IMG/VR virus record: IMGVR_UViG_3300028591_000113 | Coordinates: 1 to 46,086 of that record | Strand: one strand, 5' to 3' | DNA from: a virus | Lineage: Duplodnaviria; Heunggongvirae; Uroviricota; Caudoviricetes | Length of the DNA stretch: 46,086 bases | In this document: piece after piece, positions 1 to 46,086 of the stretch | Layout: every line of letters begins with the position of its first letter | Position numbering within the stretch: position 1 is the stretch's first letter | Program-made: the position numbers and the translations under genes | The notes under the pieces: generated by a model | The model's database searches: none | The model's input: the letters and a program-made list of their open reading frames with translations, nothing else | Told to the model about the DNA's origin: nothing

Positions 1-362
1 TTGGACCTTCAGGACCTTCTTCACCTTGAGGACCACTTGGACCTTGAGGACCTTCTGGACCTGTAAGACCCATAGGACCTGTAAGACCACTTACACCTCT
101 AGGACCACTTGGACCTTGAGGACCTTCTGGACCTGTAAGACCCATAGGACCTTGAGGACCTTCTGGACCTTCTTCACCTTCAGGACCTGTGAGACCACTT
201 ACACCTCTAGGACCACTAGGACCTTGAGGACCTTGAGGACCCGTAAGACCCGTTGGACCATCAGGACCAGTAGGGCCTGTTGGACCAGTAGGACCTGTTG
301 GACCAGTAGGACCTGTAGGACCAGCAGGACCAGTTGGACCGCTAGGGCCACTAGGACCAGCT
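1..362 (-). repeat. Gly-X-Y collagen repeat tract with internal duplications
   Basis: Period-9 GGT CCT/CCA NNN repeats on the minus strand; a block of about 48 nt recurs near 34 and 104. Confidence 0.95.
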
Positions 363-988
363 TCGCTACTATAAAAAGGTTGAACGTATATACGTGTAAA
401 ATCATGACTAAAACCGCAAATACTCCAATATTTGCGTGGTTGTCCTGTTGTATTACCAAAGAAATCTCTTCGAGTATTAATATCAGTGACATCTTCAATA
501 ATAATATCACCAATTTCTGGGATAATAATATTGCCACCAACTATCTCATCTCAATTAAAAGCAATACCATATTCATCCAAATCTGCTCAATAAGCATATT
601 GATTATCAGAACCATATGAAATATGATCTGAAGTGAAAGTGAATCCTGAATAAGTGATAACAATATTATCAATAAATTTATATCTTTCACTAGGAGAAAT
701 AGAAGAACTAGAATTATATGTATTAATATAATAAAAATTATCAGTACCGTTCCAACTTGAACTCATTGGATTATATCTATATGGATTATCTGGAACAGGA
801 TTTGGTGTACTTTCAGAAGAAGTATTCGCATTACCTTTTATAACTAAATTCGTTTTTGTATTAGAAAAAATTTGAAAACGATTCGCTGCTCCAATCGCTG
901 AATGAGAGGAAGGCGATGTATTTCTTCGTATTAAATTTATATATAAAAAACTACGAGCAGTAGTATAATATGTTTTTAATGCACCCAT
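1..988 (-). CDS. Collagen-like tail fibre protein, 3' end runs off the window (code 4)
   Basis: ATG at 988. The frame continues through two in-frame TGAs (587, ~543) into Gly-Pro-X repeats ([28 protein letters not shown]...) to the window edge. Confidence 0.85.
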
Positions 989-991
989 AAA

Positions 992-1984
992 CTACTCTCC
1001 TAAACGTTTTTTAAGGTCTTCAACCTCCTTAGTTAATTCTTGAACTGCACCTAATAAAACATAAATAAGTTTAGATTCACGAATCATCATAAAATCACCA
1101 TCTTTACCAGTGGCGTTTTTATTATCAACTAAAGAAAAGCCATCTATATCTATATCTTGTAATTCTTGCGCAATTAGACCAATAGTACGTTGTGTTTCAT
1201 CTGTTTTATAATTAAAACTGTAAATTTGTACTTTTTTAATAATATCTAAAAAACCACTATTAAGTTTGTTAAAGTTTTCTTTTGCGCGTTTATCAGAAGT
1301 AGCATTAAAATATAATGCTTGACAATAGTTATTAATTTTTACATAATCACCAACAAATAAACTATAACCAGTTTGCGGTGTATTATTTGTAGTGATTGTA
1401 GTTGGTCCTAAAATAAAACTTTTTGGATAATCACTCAAATAACCTAAATAAGCAATTACTTGTTTGGTGTCGCTTATTTTAGTACTAAATTGTATTCCGC
1501 TATGTCCATGAATTTCTAATCAATCATAGCTTTCATCTGAATAAATTCAAGAAACATATTGTAAATCATAATCGTGATCATCACTATCATAATATCGTTC
1601 AAAATAAATGCCATTAGAGTTATTCATGTAAATATCTCTATCATGATATGCTGTTCGATTTAAATAAATATCACTATTAAAATAATTTTCACATTCAAAA
1701 GTATTTTTTACCTTGGTAGCAACTAATGAACCGCAAACATAACCATTTAAATTGGCAACTAACGTATCAATTAATTTACCAGTTTCACTGTTATGTTGAA
1801 AAACACTTCCTTGGGAAGGGTTGCTAGTAAGTAAGGCTAATTTTGGCATATCTGCAGAAGTAATGTAACCACCATTCGGTGATAAACTTTTGCGCGACCA
1901 TTCAATAATAGAAAATACATTTTGTGGAGTTCCACCATTGTTTTCGCCATTAAAGCCTTTTAAATGTTCTCAATATAAAGCCAT
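992..1984 (-). CDS. Tail fibre/spike protein with C-terminal intramolecular chaperone (peptidase S74-like) domain, 330 aa (code 4)
   Basis: SD GAGG then ATG 1984; 3 in-frame TGA; ends TAG. The C-terminus SDKRAKENF...YSFNYK...IGLIAQEL...LIYVLLGAVQELTKEVEDLK matches the S74 autochaperone pattern. Confidence 0.85.
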
Positions 1985-2010
1985 AATATTACCTCACTAT
2001 ATTCATATAA

Positions 2011-2039
2011 ATTATGCCGTATAAAAAAGAGGAAGTCAA
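2011..2039 (-). promoter_or_regulatory. sigma70-type promoter TTGACT-N17-CATAAT overlapping the upstream terminator
   Basis: Minus-strand hexamers at 2039-2034 and 2016-2011 with a 17-nt spacer. Confidence 0.6.
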
Positions 2040-2054
2040 TTATTTAACTTCCTC
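2023..2054 (-). terminator. Rho-independent terminator
   Basis: GAGGAAGT/ACTTCCTC stem followed by a T-run on the minus strand, just after the large tail gene. Confidence 0.75.
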
Positions 2055-2064
2055 AGTTATACTA

Positions 2065-5000
2065 TTAACGAATAAGTTTAACAATACTTTGTAAGAGCTT
2101 ATCTTGATACTTAATTGAATTAACTGTTAATGAAATATCCGTATCTTGTCTTAAATTGTAACTAATATCACTAATAAAGAGATATTGATTTAATGCACGA
2201 TAAGTTTCATCAACAGCATCATAGTAGTCAGAAGTGTTAAGAAGAATACCATCACCAATATGTAACTCTTGTCCTTCGTAACCACTTAATGATGCGGCGT
2301 CAATAACTGTGATATTATAATTCTTTTCTGGAGAACTATAATCTTTAAAAGCTAATTGTGCCATCTTAAGTAGTTGCTCTGATGAGCGCGCATCTTTATT
2401 TTCGTAAGTGTTTTCTAAGAAAATGCCTGGATAACGCGTGTAAAGCATTTGTCATAGTCTTAATTTTTCATCAAGTTTTCTTTCATATGCCGGTGCTTCT
2501 ATGTTATGATATTTTGTTAATAATAAATATAATTGCATAGCATATAGTCCATCATAATACTTATAAATTTTTTGTTGGCTATCTAATGTGCGGATTAAGT
2601 TTTTATGCTCTGTTCCGCCACCCACTGGATAATAATAAGTACGAACTGCATATTTTTGAATGGTGAATTTACCTAAATTGGTTTTTGGTATATCTGTAAA
2701 AATATGTTGAATAGCATTAATAACTGCTGGATTATCTTTTAAGAAATCAACTTGACTAATTTCATATTCTTCTTTATCACATTTTTCATTAATGTTTGGG
2801 TGATAATTAAATAAGATACCATCTAATGTTGTTTTTCCCTCATATTTATATATTTCAACTTCAGGAACAAATAAGGAAGATAATAACACATTTCCATCTT
2901 GATTTACTTGTCATATTGAAGAGAATCAAGCATTATTATTTGTTGCCGCGTCAATTTGCCAGTATTCAGGAATAAACCATTCACAATAGTGACTGGCTGT
3001 ATAGGCTTGCATTCATTCAGTAGTTAATTGAGTTTCAATAATCATAGCTTTTTCTGCGATTAGAGGAAAATCTAAACGATTATGGAAATGGTATCAAAAA
3101 GTACCATTAGACATTTTGCCTATATCATAGTGATTAACACGATGACGTGTGATAATAAATTTATATCCAAATAAACTAATTTCTTGACTATCTGTATCCA
3201 CATTCGCATTAAAAGTAGTTGTAACTTCATCATTAAGTGTTTTATCATCAATTATTAATTTTTCTTCTTCATCGATGTGATATGTGCGCAAACAAATTTT
3301 AAACTTATCTGGAGTAATTGTTGCGCTACCATCTCTGAACTCTGCCGCATTTATTTCAGTATTGCTCATATAATAGTAGCGACGATCTGTTAAGCGCTTA
3401 TGAGTTTGAGGATCTTCAAATAATATTTGCGCTACAGTATAAGTGCGAGAGTCGATATCATTTTTAGCATACCAATGTAAATTAATATCTGTTCAATCAA
3501 AATCTGCGGTAATATCTTCAACTTTGGTTAATTGATTGTCTTTTTCAGCAACAAAGAATAAGTCATAAACTGTAGTTTGTCTTTCTGTGTGATAAATAGG
3601 AGAAAGTTCTATTTCACTACTAACTAATTGACGATCATTATTCAAATGATAAACACGACCATTTACGTCTTTTCAATTGATAGTAAAATTATTTGGATTA
3701 TGAGTAGTTAATGTCGCCGTAGTATTTGAAACTATTAGTTTTTCAAAAGGTTCCAAATGTAAAGCGTAATAAGTAATCGGATTTTCTAAAGGATATTGAG
3801 AATTTCCTGAAATTTGGAACTTAACATATGTAGAATCGGCAAAACCTACAGTATATCCAGAGGCTTCCATTTTATCACGATAATCTGCTCATGTTGGATT
3901 ATTATTAAGTTCTTCTTTAGAAAAGACACCAGAGAAATTAATTTCTTCTCTTAATTCTACTAATGGATAGAATTTAATTGCGCCAAAGCGTTCTGGAAAA
4001 TTACTACCAATAACAACAGTATCTTTTAAAAATTCAGCCGGAACTCAAATATATGTGTCTTTTGGGTTAATGCCTTCGTTTTGTCTGCAGAAACGCGCAT
4101 ATCTATTATTAATTCAATAATAATCATGCTTTGTATTGGCGTCGTTATGATAAATATCAGCTCTTTCTGCAGCCGTTAAGATTTTACCCTCATTATCGAA
4201 ATAAAATCCGTCATAAGTAGCATTGATATAATTATCCATTACATCATAATTTAAATTGCTATGAGCAAGTGAACCTTGACTATATGTAGCAACAATTTCT
4301 TGATAGTAATTAAAATAATGTTTGTAATTACTATGATTATCAAAATCTAGTCAATCATATCAATTATCATTTGCTCATCATGTTTCAGTAAGACCACGAA
4401 TAGTTAATTCACTATCTTGTTTTTGTACATAATTAACTCAATGAGAATCACCCTTTAAGTACTTGTTGATTTCACCTAATTTTTGAGTTTTATCTGGATC
4501 TGATGATTTACCGCGTGCTTCATTATAATCAAATTTACTTCAATTTTCTCCATCATAATGAGACATATTAAAGGTTGTATCGTCTTTTTTGCCTCAATGT
4601 GCATATTTATGCATACCACCAACAATCGCGCCGGTAATACCGCCAATAGTGCAAAGAGGACCTGCGCCTGGAATAATAGTATATGATAGTAAAGCAAATA
4701 AAACGCCTCCAGCTATTGCCCATCCTTTTGCTGTATAATCTTCATAATGAACAAAATATTTAGAATTCTTTAGAGAAGATAGTACATCATTATAAAAACG
4801 TGTGATAGAAAATGACGCAGATGTATCATTTAGATTATTGCTTATAATAGAAGTAGCATTTTGAGCATAAGATAAAAACGGAACCGCATAAAATTTTCTA
4901 TATAAGTTATCAAAAGCAACTTTTTCTTCTGCAGTTTGATCATGAGATTCTGTAATTTTATGATAAAAATCTCCATCACGTTCATAATAAGGATTGCCTT

Positions 5001-7872
5001 TTTCATCTAAAACACTGAAAGTATAATTTAATTGATTGGTTTCGGTATTTTGTTCTGTTGTATAAGTAATTAAATAATCATAGATATATAATTCATCAAT
5101 CGGTGACATTGATTTATATAGTTCTCAAGCGGTAGTGACACCAAATTGCTTTTCCATGTATTCTATCTTTAAATCAGGATTAACTTCTGTTAAAATTGAT
5201 ACCGCTGGTCAACTAATAAAATTTAATTTATCTGCTACAGTTTTATAATTTGTACGTACCCAATCAAAAGGCACTTTTAAATCTGTATCACGTACATAAT
5301 ATCCTGAATTATGATTATCGCGTAAGAAAAGTTTTACAATTTCTTGATAAGAAAGTCTAATATATTGCTCTTCGTTTCCAAAATTTGTAATTCTTTCTTT
5401 AGGTGGCACACCAAAAAATTCATTATATTTATTATAACTTAAATAATAATTATCCGCCGGATTGTAATGATGTGTATTATTAACTGGAGTTAATTTACCC
5501 TTTTCAATCATTGGAACAAAAAATTCTTTATAATTAAATTTATTGGGAAGTTTTTGTTCTATGTATTTTCCATTTATAAAAGTAAAAACAGGAGAAATAA
5601 CAAATGATTCACTATTATCGGTTCCTTCATGATGAATAATTGGAGAATTACTATTAAGTAAATCTCATTTAATTGCACCGTCAAAACTAATTAAATAATT
5701 ACTTGGAATGTGTGATTCTTCTTGATTTTGAATTGTATAATAAACATCATCTAAATATGAGGTTGCACCTGCAGAAAAGATGTTTTTATCTTCAAAATAT
5801 TTTCTAAAATTATACATATGTTGAAGAAATCTTTGTTCTGCAGAGAAAAATTTATTAAATCTATCGCTAATAATGTTATTAATACTAAGCAATCCATTTT
5901 CTTGATTATCTGCGTTATCAGATTCAAATAATTGATGATAAGTATTAATAAATTCACTTATGTTGCTACTTATCATACCACTTTTTGTATATGGTTCAAC
6001 TACACTTGCATAGAAGGTTGCACCAAGTGTATCAGTATCTGCTTCAAGTCTGCTTAAAATCTTTGTGCGTTCATGAAGAGCATAATAATAAGCATTTGCT
6101 AAACACATTAATTGACCATTAATTATGCGCAAACCATTTAATAATCAAGTCATTAAACCTTCGTATTCATATTTTGATAAAATGCCTTGACGGACGAAAT
6201 AATTAAAGTCCATAATTTTATTTTCAAGTCATGGACAAGATTCGGCAATGCGCGCGAATTCAAGTTCTTCATTTGTATAATCACGAGTAATAGTGAAAAA
6301 TAGAGTATTTAAGTTTAAACGTTTAGTGTTAGAGTCATTACTTGGTCTTTTTATTAATAAAAACCAATTATTATCATTAATTTCTCTGGTAATGATTTCA
6401 TTTTGTTTAAAAATTTGTATATCATTACCATTAATATAAGCAAAACAAATTGCATCATTGCTCTGTAAGCTATTAATGTTAATAAAATTCGTTGGGCCAG
6501 TGACAAAAGAAGTAATGTTATTTTGATCTTCTCAATAGAAACGAATTTTATTATAGTAACTTTGTCATTTTAATTGATTAATTTGTGCTTTTCAATATCT
6601 TTGATCATTAATTTCAATACCATCTGTATTTGGGTCTTCATTGTCATCAATTAAATAATATTCCTGACTATTGCTGTCTAATTTAAAACGAAAATAATCC
6701 AAAGATTTATCTGGTTGGTAAGTATATCCATAATTTTCACCTTTAACGACATCAGTATAAAAACCATTATAATACTTAGTGTCTTTTCAATCATTAGACA
6801 TAAAAAGCGCATTAAAGAAAGAAGGTAATGTAGGAAAAACACTAATTTCTTCATCATTTCATGTTGTAGATTTAATATTTAAAACAGTAGTAAGGGAATC
6901 CCCTGAAAAATTTAATCCAAAACTTTGAATATCTCTTAATGGAGAGTAAGTTAAACCACTAACTTCAGGATTTTTAGTAGGACTAAAAAAGAAATATTTA
7001 GCATATCTAATAGGATCTCCAGGACGAGCTGGATTAAAACTTTCTAAGCCTTCCACAACACTAAGTTGTAAACCTAAAGTTTCTGCAACTGCAATTAATG
7101 CCGCATTAGCGCTAACATTAGAAGCAGAAAAAGGAAAAGTTTCATAAAATTCTGCATATGTTTTAGTATTGTAGATAGGCTTAATAATTTTATCTACTTG
7201 ATTTGAATTACTGTTAATACCAAGTGGAACTGTGTTTTCAACTGTTTCACCTGGAGCATTAAATTCATGTAAAACACCATTAGTGTCTTGATAAAGACCT
7301 TTTCATAAAGGTAAATACTTATAAGTAATATAACAATCATGCGCGATTTTTTCAGCCCATTTATCTGCACTTAAAGCACCAATAAAATCTGCGCTAGTTT
7401 CGTCATTAATTAAGGTATAACCGTTATTTTGACGGTTTAATTGATAAGTAAAAGAGTCTTGGCAAGTGACTTGATAAACAATAGAAGTGTTGTTAAAATT
7501 ATATTGAATTTTATTTACAGTGAATAACTTACGATTTCTAAATTTATCTTGGAGTTCAATTTGAACACCAGTTCTTAAAATACGTGCAAAAGGATTTTCA
7601 ATTCATTCTTCATCAATACAGACTTTATCATCCATACTAAAAGTAAGTTCTTGTTGTCCGTTTTTGTGAGTTGCAAGTTTTTCATTATAAGTATATGCTA
7701 CCGTATGAGTTTTTAAAACATTTGTTTTATCTTTATTGATTTTAAATTCACTTTGTTGATCTTGATAATCTGTAATAACATGAAAAAGATAGGTTTCTGT
7801 TTGATTTGTTAAATTATCATTGAAAACCATATCATTATTAGGAACGATTAGACTAAGTTTAAATCTTGCCAT
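2065..7872 (-). CDS. Large tail tip/central tail protein, 1935 aa (code 4)
   Basis: All ORF-track fragments 7603-7872, 6859-7056, 5665-6132, 5209-5511, 4594-5109, 3673-3870, 3094-3369, 2452-2889 and 2065-2448 share one frame, separated by TGA (about 30 in total); ends TAA. Position downstream of TMP/Dit supports the product call. Confidence 0.8.
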
Positions 7873-7883
7873 AAAAATCCTCT

Positions 7884-8771
7884 TTAATAAACATTAATTT
7901 TTAAATTTGATAAGATACCATTTGGTATGCTTGTATATATAATATAACGACTTTGCGGATATTCTCCAACTCTCACTTGTTCAGTTTTTGTATAACTGTC
8001 ATCAAACACTTCTTCATAAGAATTATTATTTTCTAATAAAACTTCATGTCCTAAAAGATATTGTGCTGTTCATAATCCACCTGTAACATATTCTTGATGA
8101 ACTTCATCTAAGTTTAAAGTCGCAATACTAGGATCTGCGGGCGTAGAAGTAAAATTGGATAAATAAATAGGAGAAGCGGTAAATGGAAAAAGGCCATCTG
8201 GACTATTTTTTGGATAAAAACGAGCGCCTGGTAAGACTAAAGAGAACAAATAATTAAGACCATATAAATCTGTCGCATTTTCTGTAAACGCTCAAGTAAT
8301 TTCTGTAGTAACTTCATCATTGTTGATTGTATTAATAACAAAGTCTTTTAGTGTATAATAACTACCAGAATTGGCTAATGGAATAATTGAATACTTGGTA
8401 GTTTGATCGGTTTTATAACCATCATGACGTACTGCGAATCCCTGAGGTATAATTTTAGCGTGATTCCCATAGATATATAAGTTTTTTTGATAAACATTAT
8501 CAATGACCTGATGTGTTATCATCTTTGTTGGGTCAATTGAAGTATATATTTCAGGATGTTCTAAATCAGTTTTTAAAATACCTAAACTGATAAGTTGTTC
8601 AGGATTATAATAAGTACGACCTTTAGTATCAGGTAAATTTAAAATAATATAATTAGCATTAAAATTATCAATAAAACGTTTTAAAGCATCAATTTGGTGA
8701 TCTAATTGTAAACAATATTTTCGCAAAGTTTGAAAATGGTTAGAACCATGTCCAATATTGTAGAGGCGCAT
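7884..8771 (-). CDS. Putative tail/baseplate protein, 295 aa (code 4)
   Basis: ORF 8292-8771 reads through 2 TGA to TAA at 7884; tail-module position. Confidence 0.7.
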
Positions 8772-8772
8772 A

Positions 8773-9567
8773 TTATTTTACCTCACAAACTAACTCAACA
8801 GATGTATTATTATAACAATCAATAATACCGTCTGTAATAGAGAAGCTACTGTCTAAAATAACTTGTTCTTGCTTAGTTCCTTCTACAAAATAATATTTTA
8901 CTATAGGTTTGATTGTTCCAATTACTTTAACAGATATATCATGTCTTCCGGATAAAATAATCAAATTATTATTATATCCTTGAGGTTGTCCTTTTATTGT
9001 TAAGTTTGTTTTGACTTCAGTGTCTGGACTTTCTGTATATTTATAAATTAATTGATATGTAGATCCGCCTTGTGCTGTTGGTACCCAATTTTCTGCAGGC
9101 TGATATGTTCCTTGACTAGAACCATGAATTAAATGGATATTGCCTTGATAATCTTTAATAAATAAGTCACCACGATAAACAGTTTCTTCTTGTTGTAAGC
9201 TATTTAATCATTTAAAAGGAATACGTAAATTACTTACAACAGAGGAATTAGGAGGTAAATTAGCTAATTGACCTAATAATTCATCTCTATCGTCAATAGT
9301 TTCTCTGATTTGATAAGCATCTCAGAATGAAATAGTTTTACGAACAGCTTCTAATCTATAATTGAGATAATATAAAGCATTAATAATGCCAGTGGTATCT
9401 GACTTAAAATTATCAATACTAGTGTGCGCTATTATATCTAATAATGCCTCTCCATGCTCAAGAAGAGTGTCTGATTGACCACCATAAGCCGTAATTAATT
9501 GAGTTGCTATATTGTCCGGAGTAACTGTAATAGTATCTTTTTGTTTATATGATTGAAATTTTGCCAT
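8773..9567 (-). CDS. Putative tail/baseplate protein, 264 aa (code 4)
   Basis: SD GGAGG; joins 9322-9567 and 8773-8964 in frame through 2 TGA. Confidence 0.7.
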
Positions 9568-9579
9568 AATACTTACCTC

Positions 9580-10836
9580 CTAGATGACATTAGTACGATT
9601 ACGCATTGAACAATCAATTTTACCACTCATAGTAGTTATTTGAGTTTCTGAATCAGTAGTAAAAGCAAAATTTTTATAAGGGTCTATAATCTGAATAACA
9701 AATTTATATGTAGTATTCTCAACTTCTGGGTAGTCTAAACGTCCTGGTCAAAAGAAACGATTTACTTCCATAGATTCAATAAAACGCTTCCCCTCTGCAT
9801 TAATTGACAATAAACTTAAAATTTGTGCCTTATTACCGGTTTTTCAATAAATTAAACCTTGTTCTGAGTCATATGTAAAAGCAATGTAATTTGCACTTGT
9901 GTCTGTTAACGAATCTGGTATTTTTAAATTTTTAAAAGATAAATCAAATAAGACAAGAGGTTCGCCAATAATATTATCATCTGAGTCTTTAATATAGGCG
10001 ACTCCTTTTAGTTCATGTATATAAGTATCTTCAGTATTTTCAACTGGGTTATTATTAATTGGTACGAATTCGCTTAAATTAATAGTTACTGGAAAATCTA
10101 AATCAGAAGGTCATGCATCTTTTCAAGTTCAGTAGGATTTACCTGTTGCTTGATCGGTAATATATTGATTAACTATTTCCTTTCCTTGTTTATAGTTTGC
10201 TTCTCCAGCAGGATAAGTGATAGATGATCAGTCTTCAATAATATATGGAGAAATTTGTTTTGCGCATTGTTTTCCAATAACATCAAAAGTCAATGTGAGT
10301 TCGGTGTAATATCTATAACCATCTCCATCTCCGCCATTAAGTCGAGAATATTCTAAATTAGTAGAAGATGCAGAAGTTTGACTAACTTCTTTACCTAAAA
10401 CATATCGTGTAGAATCTTTTATCGTAGATAATTTACATTCATACCCATATTTAGGTTCAAAACTAAAGGACAACATATCTACTGAATAAGGATGTAATAA
10501 ATTCATTAAAACACGATAATCTTCAATAGAAATTCAATAAACACCTATTGTAAAAGTAATTTGTTGTGTATTAAAAGAAACACCACTCAAATTAGTATAA
10601 CCATCTTGATATTGTTGTTTTGTATAATTATTTGAGAAGGAAGCCCCATTATACATTTTGAGGCTTCCTTTCTTTTCATTAATAATAAAGGCTCCAAATT
10701 CAGCAAACATATTATTAATATTAGCCCAACTAAAAGTAGCAAAGTCATCAAGACTTGCAAGTTTATTGCGTTCTGCAATTGTACGTTCTGATGGACTTGT
10801 TAATTGGAACTCATAATTTTCTGGAATTCTTGCCAT
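9580..10836 (-). CDS. Distal tail (Dit-like) protein, 418 aa (code 4)
   Basis: SD GGAGG; reads through 7 TGA to TAG at 9580. Product inferred from position directly after the tape measure gene. Confidence 0.65.
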
Positions 10837-10847
10837 TTTGCTACCTC

Positions 10848-13800
10848 CTAGTTATAACCAAGTTGTTTTAAAGCACTTTGAATTGCTTCATAAATTGTTT
10901 GTTGATCAGAATCACTTAATTGTACTGATTGACCCATAATATTGAGAATTAAACTATCACCTTGACGTTCGACATCAATATTACTTCAATCTACATTAGG
11001 CATAATAGATGCAAAAGTAGTTTGCATTTGTTGTAAGTAGTTTTGCATACCTAATTCTGTATTATTGCCGCTCGCAGCTTGCGCAGCCATCATTGATGCA
11101 ATCATATCACTTGGATTTTGAGTATCATTCATCATTGCGGTGAGAAGAGCTTGTTCATTAGTAAGAAGCTTTTCTAAGTTCTCGTTAATTTGTGTAACTT
11201 GATCTTCAATACTACTTATCATCGCTTGTTGTGCTTGTTCGCGCAATGTTTTTAATCTTTCAGTTTCTAACTCTTCTAATTGTTTAGTTAAGTCTGCACG
11301 TTTTGCAACCGCATCACTGTTTAAAGAAGAACCTAATTTTGTAATATTTGCAATTAAAGTTTGTGCCTTTTCTTCATATTCTTCTTCTTCATATTCTTTG
11401 TTGATTGCATCGAAATATTTTTGATATGCCTCTTTACGCTTTTCTAGAGATTCTGTTAAAGCATCTGTCTCTTTTTGAAGAAGGTCTTTATACATCTCTA
11501 ATTGCGCTTGTTGTTGGTCATAACGCATTTGTAGAGATGCTAAATAAACTTTACTAAGGTCTTCAAGTTCTTTTTTATTTTGTTCTAATTCACGAATGTA
11601 AGCATAATCTAATTCTTGACGTGCATATTCAATTTTTAACTGTTTATCAATATCATTAATAAGTTGTTTACGTTGTTTTCTTAAGGCGTCATTAGCACGT
11701 AATGCTTCTTCAATTCTAGCATAATTGCCACTTTCAAAAGCTTGTAATAAGACACCACCTTGTTCTCCTTTAAATAAATCAGCATGTTCAGAAATAAAGG
11801 AGGTTTTATCTGTATCAGACATTGTTGCTCATTCTTTCGCTTTTTCATAAAAACCGTTAACAGTATTCTTAAATTTATCAATATTTTGACCCATATTAAG
11901 AATTGTGGTTCCAAAGGCTTTATCATAAGCATTTAAGATTGAATCATAATTATCCATTCCAAACATATCGGCAATAGTATTACTTAAGTCCGCACCAGTT
12001 TGTAGAAGTTGGAACATATCATCTAATACCTTTGCGGATTCGTCAGCAGTATAACCAATTTTTTGAATAGCTGATGCTAATTCATTAATACCATCAATAT
12101 CTGCACCAATAGCATCAATATAATCAAGAGTATCTTTAGACATGGTTGAGAATGTTTGCCATTCTTTATTAATAGTCTTAAAAGCTTTAAGAATTTCAGG
12201 ATCGCCTAATTCTGCAACTGCTCCACGCAATTCTTTAAATGCTTCAACTCTCTGACTGATTGTATAATCATCAGATTGAAGAATACTTGCCGCATCTCCT
12301 TTGCTACCTAATGCTTTAATATATTGATTAATTTGAGAAGGATTTGCTAATAATGCGGCTGCTTTTTCTACTGATAAGTTAGATAACATATTTTGTGTCA
12401 TCTTTTCTATATCTTTAGCATATTTTGCATTATCTTTTGATAGCTTTTTAAACTCATCAATTTGTTCATACAAATAAGCATTATTTAAAGAATAAATTGC
12501 AGCTTGAGCTTGAGTAATTTCTGCATTATTTGAAGGATTTGTTATAAAATCTCTTCAGTTTTGTCCACCTTTGTTTCTAAGGTCTATAATTTTATTACGT
12601 TGTGCATTACGTTTGGCAGCTAAATCTCTATCTGTTCTTTCTCTAATTTCTTGTAAATAATGATATTTACCAGTAGTATCTAATGTATTAAAATATTCTT
12701 TTTCTTCATCTGAAAGACTATCTGCTGCACTATCTAAGAGTGTAGCCATTTCTTCTAAGTCTTTATTAGTTTTAAGAATCTTATTGTCTAAGTCTTCAAA
12801 TTTAGAAATAACATTATTTAGTTCTTGAGATTTTTTATTTAATTCGTAAATTTCTTTAGATAATTTATTAATATCTTTTGCTGCTTTTTCGGCACCACTA
12901 TCTTGTTTAAAAGCTCCAGCAGATGCAGCAATAGCTAATCCCATACCTAATAGGACTGCTAATAATGCACCTGCAATAGCAATACCAGCGATAACACCAG
13001 GAATACCTGCAGATGAGAATGCACTGATGATACCAGCAGCCATACCACTACCTTGAGCAGTGGCTTTTTCCATTTCGGCTCCAGTTTGTACTTTTGCTGC
13101 TGCAGCACTCTTTAATTGTGCAGCCGCGTATGCTTGTTGCAAAGTATTAATAATGGTTAAAATAGAGATAATTGGAGTCATTACAGATGCTAAATTACCT
13201 CAAATTTCTCCAATACCTGCTGCATTTTGGGCAATTTGTATGTCTGTATTTAACATATCTAGTTTAGCACCATTGATTTGTGTATCAACTAAAGCCAATT
13301 CTTTATTAATGGCAAGTTCATCTTGTGTGGTGTCTAACATTGCAGCTTGTTGTGCTTGTAATGCCGCAAAATCGTTGGATTTATCTTTATCTAATAAAGC
13401 TAGTTGGGCTTGAAGTTTTAACTCTTTTTGGGTTAATTTTACACCAGGTAATTTTGCCTTAGCTTCTAAAAGCGCAGCCTGTCTAGCTTGGAGTATAAGA
13501 AGTCTTTGTTTAAGTTTTTCTTTATTTTCTTCTAAAACTAATCTATTATGAGCTTTTTGCATCTCATAACGTTTAGTTAAATTAATTAATAATACACTAC
13601 CAACTGTCACTAATGTCATAATTAATGTAACATCATTAGATAGAATATCAGCAATTCATTCCATGAGGTTGGCCACACTATTAATAAGACCAATAATTGC
13701 ATTGCTGTCTGTAACTGCTGTAACAATATTCTCCCAAGCGACATTAACTTTGTTTAATGCAGCATCCATACCTTCCATGTATGTTGCCATTTGAGCCATT

Positions 13801-15536
13801 GTAGCGCCTTGTGAACGTTCTGCAATTTCTTGTAATTCAATAACACGTTCATAATCACTCATCATAGCAATTAAACGTGATTGTTGACGAGTACCGGCTA
13901 AAGCCTTAGCAATAGCAGCTTGTTGGTTTGCATTTAATTCATCTCACTTTCCACCGAGTTCATTTAAGACTTCTTCAGTAGAACGAAGTTCACCATTATT
14001 ATCTCTTAACGCAATACCAATGTATGCTAATTGACTTTCAACATTGTTGATGTCAGTATCACCACCAAGAGTTTCACCATAGTCGCTTAATTCACGCATA
14101 CGTGCAATAACTGTTTTTAAAGCAGTACCAATAGTTTCTGGTGCTTCTCGTGTGGTTTCAATACCTTTTGTTAAAAGGGCAGTTGTATAATCGATTGACA
14201 TACCAGCAAGATTTGCTTGCGCCGCAACCTTACTTAAAGCAATCGCAATTTCTTCATATGAAGTCGCAGCTGATGCAGCAACTGCGGCAAATTTATCGGA
14301 AACTTTCATGGCATCGTCTGCAGAAAGACGGAAACCATTAATAGCAGTAGTTAAATAGTTAATAGAATCTGCAGCACTAATACCAGCAACTTTCGCAGCT
14401 GAAACTGCAGCTTCAGTTAATTTTAAAGATTCATTAATACTACGACCTTGACGTAAGAATTGAGTCATAGTACTAGAAACTTCTTTTGTAGTTGTACCAA
14501 GACGTGAAGCCATATCTTGATAGTCTTTTAATAAGCCATAAGTTTGTTTACGTGTCAAACCAGTAACCATGGCTTGTTCTGTTAAAGCACGGTCAATTTC
14601 TTTAATAGTTTTAACCGCTTCATGCATAGCCTTTTTAATAGTACGATATGCAATAGCATAAAGTGAAAATTGCTTTAAAACACTTCCTAAAGAATTAGAT
14701 TGTTTATTTAAAGCTTTTGTTGTATTTTCTATTGCAGCCGCATTTGTAGCAGAATTTTCTTTTTGATTTTCTTCTGCGTTGGCATTTAATTGATTATTTG
14801 TTTGTACTAAAAAATCTTTTTGTAAATCTTGAGCTTGAGCAACTTCTGGAGCAGCTTGAGAGCTACTTTGTTCTGTTGCAATTTTACTGTTAATCTCATT
14901 AATCTTTGTAGCAAGATCTGAAAGTTCTTTGTCTAATTGTTTAACGTCTTCTTTAATTTTAAATTCTTCATTAATAATTTCTTGAAGAGTTTTCTGAGCA
15001 CGTTCATAATCTTGTTGAGATTTAAAAACACCTTGTCAAGTGCCTTGGTCTTTTGCTTTTTCAACATTAGTACGTAATGTTGCAGGGTCTACGCCTTGTC
15101 GACCATTGGCATAGTAAATATTGCCTTGTGCAACCGTTTTTCTGGCTCAAGTATCTTTTGAACTTAAATATCCTTTTTCATCAACTCTACTTTGTAAATT
15201 ACTACGTAATTCAGTGCGTTTACTTTGACTTGTAGTAAGTTTACTTAAGTCACTATAAAGTTGTTTTAAATTCTTTGAAACATTGCCAGATTCAAGTCCA
15301 AATTTAATAATAGCTTTAGTTAAATCATTAAATTGTGCACGAGCAGAAGAAATTTGTTGTGAATTCTTTGGATTCATTGCTTCTAAGAAATTTTCCAAAG
15401 ATTTCAACATCGCATCAATTTCTTGTTTCTTTTTTGGATTAGACTTAAAAGCGCCTTTATTATCTAAAGACTCTACTAAACCTTTAGCTTGCTTAACGTC
15501 CGCTTGAAGATTGACTTTTAAATCTATATCTGCCAT
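10848..15536 (-). CDS. Tape measure protein, 1562 aa (code 4)
   Basis: Six ORF-track fragments join in frame through 8 TGA. TP901-type TMP core (LTEQAMVTGLTR...AVSAAKVA...AEEIAIALSKVAAQA...IGTALKTVIARM), long Ala/Gln-rich helices and a hydrophobic segment. Confidence 0.92.
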
Positions 15537-15547
15537 ATTTTACCTCA

Positions 15548-15880
15548 TTAATCTTTAAGATTCTTAAAAATCTCTAGATTTTGTGCAATTTCTTGATTTT
15601 CTGTGCCAAATAGTGTGCCTAATTGGTCAAATAAACTATTAAGTTTTTCTAATGAAAGACCATCAATAGTCTTTTGGATATTTCTACCTAAATCTCTTAG
15701 TTGTAAAGCATAAAAGATTTTGGTTTCTTTAATAACCTCTGCTAAAGGTTTTTTAGTCTTTTTGTAGAAGTCGCTTGTTTTATATTCTTTTTCAAAAGCC
15801 GCAGCTTTTGTAACCATTTCGAAATAATTATCTTCTTTAATAATTTCTAATACTTTTGCTTCTAATTCAACATTATCCAT
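15548..15880 (-). CDS. Hypothetical protein, possible tail assembly chaperone (110 aa)
   Basis: Clean ORF with SD GGAG immediately upstream of TMP. Confidence 0.6.
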   Translation of the reverse strand: MDNVELEAKVLEIIKEDNYFEMVTKAAAFEKEYKTSDFYKKTKKPLAEVIKETKIFYALQLRDLGRNIQKTIDGLSLEKLNSLFDQLGTLFGTENQEIAQNLEIFKNLKD

Positions 15881-15899
15881 AAAAACTCCTTTCGTCGAA

Positions 15900-16595
15900 T
15901 TAATCTAATATCATGTAATCATCTTCAGTTTCAATAACATTAAATGTTAAATCGACTGCATTAAGATTTCTATTAAAATACAAACTCTTTTCACTTCTAA
16001 GTCCTGCTTTTTGAACGTGTATATATGCAGGTGCAGTATTTTCATCAGTATTGCCTTCGCAAATAAAATCTAATGTGTAATAAGTATTTGTCGGGCTAGT
16101 AAGATGTAAACCTTTTTCTGAAAGAGTTCCGTAAACAATTAAATAAGACTTATTTGGAACTAATATAATTTCACTTGGATTTACCTCACCATAGGCCTGT
16201 ATCATTTCCTCTGTTTCGTCATAAATAAATACTTGATAAATTTTATCTTCAACAGTTGAAAGGAAAATATGACCGTCATCACTTGATTCTACTGATTCAT
16301 AGTGAGTTCTTAAACCATTTTCATAATCATTAAAAAGCATTCCTAACACTTTATTTGTTAAATGTACATTACTCACTTTAACCTGATTAAGAATAGACTG
16401 ATTAAAGTTTAATTGTCTATGCTTTTCGCCATCACGCGCATTTTTCTCGACATCATTAAATGTCATTGAAACTGCGACATCTTTTAAAATGGTATAAGGT
16501 TCATTACTATATTGAGTAGTTACATCACCAATAGTAGAAGGAACAAAACTACGAATTACACAAGTAACTTTATTTCCAATTTGATAGGTCTTCAT
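15900..16595 (-). CDS. Hypothetical tail-module protein (231 aa)
   Basis: Clean ORF with SD GAGG and an upstream promoter; function inferred from position only. Confidence 0.7.
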   Translation of the reverse strand: MKTYQIGNKVTCVIRSFVPSTIGDVTTQYSNEPYTILKDVAVSMTFNDVEKNARDGEKHRQLNFNQSILNQVKVSNVHLTNKVLGMLFNDYENGLRTHYESVESSDDGHIFLSTVEDKIYQVFIYDETEEMIQAYGEVNPSEIILVPNKSYLIVYGTLSEKGLHLTSPTNTYYTLDFICEGNTDENTAPAYIHVQKAGLRSEKSLYFNRNLNAVDLTFNVIETEDDYMILD

Positions 16596-16618
16596 TTACA
16601 TACCTCTAATACAATTAT

Positions 16619-16647
16619 ACTATAACTTCTAAAATCAAAATTAGCAA
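16619..16647 (-). promoter_or_regulatory. Putative promoter TTGCTA-N17-TATAGT restarting tail-gene transcription
   Basis: Hexamers with a 17-nt spacer directly after the nrdG terminator. Confidence 0.5.
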
Positions 16648-16655
16648 GTATGGGC

Positions 16656-16685
16656 AAAAGAAAAGAGAAGATTATATCTTCTCTT
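16656..16685 (-). terminator. Rho-independent terminator after nrdG
   Basis: AAGAGAAGAT/ATCTTCTCTT stem followed by TTTCTTTT on the minus strand. Confidence 0.7.
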
Positions 16686-17145
16686 TCTGAAATAGATATG
16701 TTTTATTAACTCACATGCCGTTCTCGCGAACATAATAGATTTGGTTTGTTGTTTTGACATTGAGTGGTCCTGCAGCCGCAATATAAGGACCGACTTTGTA
16801 TATATCAAGCCATGGCTCGATAATACTATTCATTTCTTGTCTACCGCTATACATTGCTCATTTTAATTTAGGAAAGTCTTTCTTTCCTTGTTTAATTAAA
16901 TCAACAATGTCTTGGTAATATCTATCACCGCCCATAAAACATAAGCAAGTGATATGCGGATGCTTTTTGATAAGTCCTGCCAAAACATCATAAGTGAGTG
17001 TGTCACCGCAATCCTCTCTAAGCCAAGGTTCGAAGCAGCCTTCGCAACAACAAGGGCATCCAGAGATATTTAAGCATAAACTGATTTCATCTGGTACTTC
17101 TGTAAAAGTAACCAAAGTACTTTCGTATTTTATTCTATCGAACAT
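16672..17145 (-). CDS. nrdG: Anaerobic ribonucleotide reductase activating enzyme (radical SAM), 157 aa (code 4)
   Basis: EVPDEISLCLNISGCPCCCEGC radical SAM motif and CFMGGD. Read-through of 2 TGA restores the C-terminal YSG...KVGPYI...GPLN...TTNQ block. Confidence 0.92.
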
Positions 17146-18997
17146 AGTCTAATTTATTATATGCTCTTAAACCTTCTTCTATTTGTCTGCCCGCTGGGAA
17201 TGCGCTGACTCTCTTTAAATAACCAATAATTCTTGTTCCGTAGTCGATATTATGGCTACCACATTTTGGACAGTGATTATGAGTATGTTTACTAATGAAA
17301 CCGCAATCATTACAGATTGTATTTTTAATGTTGTAAGTAAAATAATTACAACCTTCTTCTACTGCGACGTCCATTAACATTCTATATTGAGCTTGAGTTA
17401 AGTGTTCATCTAAATTATTATGTAAGGCACTACCACCATCACAACAGCCTGTGAAATGCGCACCTTGATAACGGAACTTAATGACTGGGTCACAATTTTC
17501 ATCTTCTACAATATAGAAGTAAGAATTGTAACAATCACGTGGAACTTTATATCCATCTTTTTTATCCCATTTTGCGTTCTTGAGACCAAGATTTTCCGCA
17601 GGAACGAACTCTGTATTGAATTTACAGTGAGGTGTGCGTGCGGCCGCATTCAAGTTTTTAATAGTTTCAAGAATGTCTACGGCATATTGTTTATATTGTT
17701 CATTGTCTGGGTCAATAGGAATACCAAGATATTCTGCGCCTTCAACGAAGCCATTGATACCAATAGTTAAGTATTGACGGTCGAGATCAATAAAGCCTGC
17801 GCTGAAAATTGTAAGTAATCCTGCTCTGTAAGAATCCCAAATAATTTCATTAAATGCGGTTAAATATTTATGAACACGATTAACAATAGAAGTAATATAT
17901 TCACTCAATGGTTCTTTAAATATATCAAGTGCGTTATCTCTGTGCCAATCTTGAACAATACGGTTTAGGTTAAGTGTAATAACACCTTTTGAACCTGTTT
18001 CAATACCACCTGCACCAAGAGTATAAGAGAAGACATTATCTTCAATACCATTTCTTAATCTGCAGCAAGATGATAATGAGTCAACACTATCACTTTGATA
18101 CATAAAGAATGAAGCGCCTTCTGCCCACATTTTACAACAGAAATCTGCCATTTCTTCATCAGCATATTTACCATTGACTGTGTGCATATTGACTGTTTCA
18201 ACAGGGAAAGTTAATAAATCTTTAAGACGTTCTTTATTGAACCAATCCATAAAGAGTTTTTGAAGCTCTTTTGTTGTTTCCCAACATGGTTCATCAAAAT
18301 CTGGGAATACGAAGTCTTTGAAAATAGATTTGAAATAATCATGGTCAAAGTATGCGATATTTCAGAAAATAGATTGATAACCACGAGCACCTGCTGGTTG
18401 GTTAACAGTATAAACTATTTGTGAAAAGTAATTATAGAGTTTTTCGCGCATAGTGATAAGATGACCATTTAAATCTTCAACGACATCATCAAGTCTAAAG
18501 ATATAGTCATTACCATAGTCAATACGTGCGAAATGGTCAAAGTATGTGAGAAATTCTGGTGTTGCGGTTGCACCTGCAAATTGTCCTGCGACAAGGAAAA
18601 CTAGGTTAATAAATGCGCCGCAGAAGGATTGAAGGTGTTGTGGAGCAGTGGAATTTCCACCTACTTTTGTAAGTCCATCTAAAAGGAATGGATAAAGTGA
18701 AATACTACAACAGTAAGGAAAGATGGAAGTTTCATCATGTTTATAAATGATGTGGTGTGCTAAATCTTCTTCATATTGATTAGCGAGTTCTTCTCCATAC
18801 ATTTCTGTAAGTTTCCTGCGCATTAATTCACGATTGAGTGCAATCATGTCTTTCTTTGGAAGTTCAGCAGACATAGTTGCGATATTTTTGTTTGCTACGT
18901 TAGCATTTGCATCTACTTCACTACCAGTTGCCGCATTTTGTGCAGTGCGATATTTTTCAATAAATGCAATCTTGTTTTCAATAGTGTCTGGTTTCAT
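17135..18997 (-). CDS. nrdD: Class III anaerobic ribonucleoside-triphosphate reductase, no ATP cone, 620 aa (code 4)
   Basis: Two ORF fragments joined by one TGA (QSIF-W-NIAYFD). Motifs LSSCCRL, TIGING, EFVPAENLG, CNDCG...CPKCGS and glycyl-radical loop RIIGYL. Confidence 0.95.
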
Positions 18998-19209
18998 TAT
19001 TCTTGTTCCTTGAGCCATTTAACAGCTTCGGGCATAGTTAAAAAATTACCGTTTACTTCCAATATCGGTAAGGAATTGAAGCCTTTCGCCGCAAGGGCTT
19101 CAGTGTCATGTAATTCATTATATTCTATATTATGCTTGCCAAGCTCCATTTTGAGCATACGACATTTTGGACAAGTCGGTGAAGAATATAGTGTGATGCT
19201 ATCTTTCAT
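18997..19209 (-). CDS. Glutaredoxin/NrdH-like redoxin (70 aa)
   Basis: CPKC active site, SLPILEVNG; stop/start overlap (TAATG) with nrdD. Confidence 0.88.
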   Translation of the reverse strand: MKDSITLYSSPTCPKCRMLKMELGKHNIEYNELHDTEALAAKGFNSLPILEVNGNFLTMPEAVKWLKEQE

Positions 19210-19241
19210 ATTCTTTTTCTCCTTATAGCCTAGTTAATTTA

Positions 19242-19270
19242 AGTATATTGAGTTTTGGAAAAGAAAGCAA
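19242..19270 (-). promoter_or_regulatory. Promoter TTGCTT-N17-TATACT for grx-nrdD-nrdG
   Basis: Hexamers with a 17-nt spacer between the terminator and the grx SD. Confidence 0.6.
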
Positions 19271-19272
19271 AT

Positions 19273-19297
19273 AAAAACCCTAACCCGAAGGTTAGGG
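19273..19297 (-). terminator. Rho-independent terminator after major tail gene
   Basis: CCCTAACC-TTCG-GGTTAGGG followed by TTTTT. Confidence 0.85.
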
Positions 19298-19318
19298 CCG
19301 ATTAGTTCAATTTATCTC

Positions 19319-20080
19319 TTATTCGCTAACGAGAGCTTTTGGGTCAATAATTGAATAGAAGACTCCATGAACAACAGCTTTGCCTGCAGCATTACCTTCT
19401 TTAGTAGAAACTAAAATATCTGTTGTTAATAAGTCACCATTCATATCAAAGACAGTTGCGTCGCCTTCAGCATCTTGTGTAAGATTAAAGATTGAATCTG
19501 GTAAGAATTGGTAAATAAGAATCTTAGCTTTGACTTGTTGGCCACTCTTTTGATCAATAAAGAATGTATCACCAATAAGAGTTTTTGGACCATTGAAGTC
19601 TTCAGTAACATGAAGTGCCCAAACACCTTTAGATGCATCTGTACTATAATCAGGACCAAAAGTACCTGATGCTTTAGATTCAGAAACTGTACCAGTAAGA
19701 GCATCTAATGCTGCTGCATTACCAAGTGCATCTTGCATTTCAAGTCTTGCAGATTTACCAAACTTAATTAATGGATTAGAATATTGACCACCTGTAACTG
19801 TTTTTGTTGGTCCTTCTTGAGACATATTAGAAATTTTTAATGTGTCTAAGTGACAAATTTTTGCTGTAGAATCTGCTGCAATAATTTGTTTGCCAATTTC
19901 ATCAGCTTGTAAACCGATCCAAGCAGCATGTTCTTGATCTGTTGTGTCAGTAAGATTGAACTTGCTTGTATCGTAAACGTCAACATTCATAACAGTGACA
20001 ACACCAAAACGTTCAATCATTCCTTGGAATGAAACGTCAGAGCCACCTAATCTAGAATACATTAAATTGGTTGAAGCCAT
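19319..20080 (-). CDS. Probable major tail (tube) protein, 253 aa
   Basis: Strong SD, biased codon usage typical of high expression, own terminator, position between head-tail genes and TMP. Confidence 0.7.
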   Translation of the reverse strand: MASTNLMYSRLGGSDVSFQGMIERFGVVTVMNVDVYDTSKFNLTDTTDQEHAAWIGLQADEIGKQIIAADSTAKICHLDTLKISNMSQEGPTKTVTGGQYSNPLIKFGKSARLEMQDALGNAAALDALTGTVSESKASGTFGPDYSTDASKGVWALHVTEDFNGPKTLIGDTFFIDQKSGQQVKAKILIYQFLPDSIFNLTQDAEGDATVFDMNGDLLTTDILVSTKEGNAAGKAVVHGVFYSIIDPKALVSE

Positions 20081-20097
20081 ATTATATGTTTACCTCA

Positions 20098-20826
20098 CTA
20101 TTTTATAAAGAAATCCAATTTCTTGCCTTTCTTTACATTGCCTGCCGCATATGCTTGCGCATTTACCTCATAAGACACGGCTCCAGCGGCATACTTTTGG
20201 AGCCATTGAATTTGAGCCATTGTTTGATTAAATAAATAATCAATAGTAATGGAAGGAAACGCATACGTAATTGCCAAGAACGCTTTCATTAATCCTTCCT
20301 TATCATGAGAGGCTTGAGATTTAATCTTTCTGATTTTCTCTTCTTGTTCTTGTTGAGCCAAATACAATTTACGAGCTTCTTCGGAGTCAAAGACGGGAGG
20401 TTGCACGACTTTTTCTCCACAAGATAATCTTAACAAATAGAGGATATGATCTCAAATATCAGTAGTAATAGTAATACTATTCACTTTTAACTGTTGATTT
20501 TGATAATCAAATTCAATATTTGGTATTCACTTTTCTAAATACTCTTTATATTGTTGACTTAGTTCAGAGTATTCTTGATATTGCGCCGCATCAAATACTA
20601 TTAGTATAATCATATCTAAAGAAGTTTCAATCTTCTTATAATAATATTTTTGAGCATCTGCTGGAGTTCGAGTTCATAAAAAGAAAATATTACTTCATTT
20701 AGTATCTTCGTATAAATCTCGAATAATTGGAACTTTTATTGAAAAAGTTTGTTTCTTATCTATTACAATTTTAATTTCTTTTTTAGCAAATAATTGTGTA
20801 ATTGAATAATTATTTTCAATAATCAT
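20098..20826 (-). CDS. Hypothetical structural-module protein, 242 aa (code 4)
   Basis: ATG overlaps the previous TAA; reads through 4 TGA into ORF 20098-20436. Confidence 0.7.
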
Positions 20827-21347
20827 TAGATTTCCACCTTTCTTGGGTTTTGATCATTGAAACCAATAATTACCGCATAAGCAAAACGGAATTCAGATAG
20901 CATTGTGTGTGCAAAGCTCTTTACTTCAATTTTACCCGCAGTAGATAATTTAAACCCATCAAGTGTAGTAATAACTTCATCTAATAATTCTAATAAACGA
21001 TTTTGATTATCATCTATAAGTAAATGTTGTTCATCAGTGCTCACATAAATTTTTAATGAAACATTTGTATTATCATCTTGTGCACCAAAATAACAATTAT
21101 CTAATAAAACAGTAAGAAATGTATTTTTTCATTGATCTTTAATACCACTTTCAACTGGTGCACAAACACAAATATAATGGTCTGCAATTAATTGATTGAG
21201 ACTTACTTTTGGTTTTGGTTGTTTAAGAGCATCAGAATTATCATTATAAAGTAATTTTACAATATTGTCATTTTGTGCTAAGGTTTGCGCGATTTCCATG
21301 ACACATTTCTTAATATTCTTTAATGTCTTCATATTAATCCGCTCCAT
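20826..21347 (-). CDS. Putative tail completion/neck protein, 173 aa (code 4)
   Basis: Joins 21129-21347 and 20826-21044 through one TGA. Confidence 0.65.
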
Positions 21348-22155
21348 AGTAGTAATAAGTTACTACTTCACCATTTTCTTTAACTGCTATTTCTGCCGCA
21401 TCGATACCAAATGGCAAACAGAATGTAACTTCAGTAGCAGTACGTTTGAGAATTTTAATGTTACCAGTAAACTTTAAGTAACCACCTTCAGTAGTAAGAG
21501 TAACTGGAATATTGTGACCAATTTCTTTCTTGTTATCTTCAATAACAATTTCTTCTGTAACAACTTCAGGATTTACACGTGTAACATCAACAATATAACT
21601 ATTAGCATCTTGTGTTTCGTCTTTAGAAACAGTAGAAGCTTGTAGTGAATAAACCGTAACACCAGGATTAGAAATTGAGTCGTACTCTTGGACAATCCAA
21701 GCACGACCATCTAAAACAATCTTATCTTGGTAATCTAAAAAATGCGCTGGAAGTGTAATTTGTGGTTCTTGAGTAGATTCAAGTGCAGTATCTTGTTCAT
21801 TACGAATACCAAGACGTGACTTAAAATAACCCCAAGTAATACCGAGGTCTACATTACACAATAGCGCGAAATATTTATGATAATCAGTATCTTTAATGCT
21901 GATAATTTCTTCGACAATAAGCCAATGTAGAGTATTTACTTCTCAAATGTCTCCTGGTTGGAGAGTGTCATTATAATGAGTGTAGATATAACCTTGATCT
22001 TTTTCTTGTTTTGAAACAACTGCGGCATGAAGTTCTATATCATCTTTATGAATGATAGCCGAATTGTAAGCATTAAAAATAAACTGCGCGTTGTAGTGTT
22101 CATTCGCAGAGTCACGACGACGTTGTTTATTTTTAAAGCGTTCAAAACTATTCAT
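21334..22155 (-). CDS. Putative head closure/head-tail joining protein, 273 aa (code 4)
   Basis: Joins 21943-22155 and 21334-21861 through one TGA (PGDI-W-EVNTLHWLIV); position. Confidence 0.65.
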
Positions 22156-22663
22156 CTTCGTTAATATCTCCTAGAGAAGCTTTCTTTTCTTCGTTAACAC
22201 GACTGTAACGATTTTCTAATTCTCTTGCATATGCGCGATATTCAGCCATGAGTTTCATGTTCTTTTCTGTTGCATTGGCGCGAGAATAGGATTTGATATT
22301 TTGGTCTGTATATAATTCTTCAAAATTATCGGCATTAGAAATCTGCATTTCAGCCCAATATACCTTCATCCACGCAATAATGATTTCAAGTTCAGCGTAA
22401 GATAAATCATTTTCAAAATAAGCATGAGGGATTGCATCTGGATAGTCTTCCAAATCAACTTCCTCTACTTCATTATTCTTGTTTCTTATTGCGTGGAATA
22501 CAGTATAGTCTGTAGGAATTTTAGGAAACTTAAATGCTGCTACGGCACGACGTGCAAGATTAAAACATTCTTCATCCATATCATCTTGTGAAATGAAGCC
22601 ATAATATTGACCACGAATTGTGGCTCTAAATGGAGGATATAACACTTCGTCCCAGTATTGCAT
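22148..22663 (-). CDS. Putative head-tail adaptor, 171 aa
   Basis: Clean ORF after the capsid cluster; product inferred from position. Confidence 0.6.
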   Translation of the reverse strand: MQYWDEVLYPPFRATIRGQYYGFISQDDMDEECFNLARRAVAAFKFPKIPTDYTVFHAIRNKNNEVEEVDLEDYPDAIPHAYFENDLSYAELEIIIAWMKVYWAEMQISNADNFEELYTDQNIKSYSRANATEKNMKLMAEYRAYARELENRYSRVNEEKKASLGDINEDE

Positions 22664-22679
22664 AATTAATTATCTCCTA

Positions 22680-23186
22680 TTATTCTTCGTCTGCCATTTC
22701 TCCATCAACACCGTCAATGACGAGTTGAATTCCAAATCTTTTTTCAAGTACTTGAATGACGTTTTGTGAAAGTTCGCCGCATTTGTTAATGGCAACCGCT
22801 TTAACGCGTTCTTCACCATAGTTTTTAATGGCGTCTTCGATTTTTGTTCTGTTGCCCATCTTTAAAGTTGCGAAAATTAATCCATCGTCAGCTTTTGTAG
22901 CAGGCTTAAAATCAAACTTTTCATCAAACCAATAACCTGCTTCATAAGCGGCCTTTGCTAGACTGTCATTATCATCAAATGAAAAATAGCCCTTCTTATA
23001 CATACCATAAAGAACTGGATCAGCGATAACGCTTAAAGCCCAGGATAATGGTAATGGTTGTTGTGGGGTTCTTTTGGTTAAATGAATTCTTCTTGTAAGT
23101 TGAGGATTTTCAACGTTACGTAAAGTAAACAATACTTCATTCGGACTTGTTTTGATTAAAACGTATTGTTTCTTTTCTTCTGGCAT
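22680..23186 (-). CDS. Hypothetical protein (168 aa)
   Basis: Clean ORF with SD AAGGA. Confidence 0.7.
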   Translation of the reverse strand: MPEEKKQYVLIKTSPNEVLFTLRNVENPQLTRRIHLTKRTPQQPLPLSWALSVIADPVLYGMYKKGYFSFDDNDSLAKAAYEAGYWFDEKFDFKPATKADDGLIFATLKMGNRTKIEDAIKNYGEERVKAVAINKCGELSQNVIQVLEKRFGIQLVIDGVDGEMADEE

Positions 23187-23203
23187 AATATATTCCTTTC
23201 TAT

Positions 23204-23233
23204 AAAAAATGGGGGAGGGAGTTATCCCTCCCC
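23204..23233 (-). terminator. Rho-independent terminator after major capsid gene
   Basis: GGGGAGGGA/TCCCTCCCC stem followed by a T-run on the minus strand. Confidence 0.8.
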
Positions 23234-23259
23234 TTGGACAACTTTATAGTTGTTGTAAA

Positions 23260-24303
23260 CTAGTTACCGCTACCGCTGCCTTCGTCAGCGACTTTGATGA
23301 CAGCGTAGTTGTTAGCCATTGCTAAACCAACACCGATGATCTTGTGAGCTTCCCACTTTTCAGAACCAACAGCGTGTTCGTTCTTTTGGAGATATAATTC
23401 ACCTTTAAGAGCGACTTTGACTGGTTTGGCATCACTTGGGAGAATGAAGACGTATGATGGATCATAGAACCATTCTTTGTTGGAATTATCAACTAAGTAG
23501 TTTGGTAATTCAACGCATTTTGCGCCTTTATAAACTTGGATAAAGCCGTACTTTCTGATATCTTGAGAATCTTCAAGGTTTGGATAACCGCCTGTTGTAG
23601 CAGCTAATGGGTTGTAAAGGTTTTGTAATGAACTGTAGGAACCAAAGATTGATGGAACACCATATTGTTTAACATATGGCATAACTGCATCAATAGCAGC
23701 ACCTAAGTCCGCAGCTGGTGTAACGATTGCACCAGTTTCTTCACCGATTCTACCATAGCCAGCAACTGGAGTACCAGATGCTAAAGCATTGAATACTTCT
23801 TTATAAACGATTTCTTCGAAACCTTCTAAGACGTTGTTATAAAGTTCAGCTAATGTTTGTGTACCGAGGATGATTTCTTCTAATGTGACGTAAACAGCAA
23901 CTGTTTCAACATGTGTTTCTGGTGAGAAGAACTTGTTGGCTAATCTTGCTGCACGATAGATACCACCACGAGCACCTTTGCTAATTGTTAATTTAGCACG
24001 GTTTTTGCCGATTTTTTCGATGTTGAAGACGACTTCAGCATCACGAGCAAAAGTTTTAACTTCTGCAAATCCGCCTAAAACGCTTTGTAATTTCTTTGGC
24101 ATGATTTCATCAACAGATTCTTCGATTAAAGCGAATGCACGGTCTTCGACTGCACGAATTTCTCTTGGAGTTGGGTTTTCACCTAAGCCAAGTTCTTTCA
24201 TGATGCCTTTAACTGCTGCTTCATTAGTGTCTTCTGCTGAGAAATTTGCGGCTGGTTTGCCTTGAAGGGCAGCCATTAAACAAAGTTTTAATTCGTTTGT
24301 CAT
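23260..24303 (-). CDS. Major capsid protein, 347 aa
   Basis: Size, strong codon bias, position after protease/scaffold, own terminator; gene order resembles SPbeta/c-st-like phages. Confidence 0.8.
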   Translation of the reverse strand: MTNELKLCLMAALQGKPAANFSAEDTNEAAVKGIMKELGLGENPTPREIRAVEDRAFALIEESVDEIMPKKLQSVLGGFAEVKTFARDAEVVFNIEKIGKNRAKLTISKGARGGIYRAARLANKFFSPETHVETVAVYVTLEEIILGTQTLAELYNNVLEGFEEIVYKEVFNALASGTPVAGYGRIGEETGAIVTPAADLGAAIDAVMPYVKQYGVPSIFGSYSSLQNLYNPLAATTGGYPNLEDSQDIRKYGFIQVYKGAKCVELPNYLVDNSNKEWFYDPSYVFILPSDAKPVKVALKGELYLQKNEHAVGSEKWEAHKIIGVGLAMANNYAVIKVADEGSGSGN

Positions 24304-24324
24304 ATTCTTTTACCTCTTTCTCAA

Positions 24325-24816
24325 CTACTTACCAATGAATAAGTAGTGTTTGCCAGCGTCACCGTTTGGCATTGTTTCCATATCGAACCAATCATCTGCG
24401 GATTGGCCATCACCGCTCTTAACTTCAACGATCATACCTGCAGCAATAGCTTCTGCTAAACCTTTGTGGTCGGAAGCTTCACCGTCAGCCATGAATTCAT
24501 CGCCTGGGATTAAGAGGACGCAACGTGGATTTTCGTTTTTGAGTTCTGTTGCATAATATTCATCGCCATTACGAACAGTATTTAATGGGTCATTGTAAAC
24601 GATGAACATTGGTTTGCCTTCTTCCCAAGCAACGATACCGTCTTTGGAAATTGTGCAAATTGTGCCGTTTTCAATGAATTTGCCATCTTGAACACAGAGA
24701 TCTGCTTTTGCATCTTCTGCGACTTCCATTTGAGCAACAACGAAACCTGGTAATAAACCTTTAAGATTGTTAGCTTCAATATAATGGAAGGTTGGTAATA
24801 AATCATAAAAAGCCAT
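24325..24816 (-). CDS. Putative capsid decoration/minor head protein, 163 aa
   Basis: ORF with high-expression codon bias between scaffold and capsid genes. Confidence 0.6.
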   Translation of the reverse strand: MAFYDLLPTFHYIEANNLKGLLPGFVVAQMEVAEDAKADLCVQDGKFIENGTICTISKDGIVAWEEGKPMFIVYNDPLNTVRNGDEYYATELKNENPRCVLLIPGDEFMADGEASDHKGLAEAIAAGMIVEVKSGDGQSADDWFDMETMPNGDAGKHYLFIGK

Positions 24817-24832
24817 GTTATTAGTTACCTCA

Positions 24833-26290
24833 TTATCTACCTAATATTCTATGAATATAGGAATTTAACTTGTCTTCTGCGGTTGTATTTTTATGTGGTT
24901 CTGGAACCGCAAATGGAACCGGTGCAGCGCTGAAGTTTTCAGCTTCTGCATTTTCCTTATAAATTTTTAATAACTTGAGTTCGAGTTCTTCAAAAGTGAG
25001 AGTATCAAGTTCATTCATAAGGTTGTTTCTTACTTCATCAGTAAGTTCGTAACTGTTAATAAGAGTTACTTTTTTCTCTCTTTTAAGGGCTTCAAGTTCT
25101 GCTCTTTCACTATCAGTAAATGAGGCAGGACTTGTGTTTTCTTGTTGATTTTGTTCTTCACTTGCTGCACTCACTTTCGAATTAGTTACAGCGACTTCAG
25201 CACTTTGATTATTGGCTGCTGGAGTAGATTCTTGAGAATCATTTGCAAACTCGTCAGGAGTCTTGTCACTTTCAGTAGGCACTGTTGTAGTTGCCTCTGT
25301 TGTAGTAGTTGTTGTTTGATCGACTGTGAAGTCCCCATCTCCAGAGTCAGTAAACTCGTTACTACTTGTGAAATCTGTGCCTGTTTGCGCAGTGTCTTCT
25401 AAGTCTTCATAAACAACATGTGTTTCAACAATTTTGCCTAATGTAACTTCGCCATCATCACTCAAGGTGTAGTAGAGTTTCATTAATTTGACTGAACCAT
25501 CGTAATAAGAGTAGAAACGATAGATGCCACAATCATCATAGAAATCTACTGCATATGTGTAATATTCATTACCATATTCTCGATTGACTGCGTCAGAAAC
25601 TTTTGCGCAAATGTCGCCTCAGGAGAGCTTCAAAAATTCGGTTACATCCATGTTTTTGGTTTCTCCTAATTGATCAGTTTTTCCTTCACAATAGTCTTTG
25701 AGTATTTTCATCTTTTCTTCAAATTGTTCATCTAAAGCAAAGAATGCTGAACCAGTGAAGGCGGGTTCTTGATCTTTCCCTAAAACACTAACACCAATGA
25801 AATGTCCTGCAGTGAATTCAATGTTTTTCAAGTGTTTTCTTTCGTCATAGTTAATGTTGTACTTTACAGTACTTGGATCGAGTTCTAAGGATTGACTATG
25901 ACCTTCAATCTTCTTAGCAATTTCTCCAACCTTACCGGGACGTTCTGTGTAATAAACTGTATCACAGACTGCCCACATTTTGCCGTCTTCATCCTCTTCG
26001 AAGGTGATTTCCCCGCAAGGGTCGACAACACCATAAATGCTTTGTTCTGTGGCATGTCCCACAAAATCATCTTTCTTCTCATCATAATAACTTACGATAG
26101 GAGTATAAGGAAGTGATTTAATGAGTTCTTCACTGAACTCGTCAGAGAAGAAACGATGGTCAGCTGTTTCACCTTTATAGAAAACACGAAGTTTTCCGCG
26201 GGAGAAACGCTCATTTTCATTTCCGCTCTCTGTGACAAAGGATAAGGTTGCAGGTCAACGGAGATCAACTTTTGGTTTACGTTTGAACAT
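24833..26290 (-). CDS. Prohead protease/scaffold fusion, 485 aa (code 4)
   Basis: ATG 26290; 2 in-frame TGA join the fragments. N-terminal YTPIVSYY...DFVGH...SQSLEL...GVSVLG protease-like region and an acidic/coiled-coil C-terminal half. Confidence 0.75.
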
Positions 26291-26304
26291 TGCAATATCC
26301 TCTT

Positions 26305-27867
26305 TTACTCATTACCTTCATTGTCATCATTTGACTCGTCATTATTGCCTGATGGCTCAATTCCAGGTTTTTTGGACTCGTCATCAGATTTTTTAGAAGG
26401 GTCATCCTTACCATCTTCATCCGCTCTATCTTCTGCAGTTTGAGTGTAAGAAGTTTGCATAGGAGTGATTTGAGTAAGATCTAAGAACGATTCAAGATTG
26501 AAAGCATCTTGAATGTGTCTTTGTTTTATACCAGACGCGACGATAAAATCTAATTTACCAACACCAAGTGTGGCATTATCTTTATATCTTTTCACATCTT
26601 CGTCTTGATTATATGGCGAGATTGGTAAAATATCAATATTTACCTCATACCCCTTCGAATCCCATTTGAATTCTAGTCAGTTATTTAAACAAACGTTGAG
26701 GAAGTTAACATATTGATTTACGAATTTTCAAACAAATGCTTTGTCTCTGACTAATCCTAATTTGAGGGCTGTTACTGAGTCGGAAGTGAAGATGCTGGCA
26801 TTGAAACCCGCATTATTGAAGATTGCCTTATAGGCATTTGCTAATACTTGGGTAGCACTGTCATCATCATCAGAAATCTTATCAACATGAACATCACCAT
26901 AAGTTGTGATTAATCTTGCTTTATCGCCATTATCAACAATTTTCTTTAAAGATTTATGAAGGGCTTTAACTTCATCAACTTCGAAGATTAATTGATCTTC
27001 ATAGTGAGGAACTGTGTGAACAACTAAATATCTTAATAAGTTGTCACTTCTTTCCAATTCATTATCTTGGTATTTTTCGTAATCAAGAATACCACCTAAG
27101 ATGTAAAGTAATGTAGGAATACCCTTTTCATTCATGAGAACCGCAGAAGAGAATGCTGGATCAAGGATTTGCCAACGATAGTTTGTGGAATCTGCCTTGA
27201 ATTTATTATATTTCTTCTTCATTTCTGATGGTCAACTCTTTAAGAAGTCTTTAATTTTTTCTTCGGAATATCCTAAATCAGTGAAGTAGGAGAAGTCGAA
27301 TTCAATAATATAAGTGCCATATTGAGTTTGACCAATGGTTCTACAATATTTTTCAGGTAATAACAACATACTTAATGTCATACTATCTTCATCTAGGAAA
27401 GTAGTAAAGAATGTTGAACCTGTTGTAAAAAGTCTAATTAAAAGTTCTGGGAACTTTGTTTCAAGCGCCAAGCCGTCAACTAATTCTAACATCTGACTAT
27501 AAATAAGTTGAAAGTCAGCATCAGCAATTTGTTTTCTAGCTTTAGCTTTACTTTTTGTATATACTCTATGCGGAGTAACTTTATATTGCCAAGTAAACAT
27601 TTGGGCTAAATAGTTAATTACTGACGCATAAATTGGGTTTGTAATATATAATTGTTTTGATGTTTCAACTAAATTTTCCTTATTAGTAATTGAATCTAAT
27701 AAGAGTTTGCGGACTGCTGCCGCATTTTGAACTTCTACTGTAGAATAGACAGAGGTTTCGCCTTGTCTATTTTTACGTGAAACTTCATCGTTATAAAGAT
27801 TTTCAAAACCTTTTGCACGATTTACCTTAAAGTTGACATTAGTGTCTTTACTTTTTTCTTTAGGCAT
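26305..27867 (-). CDS. Portal protein, 520 aa (code 4)
   Basis: Three fragments join through 3 TGA; size and position after the terminase; acidic low-complexity tail. Confidence 0.8.
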
Positions 27868-27879
27868 ATCTAACCTCCG

Positions 27880-29691
27880 CTAATCAAAGAAGGATATTTG
27901 TCGTAATCCTTTGGACATTTTACGTCTCTTTTTATAATAGTCTAATTCAAAATGTTTGTTTACGCCATAAACCATATATTCCATCATGGAGAAAAAGTCC
28001 TTTTGAATACTGGTATCACGACGAACAATTTTTAATGTATTACTGAGTTGGTCTGATGTATTTACTATATCAAGGTTACGAAGTTCCATTTCTGCTTTAT
28101 CCATTGTTTGATAAACTTGTAAGAAATGTTTTTGTCTCTTGATACTCATTTGAGTGAATGATTTATTCTGACTGTAGAGTGAGAGCGCATCAGATAATTT
28201 TATAGGGAATGTAATGGCTCCTGTACTCATTCTTGAGAAGAAGAAGAAGTGAATTTCTTCACCAGTCTTACCACCAGATTTTATCTCATAACATATTGTC
28301 TTCTCTTTTGGATATTTTCGCAAATCTTTGCTTGCATTATCTGGAGGATTTATAATTCCTAGTCCTTCGTATAAAATTCCTTGCTTGTCTCGTGTTTCCT
28401 TATTAAGCCAGTCACGCATGGCCGCGCCAATACCGTTAGCGTCGTAAATAAGTAACTTGGCATTATAAGTAAGGACTAGTTTCTTAAACTCATTCGCAAT
28501 TTCCATATAGTCAGTAGAAGGAATGGTTAAGAGGTTAATGAATTTATAAGTGAAATAATGTTCTTTAGGAATGACTCGGGCAACACCGACTGCCGTTTCG
28601 GCAGAACCATCCTTAGCCATATCGGCGCATATTACATAAAATTCATTATTTTCTACTGCCATATCTGAACGCTTATCTTTGAGTTCAATAAGTTTAACCT
28701 GGCGTAACGCCGCAACGACTGATGAGCTGAAGGCCGCACCTTGAGGCGCATCACTCCAACGACTCAAGTATTCTCTAGCAAAAGATGCAGGAGAGAAAGA
28801 AGGAGAATTTCTAACTTCATCAATTTGTTTTTGAGCGGTTAAACCAAGTTTTAATGGTATCATATATGTTCCACCAAGAACAAAATACTTGTCTGGTTCT
28901 AGGATAGACATACATAAAATTTCTAATAGTTTTTGATAAGCAAAGGTTCCTTGATACCCCGCAGTAGTAATATATATTTGTTGAGATTGCGGTTCATTTG
29001 GATTAATTAAACCATTTGCCATTGTACGAGGTCTGTTAAGTAATGGAATATAAACTTCGTTAACTTTAGTGGCATCTTGTTCAATAATTTCTTCGAAGAT
29101 TAATGATTCTCTACGAAGACCTCTGACGTTACCTAAGTCAAGATGCGAACCATTTTTAAAGGCAAATTCTACATAGTCTGCGCCCATTTTATAGGCATCA
29201 AGTAATTTGCCTGCAATCTTACGTTTTTGCATCTCGTTCGCGAGGAGCGGGAATTTTACTCATAGGTCATCGACGACTTTTTGCTTTGCGATTTCAGCCG
29301 CTTGTTTATTTGTACCAGCGGTAATAGTTGTGTTATGGCGAGGAATAAACATACAGTGTAAATAACGATCTAGGTCTGCCAAGAAAGATTTAGAAGTACC
29401 ACGGCTAAAGAACATATATGAGTTATTGCCTCTTGCCATACAACGCATAATCATACGTTGGAAAAAGAACAAATGAAAGTGACTTGATTTCGGAGTAATC
29501 AAGTCTACGAAGTAGTCAGGATATGCAATAAAAAAGTTAAGAAAATTTCCAACTTCTTCAAAGTTTTCATTAATTCTTTTCTTTGTTAAGAAGCCTGTAT
29601 GGTCCTGCTCATCTTCATCCAGGAAATTAAAATAGTCTTCAATTTCTGAATCTATGGAATCATCAAAAATGTCGTCTGATATAAGTCCCAT
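27880..29691 (-). CDS. terL: Terminase large subunit, 603 aa (code 4)
   Basis: Walker A-like FSRGTSKS, Walker B LIFEE, ITTAG coupling motif, nuclease ICADMA. One TGA at 29260 (DDL-W-VKFPLLANEM). Confidence 0.9.
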
Positions 29692-30734
29692 TAGTTCTCC
29701 TTACGTTTAATTGTTGGCGCAACTTCTTCATCTTCGCCAAGATCTTCTTCATCTTCAGCAAAATTATGTTCTGTTGCGACAGTATCATTTTCTGTTTCAA
29801 TCTCGCCATCATCAGGCATAGCATCCATTAAATCAGATAGAGGAGTGGCCTGTGTCGCCGCATTGAAGTGTTCTTCTTCAGTTTGTTCTAATCGTTTTTT
29901 CGCGAGTTGTTCTAAGAGTGGTTGTAAACCTGTTGCTTCTAAAACCAATGATCTAAGGGTTTCTTGCATATCTTTGATACAACCATCTACTTCATCTCTA
30001 TCATAACCATCATAGAATTTGAATTTGAAACCTTGTTTTTCCATGTAATCGTAAAGTTCAGCGACTGTTGTAATGTCGTCTGTCTTTGTTTCTTGAATAA
30101 GGTTATCAAGGTCTGCTTGCTTAGCGAATGTATTCCAAGCGGACGAAAAGTCTTTAATTGCTTTTGCGTCTTTCGCTCTAACAGCTTCATCAATTTCAAT
30201 TTGAAGTTTACAAAGAGTTTTAATTGCTTCTTTTTGAAGTGGGTTAGTAATATTGTTTGCTTTAAGCGTACGTGTATAAATTGAGTCGAGTTTTATTAGC
30301 TCTTCGAAAGTGTATTGCTCGCCCCATTTTAGATGACCTCTTTCGATGTAGGACTCTTTCATTGGTGGCAAGCGATTTAAAATTTGCGCAAAAGAACGGC
30401 ACTTTTCCCATTCGCGGTTAGTGCGTTTTCATAAATCTTTAGTGCTTGATTCGTATGCTAAATTAGGGCGATTTTCTTGTTCGTCCAACATACCGATTGT
30501 ATATTCTCTAAAAATATCTTCGTTGTATTGTTCCATCAAGGAAATCCAAATTTTTGGCATCCATGGAAGATTATATGTTCTACAGAAAAATTCTGCATGT
30601 TCTAAATTGTTGTAATCTAAGTGACTATTGATGCAATCGAAACAAATTGTTTCGCCACTTAGCGGGTTATTACTGAACATAAGTTCTGCTTCTTTTCCGC
30701 ATTGTGGGCATCTTCCTTTTTTAAATGTTATCAT
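29691..30734 (-). CDS. Cys-rich protein, candidate terminase small subunit, 347 aa (code 4)
   Basis: CPQC and CFDC pairs; fragments join through one TGA; stop overlaps the terL start. Confidence 0.6.
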
Positions 30735-30754
30735 AGAGTACTCCTATCATCACT

Positions 30755-30783
30755 ATTATAATGCAACGATTTTTAAAAGACAA
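30755..30783 (-). promoter_or_regulatory. Promoter TTGTCT-N17-TATAAT of the morphogenesis operon
   Basis: Hexamers with a 17-nt spacer upstream of SD GGAG and ATG 30734. Confidence 0.65.
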
Positions 30784-30870
30784 AAATACAAAATTAGGTA
30801 TCATTTTTAGTTTCTATTTTTGATATAAGTTACAACCAATAATAATCTAGTTATATAAGTGAGGTAGAAT

Positions 30871-31047
30871 ATGATTTTATCACCTGAAAAGAAAAAGAAA
30901 TTGCCTATAGAAGACAGTGAAGAAGAAAACTATTGTTATTATAGTGAAGATGAAGAAACTGATGCTGACGAATTAAATGAAATCATATCTCAGCTTCAAG
31001 ATAGTGGAGTGGACCTTAGCGCTCTATTTGATGATAGTTGGAAATAA
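30871..31047 (+). CDS. Small acidic protein (58 aa), absent from the ORF track
   Basis: SD GAGGT, ATG 30871, TAA 31047, followed by a terminator; about 18 of 58 residues are D/E. Confidence 0.7.
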   Translation: MILSPEKKKKLPIEDSEEENYCYYSEDEETDADELNEIISQLQDSGVDLSALFDDSWK

Positions 31048-31083
31048 TTATAGAATATAAGAGATAGATTTCAAAATTGAATA

Positions 31084-31111
31084 AAAGTTTGGTGAAAGCC
31101 AAACTTTTTTT
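31084..31111 (+). terminator. Rho-independent terminator
   Basis: AAAGTTTGG-TGAAAG-CCAAACTTT followed by a T-run. Confidence 0.7.
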
Positions 31112-31144
31112 GTATAATAATGATAGATTGGAAAGGAACTTTTT

Positions 31145-32146
31145 ATGATTGTATTAAGTATCATATTATCTATAATATGTGTAATATTACTTGGCTTAAG
31201 TATCTATGCTTTCAACCTAAGTCGAAGTTGTCGCCGCATCAAAGACGACTTAGCGCAAGCTAAAGCGAAGCGGGACAAGTTTGAAGCTCTCGCGAACCTT
31301 TACGAAGAACAAAATAAAGACCTCCATGAAAAATTACTACAGAAGGAAAATGATGCTGGTTTCGCGCAAGGTCAACAAGTTCAAGGAGAAGTCCAAGTAC
31401 GCGATGTCGCCGCAGAACTAAATAGTCTTAAAGAACAAAAAGAGATAGAGGCTTTGAAAGTCTCAGGCCTAGCGTTTACCAATTACATGTTTCTTCAGTC
31501 TCTCGCGACTTCTAAGGAAGAGCAATTACAGGTAGCAAACGTTACTCATGGCCTGGAGAACCGCAATAGAGAATTGTTAGAGGAACAATCCACTCTTCAG
31601 GGTGATGTGAAAAATTTACGTAATGAATTGAACCGATACCTTGCCATTAGAGAGGTTGTCGATAAAAGTATCAACGACGTTATTTGGTCTCCGATTTTGA
31701 AGGAAAAAGAAGCCAAATTGGTAGATATCTTAGATGAACTCAAGGATTTATATCCAGATCTTGCGATAGATTTCGCCAACATTGAGTGGAAGAAAATATG
31801 GATGCCGCAACTTCAAGAATTGGGCAGTGCCATCGATAAAGTTAGAGGTATTTATAGATTAGTATTGAAAGGTACTAAAAGTTGGGTAGTCGGCATAGAC
31901 CCACACGATGCGCCGATACTGGCCAGTTACGTCGGTCAGGCTGTGGATATCAAGGAAAGATGGTATCAGCATGTTAAAAAGATGGTCGGCGTAATGAGTA
32001 AGGGCAATGAAAGATTATATAATTATCGACCTGAAGATTTTGATTGGTGCATTGTACAACAAGGTAGTAATGTAGATTTAAATGAAAGTGAAAAATACTG
32101 GATTGATTACTATTGCTGCACCGATGCACTCAACAAGAAAAGGTAG
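31145..32146 (+). CDS. Membrane-anchored coiled-coil protein with C-terminal GIY-YIG nuclease domain, 333 aa
   Basis: N-terminal hydrophobic helix, heptad-rich middle, GIY...YVGQAVDIKERWYQH and E..WIDYY. Confidence 0.75.
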   Translation: MIVLSIILSIICVILLGLSIYAFNLSRSCRRIKDDLAQAKAKRDKFEALANLYEEQNKDLHEKLLQKENDAGFAQGQQVQGEVQVRDVAAELNSLKEQKEIEALKVSGLAFTNYMFLQSLATSKEEQLQVANVTHGLENRNRELLEEQSTLQGDVKNLRNELNRYLAIREVVDKSINDVIWSPILKEKEAKLVDILDELKDLYPDLAIDFANIEWKKIWMPQLQELGSAIDKVRGIYRLVLKGTKSWVVGIDPHDAPILASYVGQAVDIKERWYQHVKKMVGVMSKGNERLYNYRPEDFDWCIVQQGSNVDLNESEKYWIDYYCCTDALNKKR

Positions 32147-32646
32147 TCGGCATAGACCACACTGAAAAAACGGGTATACAAAAAACGTCACACACGATCT
32201 TTTGACCAGAGGGGTGCGGGGAGATTTGCGTTTTTTCCGAGAAAAATGAATATACCCCCCGTGTAGGTTAAATATATACTGCGTATATAAAGACCGACCC
32301 CACCCCTATTTGTAGGTTAAATCTATTCCGTTTGGTATATACACGCATACGCGTATTATAATATATATTGCGTTGCGTGTTTTCTTTTATCTTTTTATAT
32401 ATTGCGTTGCTTTGCGTGTTTTAAGGCGTTTTAAGGCGTTTTTATTGCGTGATAATGTTTTTATATATTGCGTTGCTTAAATTGTCTTAAAATGTCTTTT
32501 TTAATTGTTTTATTTATTTATTATTTATTTGTTATTTATTCATTATTTATTCGTTATTTATTCAATTTTTTTTCATTTTTTAATATATATAAATATATAT
32601 TACTTTTTATTTAAGTGAGTAAAATAAAAAACTTTTATCAAACCTA

Positions 32647-32676
32647 TTGACATATTAAATAAATTGCGCCTATAAT
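32647..32676 (+). promoter_or_regulatory. Consensus promoter TTGACA-N18-TATAAT with AT-rich UP region
   Basis: Exact consensus hexamers downstream of a very AT-rich tract. Confidence 0.75.
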
Positions 32677-32899
32677 AAGTCATCAAAATTACAAACCACC
32701 AAACAAAAAAAGGTTGCTCGTAAACCTTAACACAAAACGGGCGCAAATGTTCTTTGAAAACTGAATAGTCCAAATCAAAAAAAGACCACTAGCGAGTATG
32801 TGCGCGATAATGGGGCAAACTTTGAGATAGGACAAGTAAAGCGCAAATCATACCTATATGCGACTTGAAAACAAACACAAAAGAAAAGAGGAAAAAATT

Positions 32900-33400
32900 A
32901 TGAAAAAGGCAATTTTATTAAGCATTTTAGCACAACAACAACAACAAACCAAAAAGACAACAAGACAAGATATTATCTCACTCGTTGCAAACCTCGTGCA
33001 AAAGCACATTAAAGACAATGCCGAAATTAACGGCATTAACTTAACACGCGACCAAATCGGTGTTAATCTCGGTGAAGTCGTTGAAGTGATTATGAAATCA
33101 CTTTATAGAAACAAACTCGCCAAATCTTCCAGCAATCAACACTTTGACTTAACCGCCAAAGGTGAAAAAGTAGAGGTTAAGTTTACAACTAGCGACGCCT
33201 ATGCGCACCCAATCAACAAGAACGAAAAAGTAGGTTATTACTTAATCGTTGCTTATAGCAAAAAACTCGGTGGTATGGTGTTCAAAGTCCCATACGAAAA
33301 CCGAAACGAAATTGATACAAACAACCAAGCGCGTATCACTATCAACCAAAAACAAAAGTTCTTTGATAAAGAACTCACTGCAAGAGTGTTCGGGGCATAA
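32900..33400 (+). CDS. Hypothetical protein with PD-(D/E)xK-like motif, 166 aa
   Basis: SD GAGGA favours ATG 32900; HFDLTAKGEKVEVKF resembles D-xn-E-x-K. Confidence 0.6.
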   Translation: MKKAILLSILAQQQQQTKKTTRQDIISLVANLVQKHIKDNAEINGINLTRDQIGVNLGEVVEVIMKSLYRNKLAKSSSNQHFDLTAKGEKVEVKFTTSDAYAHPINKNEKVGYYLIVAYSKKLGGMVFKVPYENRNEIDTNNQARITINQKQKFFDKELTARVFGA

Positions 33401-33795
33401 TCCCCGAACCTCTTAAAGAGTTAACCGCAAAAGTAGGTTAATTCTTTAAGAGGTATCTATCACCTCAGTAAGATAGACGGAATACCTATATCTTCCGCAA
33501 ATGTAGGTTAGCACAAAAGGGAGGTGCTGTAAAAGATAAGGTCAATCCGCGTCCTACCTCGTGTTAATGGTAGGTTGTAAGGGTCTCAAAGAATGCCCAA
33601 GAGAGTACTGCGTAAAACGAGGGAAAAAGTAGGTTAGAGGCAAACCACGGATAGACAACAAAGACACTATCAAAAAACTCGGGTCAAAGACCTTGCGCCG
33701 TGCCAATGTAGGTAGACGGAAAACCGCAAAAGTGGGGAGTGGGTATTCACTCCTGCAAGAGATAGACGGAATTGAAGAAAGGTAGGTTAAAAACT

Positions 33796-33951
33796 ATGGC
33801 AAAAGATTTATTACAAGCAATTTACTATCACGAAATGCGCTTAAAATTATTGCGCAGTTGCCCATCGGCAAACAAATCACTCAAAAACAAAATCACACAA
33901 CTTGAAAACGAACTCCACGCGTTAAAAGTGCGCTATATGACCGCATACTAG
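33796..33951 (+). CDS. Small hypothetical protein (51 aa), absent from the ORF track
   Basis: SD AAGG, ATG 33796, TAG 33951; flanked by a 31-bp direct repeat. Confidence 0.65.
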   Translation: MAKDLLQAIYYHEMRLKLLRSCPSANKSLKNKITQLENELHALKVRYMTAY

Positions 33952-33982
33952 ACGGAATTGAAGAAAGGTAGGTTAAAAAATT

Positions 33983-34165
33983 ATGGCTTTCAATTTCAAA
34001 GAAGAACTCATCAAAGAGGGTAGAGAACTCCAAAGTAGGTTAATCGCCTACAAGAACCTTCCGCAGACGGAAAGTTCAAAAGAGGGTATGGAACGTATCA
34101 AATGTAGGTTAGATATGATTAGCACATACCTTCGTGTAAAATATAACATCATGGCTTACAAATAG
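33983..34165 (+). CDS. Small hypothetical protein (60 aa)
   Basis: Same upstream element as 33796; similar C-terminus. Confidence 0.7.
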   Translation: MAFNFKEELIKEGRELQSRLIAYKNLPQTESSKEGMERIKCRLDMISTYLRVKYNIMAYK

Positions 34166-34182
34166 ACGGAAAAACCTTCCGT

Positions 34183-34223
34183 CCTTAGCCAAGCCTTAAA
34201 TGTAGGTTAGGGCTTGGCTAAGG
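34183..34223 (+). other. Long hairpin with TGTAGGTTA in the loop (terminator or processing site)
   Basis: CCTTAGCCAAGCC/GGCTTGGCTAAGG arms. A similar hairpin lies at ~33,409-33,453 (CCTCTTAAAGA/TCTTTAAGAGG). Confidence 0.6.
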
Positions 34224-34308
34224 GCAGACGGAAAGTGGTGCAAACCACTTGCAAGCAACCCTTAAAAATGTTATAATAGTAGCGTAGAAAGAAAGGTAGG
34301 AAAAACAA

Positions 34309-34794
34309 ATGAAAGATTACGCAGACGGAAAATTAAACATCTATATTGATATGGATGGCGTGCTTGCTGATTTCTTCGGCGAGCCAAACAACCTCAAAAG
34401 GTTTGAGACGGAAAAGGGCTTCTTCCGTAGGTTAAAACCCTTCAAAAAGAATGTCCAAGCGGTTAGAAAGTTAATCGCAGACGGAAAACACAATGTGTTT
34501 GTCTTATCGGCAAGTCCAAACGAACGCGCTGATACCGACAAGAGATTATGGTTAGCGCAATATATCCCCGAACTCGAGACGGAAAATGCCATTATTATGA
34601 GAAATGGCGAAAACAAGACCGACTATATGAGAACGGCAGACGGAATTCTCTTTGATGACTACGGCAAAAATATCCAACAATGGTTATGTAAAAATCTCGG
34701 TTGTAATAGAGCCGTAAAGATTAGGACAGACGGAGACATAGCCGATGGACTTAAAGCCATTCACTTATTCCCAAATGCATTGATAAATGCGTAG
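34309..34794 (+). CDS. HAD-family 5'(3')-deoxyribonucleotidase-like protein, 161 aa
   Basis: IYIDMDGVLADF, VLSASP, K..WL, ILFDDYGKNIQQW motifs. Confidence 0.85.
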   Translation: MKDYADGKLNIYIDMDGVLADFFGEPNNLKRFETEKGFFRRLKPFKKNVQAVRKLIADGKHNVFVLSASPNERADTDKRLWLAQYIPELETENAIIMRNGENKTDYMRTADGILFDDYGKNIQQWLCKNLGCNRAVKIRTDGDIADGLKAIHLFPNALINA

Positions 34795-34878
34795 ACGGAA
34801 AATGACACTAGGGGCTTGAATTGAGCCCCTAAGTGTGATATAATGATAGCGTAGCGAAAGAAAGGTAAGGTAAACAAT

Positions 34879-35061
34879 ATGCGCGAATACATTAACACAC
34901 AAACAGGAGAAATCATACACACAGACGGATTTCGTTTACACGCATACAAGGTCTTAAAGAACGGAGACCACACAACAAGACTTGGAGATGTAATTTCTCT
35001 AAAGAAATATAGACGGAAACAAGCCCGTCAAGCCGCCAAGCATCTGGATGCTCTGTTGTAG
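34879..35061 (+). CDS. Small hypothetical protein (60 aa)
   Basis: Own promoter and SD AAGG. Confidence 0.65.
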   Translation: MREYINTQTGEIIHTDGFRLHAYKVLKNGDHTTRLGDVISLKKYRRKQARQAAKHLDALL

Positions 35062-35315
35062 GTTAAAACTTAGACGGAAATCAAGCAAGCCAGACGGAAT
35101 CCGTCGTGGGGTGAGACGGAAGTAGGTTAAGAATATCAAGCAGACGGAAACTGAAAAATACCCCTTGCAATTCGCTAAGAAAGAGTTTATAATTAGTAGT
35201 GTGAGGTAAAGAAAAAGATAAAGAGAACCTCGCAGACGGAAAATGAAAAAAGTGGTTGAATACCCCACTTAAAAATGATATAATATATATGTAAGAAAGG
35301 TAAGGTAAAAAACTT

Positions 35316-35549
35316 ATGACAAAGAAAACAACAAAGAAAGCATACGAAACAAAGGTCTCAGACGGAAGAATTGAAATCAAGTTAATCGTTCCAACCACAG
35401 ACGGAAAGGCGCATACAGCCAGCGCACCAAACCCATTCGTGTGTCAAGTGGAAGACGCAGACGGAAAAATGGTTATGAAACAATTAACCAAGAAACAGAC
35501 GGAAGCCTTCTTGTTTGACCAAATCAAGCAATACATTAAAGCCCAATAG
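35316..35549 (+). CDS. Small hypothetical protein (77 aa)
   Basis: Own promoter and SD. Confidence 0.7.
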   Translation: MTKKTTKKAYETKVSDGRIEIKLIVPTTDGKAHTASAPNPFVCQVEDADGKMVMKQLTKKQTEAFLFDQIKQYIKAQ

Positions 35550-35649
35550 GGCAGACGGAAATAAGTAAAAACTACTTGTTTCTCTAATGTAGATATGATA
35601 TAATATCTATGTTAGAAAGATAAGTAAAGGAAAGGTAGGGCAGACGGAA

Positions 35650-35910
35650 ATGAAAAAAGTTGTAATGTATGGCAAACATAGTAAAATTGCATTATACACT
35701 GGTAGTGAGACGGAATGTAAAAGATACATTCTAGGTATATGTGAACCGCTCGCAGACGGAAGACGTATCTATCGTAAGTTAGATATGCCAGACGGAACAG
35801 TCTATGATATAGGGCAACCCGTTATGTATCAAATTGTTGACGCGGCAGACGGAGAAATTGGTATCTACAATGAGCCAGACGGAAATCAGCCACCGATAAT
35901 AACGGGCTAG
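35650..35910 (+). CDS. Small hypothetical protein (86 aa)
   Basis: Own promoter; AGACGGAA abuts the ATG. Confidence 0.7.
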   Translation: MKKVVMYGKHSKIALYTGSETECKRYILGICEPLADGRRIYRKLDMPDGTVYDIGQPVMYQIVDAADGEIGIYNEPDGNQPPIITG

Positions 35911-36411
35911 ACGGAAATGAGAAAAAACCACTTGTTTCTCTACAAGTATTATGATATAATACTTGTATAGAGATAAGTAAAATGCTTATCCAAGTTGTCT
36001 TAAATCCTCCTTACAACTACATGCAGACGGAAACAAGAAAATCCCTCTTGTTTCTACATAGGTATTATGATATAATACTTATGTAGAGATAAGAAAGTTA
36101 GTAAGTCCCACAAAGAAGTGGGCAGACGGAAATCTCAAAAAGGTCTTGAATATCATTGAAAAAAATGATATAATAAAGACACAAGAGAAAATGAAAGAGT
36201 TGTAAGTCGCTTGAAACCAAGTAGGGCGCAGACGGAAATCAAAAAAATCTCTTGAATTGAAATCGCATTTATGATATAATAAATGTGTAAAGAAACTTAA
36301 CCCATCTTCCACTTTGAAAAGGAAACGGGCAGACGGAAAACTGAAAAACCACTTGAAAGATAATTCAAGTTATGCTATAATATCTATGTAAGATAAGAAA
36401 GGGGAAAAATT

Positions 36412-36687
36412 ATGGCAGAAAAGAAACAATGGGAAATGAACGAAACCCAAAAATCATTCGTTGAAATCTTAAGAGCAAATAGGGAAAACTACCCAGACGG
36501 AATGACCTTAAGAGAAATCAAAAAGGTCAGTGGTATCGCCTTCAAAACAGGTAGCATTAACACCTTAAAGACCAAAGGTCTTGTCAACACAGACGGAAAA
36601 CGTGAGTTCGTTGCCGATATCGTGTATGACAACGAAGTCATCGGTCATAAGTCCTATGCCGATACAGTCTACGCTCTCGTGGACTAA
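36412..36687 (+). CDS. Winged-helix-like putative DNA-binding protein, paralogue 1 (91 aa)
   Basis: Helix-helix-helix plus beta-wing pattern (MTLREIK...FKTGSINTLKTKGLV...VYALVD); clearly homologous to 41182. Confidence 0.65.
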   Translation: MAEKKQWEMNETQKSFVEILRANRENYPDGMTLREIKKVSGIAFKTGSINTLKTKGLVNTDGKREFVADIVYDNEVIGHKSYADTVYALVD

Positions 36688-37089
36688 TCGGTAGGCAAAG
36701 CCCAGACGGAAGGGCTTAAATGCCCTTCCCCCATTACAATGGGTTCAGACGGAATTTAACTACCTACCTTTCACCCGACTGAACCTATTGTAATGGGTGG
36801 GCACGCTCACCCAGACGGAAATCGGTTCTTCTAGTATACCACTCGCCTACGGAAAAGGAGAAAAGACTAGACGGAATTGTTTGGCTAACCGAGATTAACC
36901 AACCCCATGCCGTAGATATGGAACTAGACGGATGACGATTTCACCACTTTACCAAGAGCGCAGAAAGGGTTTAGAACACAACTAAGGATAAATGTGCGTA
37001 TTGGTCTAACTGAGCCGGAAGTAGGTTAGACCCCACGAGACGGAAAACATTAAAATCTCTTGTATCTCTATTGTTATTATGATATAATA

Positions 37090-37312
37090 ATAACATAAGG
37101 AGAACCCATTAAAGAGTTTCCACTACCACAACTGTGTGTGAAGAGGTTACCAAGTGAGCGCGTAGACGGAAAACTTTGACGAAAGTTTTTAAGGGGCTAT
37201 GTCCAAGACCAGAATAGGTTATCTAGATTATATAGCAGACTATCACACAACTATATAACTGTTGCCTTGCGGTAGACGGAAACTCTTTAATGGGGCGAAA
37301 TGAGAAAACTCC
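37090..37312 (+). ncRNA. Candidate ~200-nt structured small RNA
   Basis: Promoter at 37060-37088, no ORF, perfect 17-bp closing helix 37105-37121/37278-37294, internal hairpins. Confidence 0.5.
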
Positions 37313-37596
37313 AGACGGAAGCGAGTGAACTTCCCTTAAAATCACTCCAGTTAATTGGTTGCTGACCTAACCATCCGCGCAGACGGAAACCTCCTGCCCA
37401 TCTCCATTACTTACCATATCCCTTAATGTCGTTATTAAGTAGGTTATGAAAGTTGGAAAGTTGAAACTCACAGACGGAATAAGGATAACAACCTAAACGG
37501 AGACGGAATTAGAAACAAACTACTTGTTTCTAATAGGTATTATGATATAATACTTATATAGAGATAAGTTAAAAAAGGAAAGGAAGGTAGACGGAA

Positions 37597-38304
37597 ATGA
37601 GAAACTATAACACCTATCTAAAAGGTATGGAAAAAGGAAACAGCGAAAAACTATTCTTCTTAGACAAAATTAACCTAGACGGATTTAACACCATCATTGA
37701 CTTCGGTTGCGGCAAAGGTGATATATTGAAAGCGTGCGCAGACGGAAAGCGCTTACTCATTGGTATTGACCACGACCCTATTATGCGAGAAATCGCGCAA
37801 AAGAATGTGCCTAGTGCGACATTCTTACCTAAGTTAGAAAAACATATGCTAGACGGAAAAACTCTCATTATCTTCTCGTCTGTCCTTCACGAAATTGAAG
37901 ACTACTGGACGGAATTAGAGAAACTCCTCAAAGGTAGTCATGCAACAGTAGTCGTAAGAGATATGCGCTTTACTGGGACAGACGGAACATTAGACAAGAC
38001 GGAATTGGCTAAAATCGTTCATAAGTCTAACCCACATATGCTCGCTGAGTTCGTTGAAAGATATGGTTTGAGTAGACGGAAAGACCTCTATCATTGGCTC
38101 TTAAAGTATTCTTATGTTGACAACTGGGAATTAGAACTCAAAGAAAACTATTTCAGTTTTGATTACAGCAAACTCTTTGCGCTTGGTAAAGTAGTTTATG
38201 AAAATAACTATACACTAGCGTTCAAGAAAAAGAAAGTTAAACAAGATTACGATATTGATTTAACAGACGGAACACATACTCAGTTAATTATTAAGTTAGA
38301 CTAA
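37597..38304 (+). CDS. Class I SAM-dependent methyltransferase, 235 aa
   Basis: IIDFGCGKGD motif I, LIGID, IIFSSVLHEI. Confidence 0.85.
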   Translation: MRNYNTYLKGMEKGNSEKLFFLDKINLDGFNTIIDFGCGKGDILKACADGKRLLIGIDHDPIMREIAQKNVPSATFLPKLEKHMLDGKTLIIFSSVLHEIEDYWTELEKLLKGSHATVVVRDMRFTGTDGTLDKTELAKIVHKSNPHMLAEFVERYGLSRRKDLYHWLLKYSYVDNWELELKENYFSFDYSKLFALGKVVYENNYTLAFKKKKVKQDYDIDLTDGTHTQLIIKLD

Positions 38305-38318
38305 AAGGAGACGGAATT

Positions 38319-38552
38319 ATGACCTTAGAATTAACCTATAAAAGTGAAGGCACACTCAATGTCAACATTGATGAATGTGTTAAAGATTATAAACGACTAC
38401 TTGCAAACGGAAGCGATTGCACTGTTGAAGAATACGTTGATGACTTTTGGGCGGGATTAGATGACCCTATCTATTACTGTGATAACAACGAAGAATTACA
38501 GACGGAAATCTGTAATGCGATGAAAAAACAACTCGCCTTTGAAATAAACTAA
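38319..38552 (+). CDS. Small acidic hypothetical protein (77 aa)
   Basis: SD AAGGAG merged with GACGGAA. Confidence 0.7.
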   Translation: MTLELTYKSEGTLNVNIDECVKDYKRLLANGSDCTVEEYVDDFWAGLDDPIYYCDNNEELQTEICNAMKKQLAFEIN

Positions 38553-38567
38553 AAAGGAGACGGAATT

Positions 38568-38771
38568 ATGAGAAAAGTTTATGCGCTACTTGTAAAGAAA
38601 AATCATACCGACCACGGTTATCTCCCTGTTGCAGTTCAATTCTCTTTCAATAAAGAAGAATTAGACGGAATTGCGGAAGCCATTAACAATCAAGTAGACG
38701 GATGGGGTTCTGCAAAAGTGGAAGAAGTAGACGGAAGCGTTGCTGAATGGAACTTCCCACATCCATACTAG
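38568..38771 (+). CDS. Small hypothetical protein (67 aa)
   Basis: SD AAGGAG merged with GACGGAA. Confidence 0.7.
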   Translation: MRKVYALLVKKNHTDHGYLPVAVQFSFNKEELDGIAEAINNQVDGWGSAKVEEVDGSVAEWNFPHPY

Positions 38772-39083
38772 ACGGAAATGAGTGAAACTACTTGTTTCCT
38801 TAATGTAGATATGATATAATATCTATGTTAAAGAGATAAGTTAATCTCTAATCTACCATGACCAAGACGGAACAAGTCGACTAACCGTTGCGGGGTACAA
38901 TCCAAGGTCAGACGGAATTGTGAAAGTGAGTAGCGTGCCGCACTGGCATAAGTCGCGTGAAAATGGACACACACGGTAGACGGAAAATAAAAATTGCCTA
39001 TTTACAAGCAATTAAAAGCGTGCTATAATTAAGGCACAACAAAGGTAAGAAAAGAAAAAAAACGAAAGGAAGGTCAGACGGAA

Positions 39084-39701
39084 ATGAAAGTATTAGTTCT
39101 TGACACTGAAACATTAGGGGTCGCCGACCCATCAGTCTACAACTTTGGTTATCTAATTTATGATACCGTAGACGGAAAAACACTAGTAGAAAGAGATTAT
39201 ATCTCGACGGAAATCTACGACAACCACCGCGAAATGAGTAAGGCATTTTATAAAAATAAAATCCCACTCTATGAACAACGCTTAGCAGACGGAAGTTGTA
39301 AGAAAATGAAATGGTCTTATGTCTTGCGAATGTTCAAAAGGGACATTAACAAGTTTAAGCCAGACGGAATCTTCGCTTACAATAGTGGCTTTGACTTCCG
39401 CGCCATCGCAAAGACTTGCGAAAAGTTAGGGACTAAGACTAACCCTACATCACACGGAATTAGGGACATTTGGAAAGGTTTGACCGACCCGTTGATTACC
39501 TCAACTCCTGAGTATCAAGATTTCTGCAGACGGAATGGTTATATGACCAAGCACGCTAAACCAAAAGTTAGAGCGACCGCGGAAATTGTATACCGCTACC
39601 TTACGGGGCAGACGGAATACGAAGAAGAACACACTGCTCTTGCTGATAGTAAGATAGAATGTGTTATCCTACAAAGGGCGTTGGCAATTGCCAGCGCCTA
39701 G
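39084..39701 (+). CDS. DEDDh 3'-5' exonuclease, 205 aa
   Basis: VLVLDTET, FAYNSGFD, HTALAD motifs. Confidence 0.9.
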   Translation: MKVLVLDTETLGVADPSVYNFGYLIYDTVDGKTLVERDYISTEIYDNHREMSKAFYKNKIPLYEQRLADGSCKKMKWSYVLRMFKRDINKFKPDGIFAYNSGFDFRAIAKTCEKLGTKTNPTSHGIRDIWKGLTDPLITSTPEYQDFCRRNGYMTKHAKPKVRATAEIVYRYLTGQTEYEEEHTALADSKIECVILQRALAIASA

Positions 39702-39717
39702 ACGGAAAGGAGTAATT

Positions 39718-39939
39718 ATGGTAAAATTATCTATTACATTAGGCGATGATAACAACAAAGAATATCGCAAAGAAATTGAAGTAGAAGTAGACGGAACCAC
39801 CGCTCTTCTTATTAGAGACCGTTGTCGCACAGCCGACCCTGATGACTATGGTCGCGCGTGGGATAATATGCTCTATGCTATTGAAACACAATACCCAGAC
39901 TTACCACGAGATTGGTATGTCTACCACATTGAAAGATAA
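39718..39939 (+). CDS. Small hypothetical protein (73 aa)
   Basis: SD AGGAG favours ATG 39718. Confidence 0.7.
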   Translation: MVKLSITLGDDNNKEYRKEIEVEVDGTTALLIRDRCRTADPDDYGRAWDNMLYAIETQYPDLPRDWYVYHIER

Positions 39940-39951
39940 GGAGACGGAATT

Positions 39952-40362
39952 ATGTTAATTAAAGTTAAACAACCAGACGGAACAATAAGAGAAATTAACC
40001 TCAAAGATAGCGATATCCTCGAGTTCGCAGATTGGTGGAAACTTACACCACTCTCACCACAGACGGATGTTGATGATGCTTTCTATGAAGCCAACCAAAT
40101 TATTAGCGAAACCTTGGCTAATGAATATCCAAAAGACTTAGAAGATTATGGTTATGCTGAATGGGAATACGTTGAAGAAGACGGAATTGACTACCACGAT
40201 GTGTTCCATGATTACTTCCATGAAGTTATCAATGATTGGCAGACGGAAAGTAGAAAAAACTACTTCTTAGAACAACTTGATTATGGTTATGCCGACCTTG
40301 AATACTTCAAAGAAGATGATGAGTATGTCTACTTCCGCGCAAAACGAAGTGAGTTCAGATAA
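39952..40362 (+). CDS. Very acidic, aromatic-rich protein (136 aa), DNA-mimic candidate
   Basis: About 35 D/E residues with many Y/W/F; SD GGAG. Confidence 0.7.
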   Translation: MLIKVKQPDGTIREINLKDSDILEFADWWKLTPLSPQTDVDDAFYEANQIISETLANEYPKDLEDYGYAEWEYVEEDGIDYHDVFHDYFHEVINDWQTESRKNYFLEQLDYGYADLEYFKEDDEYVYFRAKRSEFR

Positions 40363-40396
40363 GAGAGACGGAATTGTCTCTCTTTTCTTTTTTTTT
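40363..40396 (+). terminator. Terminator closing the motif-rich early unit
   Basis: GAGAGAC-GGAATT-GTCTCTC followed by a long T-run. Confidence 0.85.
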
Positions 40397-40439
40397 ATGG
40401 ACGGAATTCCGTCTGGGCGTTCCGTCTATTCATCTTCCG

Positions 40440-40930
40440 TCTGCCATTGTAGGTTAATTGATTTCAATGATTATGTTGCTATTCTTTCCCGACAATCTTG
40501 TTATCCTACTTTGAAGTTAACCTACTTCGCGCCGTGCGGTTTGTAGGTTAATGGTCGCGGGGTGGGGCCCCAAATGTAGGTTAAAGAACCTTTAAGCAGC
40601 AGCAGCTATAAAGGATTTTTGGGACCTCGTAGGTTAAAAATTGGGGTTGAAAAAATTTTCTGTAGGTTAATAATGAACTTTTCCTTGACATTTCCGAATG
40701 TAGGTTAATACAGATTCCGCCTGCGGCGCGGTTGTAGGTTAAGTAGGTTAATTAAAGCAGCAGCAGCCGCACCATATTGCATATTTGGGGTTAACCTACA
40801 CTTTTGTGGGTTAATTTAGTTGTTAATTAGTACTTGACATAGGATCTTGTAGGTTAATAAAGTTAACAACTTTTTATAATATGTTTGTTGTTAGAAATTT
40901 TTCTGGACAAGATCGATTGTAGGTTAATAA
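40440..40930. repeat. Non-coding cluster of about 12 TAGGTTA (usually TGTAGGTTAA) copies in both orientations
   Basis: Plus-strand copies near 40449, 40545, 40577, 40630, 40663, 40700, 40735, 40743, 40850, 40920; minus-strand copies near 40519 and 40792. Confidence 0.9.
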
Positions 40931-40950
40931 AAAAATAAGTGAAGTTTTGC

Positions 40951-41151
40951 TTGAACTACCCGAACGGGTGTGCTATAATTATTTATGTAAGGTGAAAGAA
41001 GAAAAAGAATTAGAAAAAAATAATTCAAAAATGTCTTGACCGATACCCCAAAAATATGATATAATATATATGTAAGGTAAAGGAAGAAAGAAATTAAGAA
41101 TTAAAATCTAATTAAAAACTTCTTGACCTAACACAAAAGTTATGATATAAT
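40951..41151 (+). promoter_or_regulatory. Three tandem sigma70-type promoters upstream of winged-helix paralogue 2
   Basis: TTGAAC-17-TATAAT (40951), TTGACC-18-TATAAT (41036), TTGACC-17-TATAAT (41123). Confidence 0.75.
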
Positions 41152-41181
41152 TAAAGTATAAAGAAAAGGAGAAAATTAATT

Positions 41182-41445
41182 ATGGCTAACAAAAACACTT
41201 GGCAAATCAACGACACTCAAAAGGCTTTCTTAGAAGCCTTAAAGGCTAACAACGGTAAGGCTACCTTATTTGAATTAAACTACTTCAAGGGTTACAACTT
41301 CAAATCTGGTTCCATCAACGCCTTAATCGGTAAGGGCTTAGTCAAAGCCGAAGATGAAGTCACCTACGAATGTGACAAGGTCTACAACGGCGTCAAAGTC
41401 GGTACCGTTAAGGTCACTGCTAAGGTCTACGAATTAGTAGACTAA
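41182..41445 (+). CDS. Winged-helix-like putative DNA-binding protein, paralogue 2 (87 aa)
   Basis: W.IN.TQK.F.E.LKAN...TL.E....FKSGSIN.L..KGLV...VY.LVD shared with 36412; strong codon bias. Confidence 0.7.
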   Translation: MANKNTWQINDTQKAFLEALKANNGKATLFELNYFKGYNFKSGSINALIGKGLVKAEDEVTYECDKVYNGVKVGTVKVTAKVYELVD

Positions 41446-41468
41446 TAGTAGGGTAACCGAAAACTCAA

Positions 41469-41496
41469 AGGGGCAATAGCCCCTTTTTTTATTTTT
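41469..41496 (+). terminator. Rho-independent terminator
   Basis: AAGGGGC-AATA-GCCCCTT followed by a T-run. Confidence 0.85.
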
Positions 41497-41756
41497 ATGT
41501 TTTTAACCTACAATCGATCGGCTTTTTACCCGACGGAATTAACCTACAAATTATGTGGGTTAACCACCTTCCCCGAAATGTCGATCGTCACTTTTATGCA
41601 CTTTTTGCATGGAACCGCGCATCGTATAATCTTTAGTGAAGCAGCAAAAAAGGCTGGATTAAGGCAGCAGTTTATGGCATAATATATATGTAAGGTGAAA
41701 AAAGGAAATAAACAAAACCTTATGAAAAATAAATTAGCATAACATTGAAAAAGTTA

Positions 41757-41785
41757 TTGACTTAACTCGAAAAGTGTGCTATAAT
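41757..41785 (+). promoter_or_regulatory. Promoter TTGACT-N17-TG.TATAAT driving the ORF-less GC-rich segment
   Basis: Near-consensus hexamers with extended -10; no credible SD/ORF downstream. Confidence 0.8.
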
Positions 41786-41794
41786 TATTATACA

Positions 41795-43390
41795 AGGTAA
41801 GTAAAGAAATAAATTATTTCTTTCAAACCCCCTGTGCAACAGCTCCCTACTCGGCGTATACTGCACATTAAAAAACAAAGAAGAGAGTCGAAGCCCACTG
41901 AGCAGACAGGGCAGCGCGAAAGGTCCTAAAGTCTGCTCCCTAACATAAGTTGGAACCCCATGACCGGCAGCCGCAAGGCGGGGGCAACGTACCTCAGAGA
42001 AATCGCCGAGCACGGGCTTAAATTCCCCGAAGCAAGAGGCAGGTTGATTCCCTGCAACTCTTCCTTATGTATTCCTGTGTGTGTTCCAGATGTTCGGACA
42101 CCCTATGCGTCAAGGTAATGGCGCAATTGATGGCCGCCCTAGCTAGGATAGTTCGGTCTAGCAGAAACTAGATGGGCGAGATTAAGTTCTCGTTACGGGT
42201 GCAAATCCTCGAGTGGTCCCAAAACACCCACGCAGCAGTGACCAGGGTGAGTACTAAGACGTCAAAACGTGAAAGCCCCTGCTGTACCGCGGGCCAACAG
42301 CCCCAAGCTTAGATATTAACGCGGTATACAAAAGATTGACAGACCTTGGGAAATCCAATGATAGCGACGGACTGCGGTTCTAACTACAGAGAATAAATAA
42401 GGCTCGCCAGCGGCGACTTGGATAGGCTTAAGAGACTAAACACCTGGACGATGAGCATTGCGCATGCATCTAGCCAAAGCGACTCTCGGAGTTGGCGAGA
42501 TCCAACTGGGTAGGATAGACCCCAATCATTCCGACGCAGCGTCGTGCACTGCTCCTCCAACAAGAATGGGGGATGGACAAGATGAATAAGGCAGTGGTGA
42601 GAGTCCACTTTAAACAACCGTTTCTGCACAAAGTCACTCAGCAGAAGAGTTAATCTGCCGTTAGACACAAACGTAATATGTATGTCTCGACTGCCAGAGA
42701 TAAAGGCTAATAAGTCCATTGGCACGGACCAATGCAATTGGGAGAAACATAGTGTAATGGCTACATGAAACATAGTAGAGGAAAATCCATTAAACTCATC
42801 TGGCGTGGTGCGAAACCAGAAGATTGTCATCGTGGTTGGTGACCTATGTAGGCATGATAACAAACCTTATATTGAGGAGCCACTGAGGTAATGGTAACTC
42901 CGACGGCAATTGATAGTGCCTTGAAAACTATCCGCGCGGCAATGGTTTGTGACAGTCGCAACTGTCTAGGATCAACGATGTGCTGGCGACACCCTGACTC
43001 CTGGGTACGGAGATGCCGGAGAGAAACCGGCACAATAGATTTAGCGTGACTACGGGCGCTTAGTTCAGGGTGAGAACTAAAAAATGCTGAGCCGCTACCG
43101 ATGACGTGAGTCGGTGGGTTGTTCCCTTATCACAAAAACCCTCGTCCATGTGGGTATAAACAGAAATGGACGTCAGCCAGAGAAAGTGAACGCCAACGGG
43201 CGTACTGGAAGTCATGCGGCGGCAAACGTGTGCAGTATCTTTGCCGAGGTACTTATTGTAATCCCTTTGTCTTCGCTGTGGCGCGAAGATCCGCTGATAT
43301 CTGTAAACTATCAAACGTGCTGGCGCATCAGCGTTAAAAAATTAAATGAATGCGCGTATTTGAGACCTCTAGCCAGGTCTCTTTTTATTT
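41795..43390 (+). ncRNA. Candidate giant structured non-coding RNA (~1.55 kb)
   Basis: Promoter and terminator bounded, GC visibly about 50% versus about 30% in the flanks, no credible ORF, long-range helix 41850-41867/43229-43248, many GNRA- and T-loop-like hairpins. Confidence 0.72.
43362..43390 (+). terminator. Terminator ending the candidate giant RNA
   Basis: GAGACCT-CTAGCC-AGGTCTC followed by TTTTTATTTT. Confidence 0.85.
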
Positions 43391-43618
43391 TGAAAAAAAT
43401 TTTTCCGTCTGGATTATACCACGTTTTACGCAGTAAGTCCAGAGTTTTTTATTTAATTTTGGGAAGGAAAACTTTCGACTTTTTCCTCCCCAAATTTTTG
43501 TCCCGAAAAGTATATATTATTCGGGACATTTTTGTCCACTTAACCGGACAATTTGTCCGGGTGGTTAACCTACACATTTTGTGGGTTAACAAAGTAGCAG
43601 GCTTAATGTAAATTATAC

Positions 43619-43647
43619 TTGCAAAAGCCGAGTAAGTATGGCATAAT
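43619..43647 (+). promoter_or_regulatory. Promoter TTGCAA-N17-TG.CATAAT
   Basis: Hexamers with a 17-nt spacer upstream of the operon ending in the sigma gene. Confidence 0.7.
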
Positions 43648-43696
43648 ATATATGAAAGATAAGAAAAGCATTAAAATAAGTAAAGGAGAAAATACG

Positions 43697-43918
43697 ATGA
43701 AACTGAAAGAATTAATTAACGTGATGGATGACGACACAGTAGTCTGTGTTTGTGATGATTATGGCGCGATGACTGATGTTGCACCATTAAAAAACATTGG
43801 TGTTAAAAGCCTTATGAACCATTTAGACCGCGGAGTTAATCGTATTTACTTCGATAAAGAAGATGGTTCAATTACTATTGAATTGGAGGATTATGACTAT
43901 GAGGAAGGAAACGATTAA
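43697..43918 (+). CDS. Small acidic hypothetical protein (73 aa)
   Basis: SD AAGGAG favours ATG 43697. Confidence 0.7.
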   Translation: MKLKELINVMDDDTVVCVCDDYGAMTDVAPLKNIGVKSLMNHLDRGVNRIYFDKEDGSITIELEDYDYEEGND

Positions 43919-44048
43919 GGTTAAGGTTGACCAAACCAAATTACCAAATAAAATGCACTTTGATGTGCAACGTAAAACTCATGCGAACGTCTTCCGTGAC
44001 CGCACGAAGTATACCCGCAAAAGAAAACATAAAAACAAGGAGGATTAA
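43899..44048 (+). CDS. Small basic protein (49 aa) with ArfA/BrfA-like tail
   Basis: SD GGAGG; MRKETIKVKVDQTKLPNKMHFDVQRKTHANVFRDRTKYTRKRKHKNKED. Confidence 0.65.
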   Translation: MRKETIKVKVDQTKLPNKMHFDVQRKTHANVFRDRTKYTRKRKHKNKED

Positions 44049-44050
44049 TT

Positions 44051-44248
44051 ATGTTTGAAGTAAGAAAATTATATAACCACGAATTAGTCCAAACTTTCCC
44101 AACCTACCAAACAATGATCGACTTCATCTGTCAAGAGGCTATGGATTATAACTGCGGTATCTACCGCAAGTGGCCGCAAGATGGTGGCGAATGTTTTGAC
44201 ACGAGTAAGAATGTTTACTTCGTCAAAGAAATTCCCGAAATAGACTAA
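44051..44248 (+). CDS. Small hypothetical protein (65 aa)
   Basis: SD GGAGG; IYRK..DG...FD pattern shared with 35650. Confidence 0.7.
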   Translation: MFEVRKLYNHELVQTFPTYQTMIDFICQEAMDYNCGIYRKWPQDGGECFDTSKNVYFVKEIPEID

Positions 44249-44313
44249 ATAGTTCTGGAATAAACCCGCCAGTTATGTTATAATAAATTATAAAGAAAAG
44301 TAAAGGAGTAAAT

Positions 44314-44568
44314 ATGGCTAAACCAAAAGAATTCCCTGTTGAAGTTAAGAAAGACGTTAACGGATGTTGGTCCGGTAGCGCGTATTTATTAGATAAGAAA
44401 ACCAATAAAGTTTTCTGTGTTAGTTGTGCGGTTGCCCCAGGCACTCACAACAATCAAGCAAAACCACAAATCCGTGAAAGATTAAAAGAAATGTGTGCGG
44501 AACGCATGGAGTTAAATCCTAACTATGTGCGCATTACACACGAAGAAGCAAACAAAATAGATATGTAA
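44314..44568 (+). CDS. Hypothetical protein (84 aa)
   Basis: SD AAGGAG. Confidence 0.7.
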   Translation: MAKPKEFPVEVKKDVNGCWSGSAYLLDKKTNKVFCVSCAVAPGTHNNQAKPQIRERLKEMCAERMELNPNYVRITHEEANKIDM

Positions 44569-44579
44569 GGAGGAACAGC

Positions 44580-45413
44580 ATGGAAACATCATCATTCAAA
44601 GATTATTTAGTTCAAATCGCCAAGTATCCATTACTTCAACCAGAAGAAGAAAAGGCGCTTGCCTATCGTATTCGTGAAGGTGATGAAGATGCGCGTGAAC
44701 AACTCATCAATTCTAACTTACGTCTTGTCGTTTATCTCGCCAAGAACTACAAATCTAACTTCCTCGATTTAGAGGACCTCGTAATGGAAGGTAACCTTGG
44801 TCTTTTTACTGCGGTTGATAAGTTCAACCCAGACTTGGGCAATAGATTTTCAACTTGCGCCACACCATGGATTAAACAAGCCATTATGAAAGCAATTACT
44901 GAAAAGGGTAAGAACGTTCGTTTACCAGCCAACGTCTATCAAGCCCTCAACAACATGAAGAAAGCCGTTGATGCGCTCGCAGAAGATGGCATCTTATCAC
45001 CAACAGACGCGCAAATCGCCGAAAAGATGGGCATTGAAGAAGAAAAGATCGCCCTCTTAAAACAATGGAAGAAAGACACTGTGTCTTTAAGTGTTCCATT
45101 AGGTGATGAAAGCGAAGATACTCTTGAAGACTTACAAGCCGACCCTAACGACGAAAGCCCTGTTGCTTACGCAGAGCGTAAGATGGACGAAGAGTTCGTT
45201 AGAAAAATCTTGAAGGACTTGCCTGACAGAACCCGCACCATCATGAAAATGAGATATGGTTTGGGTGATGAAAATGACCCAGAAGATTGGCAAAGAGAGC
45301 ATACTTTGGAAGAAATTGGTGATTATTTAGGTCTAACTCGTGAAAGAATTAGACAAATTGAGAAACAAACCCTCCAAGAACTTAAAGTTCAGCTCGCAAA
45401 ATACGCTTATTAG
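44580..45413 (+). CDS. Phage-encoded sigma70-family RNA polymerase sigma factor, 277 aa
   Basis: Region 1.2 (DYLVQIAKYPLL), region 2 (NLRLVV...EGNLGL..AVDKF), region 3, region 4.2 (TLEEIG...TRERIRQIE). Confidence 0.95.
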   Translation: METSSFKDYLVQIAKYPLLQPEEEKALAYRIREGDEDAREQLINSNLRLVVYLAKNYKSNFLDLEDLVMEGNLGLFTAVDKFNPDLGNRFSTCATPWIKQAIMKAITEKGKNVRLPANVYQALNNMKKAVDALAEDGILSPTDAQIAEKMGIEEEKIALLKQWKKDTVSLSVPLGDESEDTLEDLQADPNDESPVAYAERKMDEEFVRKILKDLPDRTRTIMKMRYGLGDENDPEDWQREHTLEEIGDYLGLTRERIRQIEKQTLQELKVQLAKYAY

Positions 45414-45510
45414 TGAAAAATTACGACTAAAACCGTTAAAAACCACATAAAATACCGAGATAAAAGGCACAATTACTTGAAAAATTAACACCTTTTGAGT
45501 GAAAAAGTTG

Positions 45511-45539
45511 TTGCCTTTTATCTAAAAGTGGTATATAAT
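45511..45539 (+). promoter_or_regulatory. Promoter TTGCCT-N17-TATAAT
   Basis: Hexamers with a 17-nt spacer. Confidence 0.6.
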
Positions 45540-45720
45540 GTTAATGTAAAGATAAGAAATAAACTAAATGACTTCCTCCTAACCAGCCTTCTCGTGGCGA
45601 AGTCGTGAGTAGGATACTTCCGAAACAAATTGGGTTAAGGTGAAAAAAGTTGTTGCTTAACCGTAACAACTAGCGTAAGATAAAGATAGAAATAAAAAGA
45701 AAGGAAAATGTCTAACTTTT

Positions 45721-46086
45721 ATGGCAGAAAAACAATCAAAGTTCACAGTCAACGATAACGACAGACTTATCGCTGGCGCACTCAAAGGTACTGACGGCCT
45801 CACAATCGCAGAATTAAACGAAGCAATCGGTGGTAACTTACTCCCAATTCACTTCAACCATGCTAAAACTGGTGGTTTCATTGAAAAAATCGGTGAAAGA
45901 ACAGTTACAAAACAACGCCCAAGCCAAGTTTGCGTTTATTACTACATCAATAGTGATGTCGCTTCTGATGCTAAAGGCAACCCATGCAACTACTCTGATG
46001 CTCAAAACGCTATCTTAGCCGCTGCTGCTGGTATGGAAGGTGACTTCATCTTATCCGACCTCGCTAAAGCAATGGGTGTTGAAAAA
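45721..46086 (+). CDS. Tandem winged-helix-like protein, distant paralogue 3, runs off the window and is absent from the ORF track
   Basis: MAEKQSKFTVNDNDRLIAGALKGTDGLTIAELNEAIGG...GFIEKIGERTV...VYYY, then a second unit YSDAQNAILAAAAGMEGDFILSDLAKAMG; strong codon bias. Confidence 0.65.
   Translation, partial: MAEKQSKFTVNDNDRLIAGALKGTDGLTIAELNEAIGGNLLPIHFNHAKTGGFIEKIGERTVTKQRPSQVCVYYYINSDVASDAKGNPCNYSDAQNAILAAAAGMEGDFILSDLAKAMGVEK

Follow-up and report, generated by a model that had tools for sequence, protein, structure and literature searches.

Results and Discussion

The window, a 46,086-nt stretch of a Caudoviricetes record (IMGVR_UViG_3300028591_000113) and part of the 130-kb genome of an uncultured gut/rumen phage, comprises a late module on the minus strand (1–30734) and an early-gene block on the plus strand (30871–46086). 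Viewed from the contig start, the late module opens with a collagen-like tail-fibre gene of which the 5′ part lies here (2–988, two in-frame TGA); the gene is cut by the contig start, and its other part, on which the Pfam Collagen match lies, is at genome positions 128997–130013. A second tail fibre (992–1984, three TGA) that carries Peptidase_S74, a chaperone domain, is followed by a 1935-aa tail protein of tip/baseplate type (2065–7872, 29 TGA and 7 TGG) and three distal-tail genes encoding 295, 264 and 418 aa (7884–10836; two, two and seven TGA), none of these four matching a known family. The tape measure protein (TMP, PhageMin_Tail; 10848–15536) contains eight TGA, including W531, and adjoins two TGA-free genes of 110 and 231 aa that lack Trp altogether (15548–16595). 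NrdG (two TGA) and NrdD (one TGA, W219) are located inside the late module (16672–19018), and five head–tail/virion genes (19319–22663; 0, 4, 1, 1 and 0 TGA) precede a TGA-free trio (22680–24816) made up of a putative major capsid protein of YonB type (23260–24303) and two neighbours. The remainder consists of a 485-aa head-module protein (phrog_3313; 24833–26290, two TGA), the portal protein (26305–27867; three TGA, W212, W380 and W397), the large terminase (TerL, 27880–29691; one TGA, W144) and the gene heading the late minus-strand unit (phrog_3314; 29691–30734, one TGA). All of these genes are on the minus strand. The plus-strand early genes, among them an RpoD-like sigma factor at 44580–45413, contain no credible TGA, neither as sense codon nor as stop. 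Pfam and PHROGs confirm the labels TMP, NrdD, NrdG, portal, TerL and tail fibre given in the initial annotation, but turned up no protease family that would bear out the label protease. The capsid label is based on YonB-family look-alikes in the ESM Atlas, gene position and size; an AlphaFold model of this protein (mean pLDDT 45) proved too poor for a fold search. A pattern scan for relatives using the 1935-aa protein gave no match, probably because its conserved peptides hold TGA-encoded Trp, and relatives were reached by another route.

Re-calling of genes on the minus strand of 1–30734 with table 11 yields 36 open reading frames of at least 100 aa and 65% coverage, whereas TGA as a sense codon gives 23 frames, 96% coverage and a longest product of 1935 aa, so that full-length genes are restored, as had been proposed at the outset; the control recodings TAG-sense and TAA-sense reach 68% and 76% on the same strand. 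Coverage by itself is a weak test of code in AT-rich DNA, where TAA-sense inflates it genome-wide too, and frame-specific stop counts are cleaner. The 24 minus-strand genes contain, in frame, 69 TGA and neither a TAA nor a TAG in 10,073 codons, with hundreds of each stop triplet in the other two frames. This agrees with the initial annotation, in which about 70 in-frame TGA had been counted as the sole breaks in TMP, tail tip, portal, protease, terminase, NrdD and NrdG and no gene had been seen to end in TGA: every credible gene of the whole window terminates in TAA or TAG. The 69 TGA are spread over 16 of the 24 genes (29 in the 1935-aa protein, 8 in TMP, 7 in the gene at 9580–10836, 3 in portal, 2 in NrdG and 1 each in TerL and NrdD) and uniformly within genes, with no bias toward the 5′ end. 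Independent contigs from several metagenomes have the matching TGA pattern. The nucleotide following sense TGA was considered as a sign of RF2 avoidance and, compared with TGG, seemed significant (A 41%, T 16%; p = 5 × 10^−4); against all A-ending codons the depletion of T vanishes and the enrichment of A is weak (p = 0.10, 0.02 and 0.11 in three genomes), and this reading was rejected.

The meaning of the codon follows from alignment with related phage contigs. In 136 aligned pairs the codon opposite a window TGA is TGA (39) or TGG (34) in 73 cases, the remainder being mostly Phe (10), Leu (8), Tyr (8) or Ile (8), with Gly found twice; conversely, a window TGG stands opposite a TGA of a relative 35 times. 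The contexts initially quoted as fitting Trp are exact, namely QSIFWNIAYFD around W219 of NrdD, DDLWVKFP around W144 of TerL and GGKWDEL around W531 of TMP. TerL W144 is an invariant Trp across five aligned terminases, and the position of NrdD W219 is TGG in three relatives, the close relatives having TGG or TGA there. A check of W219 against solved structures returned Thr in the distant Thermotoga maritima enzyme, and such a single distant homologue is uninformative. Trp content amounts to 1.17% when TGA is counted and to 0.48% from TGG alone. On the evidence of these alignments, in-frame TGA is read as Trp and not as Gly, as the initial annotation had proposed.

The use of TGA is sharply partitioned over the 130-kb genome. 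Early and replication genes contain 7 TGA versus 155 TGG and all other genes 202 TGA versus 171 TGG (Fisher p = 2 × 10^−32), the seven TGA of the former set all residing in four doubtful small ORFs. About 60% of the Trp codons in late genes are TGA, and the late TGA-using set includes virion, NrdDG, glycosyltransferase and holin genes. In the block of replication genes (GyrB, GyrA, Sak, DnaB, primase, RecJ and PolIII alpha) 51 codons are TGG and none is TGA, and two relatives, G001 and G003, likewise lack TGA there. PolIII alpha has 25 TGG and 0 TGA in each of the three genomes, and every one of these TGG is retained even though TerL of G001 and G003 is only 69–75% identical to that of the window phage. 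The TGA-free state of the other 15 kb of the window, on which the initial annotation had not remarked, is the key discriminating fact. A Shine–Dalgarno core precedes 65% of genes versus a chance expectation of 7%, and the isolate relatives of TerL and capsid all infect Bacillota.

A Trp-like tRNA whose anticodon is UCA is encoded by the phage at genome positions 88929–89025, 43 kb outside the window, and the complete relative G003 has one as well. It fits the general tRNA model (58.9 bits versus Rfam tRNA), the acceptor stem of 7 bp and the T stem of 5 bp being normal, and its A1–U72 pair, G73 and encoded CCA match the phage's own tRNA-Trp(CCA); it also has an extra arm, in whose loop the CCA anticodon loop is copied as UCCAA. 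Neither RF1/RF2 nor TrpRS is encoded by the phage, and no promoter signal above chance was found upstream of the tRNA(UCA) gene. We propose that the TGA-free early and replication genes would be translatable by an unmodified standard-code host, and that late-gene TGAs would then be decoded by the phage tRNA(UCA), presumably charged by host TrpRS and likely competing with host RF2. Late proteins would be complete only after the suppressor tRNA has built up, from which we infer that TGA acts as a translational gate on late expression. Since TGA is nowhere a stop in this genome, suppression would cause no read-through.

Other assignments of the codon have to be weighed against this. The UCA anticodon and the 97-nt length of the tRNA led ARAGORN to label it 'SeC', and the TGAs might accordingly be taken as selenocysteine codons or else as genuine stops arising from pseudogenes, assembly errors or truncated products. 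The acceptor and T stems and G73 do not constitute a selenocysteine tRNA architecture, and TGA aligns with Trp and never preferentially with Cys; genuine stops are at odds with 69 TGA versus no TAA or TAG in frame and with the swapping of TGA and TGG between relatives at conserved Trp columns, and assembly error with the agreement among contigs of independent origin. The codon alignments effectively refute this whole group of explanations, to which we assign a negligible probability. Glycine (code 25), as in the phages of Absconditabacteria and Gracilibacteria, is likewise extremely improbable: table 25 opens frames identical to those of table 4, yet Gly stands opposite window TGA in 2 of 136 pairs versus 34 for TGG, the other residues being aromatic or hydrophobic, and the tRNA(UCA) carries the Trp identity features A1–U72 and G73, while the relatives of capsid and terminase are phages of Bacillota.

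A mollicute host of the Mycoplasma/Spiroplasma type, whose code 4 the phage would simply follow, implies the same codon meaning, and a code-4 host was one of two possibilities initially put forward, the other being a recoded phage of a code-11 host. It would be in keeping with a lineage among Bacillota phages, mollicutes being descended from Bacillota, and a wall-less host would suit the missing hydrolase: no peptidoglycan hydrolase was found in the genome, either in whole-proteome Pfam and PHROGs searches or in six-frame searches for Amidase_2, Amidase_3, GH25 and CHAP, and six-frame searches of the relatives for Amidase_2 and Amidase_3 gave neither. As no hydrolase domain was found, the argument from a walled host against a mollicute is unavailable, with the proviso that lack of a recognisable domain is not proof of absent activity. 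The phage does encode a holin, which speaks against a mollicute, and for each isolate matching TerL or capsid the host listed is a walled member of the Bacillota. More telling is the distribution of the codon: a code-4 host would not require exclusion of TGA, which in an AT-rich genome would be neutral or favoured everywhere, but early and replication genes are without credible TGA and their Trp stays TGG in relatives at about 70% protein identity. TGA occurs in only 42% of the genes, a proportion to be set beside those reported by Borges et al. (bioRxiv 10.1101/2021.08.26.457843), which are 26–71% where a recoded phage infects a standard-code host and about 90% where both phage and host use code 25. 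The extra arm with UCCAA would furthermore be hard to explain if host TrpRS already accepted UCA. We regard the code-4 host as improbable and strongly favour a recoded phage of a standard-code host; it is the partition of TGA, here and in diverged relatives, that points to code 11. Attempts to name the host through MAG bins were discarded, as one relative contig occurs in both a Parabacteroides and a Gemmiger MAG, which is mis-binning. A link to L. johnsonii MAGs is weak, the 10-kb contig there being phage-like. The uracil permease was rejected as a recent host gene, its homologues being mostly on phage-sized contigs.

Within the late module the capsid trio stands apart. In the 9–10 relatives concerned, all of those examined being TGA-free here, the trio has 0 TGA among 52 Trp codons, versus 24–84% TGA among the Trp codons of the flanking late genes. 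In the TAG-recoded phage phAss-1 the homologues of the trio are intact under code 11 and the flanking genes are fragmented. The genes richest in TGA encode low-copy proteins (TMP, the 1935-aa tail protein and the distal tail). Recoded TGA might thus conceivably serve as a dose limiter besides an on/off timer, a suggestion that we offer tentatively and consider rather doubtful. If true, suppression would compete poorly with RF2, and TGA density would be selected for virion stoichiometry or against an assembly-poisoning truncated capsid protein.

Comparison with known systems places the phage among SPbeta, Geobacillus E3, Tsamsa, Lactococcus 949-type and Enterococcus VRE9/H1, SPbeta-like Bacillota siphophages with genomes of 120–170 kb that share the YonB-type capsid and YonF-type terminase at 25–35% identity. 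No stop-codon recoding is known in these isolates. In Mycoplasma and Spiroplasma, UGA is read as Trp by tRNA-Trp(UCA), as in the window phage, and the change is genome-wide, with RF2 lost; the window phage differs in keeping TGA out of early and replication genes and in supplying the decoding tRNA itself. A distant relative is phAss-1, of the proposed Phassvirus (PMC10607447), with a capsid protein 29% identical, a genome of about 136 kb, 36 tRNAs, NrdG, PolIII alpha and a holin. Like the window phage it recodes its late genes by means of suppressor tRNAs of its own and lacks a dedicated synthetase, but it is a human gut phage in which TAG becomes Gln (code 15) instead of TGA becoming Trp, and in the same study the related Enterococcus EF1 and Enterocloster PMBT10 were found to be free of recoding. 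Closest in described features are the TGA-recoded Agate phages from the guts of cattle and other animals and from rumen (Borges et al., bioRxiv 10.1101/2021.08.26.457843; Nat Microbiol 2022), to which the window phage can be likened in genome size (about 127–130 kb), in TGA meaning Trp, in the recoding of several structural and lysis modules with replication machinery in standard code, in a TGA suppressor tRNA and in TGA being almost never a stop. The TGA-free capsid trio and the missing recognisable endolysin of the window phage find no mention in the passages of Borges et al. consulted. The Jade phages of the same paper also use a suppressor tRNA of their own, adjoining late genes, to read TGA as Trp; their code-change operon additionally encodes RF1 and tryptophanyl-tRNA synthetase, both of which the window phage is without. 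The published proteomic validation consulted covers TAG to Gln only.

Conclusion

The window is best understood as the morphogenesis part of an SPbeta-like siphophage genome of 130 kb with two coding regimes, in which late TGA is read by a phage tRNA(UCA), a reading to which we assign a probability of about 0.87. The TGA-to-Trp recoding is real but belongs to a strategy previously described in phages. Little is added to the published picture, the two exceptions being a capsid trio kept free of TGA in relatives and the missing recognisable endolysin. For annotation the consequence is practical: with table 11 the 30-kb module breaks up into 36 pieces, at the cost of its largest proteins, and the late genes need table 4. 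The TGA-free early and replication genes provide a clear within-genome control that is conserved in relatives and argues for a standard-code host.

Results and Discussion

The window covers bases 1-46,086 of an IMG/VR virus record; CheckV rates this record of 130,018 bases as complete. Both contig ends fall in one collagen-like Gly-Pro repeat gene: on the minus strand it begins at 988, leaves the contig at base 1 and resumes at 130013-128997. The contig was thus simply opened within a repeat, and the record represents a complete genome, not a fragment. Pfam and PHROGs searches identify, all on the minus strand, a tail fibre (992-1984), the tape measure protein (TMP, 10848-15536), NrdG (16672-17145), NrdD (17135-19018), the portal (26305-27867) and the large terminase TerL (27880-29691). 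The labels TMP, portal, terminase, NrdD and NrdG of the initial annotation are thereby supported, and for its protease label no protease family was detected in the same searches. A plus-strand early block (30.8-70.6 kb) carries small genes, 32 tRNAs and, TGA-free like its surroundings, a full RpoD/RpoS-like sigma-70 factor with regions 1.2, 2, 3 and 4 (44580-45413, +), which may, together with the code switch, shift transcription towards genes of later classes. A replication block at genome 107.6-124.3 kb encodes GyrB, GyrA, a Sak annealing protein, DnaB, primase, RecJ and PolIII alpha.

Reading of TGA in the late genes

Read with the standard code (table 11), 1-30734 on the minus strand contains 36 ORFs (100 aa or longer) that together cover 65%. 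Reading TGA as sense gives 23 ORFs, the longest of 1935 aa, and raises coverage to 96%, compared with only 68% and 76% for control recodings of TAG and TAA. Frame 0 of the 24 late genes (10,073 codons) holds 69 TGA and no TAA or TAG, with 81-611 of each stop in the other two frames. These 69 codons are spread over 16 genes, uniformly along their length, eight genes having none, and every credible gene of the whole window terminates at TAA or TAG. The earlier count of about 70 TGA breaks across the morphogenesis module, and the observation that no gene in the window ends in TGA, are thus borne out, and the three sequence contexts quoted from NrdD, TerL and TMP are exact.

Late genes were then aligned by codon with related phage DNA, comprising two contigs (L007, L010) and three records (G001, 73 kb; G002, 30 kb; G003, complete, 119.6 kb). 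In 136 aligned pairs, late-gene TGA of the window faces TGA 39 times and TGG 34 times (together 73 of 136), Phe, Leu, Tyr or Ile codons 34 times and Gly twice; window TGG lies opposite TGA in relatives 35 times. Trp columns thus prevail in the homologue alignment that had been proposed as a check. All five aligned terminases have Trp at the W144 position of TerL, NrdD W219 is TGG in G003 and a human-gut relative, and late proteins contain 1.17% Trp with TGA counted, a normal value, versus 0.48% without. On these comparative grounds TGA means Trp (table 4) and not Gly (table 25), which lies opposite it in 2 of 136 pairs. Since the relatives are recoded too, TGA recoding is a property of the clade; one public gene call, for a near relative, already reads TGA as Trp. 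As a separate observation, the G003 terminase (L011 region) matches in two pieces, residues about 1-236 and 247-586, a split suggesting that an intron, homing element or similar insertion interrupts the gene.

TGA partition and the code of the host

The deciding evidence on the code of the host comes from the remainder of the genome, including the final 15 kb of the window. Early and replication blocks together contain 155 TGG and seven TGA, all seven in four doubtful small ORFs, versus 202 TGA and 171 TGG in all other genes (Fisher p = 2e-32), and no credible gene of either block has a TGA stop. Replication genes are TGA-free in G001 and G003 too, despite a TerL identity of 69-75%, at which synonymous sites are saturated, and all 25 Trp codons of PolIII alpha are TGG in this genome, G001 and G003. 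If the host of this AT-rich genome read UGA as Trp, TGA would be free to spread everywhere; its strict exclusion from the first-translated genes therefore indicates that the naive host cell does not. TGA-bearing genes make up 42% of all genes. Recoded phages whose hosts use the standard code are reported to have 26-71%, a range that includes this value, and code-25 phages in hosts of that code, at roughly 90%, lie far from it (Borges et al., bioRxiv 10.1101/2021.08.26.457843).

The initial annotation had left two alternatives, a code-4 host or a recoded phage of a standard-code host, and the exclusion of TGA from early and replication genes, repeated in G001 and G003, favours the latter, to which we assign a probability of roughly 0.87. 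That the host itself is a wall-less mollicute using code 4 is very improbable, the TGA partition arguing strongly against it, although one simple objection to such a host falls away: whole-proteome Pfam and PHROGs scans found no peptidoglycan hydrolase (endolysin) domain in the 130-kb genome. Six-frame searches returned no match to four common endolysin families here, nor to the two amidase families searched in relatives; a holin (phrog_6918) lies at genome 126092-126442.

The first plus-strand gene at the divergent junction (31145-32146, +) is TGA-free here and in G003, and its homologues in L007, G001 and the human-gut relative (L033/L034) have 4-7 in-frame TGA, so the coding regime flips between relatives. 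The highest TGA density of the genome occurs in a 145-aa protein of unknown family (genome 98020-98457, -; L004:12020-12457), with seven TGA, one TGG and 5.5% Trp; the adjoining 648-aa protein has 15 TGA.

A candidate suppressor tRNA

Among the 33 tRNAs of the genome, one has anticodon UCA (88929-89025, +; L004:2929-3025), and a TGA-rich glycosyltransferase array starts directly downstream. ARAGORN labels it 'SeC' solely for its UCA anticodon and 97-nt length; it scores 58.9 bits against the general tRNA model and has a 7-bp acceptor stem, A1-U72, discriminator G73 and encoded CCA, as in phage tRNA-Trp(CCA). G003 has a homologous 97-nt tRNA(UCA) (L026:1821-1917, -). The long extra arm of both has a 4-bp stem differing in sequence, with pairing kept by compensation, and a 7-nt loop, GUCCAAA here and UUCCAAC in G003, sharing UCCAA, the core of the Trp anticodon loop. 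The extra-arm loop mimics the Trp CCA anticodon loop, a design that would fit if a CCA-recognising host TrpRS must charge this tRNA. As neither an RF1/RF2 domain nor a class-Ib synthetase turned up in a domain search of the phage proteins, we infer that host TrpRS would charge tRNA(UCA) and that the latter would compete with host RF2. An RF2-avoiding nucleotide context after TGA was also considered; the signal was lost under proper control.

Lineage and host

TerL is 30-35% identical to terminases of Geobacillus E3, SPbeta-type, Tsamsa-type and Lactococcus 949-type phages. By comparison with the ESM Atlas, the 347-aa product of 23260-24303 is similar to capsid proteins of the YonB (SPbeta) type. 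Its identity is 25-30% to proteins of Enterococcus, Staphylococcus, Mammaliicoccus and Lactococcus phages and 29% to a protein of phAss-1, a TAG-recoded human-gut phage (PMC10607447). Together with Shine-Dalgarno cores upstream of 65% of genes versus 7% by chance, these indirect indications point towards a Bacillota host. One relative (L033, L034) was binned in both a Parabacteroides goldsteinii and a Gemmiger formicilis MAG in one study, so that MAG membership of such phage contigs is uninformative on host. The uracil permease of the phage has hundreds of homologues at 70-97%, mostly on phage-sized contigs, one of them filed under L. johnsonii MAGs.

Relation to known recoded phages

The interpretation of TGA as Trp in a recoded phage is supported, and the observation is confirmed. 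TGA-recoded 'Agate' phages (about 127 kb, from guts of cattle and other animals) are described as having recoded structural and lysis modules, replication machinery in standard code, TGA suppressor tRNAs and almost no TGA stops (Borges et al., bioRxiv 10.1101/2021.08.26.457843); in a comparison with these published descriptions, this phage matches every feature. Proteomic proof of phage recoding, as far as found in the literature covered, concerns only TAG read as Gln.

A small addition to this picture is a TGA-free capsid trio. In this trio (22680-24816, -), made up of the putative YonB-type capsid gene and two neighbours, none of 52 Trp codons across 9-10 relatives is TGA, while TGA makes up 24-84% of Trp codons in the flanking late genes. 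When the set is widened to the window's seven TGA-free structural genes, the count is 0 TGA to 11 TGG; for the remaining late genes it is 69 to 38 (p = 3e-5). The phAss-1 homologues of the trio are intact under code 11 and their flanking genes fragmented. Among virion proteins, those richest in TGA are low-copy ones. Taken with the TGA-free trio, this suggests that suppression is costly or leaky, and that abundant proteins avoid the recoded codon.

Follow-up and report, generated by a model that had tools for sequence, protein, structure and literature searches.

Why do some genes of a phage use TGA as a sense codon, while others in the same genome contain none? This question was raised by the window analyzed here (46,086 nucleotides), which opens a complete 130-kb phage genome in IMG/VR and covers its first 46 kb. 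An earlier note on the window had proposed a timed or stoichiometric switch of the genetic code.

As part of the best explanation, the phage, about 130 kb in size and found in sheep and goat rumen, would be virulent and siphovirus-like. Its late region was present in DNA and RNA libraries made from the gut of sheep and goats in 11 studies, as assembled contigs throughout. Contigs of higher depth were seen at 19.3–20.7 kb and 22.4–26.8 kb in four RNA runs, and such assembled contigs can neither rank genes nor show timing. The clade comparison covered 16 genomes, namely this phage and 15 related genomes or contigs, with some genes counted over fewer (9 or 12). Protein identity among the 16 genomes was only 35–80%, and the 15 relatives showed the same pattern as this phage.

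Distribution of TGA and TGG along the genome

In-frame TGA and TGG codons were counted per gene or block (given below as TGA/TGG). The late virion module on the minus strand (2–30734; 24 genes), which is readable only with TGA as a sense codon, gave 69/49, with 8 of the 24 genes free of TGA. The early block on the plus strand (30871–46086; 23 genes with non-coding stretches interspersed) gave 0/36. The split by gene class claimed earlier was thus borne out (Fisher p = 8e-12), with counts close to the approximately 22 early genes and 31 Trp codons first reported.

In the other A/G-ending codon pairs, 76–88% of the codons ended in A in every block. Given 76% A-ending codons, the probability of finding no TGA among 36 Trp codons was 3e-23. 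An explanation by GC3 or mutation bias was rejected, because A-ending codons prevailed in all blocks, with the TGA-free head genes showing the strongest preference.

The early ORFs were identical under codes 4 and 11. The only larger ORF specific to code 4 in this block (42891–43337) was judged non-coding, its counterpart in the related genome G001 carrying stops. In the gaps before the plus-strand genes (32647–45539, plus strand) there were about 15 strong promoters of the sigma70 type, and in most of them the −10 element was extended (TGnTATAAT). The block also contained a gene for a phage RNA polymerase sigma factor (44580–45413, plus strand; PHROG 351, E = 5e-67) with 0/3. This standard-code early gene can drive a transcriptional switch. 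A GIY-YIG gene (31145–32146) had no TGA here, yet contained four to eight in relatives.

The partition continued beyond the window. The region at 46–70.6 kb gave 2/89, and the replication module at 107.7–124.2 kb (gyrB, gyrA, Sak, DnaB, primase, RecJ and DnaE) gave 0/50. On the other hand, 88.7–107.6 kb gave 80/51 and 124.3–130 kb gave 24/17. Between 70 and 88 kb, TGA-free genes were intermixed with TGA-rich ones, so that the split was not cleanly two-phase. The genome has 33 tRNA genes, and the block with an island of 32 was without TGA. Genome-wide, TGA was used in virion, lysis, resolvase and glycosyltransferase genes. Many of the middle genes matched no PHROG or Pfam family.

In three complete genomes, all 33 conserved Trp columns of the replication genes were TGG, while 39% of the Lys, Glu and Gln columns had switched between A and G. 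The 68 early and replication genes with ORFs identical in both codes, including those of the early block, all ended in TAA or TAG. TGA was therefore not used as a terminator in these 68 genes; a 44-codon ORF (53910–54044) may end at TGA.

Decoding of TGA and the code of the host

All nine Trp codons of a GT8 gene were TGA, and they aligned to Trp residues in the solved structures of glycogenin and Skp1 galactosyltransferase. Among three genomes, 39 conserved Trp columns mixed TGA and TGG. At the level of sequence comparison, this established TGA as a Trp codon in this phage.

The earlier note had suggested a search outside the window for a tRNA with a UCA anticodon and for RF1. The tRNA(UCA) was found 43 kb beyond the window, at 88929–89025 of the genome (ARAGORN; Rfam tRNA, 58.9 bits). 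It was tRNA-Trp-like (A1-U72, G73), was conserved in the relative G002 and was interrupted by an insertion in G001. The search for a release factor had the opposite outcome: there was no RF1 or RF2 gene anywhere in the genome, and Pfam RF-1 gave no match. A single PCRF match of 13.6 bits inside the tape measure gene was attributed to chance.

Three metagenome bins with related recoded contigs carried RF2 (prfB) above the cut-off and rpoB without internal stops, binning being the only link to a host. Going by the RF2 and the uninterrupted rpoB in these bins, the hosts probably translate with the standard code.

TGA sparing of bulk virion genes

Within the late module, the TGA content differed strongly between genes. 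The highest number was found in a 1935-aa tail tip or fibre protein (2065–7872, minus strand; 29/7), followed by the tape measure protein (10848–15536, minus strand; 8/2), in agreement with the previous estimate of about 30 and 8. The TGA share of the 1935-aa protein (81%) was near the 88% share of A-ending codons in the other codon pairs of the late module. The genes previously classed as low-copy, with one to three TGA each, also gave the expected counts. These were the gene at 29691–30734 (minus strand; 1/5), the terminase large subunit TerL (27880–29691, minus strand; PHROG 9 and 5909; 1/2 here and 20/24 over 9 genomes), the portal (26305–27867, minus strand; PHROG 2739; 3/3 here and 18/36 over 12 genomes) and the gene at 24833–26290 (minus strand; 2/1). 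In the portal, all four conserved Trp columns were mixtures of TGA and TGG. TGA also occurred in two genes inserted within the row of tail genes (16672–19018, minus strand), which encode the anaerobic ribonucleotide reductase NrdD (1/6) and NrdG, its activase (2/2).

The high-copy genes had been described as using only TGG. This held for the major capsid protein (23260–24303, minus strand; 0/2 here and 0/38 over 16 genomes), for the 168-aa gene that follows it (22680–23186, minus strand; 0/2 and 0/21 over 16 genomes) and for the probable major tail (tube) protein (19319–20080, minus strand; PHROG 2729; 0/2 here and 1/12 across the clade). It did not hold for the supposed adaptor, a 171-aa gene (22148–22663, minus strand), which had 0/3 here but 18/23 across the clade and is not a TGA-avoider. 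The labels 'terS', 'protease' and 'decoration' were without support, the PHROG matches being to unnamed families or absent. A 163-aa gene in the scaffold position directly upstream of the capsid gene (24325–24816, minus strand) was also free of TGA (0/2 here and 0/31 over 16 genomes).

The capsid was recognized by its HK97 fold only, as Pfam gave no match and PDB sequences gave nothing meaningful. Each of its top 50 Foldseek matches was to a phage capsid, a virus-like particle or an encapsulin, with E from 1e-6 to 8e-5 (model pLDDT 61). The tube candidate gave weak fold matches, the best of them to tube or Hcp proteins (E of at least 0.014, from a poor model of pLDDT 51). Its synteny, upstream of the chaperones and the tape measure gene, and its trailing terminator agreed with a tube role. 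This terminator-like hairpin lies at 19276–19299, and a strong one (nine pairs, seven of them GC, with a T run) lies directly after the capsid gene (23212–23233, minus strand).

The four bulk genes together gave 0/8, compared with 69/41 for the rest of the late module (p = 6e-4). Over 16 genomes, the three head genes (capsid, scaffold-position gene and 168-aa neighbour) gave 0/90. All five of their conserved Trp columns were TGG throughout, whereas among the other late genes this was so for 3 of 37 (p = 7e-5). The bulk genes were poor in Trp, with five conserved columns altogether.

Directly downstream of the TGA-carrying gene at 24833–26290, and only 16 bp from it, comes the scaffold-position gene and then the capsid gene, both free of TGA. 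Any difference in cost would therefore have to arise in translation. Among 13 late genes, the TGA share fell with rising ordinary (A-ending) codon bias (rho = −0.86), as predicted if genes of high expression are under selection to avoid a codon that is costly. That the bulk proteins are standard-code inside a recoded late operon argues that reading of the stop codon has a measurable cost.

Proposed timing and cost of UGA decoding

We consider a timed code switch combined with an expression-scaled cost of UGA decoding to be the best explanation, with a probability of about 0.7. The host would be a standard-code member of the Bacillota, in which the meaning of UGA changes during infection. The unmodified host would be able to translate the early genes (among them that of the sigma factor), the replication module and the island of 32 tRNAs, all of which are TGA-free. 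The Trp-like tRNA(UCA) of the phage would then allow TGA to be read as Trp in the virion, lysis, resolvase and glycosyltransferase genes. The timed half of the original proposal fitted everything testable, since the standard-code set comprised the sigma factor, the sigma70-type promoters and the replication module, and the TGA set comprised virion, lysis, resolvase and sugar-transfer genes.

AT-biased mutation would drive TGG to TGA wherever it is tolerated, and selection would purge TGA in proportion to the amount of protein required from the gene, because every UGA is proposed to be decoded against competing host RF2. In keeping with this, the TGA share was 0 in the capsid, scaffold-position and tube genes, about 0.3–0.5 in the portal and terminase genes, and about 0.8 in the tail fibre and glycosyltransferase genes. 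The order of events, the competition with RF2 and the expression levels are what we infer in this scheme.

It is improbable that TGA has been placed deliberately in certain genes to gate or attenuate their translation, with a graded load that tunes the yield of low-copy virion parts. Such a reading draws on a 142-aa gene (genome positions 48326–48754) in the TGA-free early block, which had exactly one TGA in all three of the diverged genomes compared, each time at a different codon. Placement of TGA early in genes as a gate was ruled out, as the sites were evenly spread (mean relative position 0.50, versus 0.51 for TGG).

Somewhat less probable is a stoichiometric dial, in which incomplete UGA suppression actively limits the low-copy virion parts and the number of TGA sets the copy number. 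The bulk proteins were without TGA, and the portal, terminase, tape measure and tail tip had it clade-wide, so that the association was real and conserved. As a cause, however, stoichiometry was weak, because a read-through of roughly 0.9 or more per codon would be required for the 29-TGA protein to be made, TGA was evenly spread, and its share fell with codon bias. At 0.9, one to three TGA would lower the yield by only 10–27%, and yield would not be scaled to need. Moreover, the number and positions of TGA in the portal drifted freely between relatives, conventional controls exist in the terminators after the capsid and tube genes, and non-virion enzymes (the GT8 genes and NrdD) carried TGA too. 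The sparing of the most abundant particle proteins agrees better with a costly codon than with a dial for copy number.

Timing without a cost was rated slightly lower again. The capsid, scaffold and tube would then have to accumulate before the suppressor tRNA is abundant, and hence stay readable in the standard code. The bulk genes did resemble early genes as to TGA, but they lie inside the late operon, downstream of TGA-containing genes and with no clear promoter of their own. Their strong A-ending bias was typical of highly expressed late genes and unlike that of early genes.

We regard a mosaic origin, in which the TGA-free modules would be acquisitions from phages with the standard code, too recent to have gathered TGA, as very unlikely. 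GC content was indeed higher in the head (0.38) and early (0.39–0.45) regions than in the tail region (0.28–0.31), and close relatives of the recoded Agate phages that use the standard code are reported by Borges et al. On the other hand, the same genes were TGA-free across all 16 diverged genomes, in which neighbouring synonymous sites had turned over. Least credible is a host that itself reads UGA as Trp, which the earlier note had named as the route to ordinary codon bias: one related contig was in a bin labelled 'Mollicutes', but this is one of the three bins with RF2 and uninterrupted rpoB, and nothing in such a cell would hold TGA at 0 of about 175 Trp codons in the early and replication genes with A-ending codons dominant.

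Recoding of TGA in late genes was already described for the Agate phages of about 127 kb from cattle, pig and tortoise gut, for which a timed switch is the published model (Borges et al., bioRxiv 10.1101/2021.08.26.457843). Judged by size, source and code, the present phage is alike: TGA is Trp in structural and lysis genes, the replication machinery is standard-code, a phage suppressor tRNA is present, TGA is given up as a stop, and the source is ruminant gut with a similar genome size. The TGA-enriched families reported there are intron endonuclease, tail protein and membrane protein, whereas the GIY-YIG gene was without TGA here. The word capsid does not occur in the text of that paper, and our literature search found no paper stating a capsid-specific avoidance of a recoded stop. 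The refinement beyond known Agate-type recoding is that the most abundant virion proteins are kept TGA-free within the recoded late operon.

The TAG-recoded crAss-like and Lak phages (code 15) also have late structural and lysis genes that need the reassigned stop, suppressor tRNAs and standard-code hosts. They differ in reading TAG as Gln, in their Bacteroidota hosts and in the release factors that some of them carry. The prophage integrases of the Garnet and Topaz phages (Borges et al.) likewise show a statistically supported avoidance of the recoded stop by a gene family, but there it was attributed to expression in an unswitched cell, and here the avoiders are late bulk virion genes. In the T4-like type of expression-linked codon bias, which Borges et al. 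discuss, the late genes use codons that suit the tRNAs of the phage, and the tRNA gene set of this phage fits. Unlike in that case, the disfavoured codon here is a host stop, and the penalty is truncation and not slow decoding.

The phage thus adds a complete and well-resolved example of a code switch within infection from the ruminant gut. Such genomes cannot be annotated adequately with code 11 or code 4 alone, and TGA-free capsid genes can mask recoding in marker-gene surveys. The distribution of the recoded codon reflects timing and expression level, and not a lysis timer alone.

Distribution of TGA codons

The minus-strand half of the window was fragmented under code 11, and under code 4 it became a tight operon of 24 genes. 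In the gene list made in this analysis, these late genes contained 69 in-frame TGA and 49 TGG codons; the 23 plus-strand genes (30871-46215) contained 0 TGA and 36 TGG. The partition of TGA by gene class, proposed in an earlier note, was thus confirmed by a Fisher test (late versus plus-strand genes, p = 8e-12), and the per-gene numbers it gave (1, 1, 2, 3, 8 and 29 TGA) were reproduced by recount. The early ORFs were the same under the two codes.

In the A/G codon pairs of Lys, Glu, Gln, Leu and Arg, the A-ending share was 76% in early genes and 88% in late genes. At 76%, the chance of finding no TGA among 36 Trp codons is 3e-23, so the split is not explained by base composition.

The sole sizeable code-4-only ORF of the early region (42891-43337) was rejected as a gene, because of its high GC content and the stops that interrupt its counterpart in a relative. 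The surrounding stretch (41795-43390; 51% GC around the ORF) is conserved in G001, a complete related genome of 115.7 kb, has stops in every reading, and is flanked by a strong promoter (41757-41785) and a terminator (43362-43381). These features are consistent with a large non-coding RNA. Beside the divergent promoter region, a GIY-YIG domain gene (31145-32146) has 0 TGA and 7 TGG here, and 4/6 and 8/2 (TGA/TGG) in two relatives. Intron endonuclease is among the TGA-preferring families of the Agate phages, which are TGA-recoded gut phages (Borges et al., bioRxiv 10.1101/2021.08.26.457843).

The window covers positions 1-46086 of the IMG/VR virus entry, a single record of 130,018 bp with a completeness rating of 100%. 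One minus-strand gene with collagen-like Gly-X-Y repeats spans both contig ends (window 2-988; genome 128997-130013). The record therefore probably represents a full genome in permuted form, with the assembly break probably inside the repeat. Near-identical sequence was present in DNA and RNA libraries of sheep and goat gut from 11 studies.

Along the whole genome, the block at 46-70.6 kb, which includes 32 tRNA genes, contained 2 TGA and 89 TGG. It was followed by a mixed block (70.6-88.4 kb, 27/47), a block of glycosyltransferases and other genes (88.7-107.6 kb, 80/51), the replication module with gyrase B and A, Sak, DnaB, primase, RecJ and DnaE (107.7-124.2 kb, 0/50), and a block with holin, a RuvC-like resolvase and the end of the tail genes (124.3-130 kb, 24/17). 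Within the TGA-free early block, a 142-aa gene (genome 48326-48754) has exactly one TGA per genome in three diverged genomes, and the codon differs in each, a pattern that resembles selection for the presence of a TGA.

Relatives were collected by capsid protein (12 IMG/VR loci, 62-73% identity), of which two, 116 and 118 kb long, are complete genomes and were taken whole; three further capsid-matching contigs came from genome bins. The partition was conserved among them: the replication genes lacked TGA in all three complete genomes, and their conserved Trp columns were TGG in 33 of 33, whereas 39% of the conserved Lys, Glu and Gln columns had switched between A and G. TGA is therefore kept out by purifying selection, not by shared ancestry.

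Sparing of the bulk virion genes

The identities of the terminase large subunit, portal, tape measure protein, NrdD and NrdG were supported. The capsid protein (23260-24303) had no family match, and the 50 best structural matches of its predicted model were all HK97-fold capsids and encapsulins. The gene at 19319-20080 is probably the tail tube, judging from its position, the terminator after it and weak tube/Hcp fold matches of its model. The labels terS, protease, decoration and adaptor in the earlier note were without evidence. The nrdD and nrdG genes for anaerobic ribonucleotide reductase (16672-19018) contain TGA and stand among the tail genes, with the tube gene on one side and the tail chaperones on the other.

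Counted over 16 genomes, three head genes had no TGA: the capsid gene (0 TGA and 38 TGG), the gene preceding it (24325-24816 in this genome, in scaffold position; 0/31) and the gene following it (22680-23186 in this genome; 0/21). The probable tube gene had 1/12 over 10 genomes. Their neighbours in the same operon had about 45% TGA (portal 18/36, terminase 20/24, 24833-26290 23/19, 20098-20826 32/9). Among 11 non-redundant genomes, the three head genes had 5 conserved Trp columns, and all 5 were TGG in every genome; of the 37 such columns in the other late genes, 33 were mixed (p = 7e-5). The 'adaptor', previously counted as a TGG-only high-copy gene, falls outside this class, since it is TGA-free in this genome only (18/23 overall).

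For the bulk genes, two explanations were weighed. In the first, TGA would control expression, by timing or by setting low copy numbers. The bulk genes and the TGA-bearing genes belong to one operon, and the two are therefore not told apart by the timing of transcription. A protein with 29 TGA can be made only if read-through is efficient, in which case one to three TGA could do little to set copy numbers, and TGA codons were not concentrated at gene starts. In the second, TGA is avoided because of its cost. The clade-wide share of TGA in 13 late genes was inversely related to A-ending codon bias (rho = -0.86, p = 2e-4). Mutation pressure alone would give the opposite; such a trend is typical where selection acts on highly expressed genes. 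The least constrained genes were close to the share expected from mutation, with 81% TGA in the tail fibre gene. On these grounds we favour cost rather than control for the bulk genes. Terminators lie downstream of the capsid gene and the tube gene, which suggests that abundance is set by ordinary transcriptional means.

Late-gene TGA recoding is already known. The sparing of the capsid, scaffold-position and tube genes was not stated in the preprint of Borges et al. or in literature found by search.

Decoding and proposed order of expression

In this phage TGA stands for Trp. The nine Trp codons of a GT8 gene are all TGA, and they align with Trp of glycogenin and Skp1 galactosyltransferase. 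At 39 conserved Trp columns, the three complete genomes differed in the use of TGA or TGG; partner residues other than Trp were mostly Leu, Tyr, Phe or Ile.

The search beyond the window for decoding genes, suggested in the earlier note, yielded a 33rd tRNA with anticodon UCA (genome 88929-89025), just before the TGA-richest genes; no release-factor gene was found anywhere in the genome. The tRNA resembles tRNA-Trp in A1-U72, G73 and the anticodon stem, and has in addition a long extra arm. This arm (about 24 nt) is identical in the genome studied and in G002, the other complete relative, and has a single-base difference in G001, despite differing acceptor stems. It includes a U-CCA-AA stretch resembling the tRNA-Trp anticodon loop. 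In G001, the tRNA gene (7726-8389) is divided within its anticodon loop into two halves (8389-8356 and 7789-7726) by an insert of about 570 nt, which matched no Rfam family at E <= 0.01.

According to the earlier note, a code-4 host with the same TGG preference in its own highly expressed genes would reduce the split to ordinary codon bias. The three bins with related, equally recoded contigs, labelled Erysipelotrichaceae, Mollicutes and Ezakiella, all had prfB above the curated cut-off and an rpoB whose long reading frame is not interrupted by stops, which argues against such a host, although the host link by binning is weak. The absence of TGA from the early genes likewise points to a standard-code host.

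The early-versus-late split matches the description for recoded gut phages (Borges et al.), and we accept the published model as its best reading. The early genes would be expressed first, readable in the standard code; tRNA(UCA) would come next, and thereafter the TGA-bearing genes would be translated. The early block has about 15 strong sigma70-type promoters, the majority with extended -10, and encodes a phage sigma factor on the plus strand (44580-45413, E = 5e-67); no comparable enrichment of sigma70-type promoters was found in the late module. About 1.2 kb upstream of tRNA(UCA) lie two perfect (12-of-12) consensus sigma70 promoters (genome 87633-87661 and 87755-87783). If these drive the tRNA, the suppressor would be made by the unmodified host polymerase.

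Follow-up and report, generated by a model that had tools for sequence, protein, structure and literature searches.

The repressor of mycobacteriophage L5 binds more than 20 asymmetric 13-mers, which lie both at promoters and inside transcription units, and these sites are oriented with transcription, an orientation on which repression depends (PMC9283540). Here, we describe a locus in a 130-kb rumen phage (G000; genome 130,018 bp) for which the operator/stoperator arrays of L5 are the closest known case. An earlier reading of the same DNA, made without database searches (the sequence-only reading), held that no described phage system was like it, and had overlooked the L5 stoperators. The window, that is, the whole stretch of DNA that was analysed, is 46,086 nucleotides long, and the feature of concern is an octamer, AGACGGAA, that is written many times through a few kilobases of early genes.

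The window contains 81 exact matches to AGACGGAA against 0.79 expected by shuffling (largest shuffle, 4). Seventy-six of these are co-oriented on the + strand between 33475 and 40373, at about one per 92 bp, in a sharply bounded zone; the sequence-only reading had counted about 75 and set the boundaries correctly. The other five comprise a trio on the − strand at 40407, 40420 and 40435, 3′ of the terminator that closes the zone, and two strays, one + at 14326 and one − at 43403. A scan of the whole 130,018-bp genome gave three + copies in the 123 kb outside the zone, and two − copies beyond the post-terminator trio. The octamer core, AGACGGA, occurs 83 times, with C/T before it and A/T after it, and the fuller form is YAGACGGAAW; the site is asymmetric and non-palindromic, with no internal symmetry. 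Near-matches are few: the + strand of the zone has just 12 variants with one mismatch, seven of them at position 8, leaving five variants at positions 1–7 beside the 76 perfect copies. The copies are spaced more regularly than chance would place them (mean 92 bp; CV 0.54, against 0.98 at random), and the largest gap between octamers is 239 bp, where 448 bp would be expected. A second motif, GTAGGTTA(A), forms a cluster at the left of the zone (33230..34434, + strand) that is interleaved with the first octamers, and several of its copies belong to ribosome-binding sites or hairpins. The zone is not an assembly artefact, because it recurs in independent material: the same zone is found in IMG/VR contigs of other metagenomes and in Logan contigs from sheep, goat and bovine gut runs of 14 studies.

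The octamers run through genes and gaps alike. Thirty-five lie within open reading frames, in all three phases as the earlier reading had noted (23 as xDG, 9 as E/Q-T-E and 3 as RR-K/N), and 41 lie in non-coding DNA, which makes up 41% of the zone; copies are also found in ribosome-binding sites, stop codons (TAG-ACGGAA), terminator stems and intergenic DNA. All 76 are in the sense orientation of + strand genes, on the non-template strand, and the zone has no oppositely transcribed unit. The region is an early one, as the sequence-only reading held, and has small genes and many strong promoters of the sigma-A type. An NT5C-type 5′(3′)-deoxyribonucleotidase-like gene (34309..34794, +; Pfam 3.5e-11) carries seven octamer cores, read as ADG and ETE. 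Further along the + strand lie a gene for a 91-aa winged-helix protein (36412..36687), the zone's sole methyltransferase-like gene (37597..38304; weak Pfam hits to SAM-methyltransferases, not of a DNA-methylase family) and an exonuclease-like gene that is conserved in relatives (39084..39701; PHROG DNA polymerase exonuclease subunit).

Three lines of evidence argue that selection works at the level of the nucleic acid, with the proteins reshaped by it, as the sequence-only reading proposed. Asp-Gly pairs are enriched 4.5-fold in zone proteins (21.8 against 4.8 per 1000 aa elsewhere), and 93% of them are spelled GAC-GGA, against 4% elsewhere. In the alignable DNA of relatives, at about 70–75% identity, the octamers are kept in 26/27, 13/19 and 11/11 cases, where 1.3–3.3 would be expected.

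The copies are tied to promoters by a fixed distance. Each of the 13–14 strong promoters of the zone has an octamer that starts 22–23 nt 5′ of its −35 box (13/13 in G000), and the order of elements is octamer, A-rich spacer, TTGnnn, a 17-nt spacer and TG-n-TATAAT. These modules occupy 34226..39029 on the + strand, with octamers at 34226, 34793, 35142, 35234, 35553, 35909, 36025, 36124, 36230, 36331, 37038, 37501, 38770 and 38978, which are placed 22–23 nt before the TTG of the −35 box, or at about −58 to −51. The rule is seen across five related phages, with varying offsets and shares: the 22–23-nt distance holds for 7/10 zone promoters in G001, 9/10 in L042 and 5/11 in G004 (which has one more at 13 nt), while in G002 the offset is 24–25 nt in 12/14 and nearly half of its copies (12/26) are promoter-linked. 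None of the 2–12 promoters outside the zones has an octamer at such an offset. The octamer is dispensable for promoter strength, since equally strong promoters at 40951–41151 and 41757 are without it.

The identical octamer is common to five relatives, and other motifs take its place in two others. In G069, whose terminase is 69% identical, the layout recurs with another motif, GTCAAAAGA; in the form CgGTCAAAAGAAaa this has 25 copies, five of them at 17–19 nt before a −35 box, an offset that differs by about 5 bp from the octamer geometry. In G072, arrays of ACCCGACGGAA are clustered upstream of promoter groups, outside coding sequence and oriented the opposite way; these are DNA-level sites. 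The expectation that each relative would have its own octamer therefore held for G069 and G072 and failed for the five that share one.

The zone ends in an ordered series of elements. An intrinsic terminator (40361..40395, +) includes the last forward octamer (40366) in its stem-loop and is followed by a reversal of polarity (40399..40442, −), made up of the − strand trio and a head-to-head palindrome, GACGGAATTCCGTC (40400–40413). The forward array runs into this palindrome and reversed copies in G000 and likewise in G004, G002 and G069, the reversed cluster of G069 being built of that phage's own motif; reversed octamers after the zone are absent from G001. No leftward promoter that the reversed copies might block was seen. 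Next comes an ORF-free inter-domain region (40443..40950) with ten copies of GTAGGTTAA, two of AGCAGCAGCAGC (40595 and 40756) and GC-rich palindromes, and a motif, AGCAGCAGC, that is retained in the inter-domain region of all lineages examined. Three tandem strong promoters (40951..41151, +), free of octamers, then open the next early domain and drive a second winged-helix gene (41182..41445, +).

Candidate host genomes offer no counterpart to the array. The candidate host order, assigned tentatively from one shared permease gene, carries 7–107 copies of AGACGGAA per 1–2 Mb genome (61 genomes), about equal to a reversed-pattern control, and across 106 candidate-host genomes the octamer–promoter module matches 15 times and its control 16 times. 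The proposed check for enrichment and skew on the host chromosome thus found a rare octamer that is neither enriched nor skewed, and the octamer is probably not a host motif. No CRISPR spacer matching the phage was found.

We tentatively favour the reading that the octamers are asymmetric binding sites for a probably phage-encoded DNA-binding protein, which would regulate a distinct immediate-early transcription domain, most likely by silencing it. This reading builds on what the DNA displays directly: the octamers and their polarity, the constant distance to promoters, conservation, the lineage-specific exchange of motif in G069 and DNA-level selection. The sites would mark a single transcription domain, the immediate-early (‘pre-early’) block at 33.5–40.4 kb. 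The sequence-only reading had offered four hypotheses. Of these, loading sites for a coating or silencing protein are the best supported, because every zone promoter has an octamer at a constant distance 5′ of it. We infer that a protein binds and that it represses rather than activates. At about −58 to −51, beside an A-rich, UP-like spacer, a bound protein could contact the alpha subunit of RNA polymerase or push it aside. About 60 more sites, all of one polarity, are spread over the transcribed DNA. The strong promoters would fire at once using host polymerase; as the reader accumulated, all sites would be filled and initiation at this class of promoter would be turned off, and reader bound along the domain might act as a polar obstacle or as a local reservoir. 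The adjacent octamer-free early promoters would stay active, and the reversed sites would serve as a domain boundary.

Winged-helix paralogues are the obvious candidate readers. The protein encoded at 36412..36687 has an orthologue in every relative's zone, and its 87-aa paralogue at 41182..41445, the first gene past the zone, keeps 70–72% identity in G001 and G004, which carry the same octamer (genome mean, 56%), and 39% identity in G069. The family is confidently modelled (pLDDT 90.7), with 3–4 paralogues per genome, one always within the zone, and its fold matches are generic only. A profile search of the family against PDB sequences did not match the solved Cluster A repressor, and against the N-terminal domain of MotA gave a sub-threshold sequence hint (E about 0.2). 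The idea that motif and winged-helix protein would co-vary was not borne out: among relatives, the presumed recognition helices of the paralogues do not follow motif type.

Several features speak against binding sites for a silencing protein. The recognition helices do not follow motif type, the reversed copies face no leftward promoter that they would have to stop, and the geometry differs in G069 and G072. Transcription-factor sites are usually degenerate, and the near-uniformly perfect octamers look more like enzyme recognition; moreover, one site per 92 bp inside genes far exceeds the need of a repressor. The octamer could instead be recognized by a phage nicking or modifying enzyme, which would nick or mark the non-template strand of the pre-early genes, in the manner of the single-strand interruptions known from T5-like phages. 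This fits the all-or-none recognition, the placing of every copy on that one strand and the conserved GIY-YIG nuclease gene just 5′ of the zone (31145–32146), and specific nicks and a pre-early block are described for T5 and BF23 (PMC10644984). We nonetheless consider it unlikely, as strand-specific enzyme sites leave the fixed 22–23-nt offset to the zone promoters unexplained and the only methyltransferase-like gene of the zone lies outside the DNA-methylase families.

Single polarity, strict recognition and even spacing, with no gap above 239 bp, would also suit a mark of self: a phage-private, polar, Chi-like signal that attenuates a scanning nuclease on the first DNA in the cell, the nuclease being host AddAB or the enzymes with which the phage itself degrades host DNA. 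The zone encodes exonuclease-like and deoxyribonucleotidase-like proteins and adjoins the GIY-YIG gene, which resembles the pre-early destruction of host DNA by T5, where the survival of first-step-transfer DNA during that destruction is an open question (10.1101/866236). Such marks are improbable here. The Chi-like signal of the sequence-only reading is probably not the host's own Chi, because the octamer is rare and unenriched in the candidate hosts; no RecB-type nuclease domain was found in the phage, and the promoter-linked geometry is again left without explanation.

A polar guide for a translocase, KOPS-like as the earlier reading had it or cosQ-like, is very doubtful. The array would steer an entry motor, or a terminase nearing its cut site, towards the palindrome at 40.4 kb, and a one-polarity 8-mer that ends at head-to-head copies in four lineages, with a conserved AGCAGCAGC-bearing non-coding region next to it, has the expected shape. 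However, the 130-kb genome encodes no FtsK/SpoIIIE-type protein (PF01580), the host has neither enrichment nor skew of the octamer, G001 is without reversed copies and the promoter offset is left unexplained. Contig depth gives no sign of a terminal repeat at the zone: unitig depth is 34–41 within it and 35–38 to its right, with no twofold step at the coarse resolution of contig depths.

Titration has a similarly slight chance. Many strict sites on multi-copy phage DNA could act as a decoy and sequester a regulator or defence factor of the host, and motifs that differ among related phages might reflect different hosts; yet a decoy needs neither single polarity nor a fixed promoter offset, and candidate hosts show neither octamer enrichment nor its use upstream of promoters. 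Least probable of all is a signal at the RNA level, whether the sponge of the sequence-only reading or a site for an RNA-binding protein or RNase: all copies do lie in the sense strand of early transcripts, metatranscriptome contigs include pieces of the zone, and predicted folds leave octamers a little more open than matched 8-mers (median accessibility 0.065 against 0.031, p about 8e-4), but this small effect is accounted for by A-rich flanks, a fixed distance to −35 boxes is meaningless for RNA, reversed copies lie behind a terminator, and the G072 arrays stand upstream of promoters in the opposite sense. The RNase RegB of T4, for comparison, acts on GGAG.

Returning to binding sites for a silencing protein, the array can be set beside four kinds of known system. 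As in Cluster A mycobacteriophages (L5 gp71 and the TipsytheTRex repressor; PMC9283540, PMC6550527), one asymmetric site is repeated many times, partly at promoters and otherwise within transcription units, its orientation tracks transcription, and site specificity diverges between related phages. In the L5 type of system, the bound protein blocks both initiation and elongation. The site is shorter here (8–10 bp against 13 bp) and far denser (76 sites in 7 kb against roughly 20–36 in about 50 kb); it runs through coding sequence in three frames rather than lying in short intergenic gaps, and is limited to a single early domain, closed by a reversed cluster, in a phage that is large and apparently virulent. 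The promoter copy lies at about −55 (−58 to −51), whereas the site at L5 Pleft overlaps the −35 box, and a search of the winged-helix family found no gp71-like monomeric two-domain repressor (HTH plus stoperator domain).

With the T5 pre-early region (10.1101/866236; PMC10644984), the locus shares a block of earliest genes a few kilobases long, very strong promoters of the host type, nuclease functions and an enzyme that destroys deoxyribonucleotides (both here by annotation only), and a complex ORF-free repeat region that comes next. The NT5C-type enzyme resembles T5 Dmp by analogy, not by descent. The T5 region lies within a long terminal repeat at the end that enters the cell, and the coarse contig depths here show no sign of a 2× terminal repeat. 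The T5 injection-stop region has conserved DnaA boxes, whereas no DnaA box, TTATCCACA, occurs between 32 and 46 kb here, even allowing one mismatch; a dense octamer code is unreported in T5.

Chi (RecBCD/AddAB) and KOPS/SRS (FtsK/SpoIIIE) are likewise short (5–8 nt), strict, polar motifs in one orientation, and, as with KOPS, polarity converges on a specific site (in G000, G004, G002 and G069, not in G001). RecBCD and AddAB enter from a DNA end, and Chi has its 3′ side toward that end. Host motors read those motifs, which are plentiful and strand-skewed on the host chromosome; the octamer, by contrast, is scarce in candidate hosts, no such motor is encoded by the phage, and the octamer copies are locked to promoters. 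Finally, the MotA boxes of T4, the C1 operators of P1 (also asymmetric and scattered) and the TF1 sites of SPO1 are phage elements in a fixed place that mark one temporal class of promoter, as the octamer does; they are confined to promoters or operators, never exceed tens of copies and do not run through genes. Predicted docking sites at the density seen here have not been described before.

The octamer AGACGGAA occurs 81 times in the window by exact search, against 0.79 copies expected from shuffles. Seventy-six of these are + strand copies within 33475–40373, and three are − strand copies at 40407–40442; outside this zone, the other 123 kb of the genome (130,018 bp, of which the window is the first 46 kb) hold three more + and two more − copies. 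The dense block of co-oriented octamers described by the sequence-only reading is thereby confirmed and extended. The core AGACGGA is present in 83 copies, with C or T on its 5′ side and A or T on its 3′ side, and octamers with one mismatch are very scarce: the + strand has 12, of which 7 differ at position 8. Spacing is evener than random, with a mean of 92 bp, a CV of 0.54 versus 0.98 for random placement, and a widest gap of 239 bp where about 448 bp would be expected; no helical phasing of the octamers was found, the strength at 10.5 bp being 0.03–0.05 against a noise expectation of 0.05. Thirty-five zone copies fall inside ORFs, in all three phases, and 41 in the non-coding 41% of the zone. 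Read as TAGACGGAA, the octamer provides through its leading TAG the stop codon of six zone genes (33950, 34164, 34793, 35909, 38770 and 39700), and three zone genes start behind a ribosome-binding site with the octamer inside it, GGAGACGGAATTATG (38309, 38558 and 39942). The octamer doubles as translation punctuation in these genes.

The zone is made up of small + strand genes behind many near-consensus promoters of the sigma-A type with extended −10 boxes. The zone products with any assignment are an NT5C-type deoxyribonucleotidase-like protein, a SAM-methyltransferase-like protein, an exonuclease-like protein and a 91-aa winged-helix protein (36412–36687). The remaining small zone proteins gave nothing significant in Pfam or PHROG, megablast of the zone returned no match among GenBank phages, and no relatives of the exonuclease-like protein were found in IMG/VR. 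Two ORF-free stretches, 35910–36410 and 36690–37597, contain several strong promoters, hairpins and octamers and possibly hold small non-coding RNAs, with no Rfam family found in 32–46 kb. At the left edge, 33400–33790 is non-coding and rich in nested hairpins of GTAGGTTAA and its complement, for example TTAACC-gcaaaagta-GGTTAA within CCTCTTAAAGA...TCTTTAAGAGG. Upstream of the zone lie a GIY-YIG nuclease gene and the oppositely oriented terminase genes. In terminase sequence the phage shows about 30% identity to Geobacillus virus E3, the Tsamsa-like Bacillus phages and the lactococcal 949-like phages. The large terminase gene (27880–29691, − strand) carries a single in-frame TGA at 29260–29262 (..VDDL*VKF..), where the orthologue in G002, a relative with the same octamer, is one uninterrupted 574-aa ORF, consistent with a recoding of TGA to tryptophan in the late genes.

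The zone is not an artefact of one assembly: it recurs in IMG/VR contigs of other metagenomes (L042, G001/G003, G004, G002 and one contig of 115.7 kb) and in Logan contigs from sheep, goat and bovine gut runs of 14 studies, metatranscriptomes included. The structural genes of these relatives show approximately 70–75% DNA identity, but the greater part of the zone is too diverged to align. In the segments that do align, the octamers of the present phage are kept at 26 of 27 positions in L042, 13 of 19 in G001 and 11 of 11 in G004, where 1.3–3.3 would be expected. Orthologous zone proteins have part of their octamers in common, the others being lineage-specific gains, and the copies appear in protein as xDG, E/Q-T-E and RR-K/N. 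Asp-Gly reaches 21.8 per 1000 residues in zone proteins versus 4.8 elsewhere, and is spelled GAC-GGA in 93% of cases versus 4% elsewhere. Retention, lineage-specific gains and the excess and spelling of Asp-Gly therefore point to selection on the nucleic acid that has reshaped the proteins, and the central claim made from the sequence alone holds.

The main new finding is the placement of octamers relative to promoters. In a promoter scan, the octamer starts 22–23 nt before the −35 TTG in all 13 strong zone promoters, to which the promoter at 39001 adds a fourteenth; eight promoters of equal strength outside the zone all lack it. Zone promoters of the relatives show the same arrangement in 9 of 10 cases in L042 (offset 21–23 nt), 7 of 10 in G001 (22–23 nt), 5 of 11 in G004 (22–23 nt, with a sixth at 13 nt) and 12 of 14 in G002 (24–25 nt), and 12 of the 26 octamers of G002 are promoter-linked. 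The spacer between octamer and −35 box is A-rich and resembles a proximal UP element; its length is constant and its sequence varies between promoters, so that the octamer lies at about −58 to −51. Constant spacing from the site of polymerase binding is a feature of DNA rather than RNA, and argues for a bound protein acting together with RNA polymerase or in opposition to it. Loading sites for a protein, the first of the explanations offered at the outset, are accordingly favoured, and an action of the octamer in RNA is disfavoured on the same ground; octamer RNA accessibility showed a small effect only.

The downstream end of the zone is equally structured. An intrinsic terminator (40361–40395) closes it, and behind the terminator stand a head-to-head palindrome, GACGGAATTCCGTC, and two further reversed octamers. 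There follow an ORF-free region with GTAGGTTAA repeats and two copies of AGCAGCAGCAGC (40595–40606 and 40756–40767), three strong promoters that lack octamers, and finally a winged-helix gene. G004 and G002 repeat the order of terminator, reversed cores, AGCAGCAGC region, promoters and winged-helix gene, and G004 likewise has a palindrome, AGACGGATCCGTCT; reversed octamers are absent from G001. The AGCAGCAGCAGC element is found at the equivalent place in G001, G002, G004 and G069 (L120, L122, L123 and L150), though the other repeats differ, and may be a conserved element acting as an origin, as a packaging site or as the target of a regulator. Perfect cre-like palindromes, TGTAAGCGCTTACA, TGAAAGCGCTTTCA and TGAAAACGTTTTCA, are present in G001, G002 (about 12400–13150) and G004, where they occupy the place that GTAGGTTAA has in the present phage and L042; they might be host sites of the CcpA type, or else operators for a different phage regulator. 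Further right, 41850–43150 is ORF-free and GC-rich, and in a sheep-gut metatranscriptome this is the most abundant part of the region (contig depth 376–590 versus 4–25 for the zone).

A scan of terminase-linked loci for localised strand-specific words revealed three further cases. In G069, whose terminase is 69% identical, 25 copies of CgGTCAAAAGAAaa share one polarity across 4.9 kb, partly inside genes, and five copies lie 17–19 nt before a −35 box; a terminator comes next, and beyond it stand a pair of reversed copies, the AGCAGCAGC motif, promoters and, again, a winged-helix gene. In G072 (L158/L159, IMGVR_UViG_3300031992_000074), ACCCGACGGAA has the core GACGGAA in common with the octamer and forms clusters of 4–5 copies at a spacing of approximately 30 bp upstream of tandem promoter groups, with opposite-sense copies near the clusters, after the preceding gene. 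Here the common core is put to use in another arrangement. G070 has a partly palindromic 16-mer. The cultured distant relative Geobacillus virus E3 (terminase 32% identical) showed nothing comparable: across the 91 kb covered, no 8-mer was both localised and strand-specific, and the wider group to which E3 belongs therefore does not share the feature as a rule.

Candidates for the protein that would recognise the octamer belong to a winged-helix family of about 90 aa with the signature TGSINTL..KG, encoded in the window at 36412–36687, 41182–41445 and 45721–46086 and found also in L120, L122, L123, L150, L154 and L159. Each genome has 3–4 copies, some of them tandem two-domain proteins, and one copy is always inside the zone. 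No Pfam family scored above threshold for these proteins. The AlphaFold model is a confidently predicted winged helix (pLDDT 90.7) whose beta wing is long; its PDB fold matches are generic only (ScpB, ArsR/MarR/PadR and replication terminator protein), and a profile search gave a sub-threshold match to the N-terminal domain of T4 MotA. In G001 and G004, which carry the same octamer, the paralogue encoded after the zone is 70–72% identical, where the mean over the genome is 56%, and in G069 it is only 39% identical; such unusual conservation is a suggestive hint, and only that, to a candidate reader. The same layout with a changed motif is seen once, in G069, and agrees with a reader evolving along with the phage; the presumed recognition helices of in-zone, post-zone and tandem paralogues do not sort by motif type.

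The best-supported reading is that the octamers form an array of asymmetric protein-binding sites, which defines a separate class of immediate-early promoters and a transcription domain. An operator-like octamer stands at each promoter, many copies of single polarity line the transcribed DNA, and the reversed octamers and palindrome would mark the domain boundary. The bound reader would probably shut off the zone promoters rather than activate them, because these are near-consensus and no phage protein is present at time zero. More speculatively, forward octamers might let RNA polymerase pass and reversed ones block it, which would account for the single polarity in genes and for the reversed cluster behind the terminator.

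The near-perfect identity of the copies and their density within genes are above the usual need of a repressor and leave room for enzyme-type readings: a nick code like that of T5, a code protecting the phage from its own host-DNA-degrading nucleases, or a guide for packaging or entry. In one such version, the octamers would be no ordinary operator sites but a phage-private polar code, read by a scanning or strand-specific enzyme and labelling as 'self' whatever DNA is first in the cell, protecting or processing the pre-early segment during destruction of host DNA, with motif and reader diversifying between lineages like an immunity specificity; we consider this unlikely. In T5, the products of a block of earliest genes destroy the DNA and nucleotides of the host, and beyond this block lies a repeat-rich region with no ORFs (10.1101/866236); the early genes of the zone followed by such a region make a suggestive likeness. 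DnaA boxes, as at the T5 region, were not found between 32 and 46 kb, and Logan contig depths, which resolve the contig level only, show no twofold step at the zone that would mark a terminal repeat.

The phage uracil permease is 58–77% identical to genes of uncultured Bacilli MAGs with small genomes (1–2 Mb), the candidate host; CRISPR-spacer-type matches to 26.1–46.1 kb in genomes of the candidate host order include none that is convincing, so this assignment is tentative. Octamer counts in those MAGs and in 61 genomes of their order range from 7 to 107 per genome and do not exceed those of the reversed control, and the octamer–promoter module has 15 matches versus 16 for the control in 106 genomes of the order. 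If the host guess is right, the octamer is therefore neither an abundant host word of the Chi or KOPS type nor a host promoter element. A host Chi signal is disfavoured by the lack of enrichment in the 61 genomes, and a KOPS-like signal by this and by the absence of an FtsK/SpoIIIE domain from the phage; a PD-(D/E)XK nuclease domain is absent as well. Type III restriction-site logic was rejected as an explanation: it accounts for avoidance or single polarity, not for enrichment, and reversed copies exist.

If the array of binding sites is what it appears to be, it would be the densest known regulatory DNA code over protein-coding sequence in a virus: a strict 8-mer per 92 bp that imposes Asp-Gly, Glu-Thr-Glu and Arg-Arg and also provides stop codons and ribosome-binding sites. 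A large virulent phage would then insulate its immediate-early genes and set their timing through marks on the DNA domain itself, leaving the host RNA polymerase unmodified. The lineage-specific motifs AGACGGAA, GTCAAAAGA and ACCCGACGGAA suggest an immunity-like diversification. Were a nick code or self-protection correct instead, the octamers would bear on the way T5-like phages avoid harming the part of their DNA that enters first, and a 'self' code would answer the old T5 question of how that DNA survives. The system is tractable, with 14 near-identical promoter modules, a clear motif and few small candidate readers, and its sequence signature can be used to find pre-early domains in uncultivated phages.

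A literature search for the octamer or a similar system found nothing. The closest precedent is the L5-type repressor, which binds more than 20 asymmetric 13-mers at promoters and within transcription units, and whose effect requires a particular orientation of the site relative to transcription (PMC9283540); many copies of an asymmetric site are common to both. The octamer array is classed here with these asymmetric operator/stoperator arrays, but differs from them in its density, its run through coding sequence, its confinement to one early domain and its lineage-specific motifs, and the phage that carries it is a large, recoded rumen phage.

Follow-up and report, generated by a model that had tools for sequence, protein, structure and literature searches.

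At class I sigma-70 promoters, CAP acts from sites at -61.5, -71.5 or -82.5 that share one helical face and differ by whole-turn steps. MarA, SoxS and Rob are monomeric activators with an AraC-type fold, and their 20-bp marbox is degenerate. The P2 Ogr and P4 Delta late promoters carry an element centred near -55 with the partial dyad TGT-N12-ACA. Chi, KOPS and DNA-uptake sequences are distributed genome-wide and are tied to replication direction or uptake. The T4-type promoter-early stem-loop (PeSL) is a cassette of a promoter and a stem-loop (PMC2839356), and the T5 pre-early, or first-step-transfer, region has DnaA boxes, not an octamer array (bioRxiv 10.1101/866236).

The locus that we compare with these systems belongs to an uncultured rumen phage of 130 kb. 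The window (the whole stretch of 46,086 nucleotides that was analysed) includes a 7-kb block of early genes, at 33475..40373, that is occupied from end to end by copies of the octamer AGACGGAA.

33475..40373, plus strand: the entire octamer array, with 76 exact copies of AGACGGAA and 83 AGACGGA 7-mer cores, none of them on the minus strand.

A scan of the window found the 76 plus-strand copies together with three inverted copies at 40407-40442, the number expected by chance in the whole window being 0.79; the octamer is approximately 100-fold over-represented, and only five more copies occur in the other ~123 kb of the phage genome. The array is evenly spaced, with a mean of 84 bp and a CV of 0.51 (versus 0.98 under random placement), and spacing as even as this was reached in 0 of 20,000 simulations; gaps of more than 130 nt are rare. 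Copies are found in coding sequence, in intergenic DNA, across stop codons and in the SD-ATG spacers of seven genes, where three start codons are directly adjoined. Those within genes use all three reading frames, and Asp-Gly dipeptides are enriched 7-fold in the block, 28 of 30 being coded GACGGA. Two of the genes concerned are the following.

34309..34794, plus strand: NT5C-type 5'-deoxyribonucleotidase gene, with six in-frame octamer cores (ADG or ETE codons).
39084..39701, plus strand: DnaQ-like exonuclease gene, with five octamers.

Scanning the plus strand for TTGnnn-N16-18-TATAAT identified 13 promoters between 34249 and 38792, each of which has AGACGGAA upstream of the -35 hexamer; the octamer ends 14 nt before the hexamer at six of these promoters and 15 nt before it at seven. 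A 14th promoter, at 39001, reads TTTACA-N17-TATAAT and has a gap of 15. The first-pass annotation had placed the octamer 14-15 nt before the -35 at these same promoters, and we see it there in 14 of 14. Numbered so that the -35 hexamer occupies -35..-30, the octamer runs from about -58/-57 to -51/-50, which matches the interval of about -58 to -51 that had been proposed. Each of the 14 units listed below starts at the first letter of its octamer.

34226..34277, plus strand: promoter unit 1; octamer 34226-34233, gap 15, TTGCAA 34249, N17, TATAAT.
34793..34844, plus strand: promoter unit 2; octamer over the TAG stop of the NT5C gene, gap 15, TTGAAT 34816, N17, TATAAT.
35142..35193, plus strand: promoter unit 3; gap 15, TTGCAA 35165, N17, TATAAT.
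35234..35284, plus strand: promoter unit 4; gap 14, TTGAAT 35256, N17, TATAAT.
35553..35604, plus strand: promoter unit 5; gap 15, TTGTTT 35576, N17, TATAAT; paralogue of unit 13.
35909..35960, plus strand: promoter unit 6; octamer over a TAG stop, gap 15, TTGTTT 35932; first of five tandem promoters with wHTH-A 3' of them.
36025..36076, plus strand: promoter unit 7; gap 15, TTGTTT 36048.
36124..36174, plus strand: promoter unit 8; gap 14, TTGAAT 36146.
36230..36280, plus strand: promoter unit 9; gap 14, TTGAAT 36252.
36331..36381, plus strand: promoter unit 10; gap 14, TTGAAA 36353; last of the five tandem promoters, proximal to wHTH-A.
37038..37088, plus strand: promoter unit 11; gap 14, TTGTAT 37060.
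37501..37551, plus strand: promoter unit 12; gap 15, TTGTTT 37524, N16, TATAAT.
38770..38820, plus strand: promoter unit 13; octamer over a TAG stop, gap 14, TTGTTT 38792.
38978..39029, plus strand: promoter unit 14; gap 15, TTTACA 39001, N17, TATAAT.

When 76 motifs were placed at random in the 7-kb block 200,000 times, no placement matched more than 5 of the 14 promoters at this offset. The -35 boxes of the block (e.g. TTGTTT, TTGAAT and TTGCAA) are paired with an extended -10. The claim that the spacers are all different holds for most units, in which both the spacers and the -35 boxes differ, but has to be qualified: the spacers have in common, as a consensus, an A-tract at about -46 to -41 and a C ahead of the -35, and there are clear paralogues (35576 with 38792; 35932 with 36048 and 37524). 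Note that the A/T-richness of an UP element was not found between -40 and -60, where the octamer is 50% G+C and its GACGG core is invariant; only the A-tract just named is like a proximal UP subsite. Promoters outside the block are octamer-free, as had been stated: none of the six tested (32647, 40951, 41036, 41123, 41757 and 45511) has an octamer within 570 nt upstream. The octamer-free promoters have better -35 boxes, of the form TTGAC(A/C/T), and three of them stand in tandem.

40951..41151, plus strand: three tandem octamer-free promoters (40951, 41036, 41123), used as a comparator; their upstream tract is of the AAAAAGTT type and their -35 boxes are near consensus (TTGAAC, TTGACC and TTGACC, respectively).

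In the clade, 15 loci were compared, several being closely related to one another and two coming from one lineage, with the nearest upstream core used in each case. The gap to the -35 is 13-18 nt at 115 promoters, 5-7 nt at 13 and 26-27 nt at 8, and other values within 60 nt occur at only 8 promoters. Inside a lineage the gap is constant. Two classes are present in one genome in L315 (7 and 17 nt), L388 (14-15 and 26-27 nt) and L387 (5 and 14 nt), and there the coexisting classes have unrelated spacer sequences. The classes are about one helical turn apart, which is the periodicity that would be expected of a factor bound on one face of the DNA; all three (5-7, 13-18 and 26-27 nt) would present the site on the same face, as at class I promoters. 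Natural variation in the gap is in effect a 5- versus 10-bp shift test performed by evolution, and its outcome fits what face dependence would predict.

The arrangement is kept in relatives of approximately 70-75% nucleotide identity (L169, L138/L247 and L218) and in the distant lineage L159/L258, which has no nucleotide similarity detectable by blastn and 31-48% amino-acid identity and in which 12 promoters have a gap of 16-17 nt and perfect TTGACA boxes. A perfect TTGACA is also present in L315 and L388, and the extended -10 of the distant lineages is likewise consensus. In L340, the sole opposite-strand octamer that lies 16 nt upstream of a promoter has the same orientation as that promoter. 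Relatives with the exonuclease gene and without the octamer carry a 19-bp palindrome, TTAGGTGG-N3-CCACCTAA or TTAGATGT-N3-ACATCTAA, that is confined to promoters and ends 8-10 nt before the -35 (4 nt in L255, the exception); at the usual gap of 8-10 nt its centre is at about -54, as is that of the octamer.

Like class I promoters, those of the block have a site upstream of the -35 on one face and at whole-turn positions, a -35 that may be weak in this phage, and an A-tract between the two where alpha-CTD could sit. The octamer is, however, an asymmetric 8-mer rather than a 22-bp dyad such as that of CAP, with centres near -54, -44 or -65; its regulator is probably phage-encoded; and the site is repeated about 65 more times inside transcription units. 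The marbox is likewise asymmetric, its orientation and its distance to the -35 matter, it falls into upstream and -35-proximal classes, and it has many extra copies, but these are randomly oriented and unselected, and the fold that reads them is of the AraC type and not the winged helix considered here. The P2 and P4 systems have a small phage activator, as is proposed here, and share a conserved element at about -55 at every promoter of one temporal class, whereas the P2 element is present at only four promoters and is absent from gene bodies. PeSLs are also repeated early-promoter cassettes at the boundaries of small genes, with borders at which genes are gained or lost between strains, but they are without an upstream phase-locked octamer and without in-gene copies (PMC2839356).

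The candidate readers of the octamer are members of a winged-helix family.

36412..36687, plus strand: wHTH-A, 91 aa, candidate octamer reader, in the block behind five tandem octamer promoters.
41182..41445, plus strand: wHTH-B, 87 aa, paralogue and alternative candidate reader, just beyond the block behind three tandem consensus octamer-free promoters.
45721..46086, plus strand: wHTH-C, a tandem double winged-helix paralogue that continues to 46215, past the window.

The structure model of wHTH-A (pLDDT 89) has three helices and a long beta-hairpin wing and is confidently a winged helix; fold searches returned generic winged-helix matches only. The winged-helix profile finds a member at 8 of 8 octamer loci that were fetched independently of the profile and in 0 of 13 octamer-free relatives, and all six loci fetched via distant winged-helix members have AGACGGA arrays. 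The layout is also conserved, with 5-6 tandem octamer promoters before wHTH-A and tandem octamer-free ones before wHTH-B. Note that all octamer-bearing phages may belong to one lineage, in which case this co-occurrence could reflect shared descent and not function. Moreover, the octamer is identical across lineages though the winged-helix proteins have diverged to ~30-40% identity, which would also fit a conserved host factor.

The promoter geometry and its conservation, the spacing classes at helical-turn steps and the joint occurrence of octamer and winged-helix family lead us to infer that a sequence-specific DNA-binding protein probably recognizes AGACGGAA, at promoters that are class I-like; the protein would most likely be a winged helix of the phage itself (wHTH-A and/or wHTH-B). 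One octamer per promoter, in fixed orientation on one helix face and centred near -54 just upstream of the A-tract, would place the bound protein where it could touch RNA polymerase, in class I style via alpha-CTD. The octamer promoters, with their extended -10, poor -35 and upstream octamer, would form one temporal class, and the consensus promoters outside the block another. As to the sign of regulation, recruitment or activation at the octamer promoters is quite possible and shut-off is rather unlikely, and we lean towards the former.

The first-pass annotation had likewise read the octamer as the site of a DNA-binding regulator in an activator-type position. The lineage-constant gap, its steps of about one turn, the sister palindrome at about -54 and the winged-helix co-occurrence speak for that part of the claim; the ~65 co-oriented non-promoter copies had been ignored, and a simple promoter-activator model fails on them. 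The 14 promoter-linked octamers make up only about a sixth of the total signal. Strong selection acts on the nucleic-acid sequence of the other 62-65 copies in the block, 62 non-promoter octamers all sharing the plus orientation, and a plain promoter-factor model gives no account of 62 copies that are co-oriented, evenly spaced and forced upon the encoded proteins. These copies would serve the same reader, or else some second process that depends on which way transcription runs. Judged from the sequence, the octamer promoters are a new class that lies inside an unusual oriented "barcode".

A regulator of the same kind might use the octamer as a shut-off operator (or as a polar roadblock or insulator) and not as an activator site, which we consider unlikely. 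Abundant wHTH-A produced from five tandem octamer promoters would then coat ~80 sites and silence the early block, and the position of its gene behind 5-6 such promoters, in near and distant lineages, is an autoregulatory layout. Furthermore, because the -35 and the extended -10 are already consensus in the distant lineages, an activator seems unnecessary there. However, a site at -54 is outside the core contacts of polymerase and is therefore a poor position for a repressor, and the poor -35 boxes of this phage suggest a need for help. As a roadblock, the copies inside units, 62 of 62 of the non-promoter ones being co-oriented, would need to be in a polymerase-permissive orientation, and the inverted ones past terminators would keep polymerase from reading through. 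The end of the block is organized as follows.

40361..40400, plus strand: intrinsic terminator closing the block, with the last plus-strand octamer (40366-40373) inside its stem.
40407..40442, minus strand: three inverted octamers downstream of the terminator, with equivalent clusters in relatives.
40449..40926, plus strand: ORF-poor region flanking the block, where GTAGGTTA occurs as 10 direct and 2 inverted repeats, along with GCAGCAGCAGC tracts.

Inverted clusters are always 3' of a terminator at which a rightward unit ends (in this window, L247, L258, L369 and L315; in L315 the cluster is located upstream of the block), which speaks for this reading. Nevertheless, a winged-helix monomer as a polar block to polymerase would be an analogy with Tus and RTP only. 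The first inverted octamer and a degenerate plus-strand copy form the head-to-head palindrome GACGGAATTCCGTC, and such pairs (AGACGGA, 0-3 nt, TCCGTCT) are kept at the block boundary in relatives; for the main reading, that of a regulator site at class I-like promoters, this fits a protein that may also be able to bind as a dimer.

Reading at the RNA level, in which an RNA-binding protein or an anti-motif RNA would attach to AGACGGAA in early transcripts every ~84 nt, appears quite improbable. Such binding would protect the RNA, block Rho or RNase, or time decay in the manner of T4 RegB at GGAG, and the promoter copies would be incidental. It would agree with the orientation of the octamer, which is always that of transcription (the opposite-strand unit of L340 included), with the copies in SD-ATG spacers and abutting start codons, and with the even spacing; in addition, TTCCGTCT clusters just beyond terminators would pair with the motif upon read-through. 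Accessibility in local folding is somewhat higher than for GC-matched 8-mers (0.099 versus 0.058), but it is the same as the mean over all 8-mers and is exceeded by that of the antisense motif. Moreover, an RNA signal does not account for a lineage-fixed gap to the -35 that shifts by whole helical turns, and the sister-lineage equivalent is a palindrome found only at promoters.

Decidedly improbable is an oriented signal like Chi, KOPS or an uptake sequence. An enzyme translocating along the DNA that enters first, such as an AddAB-type nuclease of the host, a translocase or a phage nuclease that degrades host DNA, would be guided or halted by it, and the octamer would be the 'self' barcode of a T5-like pre-early segment. 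As with Chi, KOPS and uptake sequences, an over-represented 8-mer is imposed on coding sequence in any frame and on one strand (76 plus versus 0 minus in the block), and there are convergent copies at the boundary; unlike them, it is confined to 7 of 130 kb, is ~50 times denser, and is phase-locked to promoters, which an oriented signal leaves unexplained. Hits in bacterial genomes are mostly chance-like single copies, and those with several copies come from MAGs into which contigs of the same phage group have been binned. The inverted cluster upstream of the array in L315 is divergent and breaks an end-protection geometry. The data covered are assembled contigs, for RNA as well, and the ends of the phage record, which fall within a collagen-like repeat gene, are assembly breaks. 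The 5'-deoxyribonucleotidase and exonuclease genes followed by a repeat-rich, ORF-poor region do resemble T5 dmp, A1/A2 and the injection stop region, the likeness being one of gene function and layout; the T5 pre-early region also has small early genes with 5'-deoxyribonucleotidase and nuclease functions and then a long repeat-rich untranslated region (bioRxiv 10.1101/866236).

Inheritance alone, with one octamer-bearing promoter cassette duplicated many times, is scarcely credible: there are the obvious paralogues noted above, and strain variants gain or lose promoter cassettes at joints that adjoin octamers, but spacers and -35 boxes differ in most units, the arrangement outlasts divergence to 31-48% protein identity, and a single genome can hold gap classes that differ by one turn and have unrelated spacers.

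The octamer AGACGGAA occurs 81 times in the 46-kb window, where 0.79 copies would be expected. Of these copies, 76 are on the + strand of one early-gene stretch (the block) and three are inverted just behind it; beyond them, the entire 130-kb phage record has only five more. The block, the inverted copies and the genes for three winged-helix paralogues (wHTH-A, wHTH-B and wHTH-C) are located as follows.

33475-40373: the block, with 76 octamers, all on the + strand
36412-36687, + strand: wHTH-A, 91 aa
40407-40442, - strand: three inverted octamers, directly behind the block-closing terminator
41182-41445, + strand: wHTH-B, just outside the block
45721 (start): wHTH-C, a tandem-domain paralogue

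In extended form, the consensus reads (C/T)AGACGGAA(A/T); 83 copies of its 7-mer core, AGACGGA, lie in the block. Octamers in the block are spaced more evenly than chance would allow (mean 84 bp; CV 0.51 vs 0.98 for chance, with none of 20,000 simulations as low), and the arrays of two related phages (L169 and L218) are likewise more even than chance. No helical (10.5-bp) phasing was found among successive copies in the block. The octamer is not treated as a motif in the literature that we searched.

The first-pass annotation had placed the octamer 14-15 nt upstream of the -35 box at 14 promoters and had taken this to argue for a DNA-binding regulator. A scan for TTGnnn-N16-18-TATAAT confirmed the placement: 13 + strand promoters were identified between 34249 and 38792, at each of which 14 or 15 nt separate the end of an octamer from the -35 hexamer, and at the fourteenth block promoter, 39001 (TTTACA), this gap is 15 nt. 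When 76 motifs were placed at random in the block 200,000 times, at most 5 of the 14 promoters had a copy at such an offset. The annotation had also stated that promoters outside the zone lack the octamer, and our scan showed it to be absent from those at 32647, 40951, 41036, 41123, 41757 and 45511; these flanking promoters have near-consensus -35 boxes and are preceded by a AAAAAGTT-type tract. Promoters of the block, on the other hand, have poor -35 boxes (TTGTTT, TTGAAT, TTGCAA) and, in 12 of 14 cases, an extended -10; their octamer lies at about -58 to -50, followed by an A-tract at about -46 to -41. The window holds two promoter classes.

Several block promoters are enclosed by palindromes centred on the -10 (35932-35965, 36048-36085, 35576-35610 and 38792-38826; for example CTACAAGTATTATGATATAATACTTGTATAG), the arms of which differ in sequence between promoters while complementarity is kept; they may serve as operators or, in read-through RNA, fold into hairpins. 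Two long stretches inside the block, 35910-36411 and 36688-37596, are free of ORFs. The former contains five tandem promoters ~100 bp apart; in the latter, 36690-37060 folds much better than shuffled sequences (z -4.9), which suggests a structured noncoding RNA, and an Rfam search of 32000-46086, this segment included, gave no match. RNA-library contigs cover most of 33402-40184, a weak sign that the block is transcribed.

Neither the block nor 25 kb of the window had a nucleotide match in a phage collection, and an initial viral-contig scan for two copies of the pattern was not strict enough, returning chance single matches only. Relatives with co-oriented arrays were recovered by a three-copy scan of viral contigs after collagen-like coding repeats, which accounted for many rejected matches and have gaps in multiples of 9, were set aside. 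L169, L138/L247, L218 and L160 have ~70-75% nucleotide identity to the window and are syntenic with 25-36 kb of it. The L159/L258 lineage has no nucleotide similarity to the window detectable by blastn and has in common with it, at 31-48% amino-acid identity, an NT5C nucleotidase, winged-helix A, an exonuclease and winged-helix B; in this lineage, 12 promoters with a perfect TTGACA have the core ending 16-17 nt upstream, and flanking promoters are without it. A scan of bacterial genomes added further clade members (L267, L315, L340/L281 and L369, all of them phage contigs that had been binned into MAGs), as did searching for homologues of the winged-helix proteins (L381, L383 and L385-L388). 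No octamer array is present in L126 or L131, relatives reached through the phage sigma factor (44580-45413 in the window) and Phass-1, respectively. Note that the composite promoter pattern gave >120 matches in bacterial genomes, nearly all of them single copies with A-rich flanks and a broad spread of gaps, as expected of chance occurrences at real promoters; the multi-copy matches are phage contigs whose binning into MAGs is inconsistent, so that they point to no particular host.

Across 15 loci, which include several close relatives and two of one lineage, the gap between the nearest upstream core and the -35 falls mostly into three classes: 115 promoters have 13-18 nt, 13 have 5-7 nt and 8 have 26-27 nt; only 8 promoters show another value within 60 nt. 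Two gap classes can occur in one genome with unrelated spacers (7 and 17 nt in L315, 14-15 and 26-27 in L388, 5 and 14 in L387). Gaps about one helical turn apart are expected of a factor that faces polymerase from one side of the DNA, and cassette duplication alone, which would not give such steps, is an improbable source of the fixed spacing. This natural series constitutes unusually clean comparative evidence for face-of-helix dependence. In L340, the sole opposite-strand octamer lying 16 nt upstream of a promoter shares that promoter's orientation.

Relatives identified through the exonuclease gene split in two, those with the octamer (L247, L258) and those without. Most octamer-free loci have a 19-bp palindrome before most early promoters, in two versions; neither octamer nor palindrome was seen in L259 and L260.

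L248-L254 and L257: TTAGGTGG-N3-CCACCTAA
L255/L256: TTAGATGT-N3-ACATCTAA

The palindrome ends 8-10 nt before the -35 (4 nt in L255), such that at the usual gap its centre and that of the octamer are both at about -54. A lineage-specific upstream element at about -54 is therefore widespread in the phage group and differs in sequence from lineage to lineage, which speaks for a reader encoded by the phage and against a property of polymerase. A Pfam search with ten small proteins of palindrome lineage L249 identified no DNA-binding protein. In L249, L256 and relatives, each palindrome follows a GC-rich hairpin. A different palindrome, (A)TGAAAACGTTTTCA(T), lies upstream of octamer-free promoters in several distant octamer lineages and is absent from the window.

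L159/L258: sites at 690 and 7211
L315: 1100-1133
L340: 1000-1700
L385: also with sites

The winged-helix family is likely to supply the octamer reader. wHTH-A sits behind five tandem octamer promoters and wHTH-B behind three tandem octamer-free ones, and this layout is kept in the distant L159 lineage, where six tandem octamer promoters precede wHTH-A. The family profile matches 8 of 8 octamer loci that were fetched independently of the family and 0 of 13 octamer-free relatives, and AGACGGA arrays are present in 6 of 6 loci fetched through distant family members; note that the octamer clade may be one lineage, in which case this association amounts to few independent events. The wHTH-A model (pLDDT 89) has three helices and a long beta-hairpin wing. 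Searching the PDB for its fold returned generic winged-helix matches only (ScpB, ArsR, RTP), none with E <= 0.001, and a language-model atlas look-up returned unnamed clusters only. The family comprises ~200 clusters at 50% identity and >600 at 90%, all unannotated, with >600 metagenome members.

A phase-locked site from which a regulator would act on polymerase is the best explanation of the promoter-linked copies, with the winged-helix family as the likely source of the protein. The poor -35 boxes in this phage suggest activation; shut-off may apply instead, given the consensus promoters of distant lineages and the autoregulatory arrangement around wHTH-A. For a widespread, uncultured clade of large phages from gut and rumen, the octamer would define a class of promoters together with their probable regulator, and it offers a simple marker for the early-gene blocks of that clade.

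The regulator-site idea of the first-pass annotation is supported for these copies; those away from promoters demand something more, being tied to transcription direction and covering the block about every 84 bp. Only 14 of the 83 cores are promoter-linked. Within the 13 block genes there are 41 (28 in the x-Asp-Gly frame, 10 in the x-Thr-Glu frame and 3 in the third), seven adjoin the start codon or lie between it and the SD sequence, five lie over a TAG stop, and the remainder are intergenic; the categories overlap, since three of the TAG-stop copies count among the 14 promoter copies too. Over 1379 residues, the block proteins contain 30 Asp-Gly dipeptides, and GACGGA is the coding sequence of 28; control genes of the same phage have 14 in 4492 residues, none coded GACGGA, which makes a seven-fold excess in the block. 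In orthologues the place of the octamer is kept despite changes of frame and amino acids (for example, ETE vs ADG between lineages). An octamer forced through coding sequence at even spacing has reshaped the proteins, which shows a constraint at the level of DNA or RNA. Its strength is otherwise usual only with signals spread over a whole genome, for instance Chi or uptake sequences, whereas the constraint on the octamer is limited to a single expression block; an explanation might uncover a new level at which phages control takeover. Inverted copies are found mainly in small clusters that follow a terminator, and each cluster has a head-to-head palindrome (AGACGGA, 0-3 nt, TCCGTCT; 40400-40420 in the window) adjoining GCAGCAGC tracts. 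The cluster is at the downstream block end in the window, L247, L258 and L369; in L315 it precedes the block, following the terminator of the gene before.

We considered that the same protein might bind the non-promoter copies as a polar, polymerase-permissive array in which inverted copies act as stops. A tentative and rather doubtful form of this reading is that the reader, or a partner, recognises the octamer at promoters and about every 84 bp along a transcription-direction-dependent 'track' through the genes, and either keeps polymerase on the DNA or marks a polar, self-labelled domain, with the inverted copies as stops behind terminators. If true, this would be a new way in which a virus organises an entire block of expression, one that is imposed on the proteins' own sequences. 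A role at the RNA level was also considered; in a local-folding test of RNA accessibility the octamer copies exceeded GC-matched 8-mers (0.099 vs 0.058), only equalled the mean of all 8-mers, and were surpassed by the antisense motif. A third option is that the octamer would act in a Chi-like or self-marking way on the DNA that enters the cell first, as suggested by a gene content resembling that of T5: a deoxyribonucleotidase and an exonuclease, with an ORF-poor region rich in repeats further downstream. The end-protection version of this option, with genome ends between convergent arrays, was dropped because it is contradicted by the opposite arrangement in L315. Nor are the non-promoter copies cryptic promoters, as their promoter scores equal those of random positions.

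The phage record occurs in gut or rumen samples from sheep, goat and cattle, and strain variants differ by whole small-gene cassettes whose joints adjoin octamers. Goat and sheep strains are without the 73-aa gene at 39718-39939 (deletion of window 39713-39948, with its joint right after octamers and 7 nt of shared sequence) and have 199 other bases in place of 34736-35188. Exchange of cassettes seems to make use of the repeats at their boundaries.

A second repeat, GTAGGTTA(A), is present 26 times on the + strand and 5 times on the - strand, with clusters on both flanks of the block (32263-35122 and 40449-40926). Ten direct copies lie in the ORF-poor 40.45-40.93 kb alongside GCAGCAGCAGC tracts, and two copies double as ribosome-binding sites (33782 and 33968). 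This repeat could represent origin iterons, mark a packaging site, or be bound by a further winged-helix paralogue. A - strand gene for a collagen-like Gly-X-Y protein, with a 9-bp-periodic GGACC repeat, runs across both record ends (record 129375-130018 and window 1-360); because the record ends inside this repeat gene, its ends are assembly breaks and not physical genome ends. Finally, late-gene neighbours (window 30429-30734 and L386) encode YonG/YonD/YonB-type domains known from the Bacillus SPbeta prophage, which hints at structural kinship of the phage group.

Follow-up and report, generated by a model that had tools for sequence, protein, structure and literature searches.

To our knowledge, the very large structured RNAs described from bacteria and phages are few in number (rRNAs, group II introns, GOLLD, ROOL and OLE), and each such class has revealed unexpected RNA biology, the latest instance being RNA-only nanocages. 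In phage T4, tRNAs and small stable RNAs (species 1 and 2) are cut from common precursors, and the tRNA-like mascRNA is cleaved by RNase P. Among phage RNAs, GOLLD and ROOL are often found in the vicinity of tRNAs (PMC5737381), and the GOLLD linker itself sometimes contains tRNAs (PMC12286853). ROOL was discovered in cow rumen data; its mean length is 581 nt and its architecture, with six multistem junctions, is fixed (PMC5737381).

In the window, by which we mean the whole 46,086-nt stretch of DNA analysed here, the plus strand from ~41792, where transcription would start, to 43390 is, judged by sequence comparison, a non-coding RNA gene of a ~130-kb uncultivated phage; the RNA very probably represents a genuine structured family and, on the same grounds, forms a new class among large RNAs such as GOLLD and ROOL. 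It spans at least several hundred nucleotides, is non-coding and has many helices, multistem junctions and two covarying pseudoknots, the features that define large ornate non-coding RNAs operationally (PMC5737381). The original prediction of a non-coding RNA gene that is large, highly structured and equipped with a promoter and a terminator of its own is borne out by covariation, promoter and terminator alike.

Searches of known RNA families spanned the window, 17 related loci and, at E <= 10, the region itself. The window has no match in Rfam 15, not even to the families singled out beforehand for comparison (GOLLD, ROOL, OLE, RNase P, group I/II introns and tmRNA), and no family reaches its gathering score there or in ten related loci, 6S and SRP included. 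The region has no match to ROOL (RF03087; gathering score 99.1 bits) even at E <= 10; as a positive control, the true ROOL elsewhere in the same genome (69793-70386) was recovered with 196.4 bits. A skipping-rope candidate (RF02924) at 42946-43036 scored 19.2 bits against a gathering score of 36.7 (E = 0.28) and, being absent from seven relatives at E <= 1, was rejected as chance. Blastn against GenBank phages and plasmids gave no match, literature searches found no description of this RNA, and no second copy was found elsewhere in its own genome.

The predicted promoter (41757..41785, plus strand) is of the sigma-70 type, with a -35 TTGACT, a 17-nt spacer carrying an extended -10 TG, and a -10 TATAAT (11 of 12 consensus matches); it lies where it had been proposed and falls inside blastn matches to three relatives (L008, L012 and L015) and to the second locus of L024. 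The terminator at 43362-43390, also correctly foreseen, is intrinsic, its stem occupying 43362-43381 ahead of a T-run. A single ~1.6 kb primary transcript would run from this near-consensus host-type promoter to the terminator, and at that inferred length it would exceed each of the classes named above; for GOLLD, ROOL and OLE the original prediction had held as much. The segment is GC-rich (48.8% against 35% genome-wide) and, with 16-39 stops in each of the six frames, holds no credible ORF, two further claims that stood. Given that the stops in all six frames are a mixture of TAA, TAG and TGA, no frame is opened by recoding any single one of them. The longest ORF of the minus strand (159 aa) and that of the plus strand (165 aa) match nothing in Pfam, are not conserved among relatives and have lengths that shuffled sequence also reaches (99 +/- 26 aa), and on the stop distribution, this non-conservation and the lack of a Pfam match we rejected stop-codon reassignment and pseudogene readings. 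In the homologues it is base pairs that are conserved, and not a reading frame. Folded as a single sequence, the 5' half has an unremarkable energy (z = +0.10) and the 3' half an only mildly unusual one (z = -2.1), so that support for the structure comes from covariation rather than from folding stability.

The alignments show the predicted RNA as a series of domains that fold autonomously, with local helices and pseudoknots closing each of them; in the window the series runs M1, a variable hairpin, M2, a tRNA-like domain, M4, B5, B6 and a 3' hairpin domain (all on the plus strand). At the 5' end of the transcript, single-sequence folding predicts an AU-rich hairpin (41796..41829) whose sequence is common to L008, L012, L015, L032, L036 and L052. 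It is followed by the pseudoknot domain M1 (41833..41888), in which both P1 and the pseudoknot covary. P1 pairs 41833-37 with 41863-67 around a nearly invariant 25-nt loop, and among relatives takes the forms TGTGC/GCACA, TGAGC/GCTCA, CGAGC/GCTCG, AGTGG/CCACT and CGTGC/GCACG, among others. The pseudoknot pairs 41849-52 (ACTC) with 41885-88 (GAGT) across an A-rich linker (41868-84), and by a scripted count it is complete in 24 of 26 distinct sequences, which use 8 different pair combinations. A second large RNA gene lies on the far side of the neighbouring phage sigma-factor gene, and M1 also stands at the head of that second locus in L016-19 and L024-25; M1 may be an all-purpose 5' element of long transcripts that are not translated, and could block 5' exonucleases or aid transcription read-through. 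Beyond M1 is the variable hairpin (41895..41940; GAGCAGAC at 41900 with GTCTGCTC at 41931), which is replaced by unrelated hairpins in relatives and shows only partial compensation inside its own subgroup, and then the accessory domain M2 (41941..42116), which includes the GCC-GCAA-GGC hairpin and a GCAGG/CCTGC hairpin and has compensatory changes in 13 of 37 pairs, compared with 2-5 in slid controls.

The tRNA-like domain (42132..42221) consists of an acceptor-like stem (42132-37 paired with 42213-18), a D-loop-like strand (AGCTAGGATAG), two inserted hairpins, a T-arm with the loop TGCAAAT (42200-06), and CCA at 42219-21. We call it tRNA-like on operational grounds, namely an acceptor-type stem stacked on a T-arm, a 7-nt T-loop, a GG-containing D-loop-like strand, and covariation. 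Across 23 distinct homologues of 49-95 nt, compensatory changes in the acceptor and T stems affect 6 of the 11 consensus pairs, and the acceptor helix was also recovered in a blind alignment scan. The domain itself lies below the threshold of the tRNA model (RF00005, 29-bit bar), to which the region has no match at E <= 10, and is without a canonical discriminator plus CCA; ARAGORN finds no tRNA gene in the window. Among the relatives, an element embedded in the L041 unit matches the tRNA model with 31.9 bits, ARAGORN makes a call inside the units of L020 and L058, and those of L031, L038 and L063 contain a mini tRNA-like element. The only Rfam similarity was that of the minimal form in L050 to mascRNA-menRNA (RF01684; 15.9 bits against 42.5 gathering, E = 1.5), and the weak mascRNA and alpha-tmRNA matches were set aside as reflecting tRNA-like shape only.

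Five T-loop-like motifs had been pointed out in the sequence, of which we examined four. One of the four, GGTGCAAATCC (42198-42208), is a true T-arm, the one belonging to this tRNA-like domain, and the other three are not: GGCGAGATCC (42494-42503) is the loop of a pseudoknot-forming hairpin, and those at 42043 and 42596 lie in the loops of hairpins and differ in sequence among relatives. The tRNA-like domain would be recognised by tRNA-handling enzymes, and RNase P cleavage between 42131 and 42132, to which we give about even odds, would leave a structured body of ~1.17 kb.

Downstream of this element, block B3b and its linker hairpins (42222..42424) comprise CAGCAG (42233) paired with CTGCTG (42279), a 6-bp helix (42302-07/42345-50) with 4 compensatory pairs in the alignment scan, and a GCCAGCGGC hairpin; B3 has 8 compensatory pairs against 0-5 when slid. 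M4 (42425..42635), the universal core domain of 210 nt, folds into nine helices with a pseudoknot of its own, in which the loop (42496-500, CGAGA) of hairpin 42490-95/42502-07 pairs with 42484-88 (TCTCG), covarying, and has five branch points by itself. Its covariance model, R1, gives 57 matches, 46 of them distinct. Paired cells amount to 95.3%, compared with 34-50% when slid, and double-sided changes are found in 27 of 36 pairs, a number reached by 0 of 500 shuffles (16.8 +/- 1.6 in shuffled and 6-9 in slid alignments). Many G-U pairs in the M4 alignment would be A-C if read on the other strand, which fixes the plus strand as that of the RNA.

The B5 group (42640..43010) contains helices 42685-92/42736-43, 42770-75/42844-49 and 42912-17/42927-32 and the GACAG/CTGTC hairpin, with 29 of 53 pairs compensatory against 6-10 when slid, and its helices were also recovered by the blind scan. 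The B6 group (43005..43290), where 14 of 44 pairs are compensatory against 0-3 when slid, includes hairpins 43213-18/43227-32 and 43234-38/43249-53, the latter with the invariant loop CTTTGCCGAG and a stem that covaries as AGTAT/GTACT, AACAT/ATGTT, AACAC/GTGTT and GTAG/CTAC. The 3' domain and terminator (43290..43390) hold CGCTGAT/ATCAGCG, GCGCAT (43321) paired with ATGCGC (43349), and the stem 43362-81 with its T-run; the domain is kept in L011, L032 and L053, with an ACGCAT/ATGCGT compensation in L011. In every block of the window's RNA, then, compensatory base changes are well above controls, with the qualifications that tested structures and slid controls come from one set of alignments, which favours the tested structure, and that many of the sequences are related, so that the counts are not of independent events. 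The stems quoted in the original prediction are all in place, and those that comparative folding recovers are GCC-GCAA-GGC (41970), CAGCAG/CTGCTG (42233/42279) and GACAG/CTGTC (42951).

We located relatives through the sigma factor and by motif scans; in them the unit occupies the same locus, and each extends from M1 to a terminator. No fewer than 20 distinct relatives carry a homologous unit, which spans 0.4-1.9 kb from 5' domain to terminator. They are metagenomic contigs that belong, like the window, to one group of phages of 115-130 kb, and their source samples, judging by study names, are presumably rumen. In contigs holding both genes the unit is directly upstream of the phage sigma-factor gene; L002, the sole sigma-factor relative found in IMG/VR (39% identity), is without such an RNA. 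Two Chloroflexota matches in species-representative genomes consist of a 20-nt pattern only and were discarded as chance, as was the L044 match.

Core domain order is largely collinear across relatives, and around it domains are gained, lost, duplicated or relocated. M2 precedes the tRNA-like domain in the window, follows block B3b in L041, L054, L027 and L024, and follows M4 in L026; M4 is duplicated in L016-19 and in L042/L060; L011 is a minimal form of 400 nt. The collinear core order also fits a single architecture with a variable periphery, as in GOLLD, and to that extent counts against a modular reading. Given, however, that domain content ranges over 0.4-1.9 kb, that domains are relocated and duplicated, and that no distant helix is found, a multi-domain RNA fits better than one giant fold, and we consider it probable that the RNA is modular rather than globally closed. 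The original prediction had offered a new class or a multi-domain RNA as alternatives; with helices local and domains shuffled, the multi-domain wording is the one better borne out. Because the domains occur in varied orders and copy numbers, we infer that function resides in individual domains and not in a global fold.

The same variation in order, copy number and combination would be expected if the transcript were a polycistronic precursor from which a row of unrelated small stable RNAs is freed by processing at tRNA-like and other sites, with no large RNA persisting. This is the best of the alternatives, and an unlikely one. It would account for tRNA-like elements between domains, but the window's unit has one such element, which would yield at most 2-3 predictable products and leave ~1.17 kb uncut, and no further processing signals were found in the unit. 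Supported helices that link nearby strands only, and one promoter with one terminator, are as it would have them; the mostly collinear core order is not, and the 50-100 nt sub-domain pieces that also recombine would fit parts of a larger structure equally well.

A second alternative, that of the original prediction, is a single ~1.4 kb globular molecule closed across 1.37 kb by a helix between 41850-67 and 43229-48, with the inner stems in a fixed architecture; it is very improbable, and already largely refuted. The complementarity (10 + 6 bp) is present and is chosen by the minimum-energy single-sequence fold, but its 10-bp core is at chance level, since each shuffle of this sequence would be expected to yield about one perfect 10-bp complement, and 53% of shuffles yield at least one; the adjacent 6-bp match lowers the chance likelihood of the composite relative to the 10-mer alone, by estimate rather than simulation. 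Both strands are moreover engaged in local covarying structures, the 5' strand in P1 and the M1 pseudoknot and the 3' strand, which lies in B6, split between two hairpins. That 3' strand is found in a few close relatives only, two mismatches in the helix are uncompensated in L008, M1 is without a 3' partner in most relatives and heads a different RNA body in some, and a fixed fold sits poorly with the varying unit size.

Nor are distant parts of the RNA joined by any supported helix. Every strongly supported helix pairs strands less than ~100 nt apart, and a scan of the 20-sequence full-length alignment, a rough one in a method blind to tertiary and quaternary contacts (kissing loops, A-minor), found in the window no helix of at least 5 bp with at least 3 compensatory pairs spanning more than ~100 nt; the long-range candidates were of 4 bp only, at a noise-like density, and were rejected; tertiary or quaternary contacts may still give the RNA a global architecture or make it an oligomer. 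A loop-loop contact is conceivable, given that five of the five relatives with the B6 hairpin loop carry the complementary CTCGGC in the M1 loop. The M1 loop CUCGGC and the 3' hairpin loop GCCGAG are both invariant where they co-occur, the site overlaps the covarying M1 pseudoknot, and relatives with CTAGGC or CTTGGC in the M1 loop have no matching 3' loop partner. Pairing of a B5 hairpin loop with the M1 loop fits L027 only and was rejected.

It is extremely improbable that the region is a remnant with no function, such as a tRNA array in decay, GC-rich DNA of foreign origin or the scar of a mobile element, and is only incidentally transcribed. In GC content it is similar to the phage's tRNA region, tRNA-like pieces are present, and what the unit contains differs among relatives. 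Palindromic motifs also flank the unit: a motif search of the genome located TTAACCTACA-N5-TGTGGGTTAA upstream (41539..41563) and the same motif downstream (43565..43589), the latter also lying 3' of the terminator in relatives. The motif occurs just 5 times in the 130-kb genome, always within 40.8-47.9 kb, on both sides of this RNA gene and in a cluster at the distal end of the second RNA gene. A remnant would not, however, be expected to retain compensatory changes that keep non-tRNA folds in 46 distinct sequences and in every block, invariant single-stranded segments, and a conserved promoter and terminator. Least probable of all is that the region encodes a protein through a non-standard code or frameshifting, or acts as a long cis-regulatory leader of downstream genes, for despite the two ORFs of 159 and 165 aa and the small genes downstream, all three stop types occur in every frame, the ORFs are of random length, substitutions keep pairing and not codons, and a strong terminator closes the unit ahead of a next gene with its own promoter-like site.

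Overall, we favour, with reasonable though limited confidence, a modular non-coding RNA gene of local domains whose product would be an early RNA engaging the tRNA machinery. The RNA would be made early and abundantly, and would serve as a decoy or scaffold acting on the tRNA or translation machinery of host or phage, in a niche shared with GOLLD and ROOL; this mechanism we put forward tentatively, as a possibility. The genome encodes 33 tRNAs and one ROOL RNA, and this conjunction of a sigma factor, 33 tRNAs and a ROOL makes the role of large phage RNAs more testable. A bolder reading, which we regard as rather doubtful, is that this is the first of a new kind of kilobase-scale, domain-shuffling RNA gene, with a portable 5' pseudoknot cap, tRNA-like elements and autonomous domains recombined between phages like protein domains. 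If this were so, its length of up to 1.9 kb would surpass that of every other structured RNA known from bacteria or phages, ribosomal and intron RNAs apart, ~4 kb of the phage would be devoted to large structured RNAs (this gene, the second gene and ROOL), and an RNA-based host-takeover or counter-defence system would be implied, with single domains in an arms race. More immediately, this is a well-supported new class with at least two covarying pseudoknots and an embedded tRNA-like domain; a domain composition that differs among closely related phages is unusual, the natural deletion and swap variants help tell which domains matter, and the alignments suffice to seed new RNA family models.

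Among known systems, the T4 tRNA cluster is similar in that phage-encoded, GC-rich structured non-coding RNAs share one transcript with tRNA or tRNA-like elements; here, by contrast, the non-tRNA structured part exceeds 1 kb and has many domains, and the window's unit contains no canonical tRNA. The tRNA-like domain recalls mascRNA (MALAT1/MEN-beta) and the tRNA-like domain of tmRNA in placing an acceptor stem on a T-arm, with no normal anticodon arm, inside a long non-coding transcript, but unlike mascRNA it belongs to a phage and not a eukaryote, and stands near the 5' rather than the 3' end of the transcript. Like ROOL, the RNA is large, structured, phage-encoded and presumably rumen-associated, but it is not homologous to ROOL, ranges over 0.4-1.9 kb and is modular. 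There is a likeness to GOLLD too, also a large pseudoknotted phage non-coding RNA with a universally conserved part, a variable part, and tRNAs nearby or in the linker (PMC12286853; PMC5737381). The present RNA differs in having no sequence or structure match to the Rfam GOLLD model, in being about twice as long, in domains that relocate and duplicate among close relatives, in a dedicated 5' pseudoknot domain common to a second RNA gene, and in adjoining a sigma-factor gene, 11 kb from the tRNA array.

The RNA gene (~41792-43390, plus strand) is bounded by a promoter at 41757-41785 (TTGACT, 17 nt with TG, TATAAT) and by an intrinsic terminator (stem 43362-43381 plus T-run), both of which the original prediction had called and both of which were recovered by promoter and terminator scans. 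Its description of the interval as GC-rich and free of any credible ORF also held: the GC content is 48.8%, every frame carries 16-39 stops with all three stop codons represented, and the longest ORFs had no Pfam match, were as long as expected from shuffled sequence, and were not found conserved in relatives. The inner stems it listed are present where it placed them. No Rfam 15 family matched the target at the gathering score, nor when hits up to E = 10 were allowed. In folding energy the sequence does not stand out, with z = +0.10 for the 5' part (41792-42640) and z = -2.1 for the 3' part (42641-43390); taken singly, it would not prove anything.

Relatives were gathered by searching for proteins similar to the neighbouring sigma factor (44580-45413), which gave a graded series from 100% to 59% identity. 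Their contigs have the same gene order and contain two long GC-rich gaps without ORFs, one upstream of the sigma gene, which is the target, and a second farther downstream, past the 164-aa gene that comes after the sigma gene. In profile searches the target was homologous to the relatives' first gap down to ~70% sigma identity, and exact-motif scans with two invariant motifs provided a further 2 + 2 viral contigs and 33 metagenome contigs. In ~20 distinct relatives the homologous unit spans the same 5' domain through to an intrinsic terminator; that of contig L011 is the shortest, at 400 nt, and all others are 950-1940 nt long. Judging from the study names, the source samples are presumably mostly rumen. 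Given that only two matches, both due to chance, turned up among 185,579 species-representative genomes scanned, the RNA appears to be confined to this phage group.

Compensatory changes among these relatives were present in each block of the window's RNA. A covariance model built for the universal domain M4 (42425-42635) had 57 matches (46 distinct), in which 95.3% of cells were paired versus 34-50% when the partners were slid within the same alignment; 27 of 36 pairs had changed on both sides versus 16.8 +/- 1.6 in shuffles and 6-9 when slid, and the observed pairing values were reached by 0 of 500 shuffles. Since G-U pairs are frequent in M4, the strand is plus. Consensus folding of the remaining blocks, scored as pairs with compensatory changes, gave 13 for the accessory domain M2 (41941-42116; slid 2-5), 8 for B3 (42222-42424; slid 0-5), 29 for B5 (42640-43010; slid 6-10) and 14 for B6 (43005-43290; slid 0-3). 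Two pseudoknots were supported. That in the 5' domain M1 (41833-41888) pairs loop 41849-52 with 41885-88 and forms in full in 24 of the 26 distinct sequences, using eight different combinations; that in M4 pairs 42484-88 with hairpin loop 42496-500 and occurs as the variants UCUCG/CGAGA, UCACG/CGUGA, UUG/CAA and AUG/CAU. The target is shown by this analysis to be a real non-coding RNA gene, with a product that is large, pseudoknotted and multi-domain and that lies outside every catalogued family.

A helix between 41850-67 and 43229-48, proposed to close the whole molecule, was not borne out. Its 5' strand is part of M1, with TGCACA forming the 3' arm of the P1 hairpin (41833-37/41863-67; covarying, with at least eight variants) and ACTC engaged in the pseudoknot; its 3' strand is divided between hairpins 43213-18/43227-32 and 43234-38/43249-53, the latter with a covarying stem and an invariant loop, CTTTGCCGAG. 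The 3' strand is moreover limited to close relatives, and in one of these, L008, it bears two mismatches without compensation. Shuffled sequences of this size are expected to contain roughly one perfect 10-bp complement each. When a 20-sequence full-length alignment was scanned blindly for helices of at least 5 bp with at least three compensatory pairs, all that qualified spanned strands less than ~100 nt apart in the window. Six bases of the M1 loop are complementary to six of the 3' hairpin loop; this match, which overlaps the pseudoknot and does not covary, could represent a loop-loop contact.

Positions 42132-42221 fold into an acceptor-type stem, a D-loop-like strand, two inserted hairpins and a T-arm. 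The 23 distinct homologues of this tRNA-like domain range from 49 to 95 nt, the shortest comprising acceptor, D-like strand and T-arm only, and compensatory changes are seen in 6 of the 11 consensus pairs. The segment did not score as a tRNA, and the sole similar Rfam model was mascRNA, with a sub-threshold match; mascRNA is the tRNA-like piece of MALAT1. Among five T-loop-like motifs originally noted, that at 42198 proves to be a true T-arm, that at 42494 is a pseudoknot loop, and two are hairpin loops unconserved in relatives. Further tRNA-like elements lie within the RNA units of relatives (L020:4433-4504; L041:6694-6774, minus strand; L031:165-228); one of these extra elements has a UUA anticodon loop and is called 'tRNA-Stop' by ARAGORN, one scores 31.9 bits and so reaches the Rfam tRNA threshold, and the third is a mini form lacking an anticodon arm.

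The core order of M1, tRNA-like domain, B3b, M4, B5, (B6) and 3' domain is mostly collinear across relatives, and the domains nonetheless behave as movable units. M2 precedes the tRNA-like domain in the window, L008, L029 and L048, follows B3b in L041, L054, L027 and L024, and follows M4 in L026. Duplicate copies of M4 occur in L016-19 and L042/L060, and the first half of M4 can precede different partners. Of the domains, L011 has only M1, a portion of M4 and the 3' domain. In L016-19 and L024-25 it is instead the second gap that is headed by M1 and M1's promoter.

This second ORF-free gap lies just past the window's 3' end (genome 46216-47972; L003:217-1973, a further part of the same genome; ~1.7 kb, ~43% GC), and is kept in all relatives, down to 64% sigma identity. 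In the window's genome it is not similar in sequence to the target, and it had no Rfam match; it is structured, with 54 compensatory pairs versus 6-8 when slid. The palindrome TTAACCTACA-N5-TGTGGGTTAA has five copies in the 130 kb genome, all within 40.8-47.9 kb, three closely flanking the target (window 40791, 41539-41563 and 43565-43589) and two near the second gap's far end (genome 47561 and 47869). It likewise lies 3' of the terminator in relatives, and may serve as an operator or mark a border of cassette exchange.

The virus record is rated complete at 130,018 bp with 35% GC, the window being its first 46,086 bases. Its terminase and sigma factor share only 30-42% identity with their counterparts in any GenBank phage, the terminase being closest to those of Geobacillus, Alicyclobacillus and Bacillus phages, and the source is therefore probably an uncultivated phage of a Gram-positive host. 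As the target's promoter is near-consensus, of host type and set among other such promoters, its sequence suggests early, strong expression. Window 40647-41151, where a series of near-consensus sigma-70 promoters (three with 11/12 matches) precedes very small ORFs, looks like an early-gene region. A 333-aa ORF at 31145-32146 has a weak C-terminal GIY-YIG homing-endonuclease match. The minus strand of 1-360 holds a GC-rich collagen-like repeat coding region of GGN-CCN triplets, and since the opposite record end (genome 129200-130018) is likewise GC-rich, the gene may run on from one record end into the other.

The genome carries 33 tRNA genes, 32 at 54383-67034 and one isolated at 88929-89025 (anticodon UCA; called SeC by ARAGORN). 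Two more GC-rich stretches within the tRNA region, 55746-56894 (47% GC) and ~60965-61964, had no sizeable plus-strand ORF and no Rfam match, and may be further unclassified RNAs. A full-length ROOL RNA (RF03087; 196 bits) lies 2.8 kb downstream of the tRNA array at 69793-70386 (L004:3794-4387, another part of this genome), and a c-di-GMP-I riboswitch aptamer (58.8 bits) at 74858-74933 (L004:8859-8934).

We infer that the RNA works as a chain of autonomous domains rather than as one closed fold. M1 would be a generic 5' element of long untranslated RNAs, and the tRNA-like domain a putative handle for tRNA-recognising enzymes, possibly with a predicted RNase P site between 42131 and 42132. Literature searches turned up no account of the RNA, nor is it in Rfam 15; its size, domain shuffling, portable 5' pseudoknot domain and embedded tRNA-like domain are new, and we rate it as belonging among the large ornate phage RNAs. 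GOLLD and ROOL, large structured RNAs of tRNA-rich phages whose functions are unknown, assemble as RNA-only cages (PMC5737381, PMC12286853). The niche of the present RNA, a large structured RNA in a tRNA-rich phage, is like that of GOLLD and ROOL.
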